A stretch of DNA of 64,000 nucleotides, taken from positions 2,155-66,154 of the forward strand of contig CAZJZY010000001.1 in assembly GCA_964550685.1 (NCBI GenBank). Direction: 5' to 3'. Shown piece by piece: positions 1 to 64,000 of the stretch. The position numbers were made by a program, and so were the translations under genes. Positions within the stretch are counted from its first letter, which is position 1, and every line of letters starts with the position of its first letter. Under the pieces are notes generated by a model. The model was not told where the DNA came from, ran no database searches, and was given only the letters and a program-made list of their open reading frames with translations. The DNA is from an uncultured Rickettsiales bacterium (GTDB lineage: Bacteria; Pseudomonadota; Alphaproteobacteria; Rickettsiales; CANDYO01).

Positions 1-840
1 AGTGAGATGGTGGGTGAGTTTCCTGAGCTGCAAGGGATTATGGGAAAATATTATGCTGAAAAGTCTGGAGAGACACCAGAAGTTTGCTTAGCTATCTCCG
101 AGCATTATCGTCCTTTTGAAGCTAACGATATAGGAGATATTTCTCTTTTAGGAGCTGTTGTTGCTATTGCTGATAAACTGGATAGTATTGTGGGGCTATG
201 GTTAGCTGGAGAAAAGCCTAGCAGTTCAAAAGATCCATTTGCTCTGCGCAGAGCCGCTTTAGGGATTATTAAATTAATTCGTTATCATAAAATAGATGTA
301 TCTTTGTCTGAGTTAATTTCTAAAGCAATTGAGTTATATAAAATAGAATCTGACAATCTTTTGTCAAAAGAGATACTCTCATTTTTTCATGATAGACTTA
401 AATATTATCTTAAAGCTGAAGATTTTCGTCATGATTTAATTATGGCTGCTTTAGGTGAGGAGAGCCATAATATCCACGAGGCATTAACAAAACTTGTTAA
501 GTTAAAGGAGTTCATGCTCAACCCTAAATCTCAAGAACTGGTATTTGCAATTAAACGGATATTAAATATAATATCTAGCGCTAAGCTAGATCTTAATTTG
601 GAAATAGAGGAAAAATTATTTACTGCTCCTGAAGTAAACTTATATCAAGAATTTAGGAAAATATCTGACGATATAAAAATTGAAAATTTAGCTTTATTGG
701 TTCCGGCTATTGATAAATTTTTTGAGGAAGTTTTGGTGAATGACCAGGATCTAAAATTAAAACAGAATAGATTAAATCTGCTAAATAATATTGCTCAATT
801 GAGTTATAAAATAGCTGATTTCAATAAAATAGATGGTTAG
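1..840 (+). CDS. glyS: glycine--tRNA ligase beta subunit, C-terminal part (5' end lies outside the window)
   Basis: Frame is open from nt 1. SEMVGEFPELQGIMGKYYA and DPFALRRAALGII motifs are typical of GlyS. Stop TAG at 838-840. Confidence 0.85.
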   Translation, partial: SEMVGEFPELQGIMGKYYAEKSGETPEVCLAISEHYRPFEANDIGDISLLGAVVAIADKLDSIVGLWLAGEKPSSSKDPFALRRAALGIIKLIRYHKIDVSLSELISKAIELYKIESDNLLSKEILSFFHDRLKYYLKAEDFRHDLIMAALGEESHNIHEALTKLVKLKEFMLNPKSQELVFAIKRILNIISSAKLDLNLEIEEKLFTAPEVNLYQEFRKISDDIKIENLALLVPAIDKFFEEVLVNDQDLKLKQNRLNLLNNIAQLSYKIADFNKIDG

Positions 841-844
841 TTTT

Positions 845-3493
845 ATGGAAAAATTAGTATATAAATTCGGAATGAAGGATAATGAAGGCAATAGCAAAAT
901 GAAAGATTTGCTTGGCGGCAAAGGTGATAATTTAGCTGAAATATGCAGCCTTGGCATTGCAGTTCCTCCAGGATTCACCATTACTACGGAGGTTTGTAAA
1001 ACTTATTACTCAGAAAATAAGAATCTTCCTAAAGATCTTGTATCTCAAGTGGGTATAGCTCTTAAAGAAATGGAACAATTTTTGGGCCGTCAATTTGGTA
1101 ATCCAAAAAATCCATTATTAGTGTCGGTGCGCTCTGGAGCAAAATTTTCTATGCCAGGAATGATGGATACTATTTTAAACCTAGGTCTTAATGATGAAAC
1201 AGTTATTGGTCTTGCTTCCATCAGTAACAATCCATGTTTTGCTTATGATAGCTATCGTCGTTTTATCCAAATGTATTCTAATGTGGTATTAAATTTGGAT
1301 CATTATCTATTTGAAGAAATTATTGAGTGGAAAAAGAGAGATCTTAAGATTGTAAATGATACAGATTTGTCAGCGAATAATCTGCAAGAAATTATTGCAC
1401 AATTTAAAGAGATAGTAAAATCTGAAACGGGGAATGAATTTCCCCAAGATCCTCAAGTACAGTTATGGTCAGCAATTAATGCTGTATTTGATTCTTGGAT
1501 GAGCAATCGCGCTATTACTTATCGTCGCTTAAATAACATTGACTCTAATTTAGGTACGGCTGTTAACATTCAAGCAATGGTATTTGGCAATACTGGTGAA
1601 CTTTCGGCAACCGGAGTGGTATTTACTCGTAATCCCACTAATGGCTCAAAGCAAATTTACGGTGAATATTTAATTAACGCACAAGGCGAAGATGTGGTTG
1701 CTGGAATTAGAACCCCTCAAAATGTTAGTATTTTAGGAAAAAATCAAACCGAATCAGATCTTCCTTCTATGGAAGAAACTATGCCCAAATTGTATCAAGA
1801 ATTATTGAGCACTTGCGCTGCATTAGAGCTGCATTATAAAGATATGCAAGATATTGAATTCACTATTGAAGAAGGTAAATTATGGATTCTGCAAACTAGA
1901 TCAGGTAAGCGCACAGCGAAGGCAGCTATGGTGATTGCGGTAGATTTAGTTAACGAAGGATTGATTGAAAGGGAAGAAGCTATTTCTAGAATTGATGTTA
2001 CTAGCATTGATAAATTGCTTCATCCTACTATAGATGAAAAAGAAAAATATACCGTAATAGCTAAAGGTTTGCCAGCTTCTCCAGGGGCCGCTATGGGAAG
2101 AGTGGTGTTTTCATCTGAGAAAGCAGAAAAAATGGCACTTCAGCATAAGGTGATTTTGGTCAGAATCGAAACCAGCCCTGAAGATATTCATGGTATGCAC
2201 GCTGCTGAGGGGATATTGACTAGCCGCGGGGGGATGACTTCTCACGCTGCAGTGGTAGCAAGGGGAATGGGCAAGCCTTGTGTTTGTGGCGCTAAGGATT
2301 TACACATAAATTATGAGAATAATAGTTTTACGGCTAATGGTATCACTATAAAAGAAGGTGATTATATCACTTTGAATGGTAGTGCTGGAGAAGTGATTAT
2401 TGGTGAAGTTGCCATGACCAAGCCTGAATTATTTCCTGAGTTTAGTCAAATTATCTCTTGGTCTAATCAAATACGCCGTTTAAAAATTCGCACTAATGCT
2501 GAGACCAAATTAGATAGCGAAGTGGCTAGAAATTTTGGCGCAGAAGGAATCGGCTTGTGTAGAACGGAACATATGTTTTTTGAGAGCGATCGTATTAATT
2601 CTATGCGTGAGATGATTTTGGCTAATAATCTTGAGCAGCGCCGCAAGGCTCTAGATAAATTATTGCCAATGCAGATCAAAGATTTTGTTGAAATTTTTAA
2701 TGTAATGCACGGTCTGCCAGTTACTGTTCGTTTACTCGATCCTCCTTTGCATGAATTCCTTCCGCATAACGAGCAAGACATGAATGAATTGGCAGATAGT
2801 ATGAATATTTCTCTTGAACAAGTGAAGAGCCGCTCAACTCAATTAAAAGAACATAATCCTATGTTGGGGCATCGTGGCTGTCGCTTAGGCATCACTTATC
2901 CTGAAATTTATGAAATGCAAGTTAGAGCAATTTTTGAAGCTATGGTTATTGCAGATAATGCTGTCGTTGAAATAATGATCCCATTAATCTTTGACGTTAA
3001 AGAATTTGACTTGATGAAAAAAATAGTTGATGATATAGCCCAAGAAATAGGATTGAAGAATAATTTAAAGCTGAAATATGAAGTTGGTACAATGATTGAA
3101 TTGCCGAGAGCGGCTTTAAAATCTGGCGAAATTGCTTCTTCAGCTGAGTTTTTTAGCTTTGGCACTAATGATTTAACTCAAACTGCTTTAGGTGTTTCGC
3201 GTGATGATGCGGCAATATTCTTAAATGAATACAGAGAAAAAGGCATTATAAAAACTGATCCATTTGCCTCAATTGATCAAGATGGTGTTGGTGAATTATT
3301 AAAAATCGCGATTGAACGCGGTAGAAAAACAAAGCCTAATTTAAAAATAGGCGTTTGCGGAGAGCATGGAGGAGACCCTGAGTCGATTCAGTTTTTCCAT
3401 AATATTGGATTGGACTACGTCTCCTGCTCTCCGTTCAGAGTGCCGGTGGCAATAATTGCGGCAGCAAAGGCTGGTATACGTGAAGTCATCTGA
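845..3493 (+). CDS. ppdK: pyruvate, phosphate dikinase
   Basis: About 880 aa. N-terminus VYKFG...LLGGKGDNLAEI, phosphohistidine swivel motif GGMTSHAAVVARGMGKPCV, and PEP-utiliser C-terminal FFSFGTNDLTQ. ATG at 845 fits the family N-terminus better than ATG at 833. Stop TGA at 3491-3493. Confidence 0.95.
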   Translation: MEKLVYKFGMKDNEGNSKMKDLLGGKGDNLAEICSLGIAVPPGFTITTEVCKTYYSENKNLPKDLVSQVGIALKEMEQFLGRQFGNPKNPLLVSVRSGAKFSMPGMMDTILNLGLNDETVIGLASISNNPCFAYDSYRRFIQMYSNVVLNLDHYLFEEIIEWKKRDLKIVNDTDLSANNLQEIIAQFKEIVKSETGNEFPQDPQVQLWSAINAVFDSWMSNRAITYRRLNNIDSNLGTAVNIQAMVFGNTGELSATGVVFTRNPTNGSKQIYGEYLINAQGEDVVAGIRTPQNVSILGKNQTESDLPSMEETMPKLYQELLSTCAALELHYKDMQDIEFTIEEGKLWILQTRSGKRTAKAAMVIAVDLVNEGLIEREEAISRIDVTSIDKLLHPTIDEKEKYTVIAKGLPASPGAAMGRVVFSSEKAEKMALQHKVILVRIETSPEDIHGMHAAEGILTSRGGMTSHAAVVARGMGKPCVCGAKDLHINYENNSFTANGITIKEGDYITLNGSAGEVIIGEVAMTKPELFPEFSQIISWSNQIRRLKIRTNAETKLDSEVARNFGAEGIGLCRTEHMFFESDRINSMREMILANNLEQRRKALDKLLPMQIKDFVEIFNVMHGLPVTVRLLDPPLHEFLPHNEQDMNELADSMNISLEQVKSRSTQLKEHNPMLGHRGCRLGITYPEIYEMQVRAIFEAMVIADNAVVEIMIPLIFDVKEFDLMKKIVDDIAQEIGLKNNLKLKYEVGTMIELPRAALKSGEIASSAEFFSFGTNDLTQTALGVSRDDAAIFLNEYREKGIIKTDPFASIDQDGVGELLKIAIERGRKTKPNLKIGVCGEHGGDPESIQFFHNIGLDYVSCSPFRVPVAIIAAAKAGIREVI

Positions 3494-4553
3494 GGGAAGG
3501 TACTTTTATAGAATAGACCATATTCGGGCTCTTGCCGCTTTTATGGTTTTTGTATGGCACTTTTTGCATTCCGCCAATGGTTATCCTATTAAATTTAATG
3601 ATACTCCATATATATTTCTGCTGTCAATATTTGATGAAGGACATACTGGGGTTGCTCTTTTTATGACTTTAAGTGGTTATTTGTTTGCAAAATTAATTGA
3701 CAACAGAAAAGTAAATTATTGGTTATTTATTTATAACCGAGTATTAAGGTTACTGCCTTTGCTTGCCTTGGTGACCTTGATTTTAGGGGTGCAGAATTTT
3801 ATTAATGGTTATGGCGCTTCAGATTATTTTTTATCTATTTTAACAGGTCTAGTTTTGCCAACTTTACCGAATGGAGGATGGTCTATAACTGTTGAATTTC
3901 ATTTTTATTTAATTCTGCCAATGATATTATACGCTGTTAGAAAAAATAAAAGTTATCTGATAGGCTTTCTAATCCTAATTTTAATTTTTAGACTAATTTT
4001 ATGGTATAAATTAGGAGAAATACAGAGTTTATCGTACTGGACTATTATTGGTAGAATTGATCAATTTATATTTGGTATATTAGCATTTCATTTAAGAAAC
4101 TATATCAAGAGGTGCCATTTTTTAGTTATCACTGTTTTTTTAGCCTTTTGTTTCTTGTATTACCAATTTGATATATTGGGCGGCTTTTATAATTATCCAT
4201 CTTATCCTTCTGTTAGTTCATTATGGATAATAATGCCAACTATTGAGGCTTTTACTTATGGGTTAGGTATTGCTTGGTATGTTGAGTCTTTTAGTAATTT
4301 TTCAAACAATAAATTTTCTATTTTTTTTGCAGAGCTTGGAAAGTACTCTTATTCTATATATTTATTGCATTTTTTTGTTGTGTTCAGAGAGGCTAGTTTT
4401 GTACATGAACATGTTATGAATATGTCCAATCTTTATATTGGAATTTTATGGGCAATGTTTTTTTATATCTTAATGTGGCCGATTGGTTATTTGAGTTTTA
4501 GATATATAGAAAGTCCTTTTCTAAAATATAGAAAAAAATATATTCTTATTTAA
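3456..4553 (+). CDS. acyltransferase family 3 integral membrane O-acyltransferase
   Basis: RIDHIRALAAFMVFVWHF N-terminal motif and many hydrophobic segments across 365 aa. The start is uncertain; an alternative GTG lies at 3480. The ORF overlaps the end of ppdK. Confidence 0.75.
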   Translation: MRQQRLVYVKSSEGRYFYRIDHIRALAAFMVFVWHFLHSANGYPIKFNDTPYIFLLSIFDEGHTGVALFMTLSGYLFAKLIDNRKVNYWLFIYNRVLRLLPLLALVTLILGVQNFINGYGASDYFLSILTGLVLPTLPNGGWSITVEFHFYLILPMILYAVRKNKSYLIGFLILILIFRLILWYKLGEIQSLSYWTIIGRIDQFIFGILAFHLRNYIKRCHFLVITVFLAFCFLYYQFDILGGFYNYPSYPSVSSLWIIMPTIEAFTYGLGIAWYVESFSNFSNNKFSIFFAELGKYSYSIYLLHFFVVFREASFVHEHVMNMSNLYIGILWAMFFYILMWPIGYLSFRYIESPFLKYRKKYILI

Positions 4554-4607
4554 TAATTGTTTTTTGGATCTAACTATGTTTATATATTTTTCTATTATTA
4601 ATAAAAG

Positions 4608-5672
4608 GTGTTAAGCGGTATGAGTAGTAATAAATTATTCAATTCTAGCTGGAAAAGCTGTTTTTATAGAGTTTCAGTTGTGTTCCTTATTCTTGCTTTA
4701 GGGGTGTTGACTTACGTCATATCAAAAAAGAGCAAAAATGTTATAAATGAACTTAAGCTTGATAGGGGCGCCTCTATTCAGGAGATAAAAGAATATATTA
4801 AGATGGAGAGCGAGTTTATTGTAAAAAATATAAAAAAAAATATTCCTTGTGAGTTCTTTAGTGAAGCAGTAGGAGTTTGTAATGCCGAATGCACGTTAAC
4901 ATCTTATGAGACTATTTTAGCTCAGAGTTTCTTTGATATGGTATCTCCTAGTATGAAAGTTTTAGAGATCGGTCCTTATGTTAACCCTAGCTTGAAGGGA
5001 GCTAATGTTAAATATTTTGATATTTTAAGCGCTGAAGATATAAAAAGCCAAATACTTAATGAAAAAAATGAGGCTCTTAAGAATGGCGTTAGTAAGGACG
5101 CTGATTTATCAAAGGTGCCCAATATAGATTATGTCCATCCAAATGGAGATCTTAGAATAATAAAAGAAAAATTTGATGTAGCTTTTTCTAGTCACAATAT
5201 AGAGCATCAAATAGACCTTGTTGCTCACTTAAATCAAGTGGCAGAATTGCTAAATTCAGGAGGAAAATTTTATCTTGTTATTCCCGATAAGAGGTATTGT
5301 TTTGATCATTTTATACCAGAGTCACCTCTTTCTGATATTATAGGTAGTTATTATAGCGCTATAAAATTGCATCAGCTTGACACTATATTGGCTATGAGCT
5401 GCGAAACCACACATAATAATCCTAAGCTTCATTGGCAAGGTGAGCACGGACAAGTAAAAGGGCGCAATAGTTCTTGCTATGTTGATTCTATAAAAGATTT
5501 TAAAAATAATAGTGGGTATATTAACGCTCATCGTTGGAGGTTTACACCGCAGAGTTTTGAGTTCATAATTAATCAGCTTAATGAGATGGGATTAACAACT
5601 TTAAAAGTAGAAAAAGTTTATATGACTCAAGAGAATACGGCTGATTTCAAGGTTATTCTATATAAACCTTAA
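4608..5672 (+). CDS. membrane-anchored class I SAM-dependent methyltransferase-like protein (paralogue 1)
   Basis: N-terminal hydrophobic segment FYRVSVVFLILALGVLTYVI. Motif I-like VLEIGPYVNPSL, acidic post-I KYFDIL, and FSSHNIEHQIDLVAHLNQVAELLNSGGKFYLVIPD resembling Methyltransf_11/23. The likely real start is ATG at 4620. Confidence 0.5.
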   Translation: MLSGMSSNKLFNSSWKSCFYRVSVVFLILALGVLTYVISKKSKNVINELKLDRGASIQEIKEYIKMESEFIVKNIKKNIPCEFFSEAVGVCNAECTLTSYETILAQSFFDMVSPSMKVLEIGPYVNPSLKGANVKYFDILSAEDIKSQILNEKNEALKNGVSKDADLSKVPNIDYVHPNGDLRIIKEKFDVAFSSHNIEHQIDLVAHLNQVAELLNSGGKFYLVIPDKRYCFDHFIPESPLSDIIGSYYSAIKLHQLDTILAMSCETTHNNPKLHWQGEHGQVKGRNSSCYVDSIKDFKNNSGYINAHRWRFTPQSFEFIINQLNEMGLTTLKVEKVYMTQENTADFKVILYKP

Positions 5673-5751
5673 ATTAAGCAATAATTTTAGTTATTGATTT
5701 ATCTAGATAATTATATAAACTGTGGTTTTTTAGCTTCTATTGGACAATATT

Positions 5752-6741
5752 ATGCTTCGTAAGATCTTTTGTTTTTTTTTAATTGCCTCATTGCTTGTTA
5801 ATGCTGGATTGATTTTGCGTATGCAAAGTCATGATCGGGATTTGGATGCTTGTAATCTAGTGAATACTGAGTTAGAAAAGTCTCTAAATATATCTAGATC
5901 ACTTGAGGATTCTAAGAGTGGGCAACAAAAAATCCACTATTTCCAAAAGTCTTTTGGAGATAATGGAGCTTTTGGAGATTCTATAAAATCTTGTGAGTTT
6001 ATGTCTCGTTCTGATTTTCTTGGAGCGATAGGTGAAGATTTAAAAGTTCTTGAGATTGGGCCATACTACTCACCTTCTCTGAAGGGCGCTAACGTAAAAT
6101 ATTTTGATGTGTTAGATAAGGGGGGGCTAGAAAAAAAAGCAGCTATTGATAATCTATCAATTGAAAATATTCCTAATATAGATTATATCCATTCTGGCGG
6201 CGACATGGGGATTATTAAAGAAAAATTTGATGTGGTATTTTCTAGTCATAATATTGAACATCAAGTGGATTTAGTAAGGCACCTTAATCAAGTTTCTGAT
6301 GTATTAAAAGAAGGTGGTAAGCTTTATCTTATTGTACCTGATAAGCGTTATTGTTTTGATCGCTTTATTCCTGAAACCTTACTTTCTGAGGTCCTCGCAA
6401 ATCATGAAGAAGGAAGATATAGGCATTCATTAAGTACTATTCTAGAAGCTTGTGAAAGCACTTCTAATGATCCTATTGGACATTGGGAAGGCCGGGCTTC
6501 GCCTTTGTTATCTGGATTGGGCTGCTATAACACCCGTATTAAGGCTTTTGAAGATGCAAAAGGTGGCTATATTGATGCGCATAAATGGCGGTTTACGCCC
6601 CAAAGCTTTAGTTATATTATTAATAGTTTAAATGAATTAGGGCTGGTAGATTTGAGAATAGAAAAAATCTTTTGCACTCAGCCTAATTCAATAGAATTTT
6701 CTGCCATTTTGGTTAAATATAAGGATAATAAAAATGATTAA
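5752..6741 (+). CDS. membrane-anchored class I SAM-dependent methyltransferase-like protein (paralogue 2)
   Basis: Colinear with 4608-5672: VLEIGPYYSPSLKGANVKYFDVL, FSSHNIEHQVDLVRHLNQVSDVLKEGGKLYLIVPDKRYCFD and AHKWRFTPQSF. N-terminal anchor IFCFFLIASLLVNAGLIL. ATG at 5752. Confidence 0.5.
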   Translation: MLRKIFCFFLIASLLVNAGLILRMQSHDRDLDACNLVNTELEKSLNISRSLEDSKSGQQKIHYFQKSFGDNGAFGDSIKSCEFMSRSDFLGAIGEDLKVLEIGPYYSPSLKGANVKYFDVLDKGGLEKKAAIDNLSIENIPNIDYIHSGGDMGIIKEKFDVVFSSHNIEHQVDLVRHLNQVSDVLKEGGKLYLIVPDKRYCFDRFIPETLLSEVLANHEEGRYRHSLSTILEACESTSNDPIGHWEGRASPLLSGLGCYNTRIKAFEDAKGGYIDAHKWRFTPQSFSYIINSLNELGLVDLRIEKIFCTQPNSIEFSAILVKYKDNKND

Positions 6742-8092
6742 TTTTATAAACAAAAACAAGAAGTTCTTCGTAATATGGGGGCTTTTAATAACGGCAGTAC
6801 TTTTTATTTCTTGGGAATGCATTGTAATCTATAAGAATAGCAATAAGCAGGCTTTAATCAGCGATGTTGAAAGTTATGATAGATTCTTTTGGAATGAATA
6901 TTATTCAAAGAACACCATTAAGCAGTCTTATAAAATTATAATTATAGGTCCTGAGCCTACTCCTAATGGTCGGGTGGTTTCAGATGAGACTTTGATTTTA
7001 AGGATAGTTAGGGCTGCCTTAAATCTGAACTGGGAAATTAAATTTTATGATACTTTGATGGGAAAAGAAGATGAAGTTATAGATTTTAATCCGGATTTTA
7101 TCATTTCTACTATTCCAAAGTGGAATATGTCTTCGTATATTCCCTTGCCTTATAAAATATATTCTTTTATTCCTCTTCAGTATTCCACTTTTTTCTCAGT
7201 AAGGGTAAAAGAGCCTTCTATAAACTATAGCTCTTTAAAATATATATATAATGGTTTTATGCCTCAAATATTTACTGTTTCAGATGGTCTTATACTAACA
7301 GATAAAAAGTTCTTGTTATTTAAAGAATTATTTGAAGCGAAATCAAAAAATAAATTCCATGGTATAGTTGGTTATCCTGGAGTAGATTATTTTGATTATG
7401 ATGACTCTGTTGAGGCTAATAAAATAATTTATTATGGTATAAATTGGGATTCACTTAGAAGTAGCAAGACATATTTGGATTTATACGATAACCTAGCAGA
7501 GAGAGGTATAGTTGACTATTATGGGCCATTCATTGGATGGATAAATAACTATAGAAATGGTTGGAAGGGTTTTTTAACTTTACGTAATAAAATAGATGAT
7601 AAAGGCCAGCCGATAGTTGCGAAGGATGATATTGTGTTGGAAACAATAAAGCAGCATGGTATTGTTTTAATATTGCATTCTGATGTTCACTTTGATGGGG
7701 ATATTCCTAGTTTAAGAGAGTTTGAGGCTGCAGCTGCTTCGTCTTTAATTATTAGCGATGAGTTGCCTTTTGTGCGTGAAACTTTTGGAGATAGTGTACT
7801 ATACATAGAGGTAAAAAACAGAACGACAAAAGAGATAGAGGATCAAATAGTTAAGCATTATGAATGGATTAAAGAAAATCCAGATAAAGTTAAAGAGATG
7901 ACAAAGAAAGCTCATAGCATATATAAGGAGAAATTTACTTTAGAGAAGTTGCTTGTAGATATAGCTCATATGCATGAGTCAGTATTAAGAGATCAGTCAG
8001 TCAATGATATTCATTTACAAAAGAATCTTAAGCTTGAGACCCACCTTAAGGTTACTGATACTGTAATTCCAGCTGGTCGTGCCTCATATTGA
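6734..8092 (+). CDS. anchored CgeB-like glycosyltransferase (Glyco_trans_1_2-type C-terminal domain), paralogue 1
   Basis: N-terminal anchor FFVIWGLLITAVLFISW. C-terminal LREFEAAAASSLIISDELPFVRETFGDSVLYIE followed by a helical tail, as in CgeB-family GT-B domains. The start overlaps the previous stop (ATGATTAA). Confidence 0.55.
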   Translation: MINFINKNKKFFVIWGLLITAVLFISWECIVIYKNSNKQALISDVESYDRFFWNEYYSKNTIKQSYKIIIIGPEPTPNGRVVSDETLILRIVRAALNLNWEIKFYDTLMGKEDEVIDFNPDFIISTIPKWNMSSYIPLPYKIYSFIPLQYSTFFSVRVKEPSINYSSLKYIYNGFMPQIFTVSDGLILTDKKFLLFKELFEAKSKNKFHGIVGYPGVDYFDYDDSVEANKIIYYGINWDSLRSSKTYLDLYDNLAERGIVDYYGPFIGWINNYRNGWKGFLTLRNKIDDKGQPIVAKDDIVLETIKQHGIVLILHSDVHFDGDIPSLREFEAAAASSLIISDELPFVRETFGDSVLYIEVKNRTTKEIEDQIVKHYEWIKENPDKVKEMTKKAHSIYKEKFTLEKLLVDIAHMHESVLRDQSVNDIHLQKNLKLETHLKVTDTVIPAGRASY

Positions 8093-8115
8093 TATGTTAA
8101 GGATGTAAGAACCCA

Positions 8116-9336
8116 ATGGTTATAATAAAAAAAATAAAAGTGATTATAACCATATGTTTGATAGTCATTGCAGTTTTTTTTGCTCTATATTTTTTTAAAA
8201 AAACTATTCTTCCTAACTACAAATTCGATCAAGCCATAAAAGAGGCTGCAAAAATTCCAGACACCCACTGGGATGAAAAATATCAGGATATGAAAATCAA
8301 TGATAAATATAAAGTTGTTTTAATATCAGCTGATGGTGGTGAATATAGCTATGTAGAGAATTTTAAATATGCTGCTGAAAAAATGGGGTGGGAAGTTCAA
8401 ATATATTATAATCAAATTTTAGGACATGAAAAAGAGATCTTAGATTTTGATCCAGATTTTATTTTACTCACTCCCTATGCTGCTCCTATCATGGATATGA
8501 AAATAACCGCTGATAGATCTAAAAAATATCTTTTAAGCTTTATATCTTTTCAAGGCTTAAGAGATGAACGAAAATGGCTCTCAAAGAAAGACATTTACCA
8601 AATTATTGATAATGGATTTAAGCTTTTTGTTTCTAGATCACATGCTATATTAACAGCAGCTCACGAAGTGGATATTTATCGAGAAATCTTTGAAAAAATG
8701 GGCAAGCCATTTAACGGTTTAAGGCTTTTGCCACTAACTCCTAAGTTTGTAAATGAGCCTGCAGAACCTAAAAACCTTATGTGGGTGGGTATGGGATGGG
8801 ATAATTTTCGTTCTTCTGAAAATTATACAAATTTCATTAGATCGCTCAGTCAAAATATTTCTATGAAAATTTATGGCTCGGCTGCAACTCTTTCAAGCTT
8901 TATAGATAGTTATGGAGGCTACATTCCTCCTGGTATAGAAAATATCAATGCCATAAGAAAAAATGGTATTTATCTGCTAACACATAGTGATTGGCACTTT
9001 AAGGGTGGAGAGCCAAGCATGAGAATATTTGAGGCTGCTGCCGCAAATGTTGTAATCATTTCAGATAAACATCCATTCGTTGTTAAGCATTTTGGTGATA
9101 GCTTACTTTATTTTGATAATGATGTTGCTAGTGAAGTTATGTACAACCAAGTTAAAGCCCATATTGATTGGATTAAATCTAACCCAGAAGAAGCCAAACT
9201 TAAAGCGGCACGTGCTCATCAAATTTTTCTAGAGAACTTTACTTTGGAAAAAGATTTGGTTAGACTTGCTAAGATGCATGAATATATCTTGCTGCAAGAG
9301 AAAAAAATGAATTTAGACTATAAGCTAGCTTATTAG
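8116..9336 (+). CDS. anchored CgeB-like glycosyltransferase, paralogue 2
   Basis: Colinear with 6734-8092: MRIFEAAAANVVIISDKHPFVVKHFGDSLLYFD and FTLEKDLVRLAKMHE. N-terminal anchor VIITICLIVIAVFFALYFF. Confidence 0.55.
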   Translation: MVIIKKIKVIITICLIVIAVFFALYFFKKTILPNYKFDQAIKEAAKIPDTHWDEKYQDMKINDKYKVVLISADGGEYSYVENFKYAAEKMGWEVQIYYNQILGHEKEILDFDPDFILLTPYAAPIMDMKITADRSKKYLLSFISFQGLRDERKWLSKKDIYQIIDNGFKLFVSRSHAILTAAHEVDIYREIFEKMGKPFNGLRLLPLTPKFVNEPAEPKNLMWVGMGWDNFRSSENYTNFIRSLSQNISMKIYGSAATLSSFIDSYGGYIPPGIENINAIRKNGIYLLTHSDWHFKGGEPSMRIFEAAAANVVIISDKHPFVVKHFGDSLLYFDNDVASEVMYNQVKAHIDWIKSNPEEAKLKAARAHQIFLENFTLEKDLVRLAKMHEYILLQEKKMNLDYKLAY

Positions 9337-9359
9337 CTTAATTTAAGAGCTTTAGTAAT

Positions 9360-10676
9360 ATGAAGAAATTTCTAAAAAAAATAGCCCTTCTAAGTGTTGT
9401 TATTATAATAATTATAGCTTGTATTTCCTTCTATAAAATCTGTTATAAAAACTATTATCTTACCGTCACTGGCATAGTAGAATATGCCGATGGTATTGGC
9501 AGACAAATAATTGACCTAGAAGATCTTATTGGCGATGAAGTGGAGATGAATACTACTGCTATAGTAAATACTAAGCAGTATTTGCCTGAAAGATTTAAAG
9601 AAATTATAAAGATAAAAAATAAAAAACCTGGTTATGTTGTTTTAAATGAATATTCTCTTTCTTTTGGGTTCCAAGAAGATAAGAGAATGCAACAAATTCT
9701 ATTTGATGCAGACAAAAATAGATTAAGAAAGTCATTTAATAGGATTCCAAGAGAAGAGCAAATTTTTATTAGCTACTCAATGTTTGAGTCAGATAGAATC
9801 CCGCAGCATTGGGTATATAGAATAAATAGTGAATGGGATATGGTAGTTGTACCAGATCAAAGTTTAGTAGATGTTTATATAAATTCTGGAGTGAAAAAGC
9901 CAATTTTTGTTGTCCCATTAGGAACAAATCTAGAAACGCACTTGAATGCTCCATTAAAAAAAGAAGCTGGCAAAATATTCACCTTTGCTAATTTTTCAGC
10001 TATCGAAGAAAGAAAAAATTTAATGAAATTATTAGAGGCATATCATAAAACTTTTAATGGCAATGATAAAGTGAGATTGTTGCTTTCTTCAAGACGGGAT
10101 GGTGGTAGCTACAAAGAATTAAAAGAATATATTCTAAAAAATAACGTTCAAGGTGTGGAAATTGATATTGGCACTAAGGACAGTAGGTTTTATAATTTTG
10201 CATTTGAAAATATAGATTGTTATGTTAGCCCTTCTAAAGGAGAAGGGTTTTCGGTTATTCCAAGAGAGGCTATGGCCAGAGGTATTCCAACAATTGTTAG
10301 CGATGCTCTAGCTCAAAAAACTATTGCTAACACAGGCTTAGTTAAAGTGGTTCCTGCTAATAAACTAGTTCCTGGTTATTATTCTCATGCCGATAAATTT
10401 ATTGGCAATTACTATGACATAGAAGTGAATGATTTAGCTGAAGCAATGCTTGAGGTTTATAAAAATTATCAAAAATTTTTAGATAATGCACCGGCGGCAA
10501 GATCTTGGGCAGAGAAAGGGCAATATAAATATTTAAAAGAAGAATATATCAATATGGTCAAGCCAAAGAAAATAATTCTTGGAGATAAGAATGAAATTAC
10601 AAAAGATTATTTAATGACCAACTCAAAAGAGCTGTATAATAAATGGAAACATTTAAAGGATAAAGGATTATTATGA
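9360..10676 (+). CDS. anchored glycosyltransferase family 4 (GT-B, Glycos_transf_1 domain), paralogue 1
   Basis: EX7E-type motif SPSKGEGFSVIPREAMARGIPTIVSD. N-terminal anchor IALLSVVIIIIIACISF. Confidence 0.75.
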   Translation: MKKFLKKIALLSVVIIIIIACISFYKICYKNYYLTVTGIVEYADGIGRQIIDLEDLIGDEVEMNTTAIVNTKQYLPERFKEIIKIKNKKPGYVVLNEYSLSFGFQEDKRMQQILFDADKNRLRKSFNRIPREEQIFISYSMFESDRIPQHWVYRINSEWDMVVVPDQSLVDVYINSGVKKPIFVVPLGTNLETHLNAPLKKEAGKIFTFANFSAIEERKNLMKLLEAYHKTFNGNDKVRLLLSSRRDGGSYKELKEYILKNNVQGVEIDIGTKDSRFYNFAFENIDCYVSPSKGEGFSVIPREAMARGIPTIVSDALAQKTIANTGLVKVVPANKLVPGYYSHADKFIGNYYDIEVNDLAEAMLEVYKNYQKFLDNAPAARSWAEKGQYKYLKEEYINMVKPKKIILGDKNEITKDYLMTNSKELYNKWKHLKDKGLL

Positions 10677-11395
10677 AAAGAATTATTGTTATATTATTGC
10701 TATTATTTAGCTTGCATGCTCAAGCATTATCAGTGACCTACGCAGTTACTGTTAGTACAGAAGCTGAAGAATTGAGAAGGCTTCTAAAGCAATTATCTAA
10801 GAATTTAGATGATGAAGACAGAATTTTAATCCAAGTTGATCAAGATAATCATTCTGAAGAAGTGATACAAGTCATTAATAAATTTGGTAGTAGCATTCCA
10901 GCCAATCAATATAAAGTTATCTATTACCCTTTAAATAAAAATTTTGCTGCTTTTAAGAATAATCTTCTAAAAAATGCTGGAAATAATGGTTTTATGTTTC
11001 AGCTTGATGCGGATGAGATTCTAAGCTTTTCACTGATGCAAAATTTGAAATATTATTTAGCCCAAAATCAGGATGTAGATTTGATAATGTTGCCAAGAGC
11101 TAATTATTATATCAATATGGAAGAAGATCAAGATTTTCAAGAAATGGACAAAACTCACTCAGATGAATTAGGAAGATTCAGATATCCTGATTTGCAAGGT
11201 AGAATTATTAAATTAGGTAATAAAAAACTAAGATATAATGGCGAATTACATGAAGGTATTCTAGGAGCCAAAAAAATAGTTACTATGCCACATACTGGCA
11301 AAAACCAAAGTTGGGATCTTATTCATATAAAAACTATGAAAAAACAAAAAATATCAGATAAGCTATACAAAGAAATAGAAAAGATTGTTAAATGA
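10673..11395 (+). CDS. glycosyltransferase family 2-like protein with signal-peptide-like N-terminus
   Basis: GT-A start SVTYAVTVSTEAEELRRLLKQL and DxD-type QLDADE. N-terminus MKRIIVILLLLFSLHAQA. ATGA overlap with the upstream gene. Confidence 0.6.
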   Translation: MKRIIVILLLLFSLHAQALSVTYAVTVSTEAEELRRLLKQLSKNLDDEDRILIQVDQDNHSEEVIQVINKFGSSIPANQYKVIYYPLNKNFAAFKNNLLKNAGNNGFMFQLDADEILSFSLMQNLKYYLAQNQDVDLIMLPRANYYINMEEDQDFQEMDKTHSDELGRFRYPDLQGRIIKLGNKKLRYNGELHEGILGAKKIVTMPHTGKNQSWDLIHIKTMKKQKISDKLYKEIEKIVK

Positions 11396-11396
11396 A

Positions 11397-12710
11397 ATGA
11401 TATTTCTTTTTAGATTATTTATATTAATATTTAGCGTTGTTGGTCAGGCGCAAGAACTAGAAGAAATCTCAGCTGAGGATTTCCTTACTAAAAATCCTTC
11501 TCCAGAACGAAAAGCAATCGTAAATTTTATAGTTCATCAATTTGATAGCAAGAGAGATGTAGCTATTACTCAGACCCAATTAGATGATGTGTGGTCTAAT
11601 GTGGCAGCTAGAAATAAACTTTTTATGATTAGATTCCAAATAGTAAATCAGAAATTATATGCTGATAGTTGTTATTTAGAGCATGATCATTTTATAATGT
11701 TGCTCAGATATCTTAATAATCTTGTAAGTAAGTATAAGATTAATGATTTAGATTTTATAGTGTATTCTGGTGATGATACTAATGGAAAAGATTTACTTAG
11801 TGATATACAACAAAAATTACCAACTTTTCTTCATTCTAAAGATTATAATGATCCATTTGAAAAAGATAGATTTTTATTTCCAGATTCATACCTAATCACT
11901 CCTCATTGGAATAATTTAATTACTAGGATAGAAAATGCAAATAATCTTTATTTATGGAGCAATAAAATTGAAAAAATATTCTGGATAGGTAAAACTACAG
12001 GTAATGGAGATATGAAATATAATATGGATAATTTTGCTAAGCTGCCACGTTTGAATTTAGTAATTCTATCAAAGCTTTATCCAGACTTAATTAATGCTAG
12101 ATTTAATTCATATTATAATTTCTCTGATAATAAGAGTGGCACTGATTTAAAATTAACACTAGATCTTTTATTTGGCGGAATTTCACCAAGTGTTTCTGAA
12201 GAAAATCATTTAAAATATAAATACCTAATTTCTATTGATGGGAACACTTGTGCTTGGATGAGAGTGCCTTGGATTATGCTTTCAAATTCAGTTCTAGTTA
12301 AGCAAGAGACTTCAAAAATGGAATGGTTTTATCCTGCGATGAAACCTTATATACATTATATTCCAGTGGATGAAAGTTTAACCAACATCTTTCAAAAATT
12401 TGAATGGATGAAAGATCATGATAATGAACTAAAGGAAATATCAAATAATGCCCAGAGTTTTATTAAGAATAATTTAATGCCAGAACATATTGATGCTCAC
12501 TCTGTTATTATTTTAAATGAATATCATAACTTACATAAAGATACTAAAATAATCGCCACTCTAACTTCAGCTGATGAGTTGCTAATGAAAATAAATGCTT
12601 GGGAAGAATCCGAAGCTGAAAAGAGAATGGGGATCAGAAAATCATTAAAAATAAAGTTTAAAAAAATCTTTAAGAATATTGTTGATAAAGTGAGATCTTT
12701 ATGTTCTTAA
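11397..12710 (+). CDS. GT90 / CAP10-domain (POGLUT-like) glycosyltransferase, paralogue 1
   Basis: KYKYLISIDGNTCAWMRVPWIMLSNSVLVKQETSKMEWFYPAMKPYIHYIPV...WMKDHDNELKEISNNAQSFIKNNL matches the GT90 core remembered from eukaryotic protein O-glucosyltransferases. Signal-like N-terminus MIFLFRLFILIFSVVGQA. Confidence 0.75.
   Translation: MIFLFRLFILIFSVVGQAQELEEISAEDFLTKNPSPERKAIVNFIVHQFDSKRDVAITQTQLDDVWSNVAARNKLFMIRFQIVNQKLYADSCYLEHDHFIMLLRYLNNLVSKYKINDLDFIVYSGDDTNGKDLLSDIQQKLPTFLHSKDYNDPFEKDRFLFPDSYLITPHWNNLITRIENANNLYLWSNKIEKIFWIGKTTGNGDMKYNMDNFAKLPRLNLVILSKLYPDLINARFNSYYNFSDNKSGTDLKLTLDLLFGGISPSVSEENHLKYKYLISIDGNTCAWMRVPWIMLSNSVLVKQETSKMEWFYPAMKPYIHYIPVDESLTNIFQKFEWMKDHDNELKEISNNAQSFIKNNLMPEHIDAHSVIILNEYHNLHKDTKIIATLTSADELLMKINAWEESEAEKRMGIRKSLKIKFKKIFKNIVDKVRSLCS
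11451..11510 (+). repeat. 60-bp near-identical segment shared with 12773-12832 (N-terminal regions of GT90 paralogues 1 and 2)
   Basis: Hand alignment gives 58 of 60 positions identical (caagaactagaagaaatctcagctgagga...tccttctccagaacga), while the flanking codons are much more diverged. Confidence 0.85.
12207..12337 (+). repeat. 131-bp highly similar segment shared with 13547-13677 (catalytic cores of GT90 paralogues 1 and 2)
   Basis: Hand alignment gives about 120 of 131 positions identical, including a 38-bp perfect run (acttgtgcttggatgagagtgccttggattatgctttc). Confidence 0.8.
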
Positions 12711-14038
12711 GTAGTTTTAAATTTTATAGAACTATATTGATTCTTCTTTTGTGCTTTAATAAATTATATGCACAAGAACTAGAAGAAATCTCAGCTGAGG
12801 AATTCCTTGCTAAAAATCCTTCTCCAGAACGAGAGGAGATCATAAATTTTATAGTCCATCAATTTGATAATAAGCTGGAATCTGGCGTAACTCAAGAGCA
12901 GCTAGATAGTTTGTGGAATAATAACGAAGCTAGGCAAGAGTTTTTTATTTCTAGATTCCAAATAGTTGATAATAAGCTTTATGCCGATAGCGTTGATCTA
13001 AATTTTCCTTTTTATATAGAGTTTTTAAACTATCTACAAAAACTTTTGTACAGCTATAAAATACCAGATGTAGACTTTATTTTTCATATGAAAGATGGGA
13101 TTTTTGCTAACCAAAGTTTAAGAGAAAAATTTCTTAATATTCCGTCATTTTTAATGTCAAAAGATCTAAAAGCATTTTATGAAAATGATAGGCTATTATT
13201 ACCTGACTTATTTATGATGGGCAGTAATTGGTATGAGCTTAAAACAAGAATAGAAACTTCTAATAATATCTACCCTTGGAGTGATAAAATAAATCAAATA
13301 TTCTGGCGAGGATTTACCACTGGCAATGGAGAGATGGAATATAGCATAGATAATTTTGATAAATTTCCTCGTTTAACGTTAGTCATGTTATCCAAACTTT
13401 ACCCTGATTTAATTGATGCAAAGTTTAATAGATTTAGTTTTGATAAAAATAAAAGCGGCGAAGATTTAAGATTAGTATTAAATATTTTGTCTAATGGTGT
13501 TCCTGAGTCAGAAATTGAAAAAACACAAACAATTCCTGAAGAAGATCATTTAAAATATAAATATCTGATTTCTATTGATGGCAATACTTGTGCTTGGATG
13601 AGAGTGCCTTGGATTATGCTTTCTAATTCAGTTCTGGTTAAACAAGAAACGTCTAAGATGGAATGGTTTTATCCTGCAATAAAGCCATATGTACATTATG
13701 TCCCCGTCAATGAAAGATTAACTGACTTATTATCTCAAATTCAATGGATGAAAACTCACGATCTAGAATTAGAAAAAATATCAGCTAATGCACAAAATTT
13801 TGTTAAGAATAACTTGATGCCAGAACACATTGATGCATATAGTGTAATTATTTTGAATGAATATCATAAATTGCACAAGGGATCTAAGCTTATTCCAACC
13901 CTTCCTCCAGCAGAAGAAAGCTTCATAAAGTTAGAGGCTTTAAAAAAAAATAAATCTGAAAATAGTATGAGCATAGGGAAGAAAATTAAAAGATTTTTTA
14001 GAAAGATAAAACAAAGGTTTGAAAAATTATGCATATAA
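12701..14038 (+). CDS. GT90 / CAP10-domain glycosyltransferase, paralogue 2
   Basis: Same core as paralogue 1, with a near-identical DNA stretch. Signal-like N-terminus ending LYA/QE. Its start overlaps the upstream stop. Confidence 0.75.
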   Translation: MFLSSFKFYRTILILLLCFNKLYAQELEEISAEEFLAKNPSPEREEIINFIVHQFDNKLESGVTQEQLDSLWNNNEARQEFFISRFQIVDNKLYADSVDLNFPFYIEFLNYLQKLLYSYKIPDVDFIFHMKDGIFANQSLREKFLNIPSFLMSKDLKAFYENDRLLLPDLFMMGSNWYELKTRIETSNNIYPWSDKINQIFWRGFTTGNGEMEYSIDNFDKFPRLTLVMLSKLYPDLIDAKFNRFSFDKNKSGEDLRLVLNILSNGVPESEIEKTQTIPEEDHLKYKYLISIDGNTCAWMRVPWIMLSNSVLVKQETSKMEWFYPAIKPYVHYVPVNERLTDLLSQIQWMKTHDLELEKISANAQNFVKNNLMPEHIDAYSVIILNEYHKLHKGSKLIPTLPPAEESFIKLEALKKNKSENSMSIGKKIKRFFRKIKQRFEKLCI

Positions 14039-15303
14039 GAAAACTATTATTGTTTATATTTTTTATTCTTTGCAGTTTTGATGTATATGCATTAAAAGAT
14101 ATTTCTCCTGAGAATTTTATTGCAGAAAATTCATCATCTGAACGTAAAAATATTGTAGACTTTATTGTGCATCAATTTGATAACAAACTTGAAGATGGAG
14201 TTACTCAAGCTCAATTAGATAACATTTGGAATGACCTAAATTTAAGAAAAAATCATTCCATGGTTAGATTTCAAGTTGTTAATCAAAAGCTTTACGCTGA
14301 CACTTTTGATTTATACAATGATTGTTATGTTTATTATATTCAGAAGCTTGTTAATAAATATAAAATTAGGGATATAGATTTTATAATTTATGAAAGAGAT
14401 GGGATTAATTCAGATAAAGTACTTGGTATCCCAGCTTTTATGCCTGCTAAAAATTTAGATTCCATTCATGAAAAAGAGATATTATTATTTCCTGATCCAT
14501 ATATGGTTGTAGATTATTGGCAAAAACTGATTGAGAGAATAGAAGAAGCTAATACTAAATATCCTTGGAATAAAAAGATAAATAAATTATTTTTCAGAGG
14601 GTTTTTAACAGGAGGAAGCGATGATATAGACTCTCCCAATGTTTCACCTCGTTTAACATTATCTATATTATCAAAATTATACCCAGATTTAATTGATTCT
14701 AAGTTAACAGGTTTTCATAGGATAGTAGAATATAGTAATAATAAACATTCTATTGCGGATTTTTTGTTTGGACCAGGAACTCCGATAAACGAGCAAGAAG
14801 GCACTCTCTATAAAGCTAATCATGTAACAGAAGAAGATCATTTAAAATATAAATATATCATGTCAATTGATGGTAATACAGCCGCTTGGAGGAGAGTTCC
14901 GTGGATTATGCTTTCTAATTCAGTTTTAGTAAAACAAGAGTCTAATAAAATTCAGTGGTTCTATTCGGCCATGAAGCCATATGTTCATTATGTTCCAGTT
15001 AATGAAAGGATAACTGATATATTTTTACAGCTTGAATGGATGAAATCTCATGATGCAAAATTACAGCAAATTTCACAGAATGCTCAAAATTTTGTAAAGA
15101 ATAATTTAATGCCAGAGCATGTTGATGCCCATAGCGTTATTATTTTAAACGAATATCATAAATTACATAAAGGTGCAGAGATTATTCCTACTCTTCCGCC
15201 AGTAGAAGAGACTATAGCAAAGATTGAGGTTCTAAAGCCTAAGATGGGCAGAAAGAAGCGACTTAAAAAATTCTTTAATGATCTAAAAGATGAATTCTTA
15301 TGA
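14029..15303 (+). CDS. GT90 / CAP10-domain glycosyltransferase, paralogue 3
   Basis: KYKYIMSIDGNTAAWRRVPWIMLSNSVLVKQESNKIQWFYSAMKPYVHYVPV. Signal-like N-terminus ending VYA/LK. It overlaps both neighbouring genes. Confidence 0.75.
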   Translation: MHIRKLLLFIFFILCSFDVYALKDISPENFIAENSSSERKNIVDFIVHQFDNKLEDGVTQAQLDNIWNDLNLRKNHSMVRFQVVNQKLYADTFDLYNDCYVYYIQKLVNKYKIRDIDFIIYERDGINSDKVLGIPAFMPAKNLDSIHEKEILLFPDPYMVVDYWQKLIERIEEANTKYPWNKKINKLFFRGFLTGGSDDIDSPNVSPRLTLSILSKLYPDLIDSKLTGFHRIVEYSNNKHSIADFLFGPGTPINEQEGTLYKANHVTEEDHLKYKYIMSIDGNTAAWRRVPWIMLSNSVLVKQESNKIQWFYSAMKPYVHYVPVNERITDIFLQLEWMKSHDAKLQQISQNAQNFVKNNLMPEHVDAHSVIILNEYHKLHKGAEIIPTLPPVEETIAKIEVLKPKMGRKKRLKKFFNDLKDEFL

Positions 15304-16571
15304 AAAAGACCTTATTACTAATCTGCTCAATTATAGTTCTATTTTTTTTCTACAGAACCTTCATAAAGAATAACGATGTAACCATCTATGGAGTTATAAA
15401 CCAGGCGGACAGCATCGGTAGGCAGCCGCTTGATTTGATCAATATGCTTGATGGTGAAGTGGGTATGAACTTCATGGGCAAGGTGATTTCTACAAATGAA
15501 TTGAACTCCAAAGCTAAATCAGTGTTACAGAATTTTAACTTCAAAGTCGGTCATATATTTTTCTATGAATATGTATTTAATGTATGGGGTAATGAGGATT
15601 ATAAATTCAACCGCACAAAATATAAATTATTATCTAAAATAAATGGCTTAAAAAGATCTGAGCAAATCTGGATTGCATATTCAATGTTTGAGTCAGATAA
15701 AATTAGTCCTTTTTGGGTGGAAGAACTAAACAAAAATTATGACCTAGTGGTTTTACCTGATCCAAATTTAGTTTCTATTTATCAAATCTCAGGAGTCAAA
15801 ATTCCAATATTTGTAGTGCCATTATCTGTTAATTATGGCAAATCAATGATGTATCCTCTAAAAAGTGAAGCTCACCCCGTTTTTACCTTTGCTGATTTTG
15901 GCGCAATGATCGATCGTAAAAACACATTAAAACTTCTGCAAGCCTTTAAGGCTGCCTTCGGTAACAGAAAAGATGTGCGCTTATTGTTGAGTGCGCGTAT
16001 GAGTGAGGATTTACATAGACAAAAAATTATTGATTATATTGTTGATAACCAAATGGATAATGTTGATTATAATATTTCAGTTAAAGATAGTGAAACTTAT
16101 AATAAATTCTTTGATCAGGTTGATTGTTATATATCTTTATCTAAAGGGGAGGGGTTTGCTGTGCAACCACGCGAAGCAATGGCTAGGGGAATTCCTGTGA
16201 TTGTAAGTGATGCAATAGCTCAGAAAACTATTGCTGCTTCTGGATTAGTTAAGGTAGTAAATGCTAATGTTGCAAGACCAGCTTTTTACTATGACGGAAA
16301 AGCGATGATAGGTCATAATTTTGATGTAGAGATTGTAGATGCCGCAAATGCGATGCTTGAGGTATACAATAATTATCAGAAATATTTAGGTAATGCAGTA
16401 AAATCTAGAGAATGGGCAAGTCAATATACTTACGAAAATATTAAGCCATTATATGTTAGTTTAGTTAAGCCTAAAAAAGTTATTTTAGGTAAGGAAAATA
16501 AGGTAACTAAGGATTACTTGGAAACCACTTCAAAAGAATTATACAATAAATATATTATAAATAATAAATAG
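15300..16571 (+). CDS. anchored glycosyltransferase family 4, paralogue 2
   Basis: Colinear with 9360-10676: SLSKGEGFAVQPREAMARGIPVIVSDAIAQKTIA, and the same C-terminal tail VKPKKVILGKENKVTKDYLETTSKELYNK. ATGA overlap with the upstream gene. Confidence 0.75.
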   Translation: MKKTLLLICSIIVLFFFYRTFIKNNDVTIYGVINQADSIGRQPLDLINMLDGEVGMNFMGKVISTNELNSKAKSVLQNFNFKVGHIFFYEYVFNVWGNEDYKFNRTKYKLLSKINGLKRSEQIWIAYSMFESDKISPFWVEELNKNYDLVVLPDPNLVSIYQISGVKIPIFVVPLSVNYGKSMMYPLKSEAHPVFTFADFGAMIDRKNTLKLLQAFKAAFGNRKDVRLLLSARMSEDLHRQKIIDYIVDNQMDNVDYNISVKDSETYNKFFDQVDCYISLSKGEGFAVQPREAMARGIPVIVSDAIAQKTIAASGLVKVVNANVARPAFYYDGKAMIGHNFDVEIVDAANAMLEVYNNYQKYLGNAVKSREWASQYTYENIKPLYVSLVKPKKVILGKENKVTKDYLETTSKELYNKYIINNK

Positions 16572-16756
16572 TTGCAAAAATATCTTCTATAAATTCTTTA
16601 TATCTAATAAGTCTTAGCATTTTGGTTATATATCTATTGACATATGAATGTATAATGTATAATCAGACGGTATTCAGAATATTATATTTGTTAAGATGAA
16701 ATGTAATTTCCTGGGATTTTTAACTAATTATTACAAAATTTTGGAGTTAATAAACT

Positions 16757-17206
16757 ATGAAAAAAATATTTGCAATTGCATGTACTTTATTATTGCTTGC
16801 TGCTTGTAAAAGCTCAGCACCTGCTGGAGCTGGAAGCTGGTTAGATGGCGATAGATCTTCAACAATGGGCGACCAAACTGCTGCAGTTAACGTTGTATAT
16901 TTTGCTTTTGATAGCTCTGCTATTGATGATACTGCTAAAGCAAAGCTTCAACAACAAGCTGAAATGTGGGCTGCTTCATCTAGAAAGCCTATGTTAGTAA
17001 TCGAAGGACATTGTGATAAAATTGGTGACAGTGATTATAACTTAGCGCTTGGTGAAAGAAGAGCTTTCGCTGCTAAGAAAGAATTAGAAAAATTTGGCGT
17101 TCCTGCTGATAAAATTGAAACCATTTCTTATGGTAAAGAAAGACCAGCAGTTATGGATAATGATGCTTTAAATCGTAGATCAATAACAATCGCTACAAAG
17201 AACTAG
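16757..17206 (+). CDS. pal: peptidoglycan-associated lipoprotein Pal (OmpA-like domain)
   Basis: Lipobox LLLAAC. VYFAFDSSAI...IEGHCDKIGDSDYNLALGERRA...ISYGKERP is typical of the Pal/OmpA C-terminal domain. Confidence 0.9.
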   Translation: MKKIFAIACTLLLLAACKSSAPAGAGSWLDGDRSSTMGDQTAAVNVVYFAFDSSAIDDTAKAKLQQQAEMWAASSRKPMLVIEGHCDKIGDSDYNLALGERRAFAAKKELEKFGVPADKIETISYGKERPAVMDNDALNRRSITIATKN

Positions 17207-17227
17207 TCTAATATATTATACTAATAT

Positions 17228-17265
17228 GGCCCAGGCAGATTAGGTTTGTCTGGGCCTTTTTATTT
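17228..17265 (+). terminator. rho-independent terminator downstream of pal
   Basis: 10-bp stem ggcccaggca/tgtctgggcc with one G-U pair and a 9-nt loop, followed by tttttattt. Confidence 0.65.
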
Positions 17266-17274
17266 AAGAATGTT

Positions 17275-17757
17275 ATGCAAGAAAATAAAATAACCTGCGC
17301 AGAAATAAAATTAGTTGGGCTAAAAAAAATTAGAACAAATACTGATGCTGAATTTAATCCTCAAACTGCTAAAATTGGAGCTGCTATTGGAAAATATTTC
17401 CAAGCTGGTTATCCTGATCAAATAGAATATCGCGTAAATCCTGGTAAAACCTTTGCAGTTTATTTTGAATATGCAAGTGATTATAAAGGAGAATATAGTT
17501 ATTTTATTGGTGAAGAAGTTAGTGGGTTTGGTAAAATTGCAGAAGGTTTAGAGGCTTATGTAATTCCAGCTCAGACGTTTAATAAATATACTACAGATGC
17601 TGGAGCTATGCCAAACGTAGTAATTAAGGCTTGGCAAGAAATTTGGCAAATAGATGACAAAAATAGAAATTATCAAGCAGATTTTGAGGTTTATGATCAA
17701 AGAGCTCAAGATCCAAGTAACGCTATTATAGATATTTATATTGGTGTTACGAAATAA
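17275..17757 (+). CDS. GyrI-like / effector-binding (Cass2-type) small-molecule binding protein
   Basis: 160 aa. It begins AEIKLVGL and carries AWQEIWQ and FEVYDQRAQDP...IDIYIGV, a pattern typical of AraC-effector-binding/GyrI-like domains. Confidence 0.5.
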   Translation: MQENKITCAEIKLVGLKKIRTNTDAEFNPQTAKIGAAIGKYFQAGYPDQIEYRVNPGKTFAVYFEYASDYKGEYSYFIGEEVSGFGKIAEGLEAYVIPAQTFNKYTTDAGAMPNVVIKAWQEIWQIDDKNRNYQADFEVYDQRAQDPSNAIIDIYIGVTK

Positions 17758-17827
17758 AAGCTTACTTGTTATCATTTTTTTCTAGACAAGTGGTATATAG
17801 AGTTATATAAAATTTATATTAAATTTA

Positions 17828-17904
17828 GGGCCTGTAGTTCAGTTGGTTAGAACACGCCGCTCATAACGGCGGAGTCGTAGGTTCAAGTCCTACCGGGCCC
17901 ACCA
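17828..17904 (+). tRNA. tRNA with CAU anticodon (Met by anticodon; probably lysidine-modified tRNA-Ile2)
   Basis: 77-nt cloverleaf: acceptor gggcctg/cgggccc, anticodon stem cgccg/cggcg, loop ctCATaa, T arm gtagg-ttcaagt-cctac, and encoded CCA. G1-C72 rules out an initiator tRNA. Confidence 0.9.
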
Positions 17905-17946
17905 CTTTGAAAGGAGCAAATAATACAACTCTAAAAGGGGATGTAA

Positions 17947-19857
17947 TTGTTAGCTAGCTTCTTTAATCAAGAAAAAATACAATTACCTTGTTGGATTCCA
18001 GTGTTTATTGCTATTGGAATTTTACTAGGATTCAATATTTCTCCTGTAAATTATATATATGTATGTTTAGCTATATTATGCACCTTTATACCTATATTCT
18101 TTTGTCATTTTATTGTCCTAAGAATAGCTTTAATAGCATTTCTCTTGATGTTAATTGGTTTATTGGCGATTACATTAAGGATTCAATTTGTTGACTCTCC
18201 TATTATTCCTGTGGATGAGAGATTCTCAGTTATTAAAGGCAAGATTGATAATATAACTCCTCTTGATCATGGATATCGGGTATTACTAAGTAATTTAAGA
18301 ATAAGAAATCTTGAGCAAAACCAAACTCCAGAGAGAATTCGTTTAACTGTTCGTACTGATTTAAATCAAGCAAAAATTGGTGATAAGATTAAAGTGATGG
18401 CAATTCTTAGCAAGCCGATGCAAGCCTATTTACCAGAAAGTTATAATTTTGCTCGTGATGCATATTTTAAGAGAATAGGTGCGGTTGGCTATAGCGTTTC
18501 AAAATTTATTGTTATTAGTGAAGATAAAAAGTCATTTTTAGGTAAGTTGAATATATTAAGAAGTAATATTCAAGTTAGAGTTAATGAAGCTATTGGCAAT
18601 TATAATGGAAGCATTGCAACTGCTTTAATGTTGAATGAATATAGTAATATCGATAAAAAAGTTCTACAAGATCTACGGGCCACTGGTCTTGCGCATATTT
18701 TATCAGTATCGGGAATGCATTTAAGCCTAGTAGCGGCAATTTTCTTCTTTAGTTCTAGGTTTTTACTAAACTGCTTTGAACCAATGGCCCTTAGGGTTCA
18801 TTGTAAAAAAATAGCTGCAGGAGTTTCTTTGCTTGGAAGCTTGGCATATCTGCTTATTTCTGGAATGGAAGTGGCGGCAATTAGATCTTTTATTATGACC
18901 AGTATGATTATTATTTCAATAATAATTGATCGTACTTCGAATCCAATGCGGGCGATAGCATTGGCTGCCACTATTATTTTACTAATTGCGCCGGAGAATA
19001 TAATTCACCCTAGTTTTCAAATGTCATTTGCAGCGGTTCTTGCTCTAATTGCTTGTTATGAATTATTTACCAAGTTAAAATTTGATTTTTCAGATTTTAA
19101 TATTATTCAGAAAGCTTTGTTTTATTTGCTAAGTGTAAGTTTTTCTTCTCTTATTGCGGGCCTTGCTACTGCTCCTTTTGCTCTTTATCATTTTAGTCAA
19201 TCTTCTAATTATAGTATATTGGCTAATTTATTAGCAGTGCCAATCACTTCTTTTTGGTTGATGCCTTGTGTGGTTTTAACATTTTTGCTTTATCCATTCC
19301 ATCTTGAATTCTTAAGCTTATATCCAATGCAATATGGCATTAAGCTGATGTTGAATATTGCTCACTATATAGCCAATTTACCATATTCAGTAAGTGCATT
19401 TGCTAAAATAACTAATTGTAATCTTTTGATTATAGTTTCTGGTATGCTGTGGTTTTGTCTCTGGAAAACTAGGATTAGAATGATAGGAATAGCAATTATA
19501 TTATTAGGAATAATTCTACAGTCTATAGTTGTGAAGCCGGATGTGTTTGTTGATTGGGATAGTAAGCAAGTGGCTGTTCTAGATAAAAATAATCGCTTAA
19601 TATTTCTAACAAAGCAATTAGCTAAATTTAAAAAACAATTATTGATGAATCAATTAGGAGCAAAAATAGTATTGCGCTATCCACAAGGTAAATCAGAGTC
19701 TCTATCTTGCCAAGATAAACAATGTATTTTAGAGAAAGGCCAGTATAAAGTAGATATTAACTTGGAAGAGATGGAATTTAGAATTATTGAAAATGGAGAG
19801 TTAAAGAAACTAATAAAAAAAGATAAAGGAACTGAGTTTATTTATATAGGATTGTAA
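17947..19857 (+). CDS. comEC: ComEC/Rec2 family DNA internalisation channel protein
   Basis: Polytopic membrane protein with LRATGLAHILSVSGMHLSLV, the signature of the ComEC competence domain. The start codon is uncertain. Confidence 0.85.
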   Translation: MLASFFNQEKIQLPCWIPVFIAIGILLGFNISPVNYIYVCLAILCTFIPIFFCHFIVLRIALIAFLLMLIGLLAITLRIQFVDSPIIPVDERFSVIKGKIDNITPLDHGYRVLLSNLRIRNLEQNQTPERIRLTVRTDLNQAKIGDKIKVMAILSKPMQAYLPESYNFARDAYFKRIGAVGYSVSKFIVISEDKKSFLGKLNILRSNIQVRVNEAIGNYNGSIATALMLNEYSNIDKKVLQDLRATGLAHILSVSGMHLSLVAAIFFFSSRFLLNCFEPMALRVHCKKIAAGVSLLGSLAYLLISGMEVAAIRSFIMTSMIIISIIIDRTSNPMRAIALAATIILLIAPENIIHPSFQMSFAAVLALIACYELFTKLKFDFSDFNIIQKALFYLLSVSFSSLIAGLATAPFALYHFSQSSNYSILANLLAVPITSFWLMPCVVLTFLLYPFHLEFLSLYPMQYGIKLMLNIAHYIANLPYSVSAFAKITNCNLLIIVSGMLWFCLWKTRIRMIGIAIILLGIILQSIVVKPDVFVDWDSKQVAVLDKNNRLIFLTKQLAKFKKQLLMNQLGAKIVLRYPQGKSESLSCQDKQCILEKGQYKVDINLEEMEFRIIENGELKKLIKKDKGTEFIYIGL

Positions 19858-19903
19858 GGCTCTCATGGTATAATGTGTTAAATAACCTATATAGGTAGCA
19901 TAG

Positions 19904-20263
19904 ATGATATCAATACTTGAGATAAAACAATTAAGATTAAAGCTTATCATTGGGGTGAGTGATGAAGAGAGAGCTAAGCTTCAAGATGTGGAATTTAATA
20001 TAACTATCAACTTTAGTGATTTGCCAAAAGCTTGCAATTCTGATCAGATAAATAATGCTTTATGCTATGATCAATTGACTCAAGAAATAAAGAAATTCTG
20101 TAGGGATAATAAGTTTTACCTGATAGAGCATTTAAGCTATAGCTTGCATCAGCATATTAAAAATAACTACTTAGATCTTAAAGACAATTTGCTTCTTCAG
20201 GTATGCAAATTTGCTCCTGTGAAGGAAATTGAAGGACAATGTTGTTTTACAGTGAAGGGATAA
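19904..20263 (+). CDS. folB: dihydroneopterin aldolase family protein
   Basis: 119 aa. IKQLRLKLIIGVSDEERAKLQDVEFNI...LCYDQLTQEI...YLIEHLS follows the FolB fold pattern. Confidence 0.6.
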   Translation: MISILEIKQLRLKLIIGVSDEERAKLQDVEFNITINFSDLPKACNSDQINNALCYDQLTQEIKKFCRDNKFYLIEHLSYSLHQHIKNNYLDLKDNLLLQVCKFAPVKEIEGQCCFTVKG

Positions 20264-20267
20264 GAAG

Positions 20268-20294
20268 ATAAGGCCTTAAAAATGAAGGCCTTAT
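20268..20294. terminator. perfect 10-bp hairpin between convergent genes (possible bidirectional terminator)
   Basis: ataaggcctt / aaggccttat with a 7-nt loop. There is no clear U-tract on either strand. Confidence 0.35.
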
Positions 20295-20302
20295 AAATAG
20301 AA

Positions 20303-20512
20303 TTAGTTAGCTACGTCTGCCCAAGGTAATGGTGCGCCGTTAGTGTCTGAGGGCATTGTTCCGTCTTCGTAAGCAGCAGCCATATATCTTCTGCGTCCAT
20401 CAAGAACTAAAACAGGCTCAACTTTTTTGTCATTAAAGAACACTTCTGCTGCCTTTACACGAGAAGTTGGATTATTCTTACTGGCCGTTTTAGCCGTTTT
20501 ACCTTTGCTCAT
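20303..20512 (-). CDS. small basic hypothetical protein (69 aa)
   Basis: Clean ORF that looks more GC-rich than its surroundings. Lys-rich N-terminus. No family recognised. Confidence 0.5.
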   Translation of the reverse strand: MSKGKTAKTASKNNPTSRVKAAEVFFNDKKVEPVLVLDGRRRYMAAAYEDGTMPSDTNGAPLPWADVAN

Positions 20513-20765
20513 AGTATTTACCTATTTTTTATTATCAATATTTTCTTACATATTAACGTTATTTTTCATTTAGTCAAGTTGAGATTGCTAAAGCTATAAA
20601 AATAGCTTGAATCACTAAAAATTATGCCCCCCTTATCTTAAATAAGAGACTTAAAAATATCACACACTTTTAATTAAAAGCCGAATAACAAAAACGAACG
20701 AAAAAGGCTTTACATATTGGCGAGTTTTTTTAATTATCGCCAATTTTATTTGAGTGGGCCAGAGT

Positions 20766-21827
20766 CTAAAAGCAGTTGCTCATGTCATCAATAGATACAG
20801 CATTTACACAATAGTCTAGTCCAATAGATGTGTAGGTAATATCAGAATGACCATCATATTCATGACATGACTGAAAAATATCTAATAACTGACCGAAAGT
20901 CATTGATTCGATGTTTTTAGAAATTCTTAAACTATGGATATGTTTAGATTCAAGATCTAATAAACGTTCAGGAATATTTGTTGCAGTTTCGTGATAATGA
21001 GGTAATCGTTTATATGATTCTGTAATTTCTGCCGTATTAATAGATATAGTATGAAAACTATCCTTCAATACCTTTTTAAAGGTAGCATCAAATGTTGGTA
21101 GATGAAGCATTCCTACACTTACAACATTAACTTGTTCAGGTTGTTTCTCTAGATGATCTTTTATTTGAGCCATCATCATCATTTCTCTTTCATTAGAAAG
21201 AGCTGAAAACTTTAATACTTGGTTAAGAGGGTCTATTGCTACTAAGTTATAATTCAGAACATGTGAAGCAAACTGAAATATATTTATATCTAGATACAGA
21301 GCTGGTGATTCATTCGTTAATTCAGTAACTTGTTTAATATCTCTCTCTGCTAATAAATTGCTAGATAAATTATGATGCTTTAGGTATGTTAATAATAGAG
21401 CCTCTAGTAGAAAAGATTGTTGAGAATTGTGCATTTCGCCTAACAAAAGAATAATTGGTTTTGAGGTTTCTTCTATAGCTTTTTCAATGATATCGATTCC
21501 TTGTTTAAAGGTTGTCATTATAGACTTAATGGTGAGTGCATCATTGGAAGAAATTTTACTATAAGTTTCACATATATCTTGTTCAAATAATTTTATATGT
21601 TGAGGAAAAATACTAGCTTTAGGCAGATCTTTTAGAGTTTTTTCTAAAAAATAATTTGCTTTTGGACATAAAGAAGACTGAGTGTTAATTTTATTTTTAA
21701 ATGAAGTTAATTGTGATAGGGTTGTTGGGTAGTATGAATTATATATTTCATTGAAGATAAAAGAAAATGCAGCTCCTCCAATACTTCCTAAAGTAATGCT
21801 TGTAGTATAGCTTAATTGATTTCCCAT
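20766..21827 (-). CDS. hypothetical protein with Tiki/TraB/ChaN-superfamily-like motifs and an MGxxxS N-terminus
   Basis: Ordered motifs LLLGEMHNS, NEREMMMMAQI and VVSVGMLHLP resemble GxxH...RxxxM...GxxHL of that superfamily. The N-terminus is MGNQLSY. Confidence 0.45.
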   Translation of the reverse strand: MGNQLSYTTSITLGSIGGAAFSFIFNEIYNSYYPTTLSQLTSFKNKINTQSSLCPKANYFLEKTLKDLPKASIFPQHIKLFEQDICETYSKISSNDALTIKSIMTTFKQGIDIIEKAIEETSKPIILLLGEMHNSQQSFLLEALLLTYLKHHNLSSNLLAERDIKQVTELTNESPALYLDINIFQFASHVLNYNLVAIDPLNQVLKFSALSNEREMMMMAQIKDHLEKQPEQVNVVSVGMLHLPTFDATFKKVLKDSFHTISINTAEITESYKRLPHYHETATNIPERLLDLESKHIHSLRISKNIESMTFGQLLDIFQSCHEYDGHSDITYTSIGLDYCVNAVSIDDMSNCF

Positions 21828-22165
21828 ATTATTTACTCATATTCTAAAATATTAAATGATAATTAGATGCTGAACGCCGAGCCATTCTTGTGGAACTATA
21901 TCGCAACTCACAAAAAAAAACAAGTAAAAGTTAATTAATCTAAATAATACCTGAAATTACTAGTGTTTTTAATTATAATCACTTTAAATATTTAAACGTA
22001 TTATCCTTGACAGGACTGCCTCATAATAATTTTTAACTGAGCTTAAAGTTTCTACTTGAGCAAATCAGTTCAGTGTTTGTAAAAGATAGAGGTAATTATG
22101 GCTCTAGAAGTATTAAGAAATAAGTGTGAGGTAGTATAGATTCCTTATAATTTTTTAAATTTAAT

Positions 22166-22858
22166 TTAATTGCTCATAGTAAGTTTATTTTCTTGAATAT
22201 TAAATTCTTGAAGCTGCCTAAGAAAACTCATTCCAAGCAGAGAAGTATCTAGGGCTCCTTCTTGTGAAACATTGGCTGGGATATTATGAACAATAATGGA
22301 GCCAATTTGAATTTTATCTAATATGATTTTGGCTCCCCAGCTTACTCCATTTGCAGTATTTGATGGAGAATTATATTCTAAGTTGTCTACGTTTATACCG
22401 ATAGCTCTAGCATCTCTATTGGTGAGGGAAACTAGACTGGCGCCGGTATCTAAAAGGAAATCAATTTTTGTAGTATCATTAACCATGGCATTGATATTGA
22501 AATGGCCATTACTGCCAGAGTAGAAAGTTACGGTGCCATTGTTATTTTCCAGAGCATAACCTGGAATAATATTAGCAGCTAAACGATTGCTAAATTGCTT
22601 CAATTCTAATTTGTAACTATATCCGGTTATAATAACCAAGCTGATAAAGATCCACCCTAAAAGCTGATTGATAAGAACGGAAGATTTTATATCACTAACC
22701 GATATTCTTGAAATCATTAAAGTTAAAATAGCTCCTGATGATATTAATCCCACTTTATTTTGATCGTCGGATAAAACATTAGGAAAGCTCTTATGTAGTA
22801 AAAGTACTAAAGCTATTAATCCAAGCATTAATATTATAAACTTTATAATTTTTTGCAT
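22166..22858 (-). CDS. membrane-anchored retropepsin-like (clan AA) aspartic protease
   Basis: N-terminal TM segments followed by FLLDTGASLVSLT (DTG active-site motif) and LLGMSFL near the C-terminus. This is the same layout as Rickettsia APRc-type proteases. Confidence 0.75.
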   Translation of the reverse strand: MQKIIKFIILMLGLIALVLLLHKSFPNVLSDDQNKVGLISSGAILTLMISRISVSDIKSSVLINQLLGWIFISLVIITGYSYKLELKQFSNRLAANIIPGYALENNNGTVTFYSGSNGHFNINAMVNDTTKIDFLLDTGASLVSLTNRDARAIGINVDNLEYNSPSNTANGVSWGAKIILDKIQIGSIIVHNIPANVSQEGALDTSLLGMSFLRQLQEFNIQENKLTMSN

Positions 22859-22969
22859 TGTTAATCTATTTTTTGTGTTTATATCATTATAATGATAAAA
22901 GAAGAAAATTACTATAATTATAGTTAATCCTTTACAGGTTTTGTATAATTTGGTAGGTTCTGATGCATT

Positions 22970-24301
22970 ATGTCAAAGAAATTATATATCAAAACTTACG
23001 GCTGCCAGATGAATGTGTATGATTCCAATAAGATGTTGGATTTATTGCATGTGTTTGGCTATTCACAAACTGAAATCTTAGAAGAGGCAGATTTAGTAAT
23101 TTTAAATACTTGCCATATTCGTGAAAAAGCCGCTGAAAGAGTTTATTCTGAATTAGGTAAAATTAAAGAGCTTAAGGATGAGCGTAAGGCGATGGGGCAA
23201 CAAATGTTGATTGTGGTTGCTGGTTGCGTTAGTCAAGCGGAAGGTGATGAGATTTTTGTTCGCGCTCCTTATGTTGATGTGGTGGTGGGGCCACAAACTT
23301 ATCATAATTTACCTGAATTAATTGCGAAAGTTTCTCGTGAACATAACATAGCTCTTGATTTAGATTTTCCAGTTATTTCTAAATTTGATTCTTTACCAGA
23401 AACAAATTTTTCTCAAGGATATAGTGCATTTTTAACTATCCAAGAAGGCTGTGATAAGTTTTGTAAATTTTGCTGCGTGCCATACACTCGAGGAGCAGAA
23501 TATTCTCGTAATTTAACTGAGATTTATCGTGAAGCGTTGCATTTGGTTAGTAAGGGGGCGTTAGAAATCACTTTGCTTGGGCAAAATGTTAGCGCATATC
23601 ATGGGTTGGATGATCAAAAAAAAGAGATCAATATTGCTGGATTAATTCAACATTTAGCAAAAATCCCTAATTTACAGCGCATTCGTTATACCACTTCTCA
23701 TCCTAATGATATGTTCGATGATTTGATAGAACTACATAAAACTGAAAGCAAATTGATGCCTTGTTTGCATTTGCCTGTGCAGTCCGGTTCTGATAAAGTT
23801 TTAAAAGATATGAATCGTAAACATACAGCCGCACAATATCTTGAAATTATTGAGAAATATAGAAAGGCCTCTCCGGAGATATTATTCTCATCTGATTTTA
23901 TCGTGGGATATCCTGGTGAAACAGATCAAGACTTTGAGGATACCTTAGAATTAATTAGAAAAGTAGAGTTTTCACAGGCTTATTCGTTTAAGTATAGTCC
24001 GCGTCCTGGAACTCCTGCAGCTGCTATGGGAAACCAAGTGCCAGAAGAGGTGATGGTTGAAAGATTAGTTAGAATTCAAGCATTACTCTCCAAGCAGCAA
24101 GATAAAATTAATCAACAGAGTATTGGCAGAACTTACTCGGTGTTATTCGAAAGAGAGGGTAAGCATTCGGGGCAGATTTTAGGTAAAAATGAATTCGGCC
24201 AGCCGGTTTGCGTGTTAGGAAATGCCGAGCATATTGGGAAAATATTGCCAGTTAAAGTGAATAGAGTGGCGGCAACTACTCTTATTGGTGAATTTATTTA
24301 A
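22970..24301 (+). CDS. miaB: tRNA-2-methylthio-N6-dimethylallyladenosine synthase
   Basis: [17 protein letters not shown]-terminus, radical-SAM CDKFCKFC cluster motif and a TRAM-like C-terminus. Confidence 0.95.
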
Positions 24302-24354
24302 TAGATTTACCTCCCTTGTTGAGTTAAAATTTGATCCAAAAGAGGCTTAAGTTA

Positions 24355-25272
24355 ATGAGACTAATCACTCCTAAATTTTGGAAAACAAGAAATATACTAA
24401 GCTATTTGCTATATCCAATATCTATTATTTATAGCATTATATCTTCTTGCCTATCTTGCAGCTTTCAAATATATCAACCAAGAGCTAAAATTATTAGAAT
24501 TGGCAACATCACTATGGGAGGCGCTGGCAAGACTCCTGTTGTTTTATCAATTGCTAAAACTCTTTCTAATAAAAAACTAGCCATTTTAACTAGAGGTTAT
24601 AAAGGCCAGCTCTTGGGACCAATTATGGTGAATGAATACCATAATGTTGATGAAGTTGGAGATGAGGCTTTACTACTATCTAAGCAGGCTCCAACTTGTG
24701 TGGCAAAGGATCGGCTTAAGGGAATTAAGTTTCTTGAAAATCTTGGTTACGACATAATTATCACTGATGATGGGATGCAAGATAATCGCTTTAAATCTTT
24801 TCTTACCATTATGGTAGTGGATGGTCATTTTGGATTTGGAAATCGGATGATTTTTCCAGCAGGTCCTTTAAGAGAGTCAATAAAATCTGGAATGAAGAAA
24901 GCTGATTTTGCAGTAGTGATTGGTGAAGGTAATTTTGATGTTAACTTGCCAACATTGCATGCTCATTTGATAAGTAACATCTCTTTAGGAGGACAAAAAT
25001 TTATTGCATTCGCTGGGATTGGCAATCCAGAGAAGTTTTTTCTTTCTGTAGAACAAGCAGGTGGAAAGATAATGGAAAGCATTGTATTTGCTGACCATTA
25101 TCAATATACTGAAAAAGATATAGAATATTTAACCAGCAAGGGCTATCCTCTAATTACCACCGAGAAAGATTATGTTCGTATTGATAAGAAATATAAAGAT
25201 AGAATCCAAACATTGCCGGTTGATTTAATATGGCAAGATAAAGAATCCTTAAATAGATTACTTAAATTATGA
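24355..25272 (+). CDS. lpxK: tetraacyldisaccharide 4'-kinase
   Basis: P-loop GNITMGGAGKTPVV and overall LpxK length. ATG at 24355 is preferred over TTG at 24331. Confidence 0.9.
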   Translation: MRLITPKFWKTRNILSYLLYPISIIYSIISSCLSCSFQIYQPRAKIIRIGNITMGGAGKTPVVLSIAKTLSNKKLAILTRGYKGQLLGPIMVNEYHNVDEVGDEALLLSKQAPTCVAKDRLKGIKFLENLGYDIIITDDGMQDNRFKSFLTIMVVDGHFGFGNRMIFPAGPLRESIKSGMKKADFAVVIGEGNFDVNLPTLHAHLISNISLGGQKFIAFAGIGNPEKFFLSVEQAGGKIMESIVFADHYQYTEKDIEYLTSKGYPLITTEKDYVRIDKKYKDRIQTLPVDLIWQDKESLNRLLKL

Positions 25273-26117
25273 AAAAACTACGCTATTTTATTGAATATTT
25301 ATTGGTAAAATTTTGGTTATTCTTGATAAGTTTATTAGGAATGAAGCGTGCTACAAATTTATCTATAAAAATTTTTACATTTATAGGTATGCGCCTTAAG
25401 GCAACGCAAACCGCACGTAAAAATTTATCGATGGTTTTTCCTAAACTTTCTCCACAAAAGATTAATCAAATTGTTTTGGATGTTTGGAAAAATTTAGCTT
25501 TGGTCGCTTCTGAAACTCCTTTCCTTATGAATATGAAGCAAGAAGAATTTGATAAGCATATTAAAATTATAGGTCTTGAGAATTTAGAAAAAATAAGGGA
25601 TAAAAGAGCTATCATTGCAACTGCGCATTTAGCCAATTGGGAAATTATCGGTAAAATTATATATAGCTATAAATTTAAAGTTTGCGGAGTTTATCGTGCG
25701 GCTAATAATAAATTAGTTGATAAAATTATTGATGATATGCGTAATAAAATTGAAGTGACTATGATTCCTAAGGGGAGAAATGGCGCCAAGCAGATTATCG
25801 CTGCGCTACAAAAAAATCAGCAAGTGGTGATGCTTGTTGATCAAAAAATGAATGATGGTATTAAAGTACCATTTTTAGGCCATGACGCGATGACTGCCCC
25901 GGCCATAGCAACTCTTGCTTTAAAATATGATTGTCCAATAGTTCCTATCCAAATTATTCGTAAAAATAACTCTAATTTTGAGGTTGTTATTCATTCGGAT
26001 ATCAGGCATCAAAATCGAATGCCAGAAGATATTATGGAAGAAATTAATCAGCAAATTGGCGAATGGGTTAAGCAAAATCCTGGTCAATGGTTTTGGTTGC
26101 ATAAAAGATGGATTTAA
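25269..26117 (+). CDS. lpxL: lipid A biosynthesis (lauroyl/late) acyltransferase, LpxL/HtrB family
   Basis: HX4(D/E) motif AHLANWE, C-terminal QWFWLHKRW typical of the family, and ATGA coupling to lpxK. Confidence 0.75.
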   Translation: MKKLRYFIEYLLVKFWLFLISLLGMKRATNLSIKIFTFIGMRLKATQTARKNLSMVFPKLSPQKINQIVLDVWKNLALVASETPFLMNMKQEEFDKHIKIIGLENLEKIRDKRAIIATAHLANWEIIGKIIYSYKFKVCGVYRAANNKLVDKIIDDMRNKIEVTMIPKGRNGAKQIIAALQKNQQVVMLVDQKMNDGIKVPFLGHDAMTAPAIATLALKYDCPIVPIQIIRKNNSNFEVVIHSDIRHQNRMPEDIMEEINQQIGEWVKQNPGQWFWLHKRWI

Positions 26118-26206
26118 GAAATAGAAGTCTGGTATTAATCCTTTTTTAATTATTTGAAGTGATACTGGATTAGTTCAAATATCATAACAATAATGAGGAA
26201 GAGTTT

Positions 26207-27355
26207 ATGAAAGATTCCGTTGCTATAGCTGAAGCAATTAATTCAAAATTGCGTCCTTTAAAAGATGGAGAAAAGTATCGCTATGATACGCAAGCGCCCG
26301 GAAGAATTTATCTTGCGAATCAATTGCTGAAAGGGGAGAATCAAAAACTAAGCCGAGCAAGCTATGCTGCGGAATATTCAATTACTGATGGTGTTGAAGA
26401 TAGTCCTTTTCCTGGTGATAAAGATGGTGCAATTGGATTTTTAAGCTCAGTTTTAGGAGTAAGAGGCGTCGCAAAGGAAATCAAAGGTGAAATTGATAAA
26501 ATAGCATGTAAAAATGCTTTAAATGCTGTAAATCTTGCTGTGGTAGAAAGGAAGGATTTAGTCATTAGCGCGTCTGAAGAAATAAAAGACTTTGCGGAGG
26601 CATATGTTAAAGCTGCTCTTGGTGATATAAATAACAGCAAGGTCAATTTAAAATTTTTAGTGAATTATGAGGGCCAATCAACCGTTCACAAAACAGATTC
26701 TAAATTTAAGGACGCTCTTAACACATTACTTAATAATAATCCTACACAGGAACAACTAGTTGCTGTATTTGATGCAAATCTTGGCAAGGAATTTGATAAG
26801 AAAGTTATTACACAGCTTGCCCAAAAACATCCTGAAAAATTAAAAGAGATGCTTTCTAATGATAAAGAAGGATATCTTCTTGATGCTATACAAAAAACTA
26901 GTTTAAAGGAAATTGGAGGTGAATCGCTTCTTAAATTTGCCCTTAGCCAGGAAGCTAAATCATTATCAGCTGAGATGATGAAACGAGGATTTGTTCTATC
27001 TGAAACAGAAATAGCAAGAGTGCCTGAGGCAGCAAAAGATGCTATACTAAAATCAAATAGTCTTTTACAGGGAGAGAAGTTTACTGCTAATGATCAATTG
27101 AGACTGGCAATTATGTCATCTGTTGAAGAGTCGAAGGTGGATGTAAAGTTATTAGCTACCAAGCCATCGCCATTATATTTAGCGCAAAAAACAGGGCAAA
27201 CAGCATTGGCTAGCGCGCTTAGAGAGCAAGGATATAAACTAAAAAGATCTGAGCAATTGCAGGAAATGAGACAAGCTTTAGGGGAAAAAATATCTATCAC
27301 TGCTAATGCTGTAGGCAAAAAAATAAAAAGCGCTATTGGAAAAGGTAAATCATAA
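26207..27355 (+). CDS. hypothetical soluble protein (382 aa), no recognised domain
   Basis: Long clean ORF with no hydrophobic segments and a Lys-rich C-terminus, KKIKSAIGKGKS. Confidence 0.55.
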   Translation: MKDSVAIAEAINSKLRPLKDGEKYRYDTQAPGRIYLANQLLKGENQKLSRASYAAEYSITDGVEDSPFPGDKDGAIGFLSSVLGVRGVAKEIKGEIDKIACKNALNAVNLAVVERKDLVISASEEIKDFAEAYVKAALGDINNSKVNLKFLVNYEGQSTVHKTDSKFKDALNTLLNNNPTQEQLVAVFDANLGKEFDKKVITQLAQKHPEKLKEMLSNDKEGYLLDAIQKTSLKEIGGESLLKFALSQEAKSLSAEMMKRGFVLSETEIARVPEAAKDAILKSNSLLQGEKFTANDQLRLAIMSSVEESKVDVKLLATKPSPLYLAQKTGQTALASALREQGYKLKRSEQLQEMRQALGEKISITANAVGKKIKSAIGKGKS

Positions 27356-27430
27356 ATACTATTCCTTGACTAGCCATTAGAGAATGATAGTATTTTATTA
27401 AACTATCATTTCATTTTGTAGGATATTAAA

Positions 27431-28825
27431 ATGCTTGATCTTGATCCAGTTTTGTTAGCGCGCATTCAATTTGCTTTCACCATAAGCTTCCATATTATAT
27501 TTCCAGCTTTCACTATTGGTTTAGCAAGCTTTCTTGCTATGCTAGAATGGCGTTGGCTTAAGACGAAAGATGAAAAATTTCATGATCTTTATAAATTTTG
27601 GGTTAAGATCTTTGCTGTAGCCTTTGGAATGGGAGTGGTTTCAGGGGTGGTAATGTCTTATCAATTTGGTACTAATTGGTCTATGTTTTCAGATAAAACT
27701 TCCAATGTTTTAGGTCCATTACTTGGATTTGAGGTTTTAACGGCTTTTTTCCTTGAGGCATCTTTTCTTGGAATTATGTTATTCGGTTGGGGAAGGGTTA
27801 GCCCAAGAATGCATTTTTCTTCCACGCTAATTGTAGCAATAGGCACGCTTATTTCAGCTTTCTGGATTTTATCAGCAAATAGCTGGATGCAAACTCCGCA
27901 AGGCTTTCTTATTGGAGAAGATGGCAGGTTAATGCCAACAAATTGGCTGGAGATTATATTCAATCCTTCATTTCCCTATCGCTTTTTTCATATGGTAACG
28001 GCTGCATATTTAACTACGGCTTTTGTTGTTGGGGGAGTGGGAGCATTATATTTGCTAAATAAACGTCATATACCGCAAGCACGAATTATGTTAGGAATGG
28101 CTACTATTATGGCTGCTTTGGTGGCTCCAACACAATTAGTTATTGGTGATTTGCATGGTAAGAATACTATGGAATATCAGCCAGCAAAAGTTGCAGCTAT
28201 GGAAGGAAATTGGGAACATACTACTAATGCGCCTCTGTATCTTTTTGGGATGCCCAATCAGGAAGAAGAAGTAACAAAATATGGTATTACCATTCCTGAT
28301 GGCGCAAGTTGGGTTTTAACAGGAAATCCAGATGGAGAAATACCTAACCTTAAATCTTTTGCTAAGGAAGATATTCCTCCTGTGGCATGGGTATTCTGGT
28401 CTTTTAGAGTGATGGTTGGGCTTGGAATATTGATGATATTTACAGGTGCTGTTAGTTCTTATGCTTATCTTCGTAATAAATTATTTCAGCATTCATGGAT
28501 TCATAAATTATGGGTATTGATGATTCCTTCAGGTTTTATTGCTTTACTTGCCGGATGGTTTGTAACTGAGATAGGAAGGCAGCCATTTACAGTATATGGG
28601 GTGATAAGAACCATGCACTCAACATCTCCAGCAATTTTAGGCGGGCAAGTGGCATGGTCATTGCTATCTTTTGTGGTGATGTATAGTTTAGTTTTTGGAG
28701 CTGGTAGCTATTATATAATAAAATTGATTATTAAAGGAATTCCTAAGCCACAAGAAAAAGAACAGTTTTATGATCATGGAATAGCATCGTTTATTGAAAT
28801 AAAGAAATCTAAAGGAGATATATAA
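27431..28825 (+). CDS. cydA: cytochrome bd-type ubiquinol oxidase subunit I (short Q-loop/CIO-like length)
   Basis: LARIQFAFTISFHIIFPAFTIG and GWFVTEIGRQPF motifs. 464 aa. Confidence 0.95.
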   Translation: MLDLDPVLLARIQFAFTISFHIIFPAFTIGLASFLAMLEWRWLKTKDEKFHDLYKFWVKIFAVAFGMGVVSGVVMSYQFGTNWSMFSDKTSNVLGPLLGFEVLTAFFLEASFLGIMLFGWGRVSPRMHFSSTLIVAIGTLISAFWILSANSWMQTPQGFLIGEDGRLMPTNWLEIIFNPSFPYRFFHMVTAAYLTTAFVVGGVGALYLLNKRHIPQARIMLGMATIMAALVAPTQLVIGDLHGKNTMEYQPAKVAAMEGNWEHTTNAPLYLFGMPNQEEEVTKYGITIPDGASWVLTGNPDGEIPNLKSFAKEDIPPVAWVFWSFRVMVGLGILMIFTGAVSSYAYLRNKLFQHSWIHKLWVLMIPSGFIALLAGWFVTEIGRQPFTVYGVIRTMHSTSPAILGGQVAWSLLSFVVMYSLVFGAGSYYIIKLIIKGIPKPQEKEQFYDHGIASFIEIKKSKGDI

Positions 28826-29847
28826 TGTTTGATTTTTCTTCTTATATTGACTTAGCATTAGTTTGGGGCGTGCTGATTGCGACGGCTGTTTTTCTTTATG
28901 TATTATTAGATGGTTTTGATTTGGGCGTGGGTATTTTATTTCCATTCGCTCCATCAGATAAATGTAGAGATCGGATGATGAATTCTATAGCGCCTTTTTG
29001 GGATGGAAACGAAACATGGCTAGTATTAGGTGGGGGAGGATTATTCGCAGCTTTTCCTCTCGCTTATTCTGTGTTAATGCCAGCCTTCTATGTGCCGATT
29101 ACTATAATGCTACTTGGATTAATTATGCGTGGTGTGGCTTTTGAATTTCGTTTTAAAGCAGAAGGCAAGCAGCGCTATTTATGGGATTATGCTTTCCACT
29201 ATGGGTCTTTGGGGGCTGCTTTTTGTCAGGGAATGATTCTTGGTAGTTTTATTCAAGGAATAGAAGTTGATGGAAGAAATTTTTCTGGAGGTCCATTTGA
29301 TTGGGCAACTGGTTTTAGTGTGATGACAGGGATAGCGGTAGTATTTGGTTATGCGCTTTTAGGCTCCACATGGCTTGTTATGAAGGCTGAAGATGTAACT
29401 CAGCATTGGGCGCGTCAAGTTGCTTCATATGTGCTGGGATTTGTTGGTATTTTTATGGCAATAGTTAGCATTGCCATGCCATTCATTAATAATCAAATTA
29501 AAGATTTTTGGTTTAGTGTTCCTAATATTTATTATTTACTGCCTATTCCACTAATAACGGCTGCTTTATTTATTATAATTTGGCTAGATCTTCATGGTAA
29601 GAAACATGAATATCGCCCTTTCTTAGCTAGTATTGGAATTTTTTTGATGGGTTATTTGGGATTAGGTTTAAGTATTTTTCCTTGGATTATTCCGTTTAAA
29701 TATAATATCTGGGATGCAGCAGCATCAGGGCCTGGGCTATCATTAATGCTAGTTGGTGTGGTACCATTATTACCCTTAATTCTTGGATATACTGGTTATT
29801 GTTATTACATTTTTCGTGGAAAAACTAGCCATGAACATGTTTATTAA
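28825..29847 (+). CDS. cydB: cytochrome bd-type ubiquinol oxidase subunit II
   Basis: LDGFDLGVGILFPF and FWDGNETWLVLGG motifs. The start overlaps the cydA stop. Confidence 0.95.
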   Translation: MFDFSSYIDLALVWGVLIATAVFLYVLLDGFDLGVGILFPFAPSDKCRDRMMNSIAPFWDGNETWLVLGGGGLFAAFPLAYSVLMPAFYVPITIMLLGLIMRGVAFEFRFKAEGKQRYLWDYAFHYGSLGAAFCQGMILGSFIQGIEVDGRNFSGGPFDWATGFSVMTGIAVVFGYALLGSTWLVMKAEDVTQHWARQVASYVLGFVGIFMAIVSIAMPFINNQIKDFWFSVPNIYYLLPIPLITAALFIIIWLDLHGKKHEYRPFLASIGIFLMGYLGLGLSIFPWIIPFKYNIWDAAASGPGLSLMLVGVVPLLPLILGYTGYCYYIFRGKTSHEHVY

Positions 29848-29974
29848 CCAAGCAATAAATTGGTTTGATGCCCATCCTAAAATAAAACAATGGCTTTGGT
29901 TTATAGGATTGTGGTGTGGTGGATTATCTACTGTGCTTGCCTTCTCTTATTTAATAAAATGGATGATGCATTAG
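29831..29974 (+). CDS. small DUF2474-like membrane protein of the cyd/cio operon
   Basis: 47 aa from ATG at 29831, overlapping the cydB stop. A single TM segment, WLWFIGLWCGGLSTVLAFSYLI, follows a short polar head, as in DUF2474 ORFs found after cioB. Confidence 0.5.
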   Translation: MNMFINQAINWFDAHPKIKQWLWFIGLWCGGLSTVLAFSYLIKWMMH

Positions 29975-29978
29975 ACTT

Positions 29979-31514
29979 CTATAATGAATTTTGTTTATAA
30001 TGCTGCCTTCTATAATTAAGTGCTTCAGCGACATGAGATTTATTGATTTTCACCTCTCCTGATAAGTCAGCGATTGAACGAGATAGTTTTAATATTCGAT
30101 TGTATCCACGCATAGATAACTTCAATTTATCAGCTGCATTATTGAGTAATAATTTTGCTTCGCTAGTTGGTTCTGCAAATTCTTTAATCAAATTGCCATG
30201 AAGCTCAGAGTTATTTTTAATCCCGTAATTTGCATATCTTGCAGCTTGTAAATCACGTGCCATTTGCACTCTTTTGGCTATGGTTTGCGAGTCTTCTGCT
30301 TCTTTGCTATTTATAATTTCATTGATGGAGCTGGTGTTTACTTCCAAGTAAATATCGATTCTATCAAAGAATGGTCCAGATACTTTGCTTTGATAATCAC
30401 TTCCACAGCGTGGAGCTTTATTACATTCTCTCTCAGTATCTCCTAAAAATCCACAGCGGCATGGATTCATAGCGGCAATTAATTGAAATTTTGCTGGGTA
30501 AGTTACATGATAATTAGAACGTGAGATATTTACTTTTCCTTCCTCTAAAGGCTGTCTTAAAGAATCTATCACCACTCTTGGGAATTCTGGTAATTCATCT
30601 AGAAATAAGACGCCGTTATGAGCTAAAGATATTTCTCCAGGCATTACTCTCTTATTAGCGCCTCCTCCAACCATTGCTGGCATTGAGCAAGAATGATGCG
30701 GAGCTCTAAAAGGGCGAATAGTTTTTAAATTACCATCGCTAATTTCTCCGGCAATGCTCGCCACCATACTACATTCTAAAATCTCGCTAGGAGTCATTGC
30801 AGGTAAAATGCTAGACATCCTTGCAGCAAGCATTGATTTACCAGCTCCAGGAGGGCCAGCCATTAACATATTATGTCCACCGCAAGCGGCAATTTCTAAA
30901 GCTCTTTTTGCGGTTTCTTGACCCTTAACGTCTTTTAAATCTAGCATATGAATAAATGGAGTTTTATTTTCTATAATTTTAGGCTGAGCAATGCATTGTC
31001 TTTCCTTTAAGTGATTGATCAGTTGAATAATATTGCTGGCTGCTACTATATTGTTATTACCCGACCATGCGGCCTCTTGACCATTAGCCTCTGGGCAAAT
31101 GATTCCGCAGTTGCGCTGATTGGCTCCAATGGCTGCTGGCAAAATTCCATTAACTGGGATTATCCCTCCATCTAAAGCTAATTCTCCAAGAATTAGATAT
31201 TCTTTCACTTCTTCAGGTTTTAATACTCCCATATTAATCAGCAGACCAATTGTAATGGGTAAATCAAAATGACTTCCTTCTTTCACTAAATCTGCAGGAG
31301 AGAGATTTACAATTATTCTTTGAGCGGGCAGCATTAAGCCAATAGAGTGAAGTGCAGCGCGAATGCGTTCTCTTGATTCGGCAATAGTTTTATCTGGTAA
31401 CCCCACTAAAGAAAAAGCAGGCATTCCCGGCGAAAAATGGACTTGAACATTAACATCTACAACTTCAATTCCATGAAAAGTAACGGTATTAATATGTGCT
31501 ACCATTTGTGCCAA
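29979..31514 (-). CDS. comM: YifB/ComM family Mg-chelatase-like ATPase
   Basis: N-terminal Lon-protease-like domain (GLPDKTIAESRERI), Walker A GPPGAGKSMLA and VLFLDELPEF. Confidence 0.9.
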   Translation of the reverse strand: MAQMVAHINTVTFHGIEVVDVNVQVHFSPGMPAFSLVGLPDKTIAESRERIRAALHSIGLMLPAQRIIVNLSPADLVKEGSHFDLPITIGLLINMGVLKPEEVKEYLILGELALDGGIIPVNGILPAAIGANQRNCGIICPEANGQEAAWSGNNNIVAASNIIQLINHLKERQCIAQPKIIENKTPFIHMLDLKDVKGQETAKRALEIAACGGHNMLMAGPPGAGKSMLAARMSSILPAMTPSEILECSMVASIAGEISDGNLKTIRPFRAPHHSCSMPAMVGGGANKRVMPGEISLAHNGVLFLDELPEFPRVVIDSLRQPLEEGKVNISRSNYHVTYPAKFQLIAAMNPCRCGFLGDTERECNKAPRCGSDYQSKVSGPFFDRIDIYLEVNTSSINEIINSKEAEDSQTIAKRVQMARDLQAARYANYGIKNNSELHGNLIKEFAEPTSEAKLLLNNAADKLKLSMRGYNRILKLSRSIADLSGEVKINKSHVAEALNYRRQHYKQNSL

Positions 31515-31578
31515 TCCTATGTTAGTCTTTTAAGTACACTCAAAATAGACAGGCAATTTCAATTTGTAAATTATTATT

Positions 31579-32022
31579 ATGACCTCAGCGCCCATTATTA
31601 TTAAAAAATAACCTAATAGAAGATTATATAATACTCAAATTAGCTCTTATATTACCTTAAGCGATCTATTCGTAAAGGTTAAGAAGGGAGTAGATTTTAT
31701 AGTTATTGATTCTAAAACTGAAGAAGATTTAACCAGGGCCACCTTAACTCAAATAATTTTTGAACAAGAAGCTAAGGGTTATAATTTATTGCCTCTCAAC
31801 TTCTTGAGGCAGATAATCTGTTGTTATAATGATCAGCCTCATAATATGTTACCTCATTATTTAGAAACTATGATGCATAATTTTTCCGATAACCAAGATA
31901 AGATGAACAAATTGACATTAGACAATCCAATCAAAATGTTAGAAGAATTTAGTCGCAATAATATCGAAATGATTGAAAATAGCTTCAATATGTTTTATAA
32001 AAATTTTGGAACTAGGGAGTAA
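31579..32022 (+). pseudogene. phaR: PhaR-type polyhydroxyalkanoate synthesis repressor interrupted by one in-frame TAA
   Basis: From ATG 31579 the frame reads MTSAPIIIKK*PNRRLYNTQISSYITLSDL...DFIVIDSKTEEDLTRATLTQIIFEQEAKGYNLLPLNFLRQII. The TAA at 31609-31611 occupies the Tyr position of the conserved IKKYxNRRLYDT box. Confidence 0.7.
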
Positions 32023-32040
32023 GTAGGAAATCCACTAGTT

Positions 32041-33792
32041 TTAAATAGATGCATCGTGATGGGGCATAATGTCTCCAATATAACCTGTGCTATGGATGCT
32101 CATTTCATACGTATCGCATTCATCAATTCTTACTAATACATAATTAGGAGCAGGTTGATAAGAATGCACTTTGTTTCCATCAATGTTGCCTATCTTTTCA
32201 TGATCTTCTTTCAAAGATCTAAGCATTCCTCCTGCGTGGTGAGCAGATGCAACTCGTTTACATTCGTAACATTGACCATTTGGAAGTCTAATGATAACAC
32301 GAGAATTAGTTGATAAACCATCAAGGCAAATGGTTGAAGCGTCTGGTAAGTTATTTATATGAATATTACCACTTGGTAAAGAAGCAAAATCTAAGCTATG
32401 AGATCCATTAGCTCGTTGATCTACAGTTACAGAAGGACTAAGATGAAGAGCGTGTCTCAATCCATCCAGGACGCCACTATGATTCACTTCATTATTCCTT
32501 GCCGCAATGGCTTCCTGTTCTGCATTATAAGCATCTAACTCTTCAGGGCTCATCTTTCCACCTCCATTATCTTTGTCCTCTTCAGTGCTTGTACGGTGTT
32601 GATCGCTAGAATGACTAGTATGTCCACCTTTGAAGATGCTAGTAAATGAATTCCATCCGCGACTAAAGAAAGTTCCCACTTCCTCGGCAGCATGCTCCAC
32701 GGCATGAGCAGCTTTTGCTATTTCGGCCTGCAGGTGCTTGTCAACTTTATCTATTGTTCTAGGAGTTACTGCATGAACCGGGCGTTCTGGATTGGCCAGT
32801 CCTACGGCACGCAAAGCAGGTGAAGTTCTATCCGCCATTGTTTCTAGGTAATAAATATATTCATTTAGCAAAAGAACTAAAGCGTCTTCAGCAATATCTG
32901 TAGCTTTATAAATTGAAGCAACTAAATATAACCTGTTCTCATCCGTAATCTGAATTCTAGTTAATCCTACGGTCACAGCAAAAAGTCCTACATGAGCTAT
33001 CGATTCTAGCACATATATAATAGCATTTTCTCCTCGCATTGCCACATACTCAAGCCATCTCATATCTCCATTCAATAGAAGAGATCTATCCATCGCATGG
33101 TCATATAATCTATAATCAATAGCTGTGACCCTTTGGCTCACAACAGCTGCTGTTAAAATTCCAGAAACAGCATGTTCTGACTGTTTTGCATGAGAGCCAA
33201 AAACAGTTCCGCCAGCAAAAGTAAGTATAGAATTTCCTATTGCTAGGCTTAACGGTAAATTATCTTGTGCGCCCTCAATTAGCCTTCCGTAGAGAGGACT
33301 ATGATGATCGTAATTACTAGGCATTTTTCCAAAAAAAAAATTCAAAAATAAATTTGTAAAAAAAAAAACGCCGGTAGTAATTTCTAGTGCCAGATATAAA
33401 TAATGCTGATAATCAATATCATCTTCTGTTTCTTCTAGGGATTGTCTATGATGTCTACCGTGCCTTAAGGCTATACTCAATGTAATTGCAAAAGGTATTA
33501 GAGCTACAATACTTGGAGCATAATGGACGATGGTGTCTTTAAGTGAAGGATCAGCTTTTTTACTACCAGATGGCCCTTCAGTTGGAGCTGATGATGGATG
33601 ATGAGGATTTTTGTTCATAGACTGCCTATATGAGGTGATATCAAATTTATTAGACAATTGAGCAATTGATAAAACTGATTCGCTGCTACTAGAAAATTGG
33701 TTTAGCTTACAAGGAAAATTTTTTAATATATGTAGATATTCTTGAAAATTAATGGCATTTATATAATCACCAAAATAACTATAGAAAGACAT
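32041..33792 (-). CDS. hypothetical His-rich membrane protein (583 aa), no recognised domain
   Basis: Clean ORF with several central hydrophobic segments and polar, His-rich N- and C-terminal regions. It looks more GC-rich than neighbouring genes. Confidence 0.6.
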   Translation of the reverse strand: MSFYSYFGDYINAINFQEYLHILKNFPCKLNQFSSSSESVLSIAQLSNKFDITSYRQSMNKNPHHPSSAPTEGPSGSKKADPSLKDTIVHYAPSIVALIPFAITLSIALRHGRHHRQSLEETEDDIDYQHYLYLALEITTGVFFFTNLFLNFFFGKMPSNYDHHSPLYGRLIEGAQDNLPLSLAIGNSILTFAGGTVFGSHAKQSEHAVSGILTAAVVSQRVTAIDYRLYDHAMDRSLLLNGDMRWLEYVAMRGENAIIYVLESIAHVGLFAVTVGLTRIQITDENRLYLVASIYKATDIAEDALVLLLNEYIYYLETMADRTSPALRAVGLANPERPVHAVTPRTIDKVDKHLQAEIAKAAHAVEHAAEEVGTFFSRGWNSFTSIFKGGHTSHSSDQHRTSTEEDKDNGGGKMSPEELDAYNAEQEAIAARNNEVNHSGVLDGLRHALHLSPSVTVDQRANGSHSLDFASLPSGNIHINNLPDASTICLDGLSTNSRVIIRLPNGQCYECKRVASAHHAGGMLRSLKEDHEKIGNIDGNKVHSYQPAPNYVLVRIDECDTYEMSIHSTGYIGDIMPHHDASI

Positions 33793-33867
33793 TATAACTA
33801 AAAGAGAGCAAGCAGCCTAGTGGTTTACTTTTTTTAAAAATCATATCTGTGCTAAATTTAAGAAAAA

Positions 33868-33944
<77 letters not shown>

Positions 33945-34080
33945 ATAATTCAGGAAATTGAAATTTATTCGATTGGACCATTTTTGTCAAGCTTTATTCA
34001 TCTATTTAAATAAACTTTGCCAAACAAGCTAATAAAATACCACACAACCAGGATTTTCTAGGTTATTAAACCATTTTGCT

Positions 34081-34323
34081 ATTATTAACTGAAGGAAGCC
34101 TGACATCTAATTTTTGGAGCGTTCTAATATTTAATATTCTAGATGGCAACTAATGAAACTTGTTCTCTCTTAAGTCCAATGATTGTAGGCTTTATAGATC
34201 TACAATAAAATTTGGTAAGAAGGTAATTTTATTATTATAGATTCTCAATTCTATCAGATTATCATCAAGATATATTTCCTCTAACTCTGTTAACTTGGAA
34301 ATTTCTTTTGGAATAGTAGGTAA
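34081..34323 (-). pseudogene. decayed leucine-rich-repeat (LRR) protein gene remnant
   Basis: The minus-strand frame reads LPTIPKEISKLTELEEIYLDDNLIELRIYNNKITFLPNFIVDL*SLQSLDLRENKFH*LPSRILNIRTLQKLDV. This shows LxxLxLxxNxLxxLP periodicity with in-frame stops at 34192-34194 and 34150-34152 and no start codon. Confidence 0.5.
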
Positions 34324-34359
34324 TTATTTGCCAATAAAATTTAACACAAAAATTATTTC

Positions 34360-35670
34360 TTATATTGAAGCGATTATTTCTAAAATTTCATTTGTAAGTT
34401 GATCGCATCTCTTTTTATCTGTGCAGCTATTGATCATTATTGCAAATACTAAAATTTTTCCAGTATCTGTTTCTAGATATCCAACTAAATTTGTAACTCC
34501 TTTCATACTCCCTGTCTTAGCGTGAATTCTGCCATTCAGTTTTTCTATGAATCTTTTCTCCAAAACTCCATCAATGCCAGAAGTCATTAAAGAATCATAA
34601 AAATATTGATTATTATGGGCCTTAATGAATAGATCTACTAAATGATTAGGGGAAATCAAATTATATCTAGATCCTCCAGAGCCATCAAATATAAAAATTT
34701 CTTTATTAGCAGTAATTTCGCTTATTGCTTTTGTTCCATTAGCAAAGCTACCTTGAGTTTTATAATATTTTGCTCCTATAGTTTTAATAAAATTATCGGC
34801 GGCAATATTGTCAGAAGTTTTATGCATCTGTTTAAGCAATTTTGCTAAAGGTAATGATTCATGTTCTAGCATAACTTTATATTCGGGAGGTGTAGTATTA
34901 TATACAACTTGTTTATAATTTTTTAGTAGAGCTCTTAGCATTAAACGAGGATCTTGGTAAGCTATACTCAAAGGAATTTCTTGTGACTCTTCATCTAAAC
35001 AGCCAGTTAGATTATAACTATTATCTGGATGGGCGCTTAATTCTGGGCTGCAATTTGGATCATTCTTAGTAATTATATCATTATGTATTTTAGCTACTGA
35101 AAAACCTGAAAGCTTTTTAGGAGATAGCTTAAGGTAGAAGCAGTTCTTATCTATTACTATAGCACTTGTTGGAGCAGCAAAGCAAAATTTACTATCATCC
35201 CAAGACCAGCCATTTGCCTGATAATGTTGATCAAAGATAAAATCATCAATCACAATATCACCAGTAATGCTATTGATATTATATTTCTTTAGGTCTGATA
35301 TCAGTTTGAAGAAATTATCTTTTGTAAAGCTAGGGTCACCTGAGAATTTGATATATAAATTGTCTGACAACACTCCGTTATTATCAATTTTAGTTTCATC
35401 AAATAAAATTTGTGTATTATAAGTGAATTCAGGTCCTAAATATTCTAGAGCTGAATAAGCTGTGAAAGATTTTGTAGTGCTGGCGGGAATCATCAAACGA
35501 TCAGGATTTAAAGAATAAATTTCTTTCCCTGTATTAAGTTCTTTTACTTGTATTGCAATATTTATTTGCCTTGTAAGACCATTATTTTTTTCTAAGATAC
35601 TGTTAATTTTATCATCGGCTTGAGATAAAAAAGGAAGCATCACCATGAAGTATTGTAATAATTTATTCAT
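34360..35670 (-). CDS. dacB: D-alanyl-D-alanine carboxypeptidase/endopeptidase (PBP4, peptidase S13)
   Basis: SxxK motif PASTTKSF, SxN motif KTSDN and KTG motif AKTGSM. N-terminal signal peptide. Confidence 0.85.
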   Translation of the reverse strand: MNKLLQYFMVMLPFLSQADDKINSILEKNNGLTRQINIAIQVKELNTGKEIYSLNPDRLMIPASTTKSFTAYSALEYLGPEFTYNTQILFDETKIDNNGVLSDNLYIKFSGDPSFTKDNFFKLISDLKKYNINSITGDIVIDDFIFDQHYQANGWSWDDSKFCFAAPTSAIVIDKNCFYLKLSPKKLSGFSVAKIHNDIITKNDPNCSPELSAHPDNSYNLTGCLDEESQEIPLSIAYQDPRLMLRALLKNYKQVVYNTTPPEYKVMLEHESLPLAKLLKQMHKTSDNIAADNFIKTIGAKYYKTQGSFANGTKAISEITANKEIFIFDGSGGSRYNLISPNHLVDLFIKAHNNQYFYDSLMTSGIDGVLEKRFIEKLNGRIHAKTGSMKGVTNLVGYLETDTGKILVFAIMINSCTDKKRCDQLTNEILEIIASI

Positions 35671-36281
35671 GCATTTCCAGTTATATTATTATAATTACTT
35701 AAAGTAACTCCAGTAAACTCTAAGGCTTTGCTCCATCTAGAATGATGTTCTTCTAAAAAAATTAGGTCATAGATTATTTTTTTATTCAGTGCGTTTAAGG
35801 GAAGTAGCCAGTCATTACGTTTTATTTCATCAAGTAGCTGATTAGGAGACCATGCTGTATATCCTAAAATTAACATCTTATACAGAGGTCCATTTCCTAT
35901 TATAATGTCTTGAATTATGTTAGCATCAATACTTACTGAAATTTCTTTATTTCCACAGTTTAAAGAATTTTTCTCATAATCAGAACTATGTAAAATAATG
36001 CCTTTTTCTTGTTCTATTGGTCCGCCAAAATATACTGGGAGCTCGTTCTCAATATTATAATTTTTCTGTTCTAAATTAAGTACTTTTAATATTGCTCGTC
36101 CATCAATATTTTGTAGAAGTTTATTAATAATTACTCCGGATGTTCCTGTATGATCATGAGAAATAATATAGATAACAGATTTACTGAACACCATTCCTGT
36201 GTCTGCATAGGGGCTGCTAATTATAATATCACCTGGTTCAATCATTTTATATTCTGCCAATTTCTTAGTCCATTTATCCAC
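35667..36281 (-). CDS. yqgE: YqgE/AlgH family protein (UPF0301)
   Basis: FGGPIEQEKGIILHS and LGYTAWSPNQLLDEIKRNDWL are typical of the family. GTG start. Confidence 0.85.
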   Translation of the reverse strand: MDKWTKKLAEYKMIEPGDIIISSPYADTGMVFSKSVIYIISHDHTGTSGVIINKLLQNIDGRAILKVLNLEQKNYNIENELPVYFGGPIEQEKGIILHSSDYEKNSLNCGNKEISVSIDANIIQDIIIGNGPLYKMLILGYTAWSPNQLLDEIKRNDWLLPLNALNKKIIYDLIFLEEHHSRWSKALEFTGVTLSNYNNITGNA

Positions 36282-37619
36282 TTAATCATTATTTTCTGAC
36301 ATATCTTTTGTATATTCGATAATGTCATTAGCGCGTATATATTCTTTGCTATTAGGAGAAGTCATTTTGATAACTTTATTAGCTAGAATTTGACTTTTTT
36401 TATAGGCGCCCAGATAGAAATAATAATCTGCTAAAGCAGATATTGCTTTAGCTTGGTTGTTCAGAGCTCCATGAGCCCTAGATAACATAAAATAAGCCAT
36501 TATATTATCTGGTTGATCAATTGTTACTTGTGTTAATAGTTTTACTGCAGATTTTAGAAGTTCTGTATTTTTACTTCCCTGGGCTAAATTTATTTTAGCT
36601 GACGCCGTTTCTATTTTAATTAAATTATCTTGTGGAAGCGCATTTAATGCTTTCTGATAATATTGATTAGCTTGGTCAAATTTTCCATTTTCAAAATAAA
36701 ATTGCCCTTTTAATTCCCAGAGATATGGATTATTCGGTTCTGAAGATATAACTTGATCTAACAAGCTGGTAGCTTTTGCAAGCTGGCCTGAACGAAAATA
36801 TCCAATAGATAAACCATATTTATCGTTTTTATATTTAGCTATAGTTTCACTAGGGCTGGATAAGAAGGAATCTAGCTTGACGGCCATACGTTTAAAATTA
36901 AATCTGATAATTGGAGTAATGTTGTCACCAAATTTACCAAGCTTATCTTTTATTGCGTTCTTAATGCTTGCTATTCTTTCATTGCTTAATGGGTGGGTTA
37001 TCGCATATGGATCTGGCTCAATAGATCTATCCCTTTGACTCATATATTGAAAAAATTTGATCAATCCACTGCCATTATTATGTGTTTTATACAAGAGATC
37101 TACAGCAATTTTATCAGCTTCTGTTTCATGAGCTCTAGAATAACTTAACATACCTCGTTCGGCTGCTTGCATAGATCCTAAACTAGTAAAAGAGCTCAAT
37201 TCTACTGGAGCTCCAGCAAAAACTGAAGCTAATCCTAACACAGCTCCACCAAGAGCTACTTTAGACATATTTTCATAATCGCCACGCATTCTGGTTAAAT
37301 GCCCAGCATAAATATGAGCTATTTCATGAGCCATTACTCCATAAAGCACATTAGGATCATCAGCAAATTTAATGATTAAACCAGAATTTATGAACATATC
37401 TGTACCATTAGTTACAAAGGCATTGAGTGATGGATCAGAAACAATATGAATTTTAATATTATTAGGATTCAGATTTGCAGCTCTAACTAAAGGTGCCATA
37501 AAAGTTTTAAGATAATTTTCTATTTCTGCGTCGCTTAATATTTGGATTCTGCCATTATCTGCAAATGCAAAATTAGAAAATAATAAGCTTAAAATTATTA
37601 CAATTATTTTAAACATCAA
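36282..37619 (-). CDS. M48 family metalloprotease with C-terminal TPR repeats (BepA/YfgC-like)
   Basis: HEIAHIYAGH zinc motif, signal peptide, and a TPR-like C-terminal half. Confidence 0.8.
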   Translation of the reverse strand: MMFKIIVIILSLLFSNFAFADNGRIQILSDAEIENYLKTFMAPLVRAANLNPNNIKIHIVSDPSLNAFVTNGTDMFINSGLIIKFADDPNVLYGVMAHEIAHIYAGHLTRMRGDYENMSKVALGGAVLGLASVFAGAPVELSSFTSLGSMQAAERGMLSYSRAHETEADKIAVDLLYKTHNNGSGLIKFFQYMSQRDRSIEPDPYAITHPLSNERIASIKNAIKDKLGKFGDNITPIIRFNFKRMAVKLDSFLSSPSETIAKYKNDKYGLSIGYFRSGQLAKATSLLDQVISSEPNNPYLWELKGQFYFENGKFDQANQYYQKALNALPQDNLIKIETASAKINLAQGSKNTELLKSAVKLLTQVTIDQPDNIMAYFMLSRAHGALNNQAKAISALADYYFYLGAYKKSQILANKVIKMTSPNSKEYIRANDIIEYTKDMSENND

Positions 37620-38473
37620 CGTACTCCTATAAACATAGAAGCAATAAAGATTAAGGCTCCTACAATAGCGTTAGATTTGAACCTTCGTGCACAATTATCT
37701 CTATTGTATATATCGATGGTTTTAACCTGCCAAAATAGAATTATAACTGGTAATGTCATCAATACATAAAAATATGTACTAACTCCTAAAATACCAAAAG
37801 CAAATATAATCATGGTCACGGAAATAGTATAAAAGAAATTTAGATATTTGGCGGTTTTGTCTCCAAGTTTTATAGCGCTAGATTTCAGGCCAAGCTTTAA
37901 ATCATCGTCCTTATCTTGATGAGCATAAATGGTGTCGTAACCAATAGTCCAGAATATAAAACCAATGTATAATAAGATAGCAGATAAGCTAATATTATAT
38001 TTAACCGAAGCCCACGCAATTAGAGTTCCAAGATTAAAAGTAATTCCTAGGCATAATTGGGGCCAATAAGTAAATCTTTTACAGAAGGGGTATAAAGCAA
38101 TTAGAGGAATAGCAAGGAAACTAATGGTCGTTGCAAGTTCATTTAAAAAGAATAGTAAAAATATAGCTGATATAAGCAGTCCAACAAGCAATTTAATAGC
38201 ATTTTTAATGCTAATAGTGCCTTTTGTGATGGGCCTGTCCTTGGTTCTTAGAACTTCTTTATCAAATTTACGATCAATAAGATCATTAAAGACGCACCCA
38301 GCAGAGCGCATAATAATACTTCCTATAATAAATATGATCACCAATCCTATATTGTTTAATTTGCCATTGGTTGCTAAAGATAAGCTAGTTAAGCATGGCC
38401 ATAGAAGCAAAAATATACCTATAGGTTGGTGTAGTCGCATTAGCTTTAGATATGGTTTAATTGCCTTTAGCAT
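37616..38473 (-). CDS. ubiA: 4-hydroxybenzoate polyprenyltransferase
   Basis: NDLIDRKFDKEVLRTKDRP and a YAHQDKDDD second Asp-rich motif. Polytopic membrane protein. Confidence 0.9.
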   Translation of the reverse strand: MLKAIKPYLKLMRLHQPIGIFLLLWPCLTSLSLATNGKLNNIGLVIIFIIGSIIMRSAGCVFNDLIDRKFDKEVLRTKDRPITKGTISIKNAIKLLVGLLISAIFLLFFLNELATTISFLAIPLIALYPFCKRFTYWPQLCLGITFNLGTLIAWASVKYNISLSAILLYIGFIFWTIGYDTIYAHQDKDDDLKLGLKSSAIKLGDKTAKYLNFFYTISVTMIIFAFGILGVSTYFYVLMTLPVIILFWQVKTIDIYNRDNCARRFKSNAIVGALIFIASMFIGVR

Positions 38474-40361
38474 CTTGCTTTAACATTCCATTTTGATATA
38501 AGTAATAAGCAGATTGATAATAATTTATTGCTCTATTTACCAAGTTTTTATCAGGTTTAGTTGCTTCAATTTGATCATTATCTAATAAATTATAGGTGTT
38601 TTCAATCTTTCCTGGTGATAAAACAACTAATTTTTTATTTTCTATATAGCCAAGTTTCTGGAAAGTAGAAATGAAGGCATTCTGATAGGTTTTACTTAGG
38701 ATATCATTACCGAAAAATCTACTATTATATTCTATATTTAATAAAGCTAAAATTGTTGGAGCTACATCAATTTGGCTAGAAGTTTTTGAGATCACCTTAG
38801 GTTCAAATAATTTAGGTGCGTAGATTAATAGAGGAATACGATATTTCTCAGGTGGGAGCGCACTCTTTCCAGCGCTACCTGCGCAATGATCGGCCGTGAT
38901 TACAAAAATAGTATTATCGAACCATGGTTTAGTTTGGGCAATTTTGAAAAATTCTCCTAACGCATAGTCAGTGTATTTTACTCCGCCATGCCGACTAGTT
39001 TTGGAGGGAATATCTATTTTTCCTTCTGGGTAAGTATATGGACGATGATTTGAAGTGGTCATAACAAATGAGAAGAATTTTTGATTATTATTATATGAGA
39101 CATCTGCTTGTTTAATAACTTGTATATATAGGTCTTCATCAGAAATTCCCCAGATATTTTCAAAGCTCACTTCATTTTCAGGTATATTATTCCTATCCCA
39201 GACTTTAAAGTTATTTTTAGTAAAAAAACGACTCATATTATCAAAGTAACCATATCCTCCATAGATAAATTTCATATCATAATTTTCTTTATTTAATATT
39301 GTGGCTATAGAAAATAAATTTTCATTATTAGGGCGACGAACTATAGATTGTCCAGGCATAGGAGGAATAGATAATGTTAGAGCCTCTAAGCCCCTAATTG
39401 TCCTAGTTCCAGTAGCATAAAAATGATCAAAATAAATAGATTTTTTAATTAAATCATTTATTACTGGGGTAATAGGCTTACCATTAATTATATCGCTTAA
39501 GAATTCAGAGCTTAAACTTTCGATAGTAATAAGAATGATATTATAATCTTTTTGAGGTCCATTAGCTTTAACATGGCGTTTTAAAAACAGAGGATCAATT
39601 ATTTCTTGATTCTTTACGGTGATATATTTGGTTAATTCTTCTAATGCATTTTCTTGATTGCGAGTTGAATAAAAATTTGGATAATCTATAGAGTTATTAC
39701 GGAAAGCAGAAAATAGGTTGTATAATCCGTTTTTGCTTAACTCATTTAGGTAATTGTTATCCTTGATATCAGTTACTTTAGGGTTGTAAAAAGAAAAGCT
39801 TAAGGTTGCTATACAAGAGAATAATATAAAGAAAATTAGTTGTTCTTTTGCGCTAAGAATTCTTTCTAGTTCGATCCTAATTTTTGGATGAAGTTTATAG
39901 TAAATTGCCGTTCCGCTTAAAAATAATATTAAGAAAATCCAGAAAACTGGGTAAGATTGAGTAATGTTGCCAATTATTTCATGAGTATAAACTAAATAAT
40001 CAACAGCGATAAAATTAAACCTAGTACTAAATTCTAGCCAAAATGTGAATTCTGATACTATTAGGAAGCATAGAGATAATACTAAGAAGAAATAAAAGCA
40101 ATAAGTTATGGCTTTTATAAGTTTACCTTGTTTATTTGGTACTATTAATGCTATTAAAGCTAAGGGGGCTAGAATATAAAAAGAAGCTATCAGGTCGTTA
40201 ATTAAGCCAAATCCCATAACCTGAAGAAAATCTATAGCATTATAATCTATTTGTCCTTCATAGAGAGCAAAAGAAAATAGTGATATTCTGCTTATAGAGT
40301 TAAAAATAAGAAACAGTATTAAAATTTTTGAATGGGCAAATTTTGTTATCATTTTTAACAT
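38457..40361 (-). CDS. LTA synthase / phosphoglycerol-transferase family sulfatase-domain membrane protein
   Basis: Five or more N-terminal TM segments followed by an alkaline-phosphatase-superfamily domain (NIILITIESLS, TSNHRPY, VITADHC). Confidence 0.75.
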   Translation of the reverse strand: MLKMITKFAHSKILILFLIFNSISRISLFSFALYEGQIDYNAIDFLQVMGFGLINDLIASFYILAPLALIALIVPNKQGKLIKAITYCFYFFLVLSLCFLIVSEFTFWLEFSTRFNFIAVDYLVYTHEIIGNITQSYPVFWIFLILFLSGTAIYYKLHPKIRIELERILSAKEQLIFFILFSCIATLSFSFYNPKVTDIKDNNYLNELSKNGLYNLFSAFRNNSIDYPNFYSTRNQENALEELTKYITVKNQEIIDPLFLKRHVKANGPQKDYNIILITIESLSSEFLSDIINGKPITPVINDLIKKSIYFDHFYATGTRTIRGLEALTLSIPPMPGQSIVRRPNNENLFSIATILNKENYDMKFIYGGYGYFDNMSRFFTKNNFKVWDRNNIPENEVSFENIWGISDEDLYIQVIKQADVSYNNNQKFFSFVMTTSNHRPYTYPEGKIDIPSKTSRHGGVKYTDYALGEFFKIAQTKPWFDNTIFVITADHCAGSAGKSALPPEKYRIPLLIYAPKLFEPKVISKTSSQIDVAPTILALLNIEYNSRFFGNDILSKTYQNAFISTFQKLGYIENKKLVVLSPGKIENTYNLLDNDQIEATKPDKNLVNRAINYYQSAYYLYQNGMLKQDAKGN

Positions 40362-40364
40362 ATA

Positions 40365-41726
40365 TTATCTCTTTGAGTAAAAATCAGCTAATTGTTTAAT
40401 GTGACCTATTTCATAAAGCTGCATTTTTTTATTTTGAAATTTAGTGCCGAATGGCACAATAGCGGAAGTAAATCCTAATTTTACAGCTTCTTTTAATCTA
40501 GTTTCAGCATGGCTCACTTTACGAATTTCTCCAGATAATCCAATCTCACCAAAAATAATTGCATTAGTAGGATTAGGTATGTTAAGTGAAGAAGAAAGCA
40601 AAGCGCAAGCAACAGCAAGATCTGCTGCTGGTTCGTTTATTCTGAGTCCACCAACAATATTTAAATATACTTCTTTATCATATAAATTTAATCCATAACG
40701 TACACTTAAGACAGCAATAATCATTGAAAGACGATTTAAATCCCATCCCACCACTGATCTTCTTGGAGTTGGTATGTAGGATGGGGCAATTAAAGCTTGG
40801 ACCTCAACTAACATTGGTCTGGTTCCTTCTATCCCTGCCAAAACACTAGAACCACTTGCTTTGCGTTCTGAAGGTGATAAAAATAGCTCTGAAGGATTGA
40901 GAACTTCTTTTAGTCCCGCTTCTTGCATCTCAAAAACCCCAATTTCATTTATTCCGCCGAATCGGTTTTTAACAGCTCTAAGGATTCTAAAGTGATGCCC
41001 GCGTTCTCCTTCAAAATAAAGCACGGTGTCAACCATATGTTCTAAAACTTTTGGCCCGGCTAATTGTCCATCTTTAGTTACATGGCCAACTATTAAGATA
41101 ATAACTCCTTTTGATTTAGCGAAATTAACTAACTCATGAGAGCAGGCCTTAACTTGAGAAACGGTGCCAGGAGCTGAATTAAAATCATTAGCATACATAG
41201 TTTGGATAGAATCTATCACTACTAAGTCTAATTTATCATCTTGAGTGATTAGGCCTAAAATATCATGAACATTCGTGGCAGATAAAAGCTTTACTGGAGA
41301 TTCTGAAAGTCCCAAACGTCTAGCTCTTAATTTAATCTGTTCTGTTGATTCTTCTCCAGAAACATAAGCGCAATTTAAATTATTTTTTCCTAATTGAGAA
41401 ACTAATTGCAGTAATAATGTAGACTTTCCAATGCCAGGATCTCCGCCAATTAAAATAGCAGAGCCCTTTACTAATCCACCACCTAATACTCTATCTAATT
41501 CAGATAATGAAGTTGGAATACGGCTATATTCATTAACATCAGCAGAGAGAGAGTGGAAAGATAATTGTTGGGTATCTGTATTTGAGGCTAAAGATTTTTT
41601 GCTAAACTTATTTAGTGCCTCTTCCTGAAGGCTATTCCAATCACCGCAATCTTCGCATCTTCCTGCCCATTTATTATGGACAGATCCACAGCTTTGGCAA
41701 ATATAGCAGGTTTTAATTTTACTCAT
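40365..41726 (-). CDS. radA: DNA repair protein RadA/Sms
   Basis: Zinc finger CQSCGSVHNKWAGRCEDCGDWNS, Walker A GDPGIGKSTLLLQ, KNRFG motif and a Lon-like C-terminus. Confidence 0.95.
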   Translation of the reverse strand: MSKIKTCYICQSCGSVHNKWAGRCEDCGDWNSLQEEALNKFSKKSLASNTDTQQLSFHSLSADVNEYSRIPTSLSELDRVLGGGLVKGSAILIGGDPGIGKSTLLLQLVSQLGKNNLNCAYVSGEESTEQIKLRARRLGLSESPVKLLSATNVHDILGLITQDDKLDLVVIDSIQTMYANDFNSAPGTVSQVKACSHELVNFAKSKGVIILIVGHVTKDGQLAGPKVLEHMVDTVLYFEGERGHHFRILRAVKNRFGGINEIGVFEMQEAGLKEVLNPSELFLSPSERKASGSSVLAGIEGTRPMLVEVQALIAPSYIPTPRRSVVGWDLNRLSMIIAVLSVRYGLNLYDKEVYLNIVGGLRINEPAADLAVACALLSSSLNIPNPTNAIIFGEIGLSGEIRKVSHAETRLKEAVKLGFTSAIVPFGTKFQNKKMQLYEIGHIKQLADFYSKR

Positions 41727-41789
41727 GTTATCAATATATGTGGTAAGATTTAAATAAGCTTAACATAGGCTCTAATCGAGTATAGATAA

Positions 41790-41817
41790 CTCACCCTTAA
41801 TTCAAGGGTGAGTTTTT
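41790..41817. terminator. 9-bp GC-containing hairpin between skp and radA
   Basis: ctcaccctt-aattc-aagggtgag followed by ttttt on the + strand. On the minus (gene) strand the trailing tract is only ttatct, so the direction is ambiguous. Confidence 0.45.
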
Positions 41818-41830
41818 ATATTAAATCTAA

Positions 41831-42373
41831 TTACTTTGTGGCTTCTGGAGCTTTTAAAGCAATGTTATCAATTTTTTTATCAATGCCTGCGATTACTTGA
41901 CTAGTGATATCTGCTTTAGGGTCAACATATACTAATAATTCAGCAGGGAATATTTGCATATATTTACCTTCTTTTGCGATATCAGAAATTACAGCCATGG
42001 CAGAAACGTTAAATTCGTTTAATGCTGCCTGTTGCATTTGTTCCATATTACTTGCTTCTTGCTGTAATTGATTACGGGCTTCGTTAAATTTATTATTAAA
42101 TTCTGTTTCTTTTTTAGCAAAAGCATCTTTACTTAAAACAGTTTTTTGTTTATCCAGTTCTAATTTTTGACCGTCAAAATCTTTTTGTAATTTATCTATT
42201 TTAAGTTTGAATTTATTTTGCAAATCCGCAAGTTGTTGAGCTATTGATTTGCCTGCTTTTGTTTCCATTCTAACTTTATCAGTATTAACAACAGCAATAC
42301 CATTGTTGCTATTGGCAATTGCAAAGCTACTATAAACTAAAATAAATATTGAAATAATGATTTTTTGTAACAT
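41831..42373 (-). CDS. skp: OmpH/Skp family periplasmic chaperone
   Basis: Signal peptide MLQKIIISIFILVYSSFAIA followed by a coiled-coil, Lys/Gln-rich body. It lies immediately downstream of bamA. The start is taken at the internal ATG that avoids overlapping bamA. Confidence 0.8.
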   Translation of the reverse strand: MLQKIIISIFILVYSSFAIANSNNGIAVVNTDKVRMETKAGKSIAQQLADLQNKFKLKIDKLQKDFDGQKLELDKQKTVLSKDAFAKKETEFNNKFNEARNQLQQEASNMEQMQQAALNEFNVSAMAVISDIAKEGKYMQIFPAELLVYVDPKADITSQVIAGIDKKIDNIALKAPEATK

Positions 42374-42383
42374 ATTTTTTCTC

Positions 42384-44660
42384 CTAAAATGCAGTAGTAA
42401 ATGTGATATCGAAGTGTTTTTCTCTATCATAAGATTCTTTGGTCATTGGCGTAGAGTAATGGATTCTTATTGGGCCCATGGGACTCGTAAATCCCATCCC
42501 TATACCATATGAAGAACGTATTTTACTACTATCCCAGATTTCACTTCTTTCTGCAACATCTACTTTATATAAAGTACCAGCATCAACAAAAACAGCGCCA
42601 AATAATCCCATTTCTTTACCGAACCCTAAAGGAAATCTAACTTCGGACGTTCCATTATAATAACGATTTCCACCAAGAGATTCTAGGTCTTCTTTATCTC
42701 TGGGGCCAACACCAGCATAGTTAAATCCTCGAAGACTATTCCCTCCACCTAAAAAGAAGCGATCATTGATTCTTACATCTTCATTTTCTAAGCCATTAAT
42801 GATCCCACCTTCAGCTCCTAACATAAATATCCAATCATCATTCATAATTGGATAATAATATCTAGACTTAGCAGTATGTCTTAGAAATTTTGTACTGCCT
42901 CCAAGACCTGCAAAATCTTGCCCCAATGTAATAAAATAACCATCTGTAGGGTTGGTATTAGAATCTAGCTTATTGTAAGTTAAGCTTTGTCCAATCATAG
43001 AGTTATTTCTTTCGCCTACTTGATCTTGTATTATGTCTGAAGCATCGCTAGGTACATTAGAGATTTTATTATGAGATAAGCTATAGTGAACTTGATGACT
43101 TAAGTATTCGGTTAAGTCATAGCCTATTCTAAAAACTATTCCTTCAGATTGTTGATCATAACTTCTATAGTGACTAGTATCTCGGTTAGCATTTCTACTA
43201 AATAAATCAATTCCACCAGAAAGGGGCATATCAAATAAATATGGTTCGGTAAAAGACATATCTGCATTGAAGCGGTTTTCAGATTTCATAAATGATAAAT
43301 CTAGCTGCTGTCCGTTACCTAATAAATTTGGTTCACTAAATCCTACCCTGGCTAAAGGACCGTCGGTAGTGGAGAAACCTCCTGCAAAATTTAAGCTAGC
43401 CGTAGATTTTTCTTGTAGGTTAAGATTTAGGTCAACTTTATCTTGCTCCTCTGTGCGAGAGGTTTCAATATTGGATCTCTCAAAAAAATCCAGGTTATTA
43501 ATTCGCTGCTCTGAACGAGTGATCTTGGTAGCGTTATAAGGGTCTCCTTCAGCTAAGCGAAACTCTCTGCGAATAACTTTATCTGCAGTTCTTACATTAC
43601 CCTTTATGTTTATTTTATTGATGTATACTCTTCTGCTTTCGCCAATAAAATAAGTGATATTGACTAATTTTTTCTCTTGATCTAGCCAGACTTGAGGGTC
43701 TACATCTACAAAAGCATATCCCTGATCATTAATTCTTTTAATTAATAGGTCAACAGACTTATCTACCTTTTTAACATCATAGGTGTCTTTTTCTTTAGTA
43801 GTAATTTCTGCTTTTAAATCAGTTAAATTAATATTCTCATCTTTCAGTTCAGATTTTAAATCAATTTTGCCGAATTTATATTTGCTCCCTTCGTCAATAG
43901 TGATTGTAATATAAAAACGTTCTTTCTTTTCAGATACATTAGTGATTACTGAAATAATTTTAAAATCTGCATAGCCTCTAGATTGATAAAATCTGGTTAG
44001 CAATTCTCTGTCATATTCAAGTCTTGAGGGATTAAATAAATCGCTACTAGATAAGAAGTAATACCAATGGGTTTCTTTACTGGATAATTCTGTTTGTAAT
44101 CTGCCATCACTAAAGGCATTATTACCAACAAATATAATTTTACCTATTTTAGCAACTGGACCTTCCTCAATTTTATACACTAGGTTCACCCTGTTTTGCG
44201 GAAGTGTAATAATTTGAGGAATTACTTTAGCAGAAAAACGGCCATTTTTATGATACAAATCTATAATTCGGTTTACATCCTCTTGTACTTTAGCCTTTGT
44301 GTATATAGCTCGTGGTTTTAGAGAAATTTCAGACTCTAAATCTTTGCTTTTAACTTTCGAATTTCCTTCAAAAGCGATGATATTTATTTTTGGATTTTCA
44401 ATAACTTTTACTAAAAGGCTATTTCCCTTGACAAATAGTTCAATTTTTTGAAACATATTGCTTGAATAAAGTTTTTTGATAGAGCTATCTAATTCTTCGT
44501 GATTAAAACTTACCCCAGGATGAATATCGATATAAGCTTTAATAGTATCATCTTCAATTCTCTCATTACCTTGAATTATAATGCTATTTACCGTTTCTCC
44601 GTAGGAAGAAGCGGATAATAATAAGGCGCAAACAAAAATAATATGTCTAAAAAGCATCAA
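42384..44660 (-). CDS. bamA: outer membrane protein assembly factor BamA
   Basis: 758 aa with POTRA repeats and a C-terminal beta-barrel ending ...HFDITFTTAF (terminal Phe). Confidence 0.95.
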   Translation of the reverse strand: MMLFRHIIFVCALLLSASSYGETVNSIIIQGNERIEDDTIKAYIDIHPGVSFNHEELDSSIKKLYSSNMFQKIELFVKGNSLLVKVIENPKINIIAFEGNSKVKSKDLESEISLKPRAIYTKAKVQEDVNRIIDLYHKNGRFSAKVIPQIITLPQNRVNLVYKIEEGPVAKIGKIIFVGNNAFSDGRLQTELSSKETHWYYFLSSSDLFNPSRLEYDRELLTRFYQSRGYADFKIISVITNVSEKKERFYITITIDEGSKYKFGKIDLKSELKDENINLTDLKAEITTKEKDTYDVKKVDKSVDLLIKRINDQGYAFVDVDPQVWLDQEKKLVNITYFIGESRRVYINKINIKGNVRTADKVIRREFRLAEGDPYNATKITRSEQRINNLDFFERSNIETSRTEEQDKVDLNLNLQEKSTASLNFAGGFSTTDGPLARVGFSEPNLLGNGQQLDLSFMKSENRFNADMSFTEPYLFDMPLSGGIDLFSRNANRDTSHYRSYDQQSEGIVFRIGYDLTEYLSHQVHYSLSHNKISNVPSDASDIIQDQVGERNNSMIGQSLTYNKLDSNTNPTDGYFITLGQDFAGLGGSTKFLRHTAKSRYYYPIMNDDWIFMLGAEGGIINGLENEDVRINDRFFLGGGNSLRGFNYAGVGPRDKEDLESLGGNRYYNGTSEVRFPLGFGKEMGLFGAVFVDAGTLYKVDVAERSEIWDSSKIRSSYGIGMGFTSPMGPIRIHYSTPMTKESYDREKHFDITFTTAF

Positions 44661-44665
44661 TCAAC

Positions 44666-45757
44666 CTATTTAAATAAACTGTTTAAGTCATTCAACGTAA
44701 CAAACATAGTTAACATTAGCAATAAAATTATTCCTATTGGAAAACCATAATTTTGTATTTTGCTTGCAATTTTTTTACCAAAACTTGCTTCAACAAGATA
44801 TATTAACAAATGTCCTCCATCTAAAGCTGGAATAGGAAATAAATTTACTAAGCCTAAATTAACAGATAATAAAGCCATAAACCATAATAAAGATTTAATT
44901 CCTGCCTCAGCAGATTTAGCGGAATATTGTGCAATTTTAATCGGTCCTCCAAGCTCTTTACTGCTTCTTTCTCCAATAATCATCTGTCCTATAGATTTTA
45001 AAGTGATTATCGAAAGCTTATAGCACTCAAATATAGATAATTTTATTGCACTAAATATATTTTGCTTTTCCATAATAATGGTATCGGTCATTATACCTAA
45101 TTTATAACTCTTAACTTCATTGCCTAGAATGTCTTTCTCTATTTTCTTTTCAGGGGTAACAATTTTATACTCTTTTTGATCATTAATTCTAATATAAACC
45201 TCTTCTCCCAAATTAAGCGACATTATATTTCGGATATCATCAAAACTTTCTATTTTTTTGTTATTGATTTCAGTGATTGTATCACCAGGATAAATGCCGG
45301 CTTTACTGGCCGGGCTATGCTCAATAACCCGGGTAACAACAGGAGTAGAATTGGGGTATCCATAGATAAGAAAAAAAGAAGAGAAAACTATCGCTGAAAA
45401 AAGATAGTTTGCTAAAGGCCCTGCAACAACTATAGCTGATTTAGTGAGTAATGATTTACAGGAGAAGGCAAAATCTTTCTCTTTTTGCGATAAATTTCTA
45501 ATTTTATTCTCATCAGTTTGGCTAGCGGCATTTTTATCGCCAAACATTTTAATATATCCTCCCATAGGAACTAAACAAAATTTCCAACGCGTTCCTTGGC
45601 TGTCATTAAAGCCAAATAATTCTCTACCGAATCCTATTGAAAATATTTCTATTTTTACTCCGGATCTTCTAGCCACCCAAAAATGACCAAATTCATGAAC
45701 AAATACTATAACTGTAAGCACTACGATAAACGATAAAATGATTGATATTATTTCCAT
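44666..45757 (-). CDS. rseP: RIP metalloprotease RseP (M50)
   Basis: HEFGHFWVARR zinc motif, an internal PDZ region and FPIPALDGG. Confidence 0.9.
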   Translation of the reverse strand: MEIISIILSFIVVLTVIVFVHEFGHFWVARRSGVKIEIFSIGFGRELFGFNDSQGTRWKFCLVPMGGYIKMFGDKNAASQTDENKIRNLSQKEKDFAFSCKSLLTKSAIVVAGPLANYLFSAIVFSSFFLIYGYPNSTPVVTRVIEHSPASKAGIYPGDTITEINNKKIESFDDIRNIMSLNLGEEVYIRINDQKEYKIVTPEKKIEKDILGNEVKSYKLGIMTDTIIMEKQNIFSAIKLSIFECYKLSIITLKSIGQMIIGERSSKELGGPIKIAQYSAKSAEAGIKSLLWFMALLSVNLGLVNLFPIPALDGGHLLIYLVEASFGKKIASKIQNYGFPIGIILLLMLTMFVTLNDLNSLFK

Positions 45758-45865
45758 ATTTAATTCCTAATTATTTTTCTAAGCGCCATTCTTCAGGTGA
45801 TTCTAATTTAAATCCATCCCATAATAATCCGCCGAATGGAGTTAGTATTTTTCTCACTAATTTTT

Positions 45866-46504
45866 CTAGGTCAGTTGCATCACCTGTTTCAAATAAAATT
45901 TTAAGCTATTTACAAATTCTTTTGCAAGATCTGGATTATCTTGATTTAAATAACGTATAATTGACTTACCACTTGCGCGCCATTTATTTTGACTTCTAAA
46001 ATAAAACTGTGATAAAGCTTCATATAACCAAGAGGCTGAAGCAATTTGCTCTTCTCTTGATTGCGGATATTTAATATTTTCTAACATATCTGTAATTAAG
46101 AAACGCTCTTTATCAATTTGTGTTTTTTTCCAAGATACAGGCCCTAATGCAAAAATTTCTTGAGCAACAGATTTGATAGTATTAGAAAATTCTGTAGGGG
46201 TAGTGATTTCAAGTCCATTTAATATCATATAGATAGAACCAGAAATACCATTCCCACGTCGTGACTCTTCTAAAAAATAGCGCAATGTCTCAATATCATT
46301 GATAAATGCATCAATAGGCCACCCATCATAAATAAAAGCCTCTCTACTGGCATTGTGGATCCTTTCATAAAAGATCATAAGATCAAGATCGGAGGCCTCA
46401 TTTCCTTGTCCTTTAGAAACAGAGCCGGCCCAAAAAATAGCCTTAGCATCTTGATAGCGCTCATTTATAAGCTTTTTTATAACATCTAATGGGTTTTTAC
46501 GCAT
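45866..46504 (-). CDS. nucleotidyltransferase-domain protein (pol-beta superfamily, KNTase/ANT-like layout)
   Basis: GSVSKGQGNEASDLDLMIFY matches the GS-x(n)-DxD NTase motif, followed by a helical C-terminal domain. Confidence 0.55.
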   Translation of the reverse strand: MRKNPLDVIKKLINERYQDAKAIFWAGSVSKGQGNEASDLDLMIFYERIHNASREAFIYDGWPIDAFINDIETLRYFLEESRRGNGISGSIYMILNGLEITTPTEFSNTIKSVAQEIFALGPVSWKKTQIDKERFLITDMLENIKYPQSREEQIASASWLYEALSQFYFRSQNKWRASGKSIIRYLNQDNPDLAKEFVNSLKFYLKQVMQLT

Positions 46505-46592
46505 AATATTTACTCATACAAAAAATTCATTCAATGGCTGATAAAAGCTGTTGAATAATTTAAAAATTCTGTTAAGATACCCTTTCTCTTAT

Positions 46593-46667
46593 TGGGGCGT
46601 CGCCAAGCGGTAAGGCAACGGTTTTTGATACCGTCATACGGAGGTTCGAATCCTCCCGCCCCAGCCA
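46593..46667 (+). tRNA. tRNA-Gln (UUG)
   Basis: 75 nt: tggggcg...acggt-ttTTGat-accgt...ggagg-ttcgaat-cctcc-cgcccca-g-cca. It closely parallels the E. coli tRNA-Gln architecture. Confidence 0.95.
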
Positions 46668-46670
46668 TTT

Positions 46671-47399
46671 TTAGAATTTCATCACCATATTTTTACCTTG
46701 TTTCTTTGCTCTATACAACGCTTTATCAGCTTTATTAATTAATTCTTCTAATAAATCAGTTGTCTCTAGGGCTGCAACTCCGATACTAATAGTGCATTCT
46801 TTCTCTATTGCTTTGCGTATTCTTTCTCCAACAACAAGAGCTCCCTCAAGATTTGTATCTTGTAATATCAGAATAAATTCATCACCTCCAAAGCGGGCCA
46901 ATATATCAGAGTTACGAACCGAATGTTTAAATATTCTTGCTGCTTCTTTTAATAAAGAATCTCCAGCCAGATGCCCGTAGGAATCATTGATATTTTTAAA
47001 ATCATCTAAATCTATCATAAGCAAAGACATAGGATGCGTGATATAATCATTATAATGAGAGTATAAATAATTTTTATTATATAGTCCGGTTAGCGCATCA
47101 AGATTTATTAAATCAGCATCCAATAGCTTCTTACTATGTTTTGCAAGACAAACCTTTATTCTTATCTCTAATTCTTTTTGACTAAAAGGCCAGATAATAT
47201 AATCATCTGCTTTAGTTTCTGCAATAAATTCTGCATCTTTTGCTATCAATATTATTGGAGCATGAGATGATATTTTTAAGTTATTTTTTTCAAGAACATC
47301 AAGTAAGATAATATCTTCATCTTGCTCAACTTGAGTAAATTGTGCAGGAAGAGTAAAAGATAATTTGCTTAAAATTCTAACTTTTATCATTAAAACCAA
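46671..47399 (-). CDS. diguanylate cyclase (GGDEF) with degenerate receiver-like N-terminal domain
   Basis: RFGGDEFILIL active site, with an RNSD I-site five residues upstream. The N-terminal DIILLDV...PIILIAKD...DDYIIWPF resembles a receiver domain lacking the acidic pair and the conserved Lys. Confidence 0.85.
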   Translation of the reverse strand: MVLMIKVRILSKLSFTLPAQFTQVEQDEDIILLDVLEKNNLKISSHAPIILIAKDAEFIAETKADDYIIWPFSQKELEIRIKVCLAKHSKKLLDADLINLDALTGLYNKNYLYSHYNDYITHPMSLLMIDLDDFKNINDSYGHLAGDSLLKEAARIFKHSVRNSDILARFGGDEFILILQDTNLEGALVVGERIRKAIEKECTISIGVAALETTDLLEELINKADKALYRAKKQGKNMVMKF

Positions 47400-48273
47400 C
47401 TATTTTTATTTCCCATTCAAGCATTATACCTGAATCTTCAAATACTTTTTTTCTAACTAATTCGCCTAATTGCTCAATTTCTGTAGCCGTTGCATTGCCA
47501 ATGTTAATTAAGAAATTACAATGCTTTTTAGAAATGATTGCATCTCCTAATTGAAGCCCCCTGCATCCAGCTTGATCAATCAATTGCCATGCTTTGTATC
47601 CTGGAGGGTTTTTGAAGCTGCTTCCACTGGTTTTAGTTCTAATAGGTTGTGATTCTTCTCTTTGTTGTTGAATATTTTGAATTTTTTCTTCTATTTCTTC
47701 GTGATTGCCTGGTTTAACTTTTAAATATGCTTTGGTAAAAATTAAATTTTTATCCAAAGAGCTTGATCTATACTTAAAACCGCAATCTTCTTTAAAGATA
47801 GTTATTAAATTTCCTTTGGAATCTAGTGCTTCTAACTTTATAAGATAATCAGAAATTTCTTTGCCATAAGCTCCAGCATTCATAACTAGGGCTCCACCTA
47901 TAACGCCAGGGATGCCACTTAAGAACTCTAGTCCTTCAAGATTGTTTTCTAAACAATATTGGCTAACGTTTACATCTAGAGCTCCGGCTCCGACTATTAA
48001 TTCGTTTTCTATATGAGTAATATCTGTGAATCCTCTTCCTAATCGGATAACTATCCCTCTGATCCCTCCATCTCGTACTAGTAAATTAGACCCCACTCCT
48101 AAAACCATATGTGGAATGCTAGGATCTTTGTTTTGTAGAAAAAAAGTTAGATCTTCGAGATCTGCAGGTTTAAATAAAACATCAGCAGGGCCACCCACCC
48201 CAAACCATGTAACGTTGGATAATTTAAAATTTTTTCTATAACTTCCTCTTACCTCAGGTAGGTTATCTATCAT
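47377..48273 (-). CDS. murB: UDP-N-acetylenolpyruvoylglucosamine reductase
   Basis: FAD-binding VLGVGSNLLVRDGG, SGSSFKNP and the MurB C-terminal domain. Confidence 0.9.
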   Translation of the reverse strand: MIDNLPEVRGSYRKNFKLSNVTWFGVGGPADVLFKPADLEDLTFFLQNKDPSIPHMVLGVGSNLLVRDGGIRGIVIRLGRGFTDITHIENELIVGAGALDVNVSQYCLENNLEGLEFLSGIPGVIGGALVMNAGAYGKEISDYLIKLEALDSKGNLITIFKEDCGFKYRSSSLDKNLIFTKAYLKVKPGNHEEIEEKIQNIQQQREESQPIRTKTSGSSFKNPPGYKAWQLIDQAGCRGLQLGDAIISKKHCNFLINIGNATATEIEQLGELVRKKVFEDSGIMLEWEIKIVGFNDKS

Positions 48274-48282
48274 TTGAATACT

Positions 48283-49080
48283 CTAATCTAGGTCTTTTAA
48301 TTCCAGTATGACCGGCACGTGATCTGATGGCACATCCATTGAGCGAGCTTCTCTTAAGATATACCCTGATTTAATATGTTTTTCTAGTGTTTCTGTAACC
48401 CAAATATGATCTAGTCTACGGCCTCGATCAGATTTTTCCCAGTCGCGATTGCGGTAGCTCCACCAACTATATAGTTTTTCAGTATCAGGGGTAAATTTAC
48501 GAACAGCATCGTGCCAATTTAGGGATTGATATAGGTTTGCCATTTTTTCTAATTCAATGGGGGTATGGCTAATTTCATTGAGCAATTGTTTATGCGACCA
48601 CACGTCATTCTCAAGGGGAGCAATATTTAGATCGCCAAGCAAAACTAATTTATCTGTAGGTAATCGATTTTTTTTAAACCAGTCAGTCACTTCATCCATA
48701 AATTTTAGTTTATGAGCAAATTTAGGATTAGCCTGAGCGTCTGGAATTTCTCCTCCAGCTGGTATATAAAAATTATGGATCTCAATACCATTATATAATG
48801 TTACAGCGATATGCCGATGTTCTTTCTCATCAATTATATTTAGTGAAAAACTAGTGTGTAGAGGAATTTTTGATAAGGTGGCAACTCCATTGTAGCCCTT
48901 GCCGCCATAAAGCTCGATATACTTAAATCCTAAGTCTTTAATGTATTTAAAAGGAAATTCATTATTAGTAACTTTAGTCTCTTGTAAGCATAAAATATCT
49001 GGTTTCTCTTTAATAACAAATTTCTCTATGTTATTTAAGCGCATACGAACAGAGTTAACATTCCAAGTGGCGATTCTCAT
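48283..49080 (-). CDS. xthA: exodeoxyribonuclease III
   Basis: MRIATWNVNSVR...LCLQETK...DHVPV endonuclease/exonuclease/phosphatase motifs. Confidence 0.9.
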   Translation of the reverse strand: MRIATWNVNSVRMRLNNIEKFVIKEKPDILCLQETKVTNNEFPFKYIKDLGFKYIELYGGKGYNGVATLSKIPLHTSFSLNIIDEKEHRHIAVTLYNGIEIHNFYIPAGGEIPDAQANPKFAHKLKFMDEVTDWFKKNRLPTDKLVLLGDLNIAPLENDVWSHKQLLNEISHTPIELEKMANLYQSLNWHDAVRKFTPDTEKLYSWWSYRNRDWEKSDRGRRLDHIWVTETLEKHIKSGYILREARSMDVPSDHVPVILELKDLD

Positions 49081-50372
49081 ATAGTTACTAACTTTTGTAT
49101 ATGTTGATAATCAGGAAAATTTGTAGCATTTCCTAAAGTTGTAATAGTGCTTAGTCTTTTATTGCTAAATATTTTTTTGGCTAACTCTTGCAATTCTTCT
49201 ATAGTGATTGAAACATAGCCTTGCCAAATTTCTTCTCGTGGAATATAACGTCCATAATTAGAATAATTGCTAGCTAAGATGCTCACCCAATTATCTATAG
49301 TTTCTCTACTCATATATAATGAAGATTTTACTTGGGCTAAGCATCTGTCGATTTCTACTTGGGTAATGTCATTAGTAATTTTAATAATTTCTTCAGATAA
49401 CACTCTTAGTGATTCCTCTAATTTATCTGCTGAAGTGCTAAGAAATGCACCAAAAACTCCAGAGTCTGAGAAATAATGACAAAAGCTCCCAACTGAATAA
49501 ACTAAGCCTCTTTTTTCACGAATTTCTTGAAAAAGTCTTGAGGAAATACTTCCTCCCCAAATATTAGCTAGCATTTCTAGCTTATAATAATCATCAGAAT
49601 GAATACTTAATCCTTCATATCCCACTACTAAGTGACATTGTGATAATTCAGGATTATGTTGAAACTTATAGCCACCTGTATATAGTGCTTTTTCCAATTC
49701 CAATACATTATGACTTGGAAATGGAATTATTTTTTGAGTAACTAAATCTAATAATTCTTGGTGAGTTATATTTCCAGCGGCTGAAACAATAATTTTGGGA
49801 GCTATATAATGTTCATGGATAAAGTCAATAATCTGTGCACGATTAAACTTAAGGATGGTTTCTTTTATTCCTAAAATACTTCTTCCCACGGCTTGGTTAG
49901 CAAAAGATGCTTCAGAAAAATATTCAAAAACCATTTCTTCAGGTGTGTCTTCAGATTGTGCCAGCTCCTGCAATACTACATTCTTTTCTTTTTCTATTTC
50001 TTCTTCGCTGTAAATCGAATGAAACATAATATCAGAAAGGATATCGATAGCTAAAGGTAAAAATTCTTTGAGCACTTTTGCTGAATATACAGTATTTTCT
50101 TTAGAGGTATAAGCATTTAAATATCCTCCTATAGCATCAAATTCTTCAGCTATTTCTTGAGAGCTTCTTCTTGAAGTTCCCTTAAAATTCATATGTTCTA
50201 TAAAATGAGCTATCCCATTTAGATTAATTGATTCATTTCTACTGCCAACTTTTACCCATATTTCTATGGCCACGGAATCAACATTATCGTTTTTTAGACT
50301 TAAAATTGTAAGTCCATTAGATAAAATTGTTTTTTCATGTTGTTGATCTGTTGATTTTTTGCTATAAGTCAA
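49077..50372 (-). CDS. M16 family (pitrilysin/MPP-like) zinc peptidase
   Basis: Inverted zinc motif HFIEHMNFKGT. About 430 aa. TTG start. Confidence 0.85.
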   Translation of the reverse strand: MTYSKKSTDQQHEKTILSNGLTILSLKNDNVDSVAIEIWVKVGSRNESINLNGIAHFIEHMNFKGTSRRSSQEIAEEFDAIGGYLNAYTSKENTVYSAKVLKEFLPLAIDILSDIMFHSIYSEEEIEKEKNVVLQELAQSEDTPEEMVFEYFSEASFANQAVGRSILGIKETILKFNRAQIIDFIHEHYIAPKIIVSAAGNITHQELLDLVTQKIIPFPSHNVLELEKALYTGGYKFQHNPELSQCHLVVGYEGLSIHSDDYYKLEMLANIWGGSISSRLFQEIREKRGLVYSVGSFCHYFSDSGVFGAFLSTSADKLEESLRVLSEEIIKITNDITQVEIDRCLAQVKSSLYMSRETIDNWVSILASNYSNYGRYIPREEIWQGYVSITIEELQELAKKIFSNKRLSTITTLGNATNFPDYQHIQKLVTI

Positions 50373-50378
50373 GTTTTA

Positions 50379-51329
50379 ATGATCCTTAAAAGTTTTATGA
50401 GTAGTTTTAATATGCACACAATCGCTAATCCTTTTCAACAAAATTCTGTTACTTATCGCCTGGAAACACAAATTAAATTTGGTTACTTGCAATATTTTCT
50501 AACGTTTTTTGAAACCTTAAGTGAAACTATAGTTTATTTTGAAGCAGAAGATACTAAGCATATTGATAGTGAGCCTGAAGATTTATGGGCGATTCAAGTG
50601 TATTTAGGTAACGAGCCAGATCTTGAAATGATTGAAGCAAAAACATCTGAAATTGCAGAAGAGTTTAAAATAAATAAGCCTCTTCTAAAAATGCAGAAAA
50701 TTAATGATCAAGATTGGGTGAGTGAAGTGCAAAAAACTTTTGTTCCTATTCATTCTGGGAGCTTCTTCATTCATCACTCGAACTATGCTGGTAACGTTCC
50801 AGAAGGAAAGATAGCTATAGAAATAAATGCAGGTAGAGCTTTTGGTACAGGAGAGCATGAAACAACAAGTAATTGCTTGAAAGCGCTGTCAGAGCTTAGT
50901 AAAAATAAATATATCAATTGCTTGGATATGGGTTGTGGTTCAGGAATTTTAGCAATAGCTATAGCAAAATTATGGCCTAATCAAATTACAGCAGTTGATT
51001 TGGATGAGCAGGCGGTTAATGTTACTGAAGAAAATATTCATATAAATAAAACTAGTTTTATCACTACTGGGCAAAGTGATGGTTATAAATCAAGATTAGT
51101 TGAAAAAAATGCTCCATATCAATTAATCACCGCTAATATCCTGGCTAATCCTTTAATAGAGATGGCCAACGATGCTTATAACCATCTACAAAAAGATGGG
51201 ATATTAATTTTAGCTGGTTTTCTGAATAATCAGATGGAAAATGTTCTAAGTGCTCATTTGAGTCAAGGCTTTACTTTAATGCAAATAATATCTGAAGAAA
51301 ATTGGCCAGTATTGATGCTTAAGAAATAA
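50379..51329 (+). CDS. prmA: ribosomal protein L11 methyltransferase
   Basis: GRAFGTGEHETTSNCL and LDMGCGSGILAIA motifs. The start codon is uncertain. Confidence 0.8.
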   Translation: MILKSFMSSFNMHTIANPFQQNSVTYRLETQIKFGYLQYFLTFFETLSETIVYFEAEDTKHIDSEPEDLWAIQVYLGNEPDLEMIEAKTSEIAEEFKINKPLLKMQKINDQDWVSEVQKTFVPIHSGSFFIHHSNYAGNVPEGKIAIEINAGRAFGTGEHETTSNCLKALSELSKNKYINCLDMGCGSGILAIAIAKLWPNQITAVDLDEQAVNVTEENIHINKTSFITTGQSDGYKSRLVEKNAPYQLITANILANPLIEMANDAYNHLQKDGILILAGFLNNQMENVLSAHLSQGFTLMQIISEENWPVLMLKK

Positions 51330-51345
51330 AATGCTAATTAGATGC

Positions 51346-53319
51346 TTAAAGAAAGTAATATGGATCAATATCAATTTTTAAATTTATATAATTCGGTATT
51401 TTTATGCCATCCAACCAAGTGTTAAAGAATTTTTGGATATTGATATTACGCTTGGTTTTTATTAGTATCCGATAGCGAAATTTACCTCGAAGCTTATAAA
51501 TCAAAGCTGGAGCAGGCCCCAAGACTAGAATTTCTTTACTATTAGGAGAGGCTTTTACTAACTCTTTGGCGAAATCAATTAGTTTTTGTTCCTTGTTACT
51601 AGATAAAATTACTGATGCCAATCTTCCAAAAGGTGGCATATTTATAGTCTCTCTGGTCTTCATCTCTTCTTTAATAAATTTAGCTCGATCATAATTTGCT
51701 ATAGCTAAAATAAGAGGATGTTCTGGATTATAAGTTTGAATAAATATTTTACTATTGGCAATCTCTCTACCAGCTCTTCCACCAACTTGTTGTAATAGCT
51801 GATAGGTTTTTTCGGCTCCTCTAAGATCTCCTCCCATCATTCCTGAATCCGCATCAATAACCCCAACAATTGTTAGAGATGGGAAGTGGTGACCTTTGGC
51901 AATAATTTGGGTGCCAAGAATAATATCACATTCTTTATTGGTTATAGAGTTAAGCAAAATTTCAGCTTGTTTAGGGTTGTTAAAACTATCTTGAGTTAGA
52001 GTGGTCACCTTGGCATCAGGAATTAATTCATTTATTTCTTCAGCTAATCTTTCAATTCCTGGGCCGCATGCAACAAAGCTTCCTTCTTTAGAGCAATGTG
52101 AGCAGGTTTTAGGTAATGCAGCAACATATCCACATTGGTGACATTTAAGTTTTTTTTGTGATTTATGGTAAACCATTCCGGTTGAGCAAGCATGGCAACA
52201 AATTCTATAACCGCAATCACCACAAATCATTGCTGGAGAATATCCCTTTCTATTTATAAATAATAAAGATTGCTGATTTTGAAGCAAATTCTCTTTTAAC
52301 GCTTCGATTAATTTTGGAGCAATAAAGTAATTTTTTTTTCGTTCTTTTCGCATATCTATTACATGCACTTTAGGCATTAAATTATCGTTATAACGTCCTG
52401 TTAAGGTAACTAAATTTAATTTTCCCAAAGCCACATTATGGATGCTTTCCAAAGATGGAGAAGCAGATGCTAGGATTATAGGAATATTTCCTATTTTTGC
52501 CCGCATAATTGCCATATCACGCGCTTGGTAAGTGACCCCATCCTCTTGTTTATAGCTTTGTTCATGTTCTTCATCCACGATAATCATCGATAGATTCTTA
52601 TACGGTAAGAATAATGCACTTCTAGCGCCAATTATAATTTGAGCAGTTCCATTCATAATCGCTAGAAAACTGTCACGTTTTTTTTTATCAGTTATATTTG
52701 AATGCCAGATATGCGGGGTGCAGCCGAAGCGCTTGGCGATCCGGTCAGTAATTTGATTAGTTAGGGCAATTTCAGGCAACATAATTAGCACTTGTGAGGA
52801 ATTATGCTTTAAAACTTTATCAATTGCCGCGAGATAAATTTCTGTCTTGCCAGACCCTGTTACTCCATCAAGAATAATGCTGTGTTGTTTGTTATCAATA
52901 AACTGGCTTATTTGTTTGATAGCTTCAACTTGTTCTGGGTTAAATTCTGGCTTAACATATTTTATTTTTGACTGATCTATAAGAGATTTATGAGATTTTT
53001 CTTTTAGCATCCAGGCAGATATCTGTGAAGGTAGAAGCATCTTAAACACATTGCCAAAACTAAATAAATAATATTGCGCTATCCACTCAATAAATTCTCT
53101 ATCAATTTTAGCAATATTAAATGGAAGTTTTTTTTCGATGGTTTTAAGCTTATCCAAAGCTAAGTCGCTTTTATCGGTTATTTCCCATATCATTCCTAAT
53201 AATTTTTTACTACGGAACGGAACTATAACCAGATCGCCCAATTGAGGATCAAGCTCTTTTGGAGCGAGATAATCTAAAGGGGCTAAATTTGGCAAAAGTA
53301 TTTGAGCAATTACAGTCAT
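51346..53319 (-). CDS. priA: primosomal protein N' (replication restart helicase)
   Basis: Walker A DGVTGSGKTEIY, DEEH box and a Cys-rich zinc region CGDCGYRICCHACS...CHQCGY. Confidence 0.9.
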   Translation of the reverse strand: MTVIAQILLPNLAPLDYLAPKELDPQLGDLVIVPFRSKKLLGMIWEITDKSDLALDKLKTIEKKLPFNIAKIDREFIEWIAQYYLFSFGNVFKMLLPSQISAWMLKEKSHKSLIDQSKIKYVKPEFNPEQVEAIKQISQFIDNKQHSIILDGVTGSGKTEIYLAAIDKVLKHNSSQVLIMLPEIALTNQITDRIAKRFGCTPHIWHSNITDKKKRDSFLAIMNGTAQIIIGARSALFLPYKNLSMIIVDEEHEQSYKQEDGVTYQARDMAIMRAKIGNIPIILASASPSLESIHNVALGKLNLVTLTGRYNDNLMPKVHVIDMRKERKKNYFIAPKLIEALKENLLQNQQSLLFINRKGYSPAMICGDCGYRICCHACSTGMVYHKSQKKLKCHQCGYVAALPKTCSHCSKEGSFVACGPGIERLAEEINELIPDAKVTTLTQDSFNNPKQAEILLNSITNKECDIILGTQIIAKGHHFPSLTIVGVIDADSGMMGGDLRGAEKTYQLLQQVGGRAGREIANSKIFIQTYNPEHPLILAIANYDRAKFIKEEMKTRETINMPPFGRLASVILSSNKEQKLIDFAKELVKASPNSKEILVLGPAPALIYKLRGKFRYRILIKTKRNINIQKFFNTWLDGIKIPNYINLKIDIDPYYFL

Positions 53320-53530
53320 TTTATTTTAAATTAAGAATAATATAAATATGAATATATCTCTTGCGCTTCAAGATGTCACCATTAAGATCAACAAAATTCT
53401 ATGGAATGTAAATTATATCGCTATACTTAGATTCAAGTGAGCTATATCTAGAATTAGTTTCTTGATTTATTGACAATAATTTTATACAATCTATGACTAT
53501 CTTTAAATAGGCTAAAATCAAAGAGACGAT

Positions 53531-54628
53531 ATGCGGTTTTCTACTACTTTATCATTATATGTGGTGCGCAATTTGTTACTGAATTTATTTTATGTATTCT
53601 TAGCCTTTTGTTTTATTAGTTTTATTTTAGATTTATTAGAATTAATTCGGAAAATACAAGGTAGAGAGATATTAATTCTTCAGATGTTAAAAATAGCTTT
53701 TTATAAAGTACCATTTTTAATTTTTTCCTTTTTTCCTTTTATATTTTTATTTGGTTCGATACTGACTTTTGTTAAGCTAAACAATAATTTTGAAATTGCT
53801 GCTGCAAAATCAGCGGGTATTTCTATTTGGTCTTTAGGCACGCCAATAATCGGCTCAATTTTAATATTAAGCCTTATAATATTATGGGTGTTTCATCCAA
53901 TTTCAGCAATTTTTTTGGATAAGAATCGTCTTCTTGAGAATAAATATTTTGATTACAAATCAAATCGTGTTTCATTAAATTCAAATGGTATTTGGCTATA
54001 TGATCAAACTCCTAATTTAGCAGATGAAAAATTTATTACTGCGGCTCATGTATCCGATCATGGACAATCTTTATCTGCAGTTAAAGTATATTATGCTGGA
54101 GAAGAATACGATTTTACAACTAGCTATGCGGCGGAAGTTGTTTCTATTGAGAATAACTCCTTACTGCTTAATAACGTTACAAAATATTCTCCTGGGGTGC
54201 AGGCTGAATATTTAAAGCAAGTTATTTTGCCAACTAGTTTAGTGGTTGATCAAATCCAAGAAAGTATTGCTAATCCTGAAATTATACCATTTTGGAGTTT
54301 AAGTGATTTTATAAAGCAAATTAAGCAATCTGGTTTTTCAACTTTAAAGCATGAATTATATTATAAATCACTAATGGCTAGCCCTATATTATATGTATCT
54401 TTAGTTTTAATTGCCTTGTCTTGCTCTATTAATTTACCTCGTAATGGTAAGATCGGAGTGGTATTTATTTATGGGAGCGCCATAGCTATCTTTATTTATT
54501 TTGTTGAGAAAATGGTAAATGTGATGGCTTTAACGGCGGTGTTACCAATAAATGTAGCCGTGCTTGCTCCCAGCATTGCTTACCTTCTTTTAAGTAGCGC
54601 AGCTTTAATTCATTATGAAGAAGAATGA
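53531..54628 (+). CDS. lptG: LPS export ABC permease, LptF/LptG (YjgP/YjgQ) family, LptG-like N-terminus
   Basis: Six-TM YjgP/YjgQ layout with a large periplasmic insert. The N-terminal LSLYVVRNLL...LDLLELIRK resembles LptG. Confidence 0.65.
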   Translation: MRFSTTLSLYVVRNLLLNLFYVFLAFCFISFILDLLELIRKIQGREILILQMLKIAFYKVPFLIFSFFPFIFLFGSILTFVKLNNNFEIAAAKSAGISIWSLGTPIIGSILILSLIILWVFHPISAIFLDKNRLLENKYFDYKSNRVSLNSNGIWLYDQTPNLADEKFITAAHVSDHGQSLSAVKVYYAGEEYDFTTSYAAEVVSIENNSLLLNNVTKYSPGVQAEYLKQVILPTSLVVDQIQESIANPEIIPFWSLSDFIKQIKQSGFSTLKHELYYKSLMASPILYVSLVLIALSCSINLPRNGKIGVVFIYGSAIAIFIYFVEKMVNVMALTAVLPINVAVLAPSIAYLLLSSAALIHYEEE

Positions 54629-55104
54629 TTATGAAAAGAGCAGGAATATTTATAGCTTTAGTTACGTTATTTGCGGACCAAATCACAAAAGTAATGATCG
54701 TCAATAATTTTACTGATACTTCCTCTGTAGTAAAGATTACTAGCTTTCTTAATCTCGTCTTAGTTTACAATAAAGGAATTAGTTTTGGTTTATTTAATCA
54801 AGTTGATTATAGTAATTATATATTTACGATCCTGTCTTTAATTATAATTTGCTTTTTATTGAAATGGTTTAAGGATTCTGTTATCTTAGCTGAAAGCTTA
54901 GCTCTTGGATTAATTATAGGTGGGGCAATTGGTAATGTGGTTGACCGAGCTTTCCGTCCTGGGGTGGTAGATTTTATACAATTACATTGGCAGGGGTATT
55001 ATTGGCCAAATTTTAATATTGCAGATAGTGCAATTTGCATTGGGGTAATTGTTTTGATGGTTTTTAGTTTAGATCTTAAATGTTTAAAAAGAGATTCAGT
55101 ATGA
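54625..55104 (+). CDS. lspA: lipoprotein signal peptidase II
   Basis: NKGISFGLF, GGAIGNVVDR, VVDFI and FNIADSAICIG motifs. Confidence 0.9.
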   Translation: MIMKRAGIFIALVTLFADQITKVMIVNNFTDTSSVVKITSFLNLVLVYNKGISFGLFNQVDYSNYIFTILSLIIICFLLKWFKDSVILAESLALGLIIGGAIGNVVDRAFRPGVVDFIQLHWQGYYWPNFNIADSAICIGVIVLMVFSLDLKCLKRDSV

Positions 55105-55355
55105 ATAGAGTTATATATCTAGTATTATTATGTGTAATTACTTCTTGCAGTAGTTTTAAAGAGAAAGCTGGATTAGTGAAATATCAACCTGATGAATATC
55201 AAGTTACAACAAATCCATCACTGACAGTGCCGCCAGATTTTAATATCCACTCTCCTGAGGAGTTAATAGCGAAAAAGAACTCTCCGTCATCTATCGAGGA
55301 TAACTCTAATTTATCTGAGGGGGAAAATCTGATTTTAAAAAATATAAATCAGTAA
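55102..55355 (+). CDS. DUF3035-like lipoprotein
   Basis: Lipobox VITSCSS from ATG 55102. YQPDEYQVTTNPSLTVPPDFNI resembles the DUF3035 core. It sits directly after lspA, as is usual in alphaproteobacteria. Confidence 0.6.
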
Positions 55356-55358
55356 TAT

Positions 55359-56543
55359 ATGACAATAAAGCAGAGTTTTTATCTCACTTCTGAAGCACAA
55401 GAAATAATAAAAAAATCTGCAAAGTCTAAAAAATCTCAACTAAAAGTAGAGGAAGCGATAAGTCTAATTAGGCGACAATGTGGATTAGATGCCCTTGATA
55501 CTGAGATAAATTTAATCAAAAAAATTGCTTCTCAAATTCTTAGTTCATACAATAAAGCTATTATTATTTCAATCGGCGGCTCTATGTCTGCCAGTAGATC
55601 ATTTACAGCTTGCAGAAATTACCAGTCAGATCATTTTAAACTTATTTATAGCGATAGTCTTTCGTTTCAAAAGCAGCAAGAAATATTCACTGAAGACAAT
55701 TTACAAAATGCAGCGATTATAATTATTAGCCGTTCTGGAAATAGCGTTGAAACGTTACATCAAACACGCATAGTTATAGATAAATATTATAAATATTTTG
55801 GTGAAAACTATTCATTGGGAAAGCATTTTTTTATTATAACCAAAGGAGATAATCCACTTAAAGAAATAGGATGTAAGATAGGGGGCAATATATTGGAATA
55901 TGTAAGCTATGGAGGAAAATTTTCTAGCTTTTCAATGGCAGGGCTTCTGCCCGCAAGATTGATAGGAATGGCGCCAGATAAAATTATAGCTGGAGCAAAA
56001 GCAATCCTAGATAATCCAAATAATTCTATCCAGGCCGTTTTAGTTAATCATTATCTATTAAGTCAAGGATATAATATTAATATAATGACTCATTATGATG
56101 ATTTATTTGATCAAGTATTAGCCAGGTATATGCAAATATCTGGTGAAATAATTGCTAAAGAAGGTAAGGGATTTTCAGCAATTGTTACTAGAGGCGTTTT
56201 TGATCAGCATGGTTTATGGCAATTATTCCTTTCTGGACCTAAGGACAAATATTTTACTTTTCTTGTAAATAGAGAGGATTATAATAATAAAAATATAAGC
56301 AGTTTTATTGAGCAAGCTTATCATGAGCTAAATATAAATAGAATAAAAGAAAAAGATATACCTGCAAGAGAATTAATTATAACAAAAATGGATGATTATA
56401 ATTTAGGCGCTCTAACCATGCAATTATTGCTGGAGATGATAATGCTAGCTAATTTATTAAACATCTCGTCAGTAACTCAGCCTGATATAGATAAAGGTAA
56501 GGAAATTTTAGGACGTATGTATTTTTCTTATATCCAAACTTAA
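55359..56543 (+). CDS. pgi: glucose-6-phosphate isomerase (short, divergent form)
   Basis: SIGGSMSASRSF (GIGGS-like), YGGKFSSFSMAGLLPARLIG (GGRFS signature with Arg to Lys) and GVFDQHGLWQLFLSGP (DQH..Q signature). Confidence 0.65.
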   Translation: MTIKQSFYLTSEAQEIIKKSAKSKKSQLKVEEAISLIRRQCGLDALDTEINLIKKIASQILSSYNKAIIISIGGSMSASRSFTACRNYQSDHFKLIYSDSLSFQKQQEIFTEDNLQNAAIIIISRSGNSVETLHQTRIVIDKYYKYFGENYSLGKHFFIITKGDNPLKEIGCKIGGNILEYVSYGGKFSSFSMAGLLPARLIGMAPDKIIAGAKAILDNPNNSIQAVLVNHYLLSQGYNINIMTHYDDLFDQVLARYMQISGEIIAKEGKGFSAIVTRGVFDQHGLWQLFLSGPKDKYFTFLVNREDYNNKNISSFIEQAYHELNINRIKEKDIPARELIITKMDDYNLGALTMQLLLEMIMLANLLNISSVTQPDIDKGKEILGRMYFSYIQT

Positions 56544-56544
56544 G

Positions 56545-56982
56545 TTACTCAAAAGGCTTAACTATCGCCAAGATCACTATCGCTATCATCAATATAGTGG
56601 GAACCTCATTTATGATTCTATAAAACTTAGCGCTATATTTATTTCTGCCATTTTCAAAGTCTTTTCTTCGTTTTCCTAAGAAGTGATGAAAATAAATCAT
56701 TATAAGAACTAAAGTCATTTTAATATGAAACCAAACTCCTAAATGTTTAAATCCATAAATTTGTGCCACCCATAACCCAAAGATAATACTTAGAATCATC
56801 GCAGGATTCATTATAAATCTGAGCAATCTCCTTTCCATAGTTTGAAACATTTTATCTTCTTTGCTGCCAATTTCTAACGCGCAGTGATAAACAAATAACC
56901 TTGGTAAGTAAAATAATCCAGCTAGCCACGAGATTACAAAAATTAAGTGTAATGCTTTAAGCCACATATAATATTCAGCCAT
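56545..56982 (-). CDS. hemJ: protoporphyrinogen oxidase HemJ (UPF0093/CopD-like)
   Basis: WLKALHLIFVISWLAGLFYLPRLFVYH N-terminus and a four-TM, 145-aa layout. Confidence 0.85.
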   Translation of the reverse strand: MAEYYMWLKALHLIFVISWLAGLFYLPRLFVYHCALEIGSKEDKMFQTMERRLLRFIMNPAMILSIIFGLWVAQIYGFKHLGVWFHIKMTLVLIMIYFHHFLGKRRKDFENGRNKYSAKFYRIINEVPTILMIAIVILAIVKPFE

Positions 56983-57004
56983 ATTCTTAAATTCCTTTTG
57001 ATTA

Positions 57005-57219
57005 TTAAATTTTTATCTTCATGCTAATATGACTAGCATCAAATCCTAATTTTTCATAGAAGTTTTTTGCTTTTATTCGTTCTTTGTTCGTAGAGAGTTG
57101 ACGTAGAGAAACGCTTTTTGTTTTTCAATATAATTTAGCTTCATAAAACATCCATTCGCCGATGCCTTGTCCACCAAGATCTTTAGACGCACAGCTTCAA
57201 ACTGCATTCTGGTCGACCC
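57005..57219 (-). pseudogene. decayed GNAT-family N-acetyltransferase remnant
   Basis: The minus-strand frame reads GVDQNAV*SCASKDLGGQGIGEWMFYEAKLY*KTKSVSLRQLSTNKERIKAKNFYEKLGFDASHISMKIKI*. It shows GNAT motif A (QGIG) and the FYEKLGF tail, with in-frame TGA codons at 57196-57198 and 57125-57127, and the N-terminal half is missing. Confidence 0.5.
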
Positions 57220-57299
57220 CTAGGAAAATTAATAACATGATGAAAGGATAAATTAATTTAAGACCCTCATCAACTTCTTATTTTTCATTTCGGTTGTAT

Positions 57300-64000: not shown

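Follow-up and report, generated by a model that had tools for sequence, protein, structure and literature searches.

Eleven genes that form one block in an uncultured Rickettsiales genome specify eight glycosyltransferases of the nucleotide-sugar type, two predicted SAM methyltransferases and an AT3 acyltransferase, and four of the glycosyltransferases carry predicted export signals. In our best reading, the block is an operon that varies between strains and fills the conserved slot between ppdK and pal in a host-associated, uncultured lineage of Rickettsiales. We put at about even the chance that its products decorate an envelope glycan, probably the LPS core, in the periplasm with host-derived donors. 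No published description of such a block was found.

Organization of the ppdK-pal locus

The block consists of eleven tightly packed + strand ORFs (3456-16571) between ppdK and pal in the 64,000-nt stretch of DNA analyzed here, which we call the window. Its products are one AT3 acyltransferase, two predicted class I methyltransferases, two CgeB-like GT-B enzymes, two GT4 enzymes, one GT2 enzyme and three POGLUT-like GT90 enzymes. The features are as follows, a slash marking predicted signal peptide cleavage.

833-3493, + strand: ppdK, conserved upstream border of the slot; 886 aa, 82% identity to ppdK of relatives' loci L001, L002 and L008
3456-4553, + strand: ORF1, polytopic AT3 (OafA/Oac-type) acyltransferase; PF01757, 88.8 bits, 4.5e-25, residues 18-340
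4608-5672, + strand: ORF2, class I SAM methyltransferase-like, N-terminal hydrophobic anchor (~residues 22-40); weak Methyltransf_23/11 matches, under all Pfam cut-offs
5740-6741, + strand: ORF3, paralogous methyltransferase, N-terminal anchor (~residues 8-26); Methyltransf_11, 26.2 bits (cut-off 21.2)
6734-8092, + strand: ORF4, CgeB-like GT-B glycosyltransferase, anchor residues 14-32; PF13524, 26.7 bits (cut-off 25)
8116-9336, + strand: ORF5, CgeB-like GT-B glycosyltransferase, N-terminal anchor; PF13524, 37.5 bits (cut-off 25)
9360-10676, + strand: ORF6, GT4 glycosyltransferase, anchor residues 4-22; PF00534, 3.8e-10, 40 bits; EX7E at residue 295
10673-11395, + strand: ORF7, small GT2 (GT-A) glycosyltransferase, cleavable-type signal peptide (MKRIIVILLLLFSLHAQA/LS); family matches and model
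11385-12710, + strand: ORF8, GT90 (POGLUT/KDELC-like), signal peptide (…SVVGQA/QE); PF05686, 4.2e-30
12701-14038, + strand: ORF9, GT90, signal peptide (…NKLYA/QE); PF05686, 2.9e-34
14029-15303, + strand: ORF10, GT90, signal peptide (…FDVYA/LK); PF05686, 9.4e-34
15300-16571, + strand: ORF11, GT4 glycosyltransferase, N-terminal anchor, conserved last gene of the slot; PF13692 and PF00534, 29.9-34.3 bits; EX7E at residue 284
16757-17206, + strand: pal-like OmpA-family lipoprotein, conserved downstream border; PF00691; lipobox LAAC

The ORF coordinates and the five start/stop overlaps reported in the earlier note (6734/6741, 10673/10676, 12701/12710, 14029/14038 and 15300/15303) were all recovered. 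A sixth, 11385/11395, exists if ORF8 begins at TTG, but its start is likely ATG 11397, and the protein P0003 begins MIFLF. The first ORF had been said to begin inside the end of ppdK, and this holds for both of its candidate starts (TTG 3456 and GTG 3480), which precede the ppdK end at 3493; the true start is one of these two, since residue 18 is already part of the AT3 profile match, as its first position. The sole strong terminator lies at 17228-17256, 3' of the pal-like gene.

PPDK domains are also listed for the ppdK of relatives, and pal occupies the equivalent position in L002 and L008, where the slot is filled with GT4-MT-GT90-GT4. ORF11 is 80% identical to the GT4 that precedes pal in these two loci. 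In relatives' loci the GT90 paralogue arrays reach up to six copies.

Enzyme families encoded by the block

Profile searches bore out the glycosyltransferase and methyltransferase families assigned earlier for the GT90, GT4 and CgeB-like proteins, for ORF3 and, by way of its family, for ORF7. ORF1 combines a full-length Acyltransferase_3 profile match with the several hydrophobic segments of a polytopic protein. ORF2 and ORF3 share 50% identity. ORF4 and ORF5 (32% identity) both match the CgeB/YkvP-like GT-B profile, and the AlphaFold model of ORF5 (pLDDT 95) has a helix at residues 2-45 followed by a GT-B fold of two Rossmann domains, with the GT-B enzymes SenB, BshA and PimA as best Foldseek matches. 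ORF6 and ORF11 score over the Pfam cut-off for GT4 and contain the EX7E motifs EGFSVIPRE and EGFAVQPRE. The PADLOC models identified no anti-phage defence system, the sole match being a generic methyltransferase one for ORF3, and the GT4-conflict Pfam matches fell below cut-off.

ORF7 itself has no Pfam match, whereas 48 of 50 members of its family match PF00535. Its AlphaFold model (pLDDT 93.5) has a GT-A fold, for which Foldseek returned ThuS, SunS, SpsA and TarP (E = 1e-9 to 1e-6), the first three being closest. The DxD-type residues D112/D114/E115 are invariant in the family, so that profile, fold and acidic motif all place ORF7 in GT2.

ORF8, ORF9 and ORF10 match PF05686 with 105-119 bits (cut-off 24), and ORF10 is 49-53% identical to the other two. 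Among solved structures their best sequence matches are eukaryotic POGLUT1/Rumi and POGLUT2/KDELC1, with E values for the family profile from 2.5e-39 (POGLUT2, 9w47) to 1.7e-19, and the bacterial enzymes share with POGLUT2 the UDP-binding-region motif IDGN..R..W/Y..L..S. Like the block GT90, POGLUT1 and POGLUT2 carry a signal peptide, and they act in a non-cytosolic compartment on folded or exported acceptors; unlike the bacterial setting, however, the ER takes in UDP-sugars via dedicated transporters. The bacterial GT90 also have neither a KDEL-type end nor conserved disulfide cysteines; their C-terminus is a basic amphipathic tail instead, as seen in ORF9. These tails have a net charge of +3.3 and a hydrophobic moment of 0.56, compared with -0.1 and 0.41 for internal controls, suggesting that they probably keep the GT90 enzymes attached to a membrane.

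The signal-peptide enzymes, and perhaps others, could instead be secreted effectors that leave by Sec and then by a TolC-type, vesicle or unknown exit. Their targets would be proteins or glycans of the host, whose cytosol is rich in nucleotide sugars. The nearness of the GT90 to eukaryotic protein O-glucosyltransferases is consistent with this, as are the structural proximity of the ORF7 model to ThuS and SunS, which glycosylate peptides at sulfur (S-glycosyltransferases), the GT11 and TcdA/TcdB-like GT32 enzymes of relatives, the GT90 arrays, whose size suggests diversification, and the ankyrin effectors common nearby. We nevertheless regard it as quite unlikely. No outer-membrane secretion system adjoins any of these loci, the amphipathic tails and the uncleaved anchors point to proteins that stay at a bacterial membrane, and an envelope target fits better, given the operon-mate AT3 and the neighbours pal, lpxK and lpxL.

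Signal peptides and membrane anchors

The earlier note had described every enzyme of the block as anchored or signal-bearing. This is so for the ten non-polytopic enzymes, all of which start with a hydrophobic segment, but the AT3 protein is merely a polytopic membrane protein. Such segments occur in 10/10 of these enzymes and in 17/39 of the other window genes (naive binomial p = 2.5e-4), and those of the 17 to which a function can be assigned are membrane or periplasmic envelope proteins.

As features of a Sec (SPase I) signal peptide we took a basic n-region, an h-region of 7-15 residues and small residues at -3 and -1. ORF7-10 display all of these by the sequence rule, with predicted cleavage, in agreement with the four Sec-like signal peptides claimed before, which are conserved and, by the -3/-1 rule, suited to cleavage. 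An N-terminal hydrophobic segment is present in 107/120 GT90 homologues; when these 107 are aligned at the first residue of the mature protein, 86% have A/G/S at -1 and 91% have A/S/V/T/L/I/G at -3. The GT90 signal peptide is ~19 residues long with an h-region of ~14, and the GT90 and GT2 signals resemble those of the periplasmic PBP4 and a BepA-like M48 protease from the same window.

The signal peptide of ORF7 is confined to its roughly seven nearest homologues, and the wider ~210-aa family begins at ORF7 residue 20. Likewise, no N-terminal signal is present in L024 and L025, two soluble homologues of the methyltransferases, and the anchored methyltransferases have extra Cys columns that soluble homologues do not; in one complete relative genome, the syntenic slot holds a methyltransferase with a signal peptide. 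In relatives, a GT11 carries an anchor directly ahead of its GNQ motif, although we know of no N-terminal anchor in GT11 enzymes of other bacteria, and both GT32 enzymes of Ca. Phycorickettsia carry signal peptides. Judged from these alignments, the N-terminal signals are additions to otherwise signal-less GT2 and methyltransferase families, and their addition and conservation argue that the predicted export of Leloir-type enzymes is a genuine, lineage-wide feature.

The other six soluble-type enzymes (ORF2-6 and ORF11) have conserved, uncleaved-type N-terminal anchors, found also in 84/97 CgeB-like and 96/117 GT4 homologues. In the CgeB-like and GT4 homologues the N-flank of the anchor contains 2.6-3.0 K/R and hardly any D/E in 7-9 residues, with fewer positive charges in the C-flank. 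In this Lys-rich proteome the charge rule fails to tell which side the anchors face, because the cytoplasm-facing LpxK and LpxL of the same window also begin K/R-rich. A type II (periplasmic) orientation of the six enzymes is slightly favoured.

The alternative to export is a membrane-tethered cytoplasmic assembly line, in which all N-terminal segments are inner-membrane anchors only and a lipid A-core or an undecaprenyl-linked O-polysaccharide is extended for export by MsbA or by a Wzm/Wzt encoded elsewhere. It is established that Leloir enzymes require cytoplasmic donors, the anchored N-termini of LpxK and LpxL are similarly K/R-rich, and relatives of the methyltransferases lie inside rml-wzm-wzt-rgpF loci. 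LOS transferases are also cytoplasmic and membrane-associated, Lst having been re-localised to the cytoplasm (PMC8092323). This alternative is unlikely, however, since the ~14 uncharged residues of the GT90 and GT2 h-regions are too short for a bilayer and are followed by a conserved -3/-1 site, the signals cannot be told apart from those of window proteins known to be periplasmic, and there is no known route by which a classical Sec signal peptide leaves its passenger cytoplasmic.

Missing functions and related glycan loci

As the earlier note had claimed, a Pfam search of all 64 kb, in which five ORFs are without assignment, returned no gene for Wzx/Wzy, Wzm/Wzt, WaaL, an initiating transferase or NDP-sugar synthesis; by the same search the window holds no classical O-antigen or capsule locus. 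To conclude that this is not a textbook bacterial glycan locus was an overstatement, since loci of transferases and modifiers only are textbook for lipooligosaccharide or core extension, a pathway that runs without a flippase, a polymerase, a ligase or an initiating transferase. The lack of sugar-activation genes is likewise less remarkable than proposed. It is expected in Rickettsiales because they import host UDP-glucose and SAM, as reported for Rickettsia (PMC5615194).

The LOS/LPS core loci (waa, lgt, lsg) resemble the block in holding GT4, GT2 and other transferases plus modifiers, without flippase, polymerase or initiating transferase, and in being strain-variable and near lipid A genes; the window contains the lipid A genes lpxK and lpxL and the LPS export genes lptF/G. 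They differ in that their transferases are cytoplasmic, peripheral membrane proteins and in that GT90, with three members in the block, is not a usual family of such loci. The gene composition fits a waa/lgt-type locus, but the cleavable-type signal peptides predicted for three GT90 enzymes and one GT2 enzyme contradict a cytoplasmic location of these four.

That relatives might sit in a standard O-antigen locus had been named as evidence against an unusual assembly route, and this was found for methyltransferase homologues only. An anchored homologue lies within a classical rmlA-rmlC-wzm-wzt-rgpF (rhamnan) locus (L022), and a soluble homologue (L024) adjoins a Wzt that includes the Wzt_C domain. 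In these ABC-transporter-dependent O-polysaccharide loci, which follow the WbdD-type logic of terminal methyltransferases, the ORF2/ORF3 homologues stand beside rml, Wzm and Wzt, whereas the window has neither Wzm/Wzt nor rml, and its methyltransferases are anchored with extra cysteines.

The only characterised bacterial GT90 we found is the apiosyltransferase XpApiT of Xanthomonas pisi, encoded like the block enzymes beside a small GT2 in one operon and thought to modify an extracellular glycan; unlike in the block, a UDP-apiose synthase is co-encoded (PMC6193724). The terms 'transmembrane', 'signal peptide' and 'periplasm' are absent from the text of that paper, and therefore no export signal has been reported in it for XpApiT.

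Gtr glucosylation and AT3 O-acetylation decorate exported LPS glycan at the periplasmic face, and ORF1 shares its AT3 family with the latter. Gtr systems, however, rely on undecaprenyl-phosphate glucose as donor and on a GT-C enzyme, whereas no GtrA flippase, GtrB Und-P-glucose synthase or GT-C family, and hence no Gtr-type periplasmic glucosylation system, was found by Pfam in the window, and the block transferases have Leloir folds. The exported proteins might no longer be nucleotide-sugar transferases and might serve as glycan-binding proteins, transglycosylases or lipid-linked-donor enzymes. The problem of donor supply would then vanish, and the transferase activity of the members is a prediction from sequence. 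We consider this very improbable, as hundreds of homologues keep the catalytic and nucleotide-binding motifs unchanged and no GtrA/GtrB-type genes lie nearby. To our knowledge, no GT-B or GT-A enzyme uses polyprenyl-phosphate sugars.

Proposed role in envelope modification

We favour a model in which ORF7-10 would be translocated and act at the periplasmic face on a glycoconjugate already in the periplasm, most likely the LPS core. An acceptor already at this face would explain why flippase, polymerase, ligase and initiating transferase are dispensable. The six anchored enzymes may be periplasmic too, or may lengthen the core while it is still at the cytoplasmic face, ahead of the MsbA flip. 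By analogy with Rickettsiales import, UDP-sugar donors and SAM would come from the host cytosol; Rickettsiales import UDP-sugars and SAM, and therefore both cross the periplasm. Phycorickettsia lives free in the host cytoplasm (PMC6092422), and ankyrin and LepB_N proteins are encoded nearby in these loci. A comparable use of a host donor is made by Neisseria gonorrhoeae Lst, a Leloir transferase that sialylates LOS with host CMP-Neu5Ac, although Lst acts as a lone enzyme and comes from another family, and its proposed outer-membrane location is disputed, the enzyme now being reported as cytoplasmic (PMC8092323).

The earlier choice between a tethered cytoplasmic line and exported enzymes using host nucleotide sugars therefore stands as regards the export signals, which are real, but its argument from missing genes was overstated. 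The apparently retained catalytic machinery (GT2 DxD-type, GT4 EX7E and GT90 UDP-region motif) counts for exported, active enzymes. Against the periplasmic reading count the methyltransferase relatives in what appear to be cytoplasmic-assembly Wzm/Wzt loci, and we know of no robust precedent for a Leloir glycosyltransferase active in a bacterial periplasm, the classic claim of one being Neisseria Lst. If the model is true, this bacterium would modify its own envelope from outside with sugar donors taken from its host.

Organization of the block and assignment of its genes

The block comprises eleven consecutive plus-strand ORFs (3456-16571) with the start/stop overlaps described in the earlier note, all confirmed on the window. 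It is preceded by glyS and ppdK and followed, in order, by a Pal-like OmpA lipoprotein (pal), a GyrI-like protein, tRNA-Met, comEC and folB; Rfam detected three tRNAs and no rRNA in the window. From 3000 to 17500 there is a single strong hairpin of intrinsic-terminator type, just 3' of pal (17228-17256; 13 bp, 7 GC, T-run), and thus the glycan block and pal may be co-transcribed with ppdK. Promoter-like sites were not enriched (93 vs 78 ± 8 in shuffled sequence), so internal promoters cannot be inferred from them. The GC content of the block (0.29-0.33, vs 0.31-0.37 in the flanks) does not point to a recent foreign source, and a defence-system reading, prompted by weak GT4-conflict matches, was dropped because PADLOC returned no defence-system match on the block.

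Profile searches backed the families that had been assigned by motif. ORF1 matched Acyl_transf_3 (AT3) with 88.8 bits and the three GT90 proteins (ORF8-10) scored 105-119 bits, while both GT4 proteins (ORF6 and ORF11) and both CgeB-like proteins (ORF4 and ORF5; PF13524) exceeded the cut-off. The methyltransferase ORF3 passed a class I methyltransferase model; ORF2 scored below threshold and is 50% identical to ORF3. The GT2 protein, ORF7, itself had no Pfam match; its relatives number 727 in an exhaustive search, and Glycos_transf_2 was matched by 48 of the 50 family members sampled. Sequence searches of the PDB with ORF7, ORF5 and ORF3 returned nothing useful, and the folds of ORF7 and ORF5 were obtained by structure prediction from alignments. 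The AlphaFold model of ORF7, built on the family alignment (pLDDT 93.5), has a GT-A fold with ThuS, SunS and SpsA as the nearest structures, and that of ORF5 (pLDDT 95) has a GT-B fold preceded by a long helix at the N-terminus. One rival explanation is that Leloir chemistry has been lost in these enzymes; the GT4 proteins each contain an EX7E motif, and a D-x-D-E motif is invariant in the ORF7 family.

Predicted export of the GT90 and GT2 enzymes

A hydrophobic N-terminus, as previously claimed, was found in all ten non-polytopic enzymes of the block. Elsewhere in the window such a segment is present in 17 of the 39 other genes, and those with an assignable function encode membrane or periplasmic envelope proteins (for example Pal, BamA, Skp, a BepA-like M48 protease, LspA, LptF/G and cytochrome bd); none of the clearly cytoplasmic enzymes of the window has one. 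The segment is retained in homologues of the GT90 (107/120), CgeB-like (84/97) and GT4 (96/117) proteins; nearly all of the homologues belong to MAGs of uncultured Rickettsiales, and an exact-sequence search with ORF9 matched no public contig. Because of this conservation, the segments are not start-codon artefacts.

With 107 GT90 homologues aligned at the conserved N-terminus of the mature form, 86% had A, G or S at position -1 and 91% had A/S/V/T/L/I/G at position -3, and position -2 was bulky. The peptides span ~19 residues, ~14 of them uncharged, and follow the classical signal-peptidase I pattern. Neither they nor the GT2 signal can be told apart from the signal peptides of periplasmic PBP4 (…PFLSQA/DD) and the BepA-like protease (…SNFAFA/DN) of the window. 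From sequence, we strongly infer that the three GT90 enzymes and the GT2 enzyme are exported.

Among known enzymes, the GT90 proteins are closest to POGLUT2, POGLUT1 and Rumi of the eukaryotic ER. Each GT90 protein ends in a tail that is Lys/Arg-rich or Trp-rich and conserved family-wide:

12600-12710 (+), C-terminus of ORF8
13930-14038 (+), C-terminus of ORF9
15230-15303 (+), C-terminus of ORF10

The tail is basic and amphipathic, with a net charge of +3.3 and a hydrophobic moment of 0.56, compared to -0.1 and 0.41 for internal control segments. This composition suggests a peripheral membrane anchor after signal cleavage, and the tails may be membrane-binding helices in place of the eukaryotic KDEL-type end.

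Signals and anchors among relatives

For the GT2 and the methyltransferases the N-terminal signals are an added feature. The broad ORF7 family is ~210 aa long and its alignment begins at ORF7 residue 20, directly on the first β-strand; a signal peptide is found only on the ~7 nearest relatives. The nearest relatives of the methyltransferases (loci L021 and L022) have a hydrophobic N-terminus, and more distant ones on GC-richer contigs (L024 and L025) do not. In the anchored methyltransferases, Cys stands in place of the A, V or R of the soluble ones in two alignment columns and also within the stem, a weak hint of disulfides. The ppdK-to-pal slot is conserved, with GT4-methyltransferase-GT90-GT4 in OZ245841.1 (a 1.55-Mb complete MAG) and GCA_025210695.1. 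The window thus holds a larger form of this variable island; the syntenic-slot methyltransferase of a complete relative genome also has a signal peptide. Further loci in relatives are as follows:

L013:3431-11215, six GT90 genes in a row, Rickettsiales MAG, away from the ppdK slot
L001:8661-12616, three GT90 genes in tandem next to clpB/hemB, outside the ppdK slot, complete genome OZ245841.1
L018:8162-9754 (-), GT11 (fucosyltransferase family), 530 aa, anchor immediately N-terminal of the GNQ motif
L020:11327-14862, two GT32/TcdA-TcdB-like proteins of Candidatus Phycorickettsia trachydisci, 580-594 aa, with signal peptides

Each arrayed GT90 copy has its own signal peptide. The GT32 pair adjoins two CgeB-like genes near glyQS. 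Phycorickettsia lives free in the host cytoplasm, and the paper describing it makes no mention of these GT genes (PMC6092422). A GT90 from a Chlamydiae MAG also appears to bear a signal, and Chlamydiota proteins are among the members of the anchored GT4 subfamily. A signal-bearing GT90 of the window's family also occurs on JBPBQH010000206.1 (GC 0.378), which is labelled a Janthinobacterium lividum MAG, a label that probably reflects misbinning of a symbiont contig.

Ankyrin and LepB_N proteins are often encoded nearby, and a rival explanation is that the enzymes are secreted, host-directed effectors; six of the block's enzymes, for their part, have uncleaved anchors. Elsewhere the window encodes:

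22166-22858 (-), 230-aa membrane-anchored retropepsin-like aspartyl protease (gag-asp_proteas, 1.7e-22), presumably resembling rickettsial APRc
60541-61932 (-), 463-aa protein with an N-terminal DnaJ domain fused to multiple ankyrin repeats, a candidate host-directed effector

Which way the uncleaved anchors face

Across the GT4 and CgeB-like families, the N-tail of 7-9 residues contains 2.6-3.0 K/R and almost no D/E, and the 15 residues after the segment contain 2.5-2.8 K/R and 1.2-1.4 D/E, a charge distribution tilted towards N-in/C-out. The N-termini of LpxK and LpxL, two cytoplasm-facing proteins, are likewise K/R-rich in the window. The positive-inside test was therefore rejected as decisive, as in this Lys-rich proteome the outcome for these controls is either identical or ambiguous, and anchor orientation is not fixed by charge. 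This bears on a rival in which all the enzymes are cytoplasmic, as a tethered assembly line; such an arrangement suits the LpxK/LpxL result and conflicts with the predicted export of the GT90 and GT2 enzymes. For the uncleaved anchors we lean slightly towards a periplasmic placement.

Absent glycan genes and the LPS context

The Wzx/Wzy, Wzm/Wzt, WaaL, initiating transferase and NDP-sugar genes reported missing by the earlier note were indeed undetectable by Pfam within the 64 kb. For five sizeable ORFs without a Pfam family, one of 583 aa, exclusion from these functions means lack of a match only:

20766-21827 (-)
26207-27355 (+)
32041-33792 (-)
45866-46504 (-)
62105-62596 (-)

The oddness of this absence was overstated, for three reasons. 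LOS-type core extension needs no export, polymerase, ligase or initiation functions. Methyltransferase relatives occur in wzm/wzt loci, one adjoining a Wzt with a Wzt_C domain (L024) and another as follows:

L022:4641-11002, rmlA-rmlC-wzm-wzt, methyltransferase, RgpF and anchored ORF2/3 homologue, metagenome contig, GC 0.30

Finally, Rickettsia imports host UDP-glucose and SAM (PMC5615194). Embedding of relatives in a standard O-antigen locus, which would count against the reading of the earlier note, was seen in part for the methyltransferase family. L022 is a classical ABC-dependent rhamnan-type locus, yet its methyltransferases look exported or anchored. The methyltransferase besides the ORF2/3 homologue has a signal-peptide-like N-terminus.

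The window does encode lpxK, lpxL, lptF/G, bamA and skp:

38457-40361 (-), 24331-26117 (+) and 53531-54628 (+), sulfatase-family (EptA/LtaS-like) membrane protein, lpxK, lpxL and lptF/G

Together, the EptA/LtaS-like protein, lpxK, lpxL and lptF/G indicate synthesis, modification and export of LPS by the organism, and LPS is probably the acceptor.

A possible post-export glycosylation system

In the mechanism we propose, the block would decorate an envelope glycan after export, most likely the LPS core. At minimum the three GT90 enzymes and the GT2 enzyme would act at the periplasmic face and AT3 would carry acyl groups across the membrane, while the anchored GT4, CgeB-like and methyltransferase enzymes would work at the periplasmic face too, or at the cytoplasmic face before flipping. 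Host UDP-sugars and SAM would be the donors; since Rickettsiales import both, both must cross the periplasm. Acceptor, donor source and anchor topology are here what we infer. More broadly, and tentatively, a protist-associated Rickettsiales clade, possibly with some Chlamydiota, may have moved a normally cytoplasmic enzyme set (GT2, GT4, GT11, GT32, GT90, CgeB-like GT-B and SAM methyltransferases) into the periplasm via signal peptides and anchors, giving a Golgi-like compartment for glycosylation after export, workable only while the cell is bathed in host cytosol, with UDP-sugars and SAM diffusing through the outer membrane.

XpApiT, the one characterised bacterial GT90 found, is encoded beside a GT2 and a UDP-apiose synthase of its own (PMC6193724). 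Nothing relevant turned up in searches of the literature on exported Leloir transferases, periplasmic bacterial GT90 proteins and signal-peptide-bearing Rickettsiales glycosyltransferases. Neisseria Lst is the classic claim of a Leloir transferase that works at the cell surface with a host-made donor. It is now reported as cytoplasmic, its surface location being disputed (PMC8092323), and was set aside as a precedent; with Lst cytoplasmic, no solid precedent is left for such an enzyme.

What is new would be an LPS/LOS decoration locus with exported Leloir enzymes. To our knowledge it is a firm rule that bacterial Leloir transferases are cytoplasmic, with lipid-linked donors and GT-C enzymes serving the steps outside the cytoplasm. 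Conserved Sec signals are carried by hundreds of Rickettsiales proteins of at least five Leloir families, and this would be a first systematic departure from the rule. The mature GT90 and GT2 proteins, small and with high-confidence models, form a concrete, testable set with which to ask what symbionts display on their surface and whether host glycans are mimicked. If true, the proposed mechanism would couple the making of envelope glycans directly to the metabolite pool of the host. This would be metabolic parasitism of a new form, and it might explain why such bacteria fail to grow axenically.

Follow-up and report, generated by a model that had tools for sequence, protein, structure and literature searches.

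The locus

The window, the whole stretch of 64,000 nucleotides that was analysed, contains three back-to-back open reading frames on the forward strand, and the starts and stops of neighbouring frames overlap (Table 1). The first product has 441 amino acids when read from a TTG, and 437 from the ATG at 11397 chosen in an earlier reading of the DNA without database searches (hereafter the sequence-only reading); the shorter form is P0003 of the protein database. The three products, called copies 1, 2 and 3, align over their full length with pairwise identities of 51-57%: copies 1 and 2 are 57% identical, and copy 3 is 51-53% identical to each of them. The repetition also appears at the DNA level, with a spacing of about 1.3 kb. 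Three tandem, colinear frames were what the sequence-only reading had described, and both the coordinates and the alignment agree with it; the core motifs that it quoted are found in the sequence.

The array is part of a co-directional cluster of 13 kb between 3456 and 16571, whose gene order is: O-acyltransferase, two methyltransferases, two GT1-like proteins, a GT4, a small signal-peptide protein, the three GT90 genes, and a second GT4. The small protein, of 240 amino acids, has no significant family match. No terminator-like site lies between cluster genes: one weak match, with a 6-pair stem, falls inside the frame 6734-8092, and the only strong one comes after pal. All 10 cluster proteins have an N-terminal hydrophobic segment, as do 5 of 40 other proteins of the window (Fisher p 3e-7); the orientation of the anchors in the neighbouring GT4, GT1_2 and methyltransferase proteins is ambiguous. 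Between 3456 and 16571 there are no genes for a flippase, a polymerase, an ABC exporter, an initiating transferase or nucleotide-sugar functions.

Table 1. Positions of the cluster genes and of the features of the three GT90 copies in the window
Feature	Position	Strand	Remarks
Acyltransferase_3 integral membrane protein, first cluster gene	3456..4553	+	Pfam PF01757, E 4.5e-25
Two SAM-methyltransferase-like proteins	4608..6741	+	each with N-terminal hydrophobic segment
Two Glyco_trans_1_2 (PF13524) proteins	6734..9336	+	N-terminal membrane anchors
GT4a glycosyltransferase	9360..10676	+	Pfam PF00534, E 3.8e-10; N-terminal anchor
240-aa protein	10673..11395	+	classic signal peptide ending in AQA; only sub-threshold GT2-like match
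GT90 copy 1	11385..12710	+	441 aa from TTG 11385; 437 aa from ATG 11397
Predicted Sec signal peptide, copy 1	11397..11450	+	MIFLFRLFILIFSVVGQA / QELEE
Copy 1 Asp130	11772-11774	+	counterpart of copy 2 Asp132
Copy 1 counterpart of Arg224	12048-12050	+	by alignment
Copy 1 counterpart of Arg301	12261-12263	+	by alignment
C-terminal tail, copy 1	~12582-12707	+	by likeness to copy 2
GT90 copy 2	12701..14038	+	445 aa
Predicted Sec signal peptide, copy 2	12701..12772	+	…LLLCFNKLYA / QELEE
Copy 2 Asp132, putative catalytic base	13094..13096	+	aligns with POGLUT2 D238, POGLUT1 D133
Copy 2 Arg224, diphosphate binding by equivalence	13370..13372	+	POGLUT1 R218, POGLUT2 R316
Copy 2 Arg301, diphosphate binding by equivalence	13601..13603	+	POGLUT1 R279, POGLUT2 R376
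C-terminal basic amphipathic helix, copy 2	13910..14035	+	residues 404-444, single helix in AF2
GT90 copy 3	14029..15303	+	424 aa
Predicted Sec signal peptide, copy 3	14029..14091	+	…ILCSFDVYA / LKDIS
Copy 3 Asp124	14398-14400	+	counterpart of copy 2 Asp132
Copy 3 counterpart of Arg224	14650-14652	+	by alignment
Copy 3 counterpart of Arg301	14893-14895	+	by alignment
C-terminal tail, copy 3	~15181-15300	+	by likeness to copy 2
GT4b glycosyltransferase, relative of GT4a	15300..16571	+	Pfam; N-terminal anchor

Family and fold

Copies 1-3 are paralogous GT-B-fold glycosyltransferases, predicted to be inverting, from the CAZy/Pfam family GT90 (POGLUT/CAP10 family). Copies 1, 2 and 3 match Pfam PF05686 Glyco_transf_90 with E-values of 4.2e-30, 2.9e-34 and 9.4e-34, or 105-119 bits versus a cut-off of 24 bits. 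A phmmer search of the PDB with copy 2 returns only human POGLUT2 (2e-28), POGLUT1 (1.7e-16) and Drosophila Rumi (1.5e-11), aligned over residues 83-392. The AF2 model of copy 2 (pLDDT 92.2) has a GT-B fold that superposes on the solved GT90 structures: Foldseek ranks POGLUT2 first (E 3.5e-22), gives 1.3e-19 for POGLUT1, and ranges from 3.5e-22 to 5.5e-18 over POGLUT2, POGLUT1 and Rumi, the next family being SdgB at 2e-4. Human POGLUT2 (KDELC1; PDB 9w47), with POGLUT3, is the best match in sequence (about 25-30% identity), and POGLUT2 is the best in fold (TM 0.65/0.62); POGLUT1 and Rumi (PDB 5l0r, 5f84) reach TM 0.78 normalised on POGLUT1, at 21% identity.

Membership in GT90 had been proposed by the sequence-only reading, along with a conserved N-terminal element and homology across the luminal ER enzyme. 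Pfam, phmmer and Foldseek bear out the first, and the profile and structure comparisons with POGLUT1 and POGLUT2 that it called for are significant; the element exists as RFQIVNQKLYAD, which pairs with HYQITKNRLYRE of POGLUT1, and the phmmer alignment covers nearly the whole catalytic unit.

Conserved donor side, divergent acceptor side

In the alignment of catalytic residues, the Asp and both phosphate-binding Arg are kept. Of 48 family members, 44 have Asp at the position of Asp132 of copy 2 and the other 4 have Glu, and Arg224 and Arg301 are invariant (48/48). Since these three residues are intact, copies 1-3 are probably active enzymes using a nucleoside-diphosphate sugar. The donor-side core is 75-81% identical among the copies, and the acceptor-side domain only 44-47%.

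The acceptor contacts of the animal enzymes are a different matter. In alignments of the copies and of the family, the EGF-contact residues F104 and R107 of POGLUT1 and F338 of POGLUT2 are not conserved: F102 of copy 2 matches F104 by coincidence, there being no Phe at this place in copy 1, copy 3 or the family consensus, and F338 aligns to S246 of copy 2, within a variable stretch. R310 and H353 of POGLUT2 are not conserved in the window copies either, and the sugar-stacking F278 of POGLUT1 is replaced. The glucose/xylose-binding turn G-V-A-A-S-F/Y-R is absent; the window has G-N-T-C/A-A-W-M/R-R, with one Trp inserted (GNTCAWMR, versus GTVAA-YR in POGLUT2). The copies end in …FEKLCI, …VRSLCS and …KDEFL, not in a KDEL-type ER retention signal, and neither Pfam nor the model reveals the filamin domain of POGLUT2/3 or any other extra N-terminal domain. 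These absences speak against an EGF-repeat enzyme of the POGLUT subfamily, and the EGF-type acceptor that the sequence-only reading had allowed is not supported by the comparison of contact residues and turn.

Proposed export and membrane tethering

Each copy starts with a signal-peptide-like segment, as the sequence-only reading had stated and as is also found in POGLUT2. By heuristic counts, copy 1 has an h-region of 10 residues, a net positive n-region, and a net charge of -5 in the first 15 residues past the h-region. Of the 105 family members with the anchoring motif, 103 keep such an N-terminus, with A or G at -1 in 94 of the 103 and a median presequence of 20 residues. The usual marks of a Sec signal (a positive n-region, an h-region of 7-15 residues, a small residue at -1 and a mature region that is not basic at its start) are all present by the same heuristic, and the GT90 N-termini resemble those of BamA, Pal and Skp, the window's own Sec substrates.

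At the other end, the copies carry a basic amphipathic helix, a bacterial feature that distinguishes them from POGLUT2, POGLUT1 and Rumi. Family tails have a mean maximal hydrophobic moment of 0.479 versus 0.382 in shuffles, and a mean net charge of +2.9. The chlamydial GT90 relatives have no such tail.

These termini bear on the side of the membrane where the enzymes work. WaaA, LpxK and LpxL are cytoplasm-facing LPS enzymes anchored by N-terminal helices, an observation that tells against export. The GT90 segment might likewise be an uncleaved anchor of LPS-core or O-chain glycosyltransferases that face the cytoplasm and use bacterial UDP-sugars: Leloir donors are cytoplasmic, some arrays abut waaA, the three LPS enzymes of these genomes also have N-terminal helices, and one chlamydial cluster includes genes for a UDP-glucose dehydrogenase and for a protein of epimerase/dehydratase type. 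However, the GT90 h-regions, 9-12 uncharged residues with a family median of 10, are too short for a membrane span; their n-region is positive, A or G stands at -1, and the early mature region has a net charge of -2 to -5, a charge pattern opposite to that of LpxK and LpxL, which have +3 after the helix, and to that of WaaA; and even the chlamydial UDP-glucose dehydrogenase has a 36-residue signal-like extension. We thus hold a cytoplasmic site of action to be quite unlikely.

Relatives and origin of the array

The sequence-only reading saw in the array an enzyme family that is host-derived or mimics the host and has been amplified threefold, with bacterial surface glycans or host glycoproteins as possible substrates. 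Taken as a POGLUT-like enzyme recently gained from a host, triplicated here and directed at EGF-like host glycoproteins, it has in its favour the likeness to POGLUT1 and POGLUT2 and a neighbour-joining tree, with fungal CAP10/Cxt1-type GT90 as outgroup, that sets the bacterial clade weakly inside a eukaryotic grade. The bacterial relatives argue against it. Rickettsiales MAGs supply more than 230 close homologues, and an exhaustive search yields a continuous series of bacterial-type relatives, from 447 down to 143 bits, all above human POGLUT2 at 103 bits; at least 149 representative clusters outscore the human protein. The duplications are older than this genome: the copies are closer to proteins of other genomes than to one another, as with P0002, which shares 79% identity with copy 2 and pairs with it in the neighbour-joining tree with a bootstrap of 100, and the loci of related genomes hold 1 to at least 10 tandem copies. 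With an array GC content of 29-31%, which matches the genome, and the POGLUT features that are missing, a recent host-derived triplication is largely refuted, and we regard that reading as very improbable.

The phylogeny that had been called for thus cuts both ways: a position deep inside a bacterial clade speaks against a host origin, and the weak eukaryotic affinity of the clade as a whole speaks for it. As a matter of tree shape, the nesting would fit a single transfer from a eukaryote long ago. The array belongs to an old, much-duplicated bacterial GT90 branch and is most likely not a gene lately copied from a host.

The clade of the array has so far been found only in one uncultured Rickettsiales lineage, known from MAGs. 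After Rickettsiales, Chlamydiota and Dependentiae supply its nearest named relatives. The eukaryotic GT90s stand clearly farther off, and of the groups sampled the Cryptococcus CAP10/Cxt1-type enzymes, of the same Pfam family and about 600-650 residues long, are the remotest, with 47-58 bits against the HMM of the Rickettsiales clade. The environmental Chlamydiota and Dependentiae proteins, annotated 'glycosyl transferase family 90', score 200-270 bits to that HMM at 33-37% identity. They likewise have signal peptides and occur as tandem pairs, in glycan clusters rich in signal-bearing glycosyltransferases and methyltransferases; they differ in length (about 370 residues), in their N-terminal motif PxWMxEQI..DLAPF, in the lack of the amphipathic tail, and in neighbours of GT17, GT47, NodZ and GH130 types. 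Literature searches on rickettsial or chlamydial GT90 found nothing, in line with the earlier remark that bacterial members are poorly characterised. One functionally studied bacterial protein, the apiosyltransferase of Xanthomonas pisi (PMC6193724), has a weak GT90 (pfam05686) similarity, e-19 over 55% coverage; it is likened to the array only through that paper's description of a small glycan operon in which it lies beside a GT2-like gene.

Genomic neighbourhood

In related genomes, the island downstream of glyS-PPDK keeps its position but varies in its genes: in locus L002, the orthologue of the second Glyco_trans_1_2 protein comes after a GT90 gene, and in L008, the GT4b orthologue comes after PPDK. 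Lipopolysaccharide genes are near several arrays. In L009 and L011, waaA is directly downstream of the GT90 genes, L010 has kdsB and an msbA-like gene near them, and the window has lpxK and lpxL 9 kb downstream of the array, with lptF/G also present. Other loci have no LPS neighbours, and the arrays of L008 and L010 sit among unrelated housekeeping genes. In a genome of 1.5 Mb, some proximity to LPS genes is expected by chance.

Proposed function

We propose, at roughly even odds (about 0.5), that the three copies are exported, membrane-tethered inverting glycosyltransferases with a common donor and differing acceptors, which act on an envelope glycoconjugate. Each enzyme would leave the cytoplasm by Sec and lose its signal peptide; the basic amphipathic helix would then hold it on the membrane surface in the periplasm, where it would add a sugar to an envelope glycoconjugate, most likely the LPS core or an outer glycan, or alternatively to an envelope protein. 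The paralogues would share donor chemistry, because their donor-side cores are so similar, and differ in acceptor recognition, because their acceptor-side domains are not; the array would therefore offer more than one specificity for linkage or acceptor. Against this proposal stand the closest homologues of known function, which act on proteins rather than on glycans, and the missing flippase, polymerase, ABC exporter and initiating transferase of the cluster. The periplasm of bacteria is not known to hold a pool of nucleotide sugars, which leaves a Leloir-type enzyme that has been exported without an obvious donor: the simplest proposal is a host-derived UDP-sugar that would reach the periplasm through porins.

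This donor problem would be solved if the enzymes left the cell altogether after Sec export, as effectors that O-glycosylate host proteins with the UDP-sugars of the host cytosol or vacuole, their arrays grown by a host-pathogen arms race. The nearest characterised relatives are indeed protein O-glucosyl/xylosyltransferases, those bacterial members that have a name belong to lineages associated with hosts (Rickettsiales, Chlamydiota, Dependentiae), copy number is volatile, one locus having 3 copies in one case and at least 10 in another, and the window encodes an ankyrin-repeat/DnaJ protein, a type typical of host-interacting bacteria. But a Sec signal peptide alone leads only to the periplasm, no outer-membrane secretion system is found in or near the cluster, and the EGF contacts are not conserved; the methyltransferases, O-acyltransferase and other glycosyltransferases around the genes suggest the assembly of a complex glycan, and the C-terminal helix suggests membrane tethering. 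We consider effectors unlikely.

Wider meaning

POGLUT1 and POGLUT2, the best-known members of the family of the array, are Notch-modifying enzymes of animals. If the effector reading were true, host proteins would be O-glycosylated and the supply of donor would no longer be a puzzle. A broader conjecture is speculative and rather unlikely: host-associated bacteria of at least three lineages, the uncultured Rickettsiales group, Chlamydiota and Dependentiae, may run a 'Golgi-like' extracytoplasmic glycosylation, in which sets of Sec-exported Leloir-type enzymes, namely GT90 arrays, GT4, GT17, GT47, methyltransferases and even a UDP-glucose dehydrogenase, would work in the periplasm or a host-facing compartment on nucleotide sugars supplied by the host. 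The GT90 part would go back to a single ancient gain of a POGLUT2-like gene from a eukaryote and would later have spread between intracellular bacteria.

The tandem GT90 genes

The sequence-only reading described three tandem genes of the GT90 glycosyltransferase family, and they are real, far beyond what chance would produce: the ORFs are intact, align end to end with 51-57% identity, and all match the Pfam model PF05686 (Glyco_transf_90) with E-values of 4e-30 to 3e-34, at a cut-off of 24 bits. A search of the NCBIfam models matched none of them. The start and stop codons of neighbouring ORFs overlap, and in DNA sequence the copies are 75-81% identical over their 300-nt conserved core. A phmmer comparison with all PDB sequences returns only POGLUT2 (9w47, 2e-28), POGLUT1 (5l0r, 1.7e-16) and Drosophila Rumi (5f84, 1.5e-11), in alignments that span residues 83-392. 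The structural comparison with POGLUT1 and POGLUT2 gives the same answer: the AlphaFold2 model of copy 2, built from a 48-sequence alignment (mean pLDDT 92.2, pTM 0.87), when submitted to Foldseek against the PDB, retrieves POGLUT2 (E 3.5e-22, TM 0.65/0.62), POGLUT1 (1.3e-19, TM 0.78 on the target) and Rumi (5.5e-18), the next family, SdgB, reaching 2e-4 only. With these matches, membership in GT90 is firm.

Pseudogenes or a chance run of ORFs are ruled out by the intact reading frames, the conserved catalytic residues and the existence of orthologues. Copies 1 and 2 share 90% identity over 105 nt at their 5' end (11448-11552 and 12770-12874), versus 81% in the catalytic core; since the first value exceeds the second, local gene conversion between these copies may have occurred.

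Features of the window, in window coordinates
Feature	Position	Strand	Remarks
Acyltransferase_3	start 3456	+	first listed cluster gene
Two methyltransferase-like proteins	starts 4608, 5740	+	
Two Glyco_trans_1_2 proteins	starts 6734, 8116	+	
GT4	9360-10676	+	
240-aa protein	start 10673	+	signal peptide
GT90 copy 1	11385-12710	+	ORF, 441 aa from TTG; 437 aa from ATG at 11397
GT90 copy 2	12701-14038	+	ORF, 445 aa
GT90 copy 3	14029-15303	+	ORF, 424 aa
Second GT4	15300-16571	+	
pal	start 16757		
ORF	20766-21827	-	353 aa, no Pfam match at the thresholds used
Retropepsin-like aspartyl protease	22166-22858	-	230 aa, PF13975/PF13650
ORF	26207-27355	+	382 aa, no Pfam match at the thresholds used
ORF	32041-33792	-	583 aa, no Pfam match at the thresholds used
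Sulfatase-family protein	38457-40361	-	634 aa
ORF	45866-46504	-	212 aa, no Pfam match at the thresholds used
GGDEF protein	46671-47399		
DnaJ-ankyrin protein	60541-61932	-	463 aa, N-terminal DnaJ domain, then multiple ankyrin repeats

Active site

The functional residues of POGLUT1 are taken from PMC5543122, and those of POGLUT2 from PMC13084666. The catalytic base, D133 in POGLUT1 and D238 in POGLUT2, aligns with D130, D132 and D124 of copies 1, 2 and 3, and of the 48 homologues 44 have D at this position and 4 have E. Both phosphates are held by R218 and R279 of POGLUT1, whose counterparts are R316 and R376 in POGLUT2 (PMC5543122, PMC13084666) and R224 and R301 in copy 2; the latter two are invariant (48/48). 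The alignment thus bears out the expected catalytic residues, and copies 1 to 3 are very probably active as inverting enzymes, with a nucleoside-diphosphate sugar as donor. Which sugar is donated cannot be read from the sequence.

The alignment argues against a place in the POGLUT subfamily of EGF O-glucosyltransferases: the EGF-contact residues F104 and R107 of POGLUT1 and F338 of POGLUT2 are not conserved in it, and the sugar-binding turn, G-V-A-A-S-F-R in POGLUT1, becomes G-N-T-C-A-W-M-R in the window, with an inserted Trp. R310 and the uracil contact H353 of POGLUT2 are not conserved in it either. Nothing speaks in favour of EGF repeats as the acceptor. Between copies, the donor-side core is 75-81% identical and the acceptor-side domain 44-47%: the paralogues may share a donor and recognise different acceptors.

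Distribution and age of the duplications

A word-indexed search yields 231 homologues; the best 120 of these are 45-79% identical, and the named entries among them are MAGs labelled 'Rickettsiales bacterium' or 'Pseudomonadota bacterium'. Two scans of the GTDB species representatives find uncultured Rickettsiales MAGs only (OZ245841, a complete chromosome of 1.55 Mb with four or more GT90 genes, CANDYO, JBASGW, CAYHIS, CAZVLF and JAZKAD), apart from one 'Janthinobacterium' MAG contig. That contig, L028 (JBPBQH010000206.1, 6.5 kb), carries a Rickettsiales-type GT90 fragment with 41% identity; it is binned as Janthinobacterium lividum, probably wrongly.

The number of tandem copies at related loci is two in L003, three in L008 and L011 (5483-9251), six in L005, and at least ten in L009 (2-12405). 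Since the arrays of L009 and L011 lie upstream of the same flanks, waaA-infA-maf-GHMP kinase, one and the same locus varies in the size of its array. In the neighbor-joining (NJ) tree, the window's copies are interleaved with sequences of other genomes, and copy 2 has an orthologue elsewhere, the database protein P0002 (79% identical, NJ bootstrap 100). The duplications therefore predate this genome, and the threefold amplification proposed for it is not supported as a local event.

The GC content of the array (29-31%) equals that of the remainder of the window, which, together with the depth of the clade, led us to reject a recent horizontal transfer. A search for DNA repeats that could drive phase variation found paralogue-level repeats only. 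Genes for a Cache/MCP chemoreceptor and for PAS histidine kinases in relatives (L011, 12811-14496; L008, 1-4488), and for a GGDEF protein in the window, raise the possibility that this lineage has undergone less reduction than classical Rickettsiales, or lives less strictly inside cells.

Relation to the eukaryotic enzymes

To our knowledge, GT90 is known almost entirely from enzymes of the eukaryotic secretory pathway, in Notch O-glucosylation, fungal capsules and plant cell walls. An exhaustive search of 1.84 billion representatives gives 7407 matches at E < 1e-3, 304 of them at E < 1e-30. The scores of the best 150 of the 7407 fall smoothly from 447 to 143 bits, all above human POGLUT2 (103 bits). 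The tier at 33-37% identity consists of proteins of about 370 aa with signal peptides, whose named members come from Rhabdochlamydiaceae, Simkaniaceae, Parachlamydiales, Candidatus Dependentiae and one 'Anaerolineae' MAG; a single one of ten intermediate relatives is named, a mite POGLUT2-like protein. An HMM of the Rickettsiales clade scores chlamydial and Dependentiae proteins at 203-272 bits, the mite protein at 219, human POGLUT2 at 139, human POGLUT1 at 98, chytrid GT90 at 68-79, algal GT90 at 65 and fungal CAP10-type proteins at 47-58.

A first NJ tree of 173 sequences has backbone bootstraps mostly below 20, and we therefore make no claim on the exact sister group. In a second one (332 columns, 200 bootstraps, thin eukaryotic sampling, root assumed on fungal CAP10-type proteins), all bacterial-type sequences form one clade, with a bootstrap of 36%, within a eukaryotic grade of chytrids, then POGLUT1 (74%), POGLUT2 (72%) and Tetrabaena. 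A single ancient transfer from a eukaryote to bacteria, followed by spread among host-associated bacteria, would agree with this weakly supported nesting. The host origin proposed in the sequence-only reading survives only as a possibility, in that ancient form: copies 1-3 are part of an old, widely duplicated GT90 clade of host-associated bacteria, and a recently acquired host mimic, for all the likeness to POGLUT2, is very improbable.

Gene cluster and topology

The triplet lies in a co-directional, tightly packed run of genes downstream of glyS and PPDK. There is no terminator-like site between the cluster genes; the only strong match comes after pal, and a weak one, with a 6-pair stem, falls within ORF 6734-8092. 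Inspection of the cluster for a sugar-nucleotide gene, an initiating transferase, a flippase, a polymerase or an ABC exporter found none. The position of the island is conserved in relatives and its content is variable: a GH130-like gene, GT90, GT4, GT4 and GT90 in L012, a GT4 in L008. Two related GT4 genes with N-terminal anchors bracket the gene of the 240-aa protein and the triplet, and their orthologues adjoin GT90 or PPDK in L012 and L008. Lipopolysaccharide (LPS) genes lie nearby at some of the loci: waaA immediately follows the array in L009 and L011, kdsB and an msbA-like ABC gene accompany the GT90s of L010, and lpxK, lpxL and lptF/G are present within the window.

All ten proteins encoded in 4608-16571 (two methyltransferases, two GT1_2, two GT4, the 240-aa protein and the three GT90s) have a single N-terminal hydrophobic segment, versus 5 of the 40 other ORFs of the window (Fisher p 3e-7), namely Pal, Skp, BamA, LpxK and LpxL. 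The N-termini of the GT90s, with an h-region of 9-12 residues, a positive n-region and an early mature region of net charge -2 to -5, follow the pattern of the genuine Sec substrates encoded in the window; LpxK and LpxL, which face the cytoplasm, have instead +3 after the helix. Among the members of the family, presequences have a median length of 20 aa, the predicted -1 position is A or G in 94 of 103 members, and a conserved (Q/E)ELKxI mature end directly follows it. Conventional LPS glycosyltransferases, facing the cytoplasm with an uncleaved anchor, would sit well beside the LPS genes and less well with these charges, and we regard them as quite unlikely. The neighbouring glycosyltransferases and methyltransferases have helices of 15-19 residues, and their orientation is ambiguous because positive charge flanks the helix on both sides.

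In the AlphaFold2 model, the Rickettsiales GT90s end in a single long helix of about 40 residues. This tail is amphipathic across the family (mean maximal moment 0.479, versus 0.382 in shuffles) and basic (mean net charge +2.9). Periplasmic PBP5-type enzymes have C-terminal membrane-surface anchors, which the tail resembles; the chlamydial relatives lack it. Secreted effectors acting on host proteins would share the export signal, and their kinship would be with protein O-glycosyltransferases; given the membrane-anchor-like tail and the unconserved EGF contacts, we consider such effectors unlikely.

Other genes of the window deserve mention. The DnaJ-ankyrin architecture is typical of host-interacting effectors, and the retropepsin-like protease is of a type known in Rickettsia (APRc-like). 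The sulfatase-family protein may be an LtaS/OpgB/EptA-like phospho-transferase, and so possibly another periplasmic envelope-modifying enzyme.

Chlamydial clusters

Chlamydial contigs have pairs of GT90 among other eukaryote-typical families. L013 (1083-16641) encodes a UDP-glucose dehydrogenase, two GT17, GH130, GT4, Methyltransf_21, two GT90, three GT4 and an ABC transporter; L014 (46-7349), a GT90-methyltransferase fusion of 571 aa, a GT47/RXYLT1-like protein, GT90, GT17 and NodZ. Nearly all have signal-peptide-like N-termini, including a 36-aa extension ahead of the Rossmann motif of the dehydrogenase. This pattern suggests that host-associated bacteria export entire suites of Leloir-type enzymes.

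Proposed function

The best explanation, to which we assign a probability of about one half, is that exported, membrane-tethered enzymes act on an envelope glycoconjugate. The GT90s would be exported by Sec and then tethered to the membrane, and their target would most plausibly be the LPS core or an outer glycan. A donor would be needed outside the cytoplasm, and it would be simplest to suppose that UDP-sugar of the host comes in through porins. Precedents exist in Rickettsia prowazekii, which reportedly takes up UDP-glucose, and in Chlamydia trachomatis, whose secreted glycogen enzymes are said to draw on host UDP-glucose within the inclusion. A lipid-phosphate sugar donor, considered as an escape from the donor problem, finds no support in the intact diphosphate-binding Arg pair.

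The NCBI label 'glycosyl transferase family 90' already stands on such MAG proteins, and searches of the literature on GT90 in Rickettsiales or Chlamydiae, on PF05686 in bacteria and on exported glycosyltransferases of Chlamydiae turned up nothing relevant and no study of these proteins. They belong to a large, unstudied bacterial radiation of GT90, with highly variable tandem arrays and secretion signals, named so far only from host-associated lineages, and the clade is a candidate for ancient gene transfer from eukaryotes to bacteria. Should these enzymes truly act outside the cytoplasm, they would challenge the rule that nucleotide-sugar glycosyltransferases are cytoplasmic in bacteria, and would hint that host sugar nucleotides are parasitised to glycosylate the envelope or host proteins. 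Should they be conventional envelope-glycan enzymes, they would still be a new system of surface-glycan diversification in poorly known Rickettsiales.
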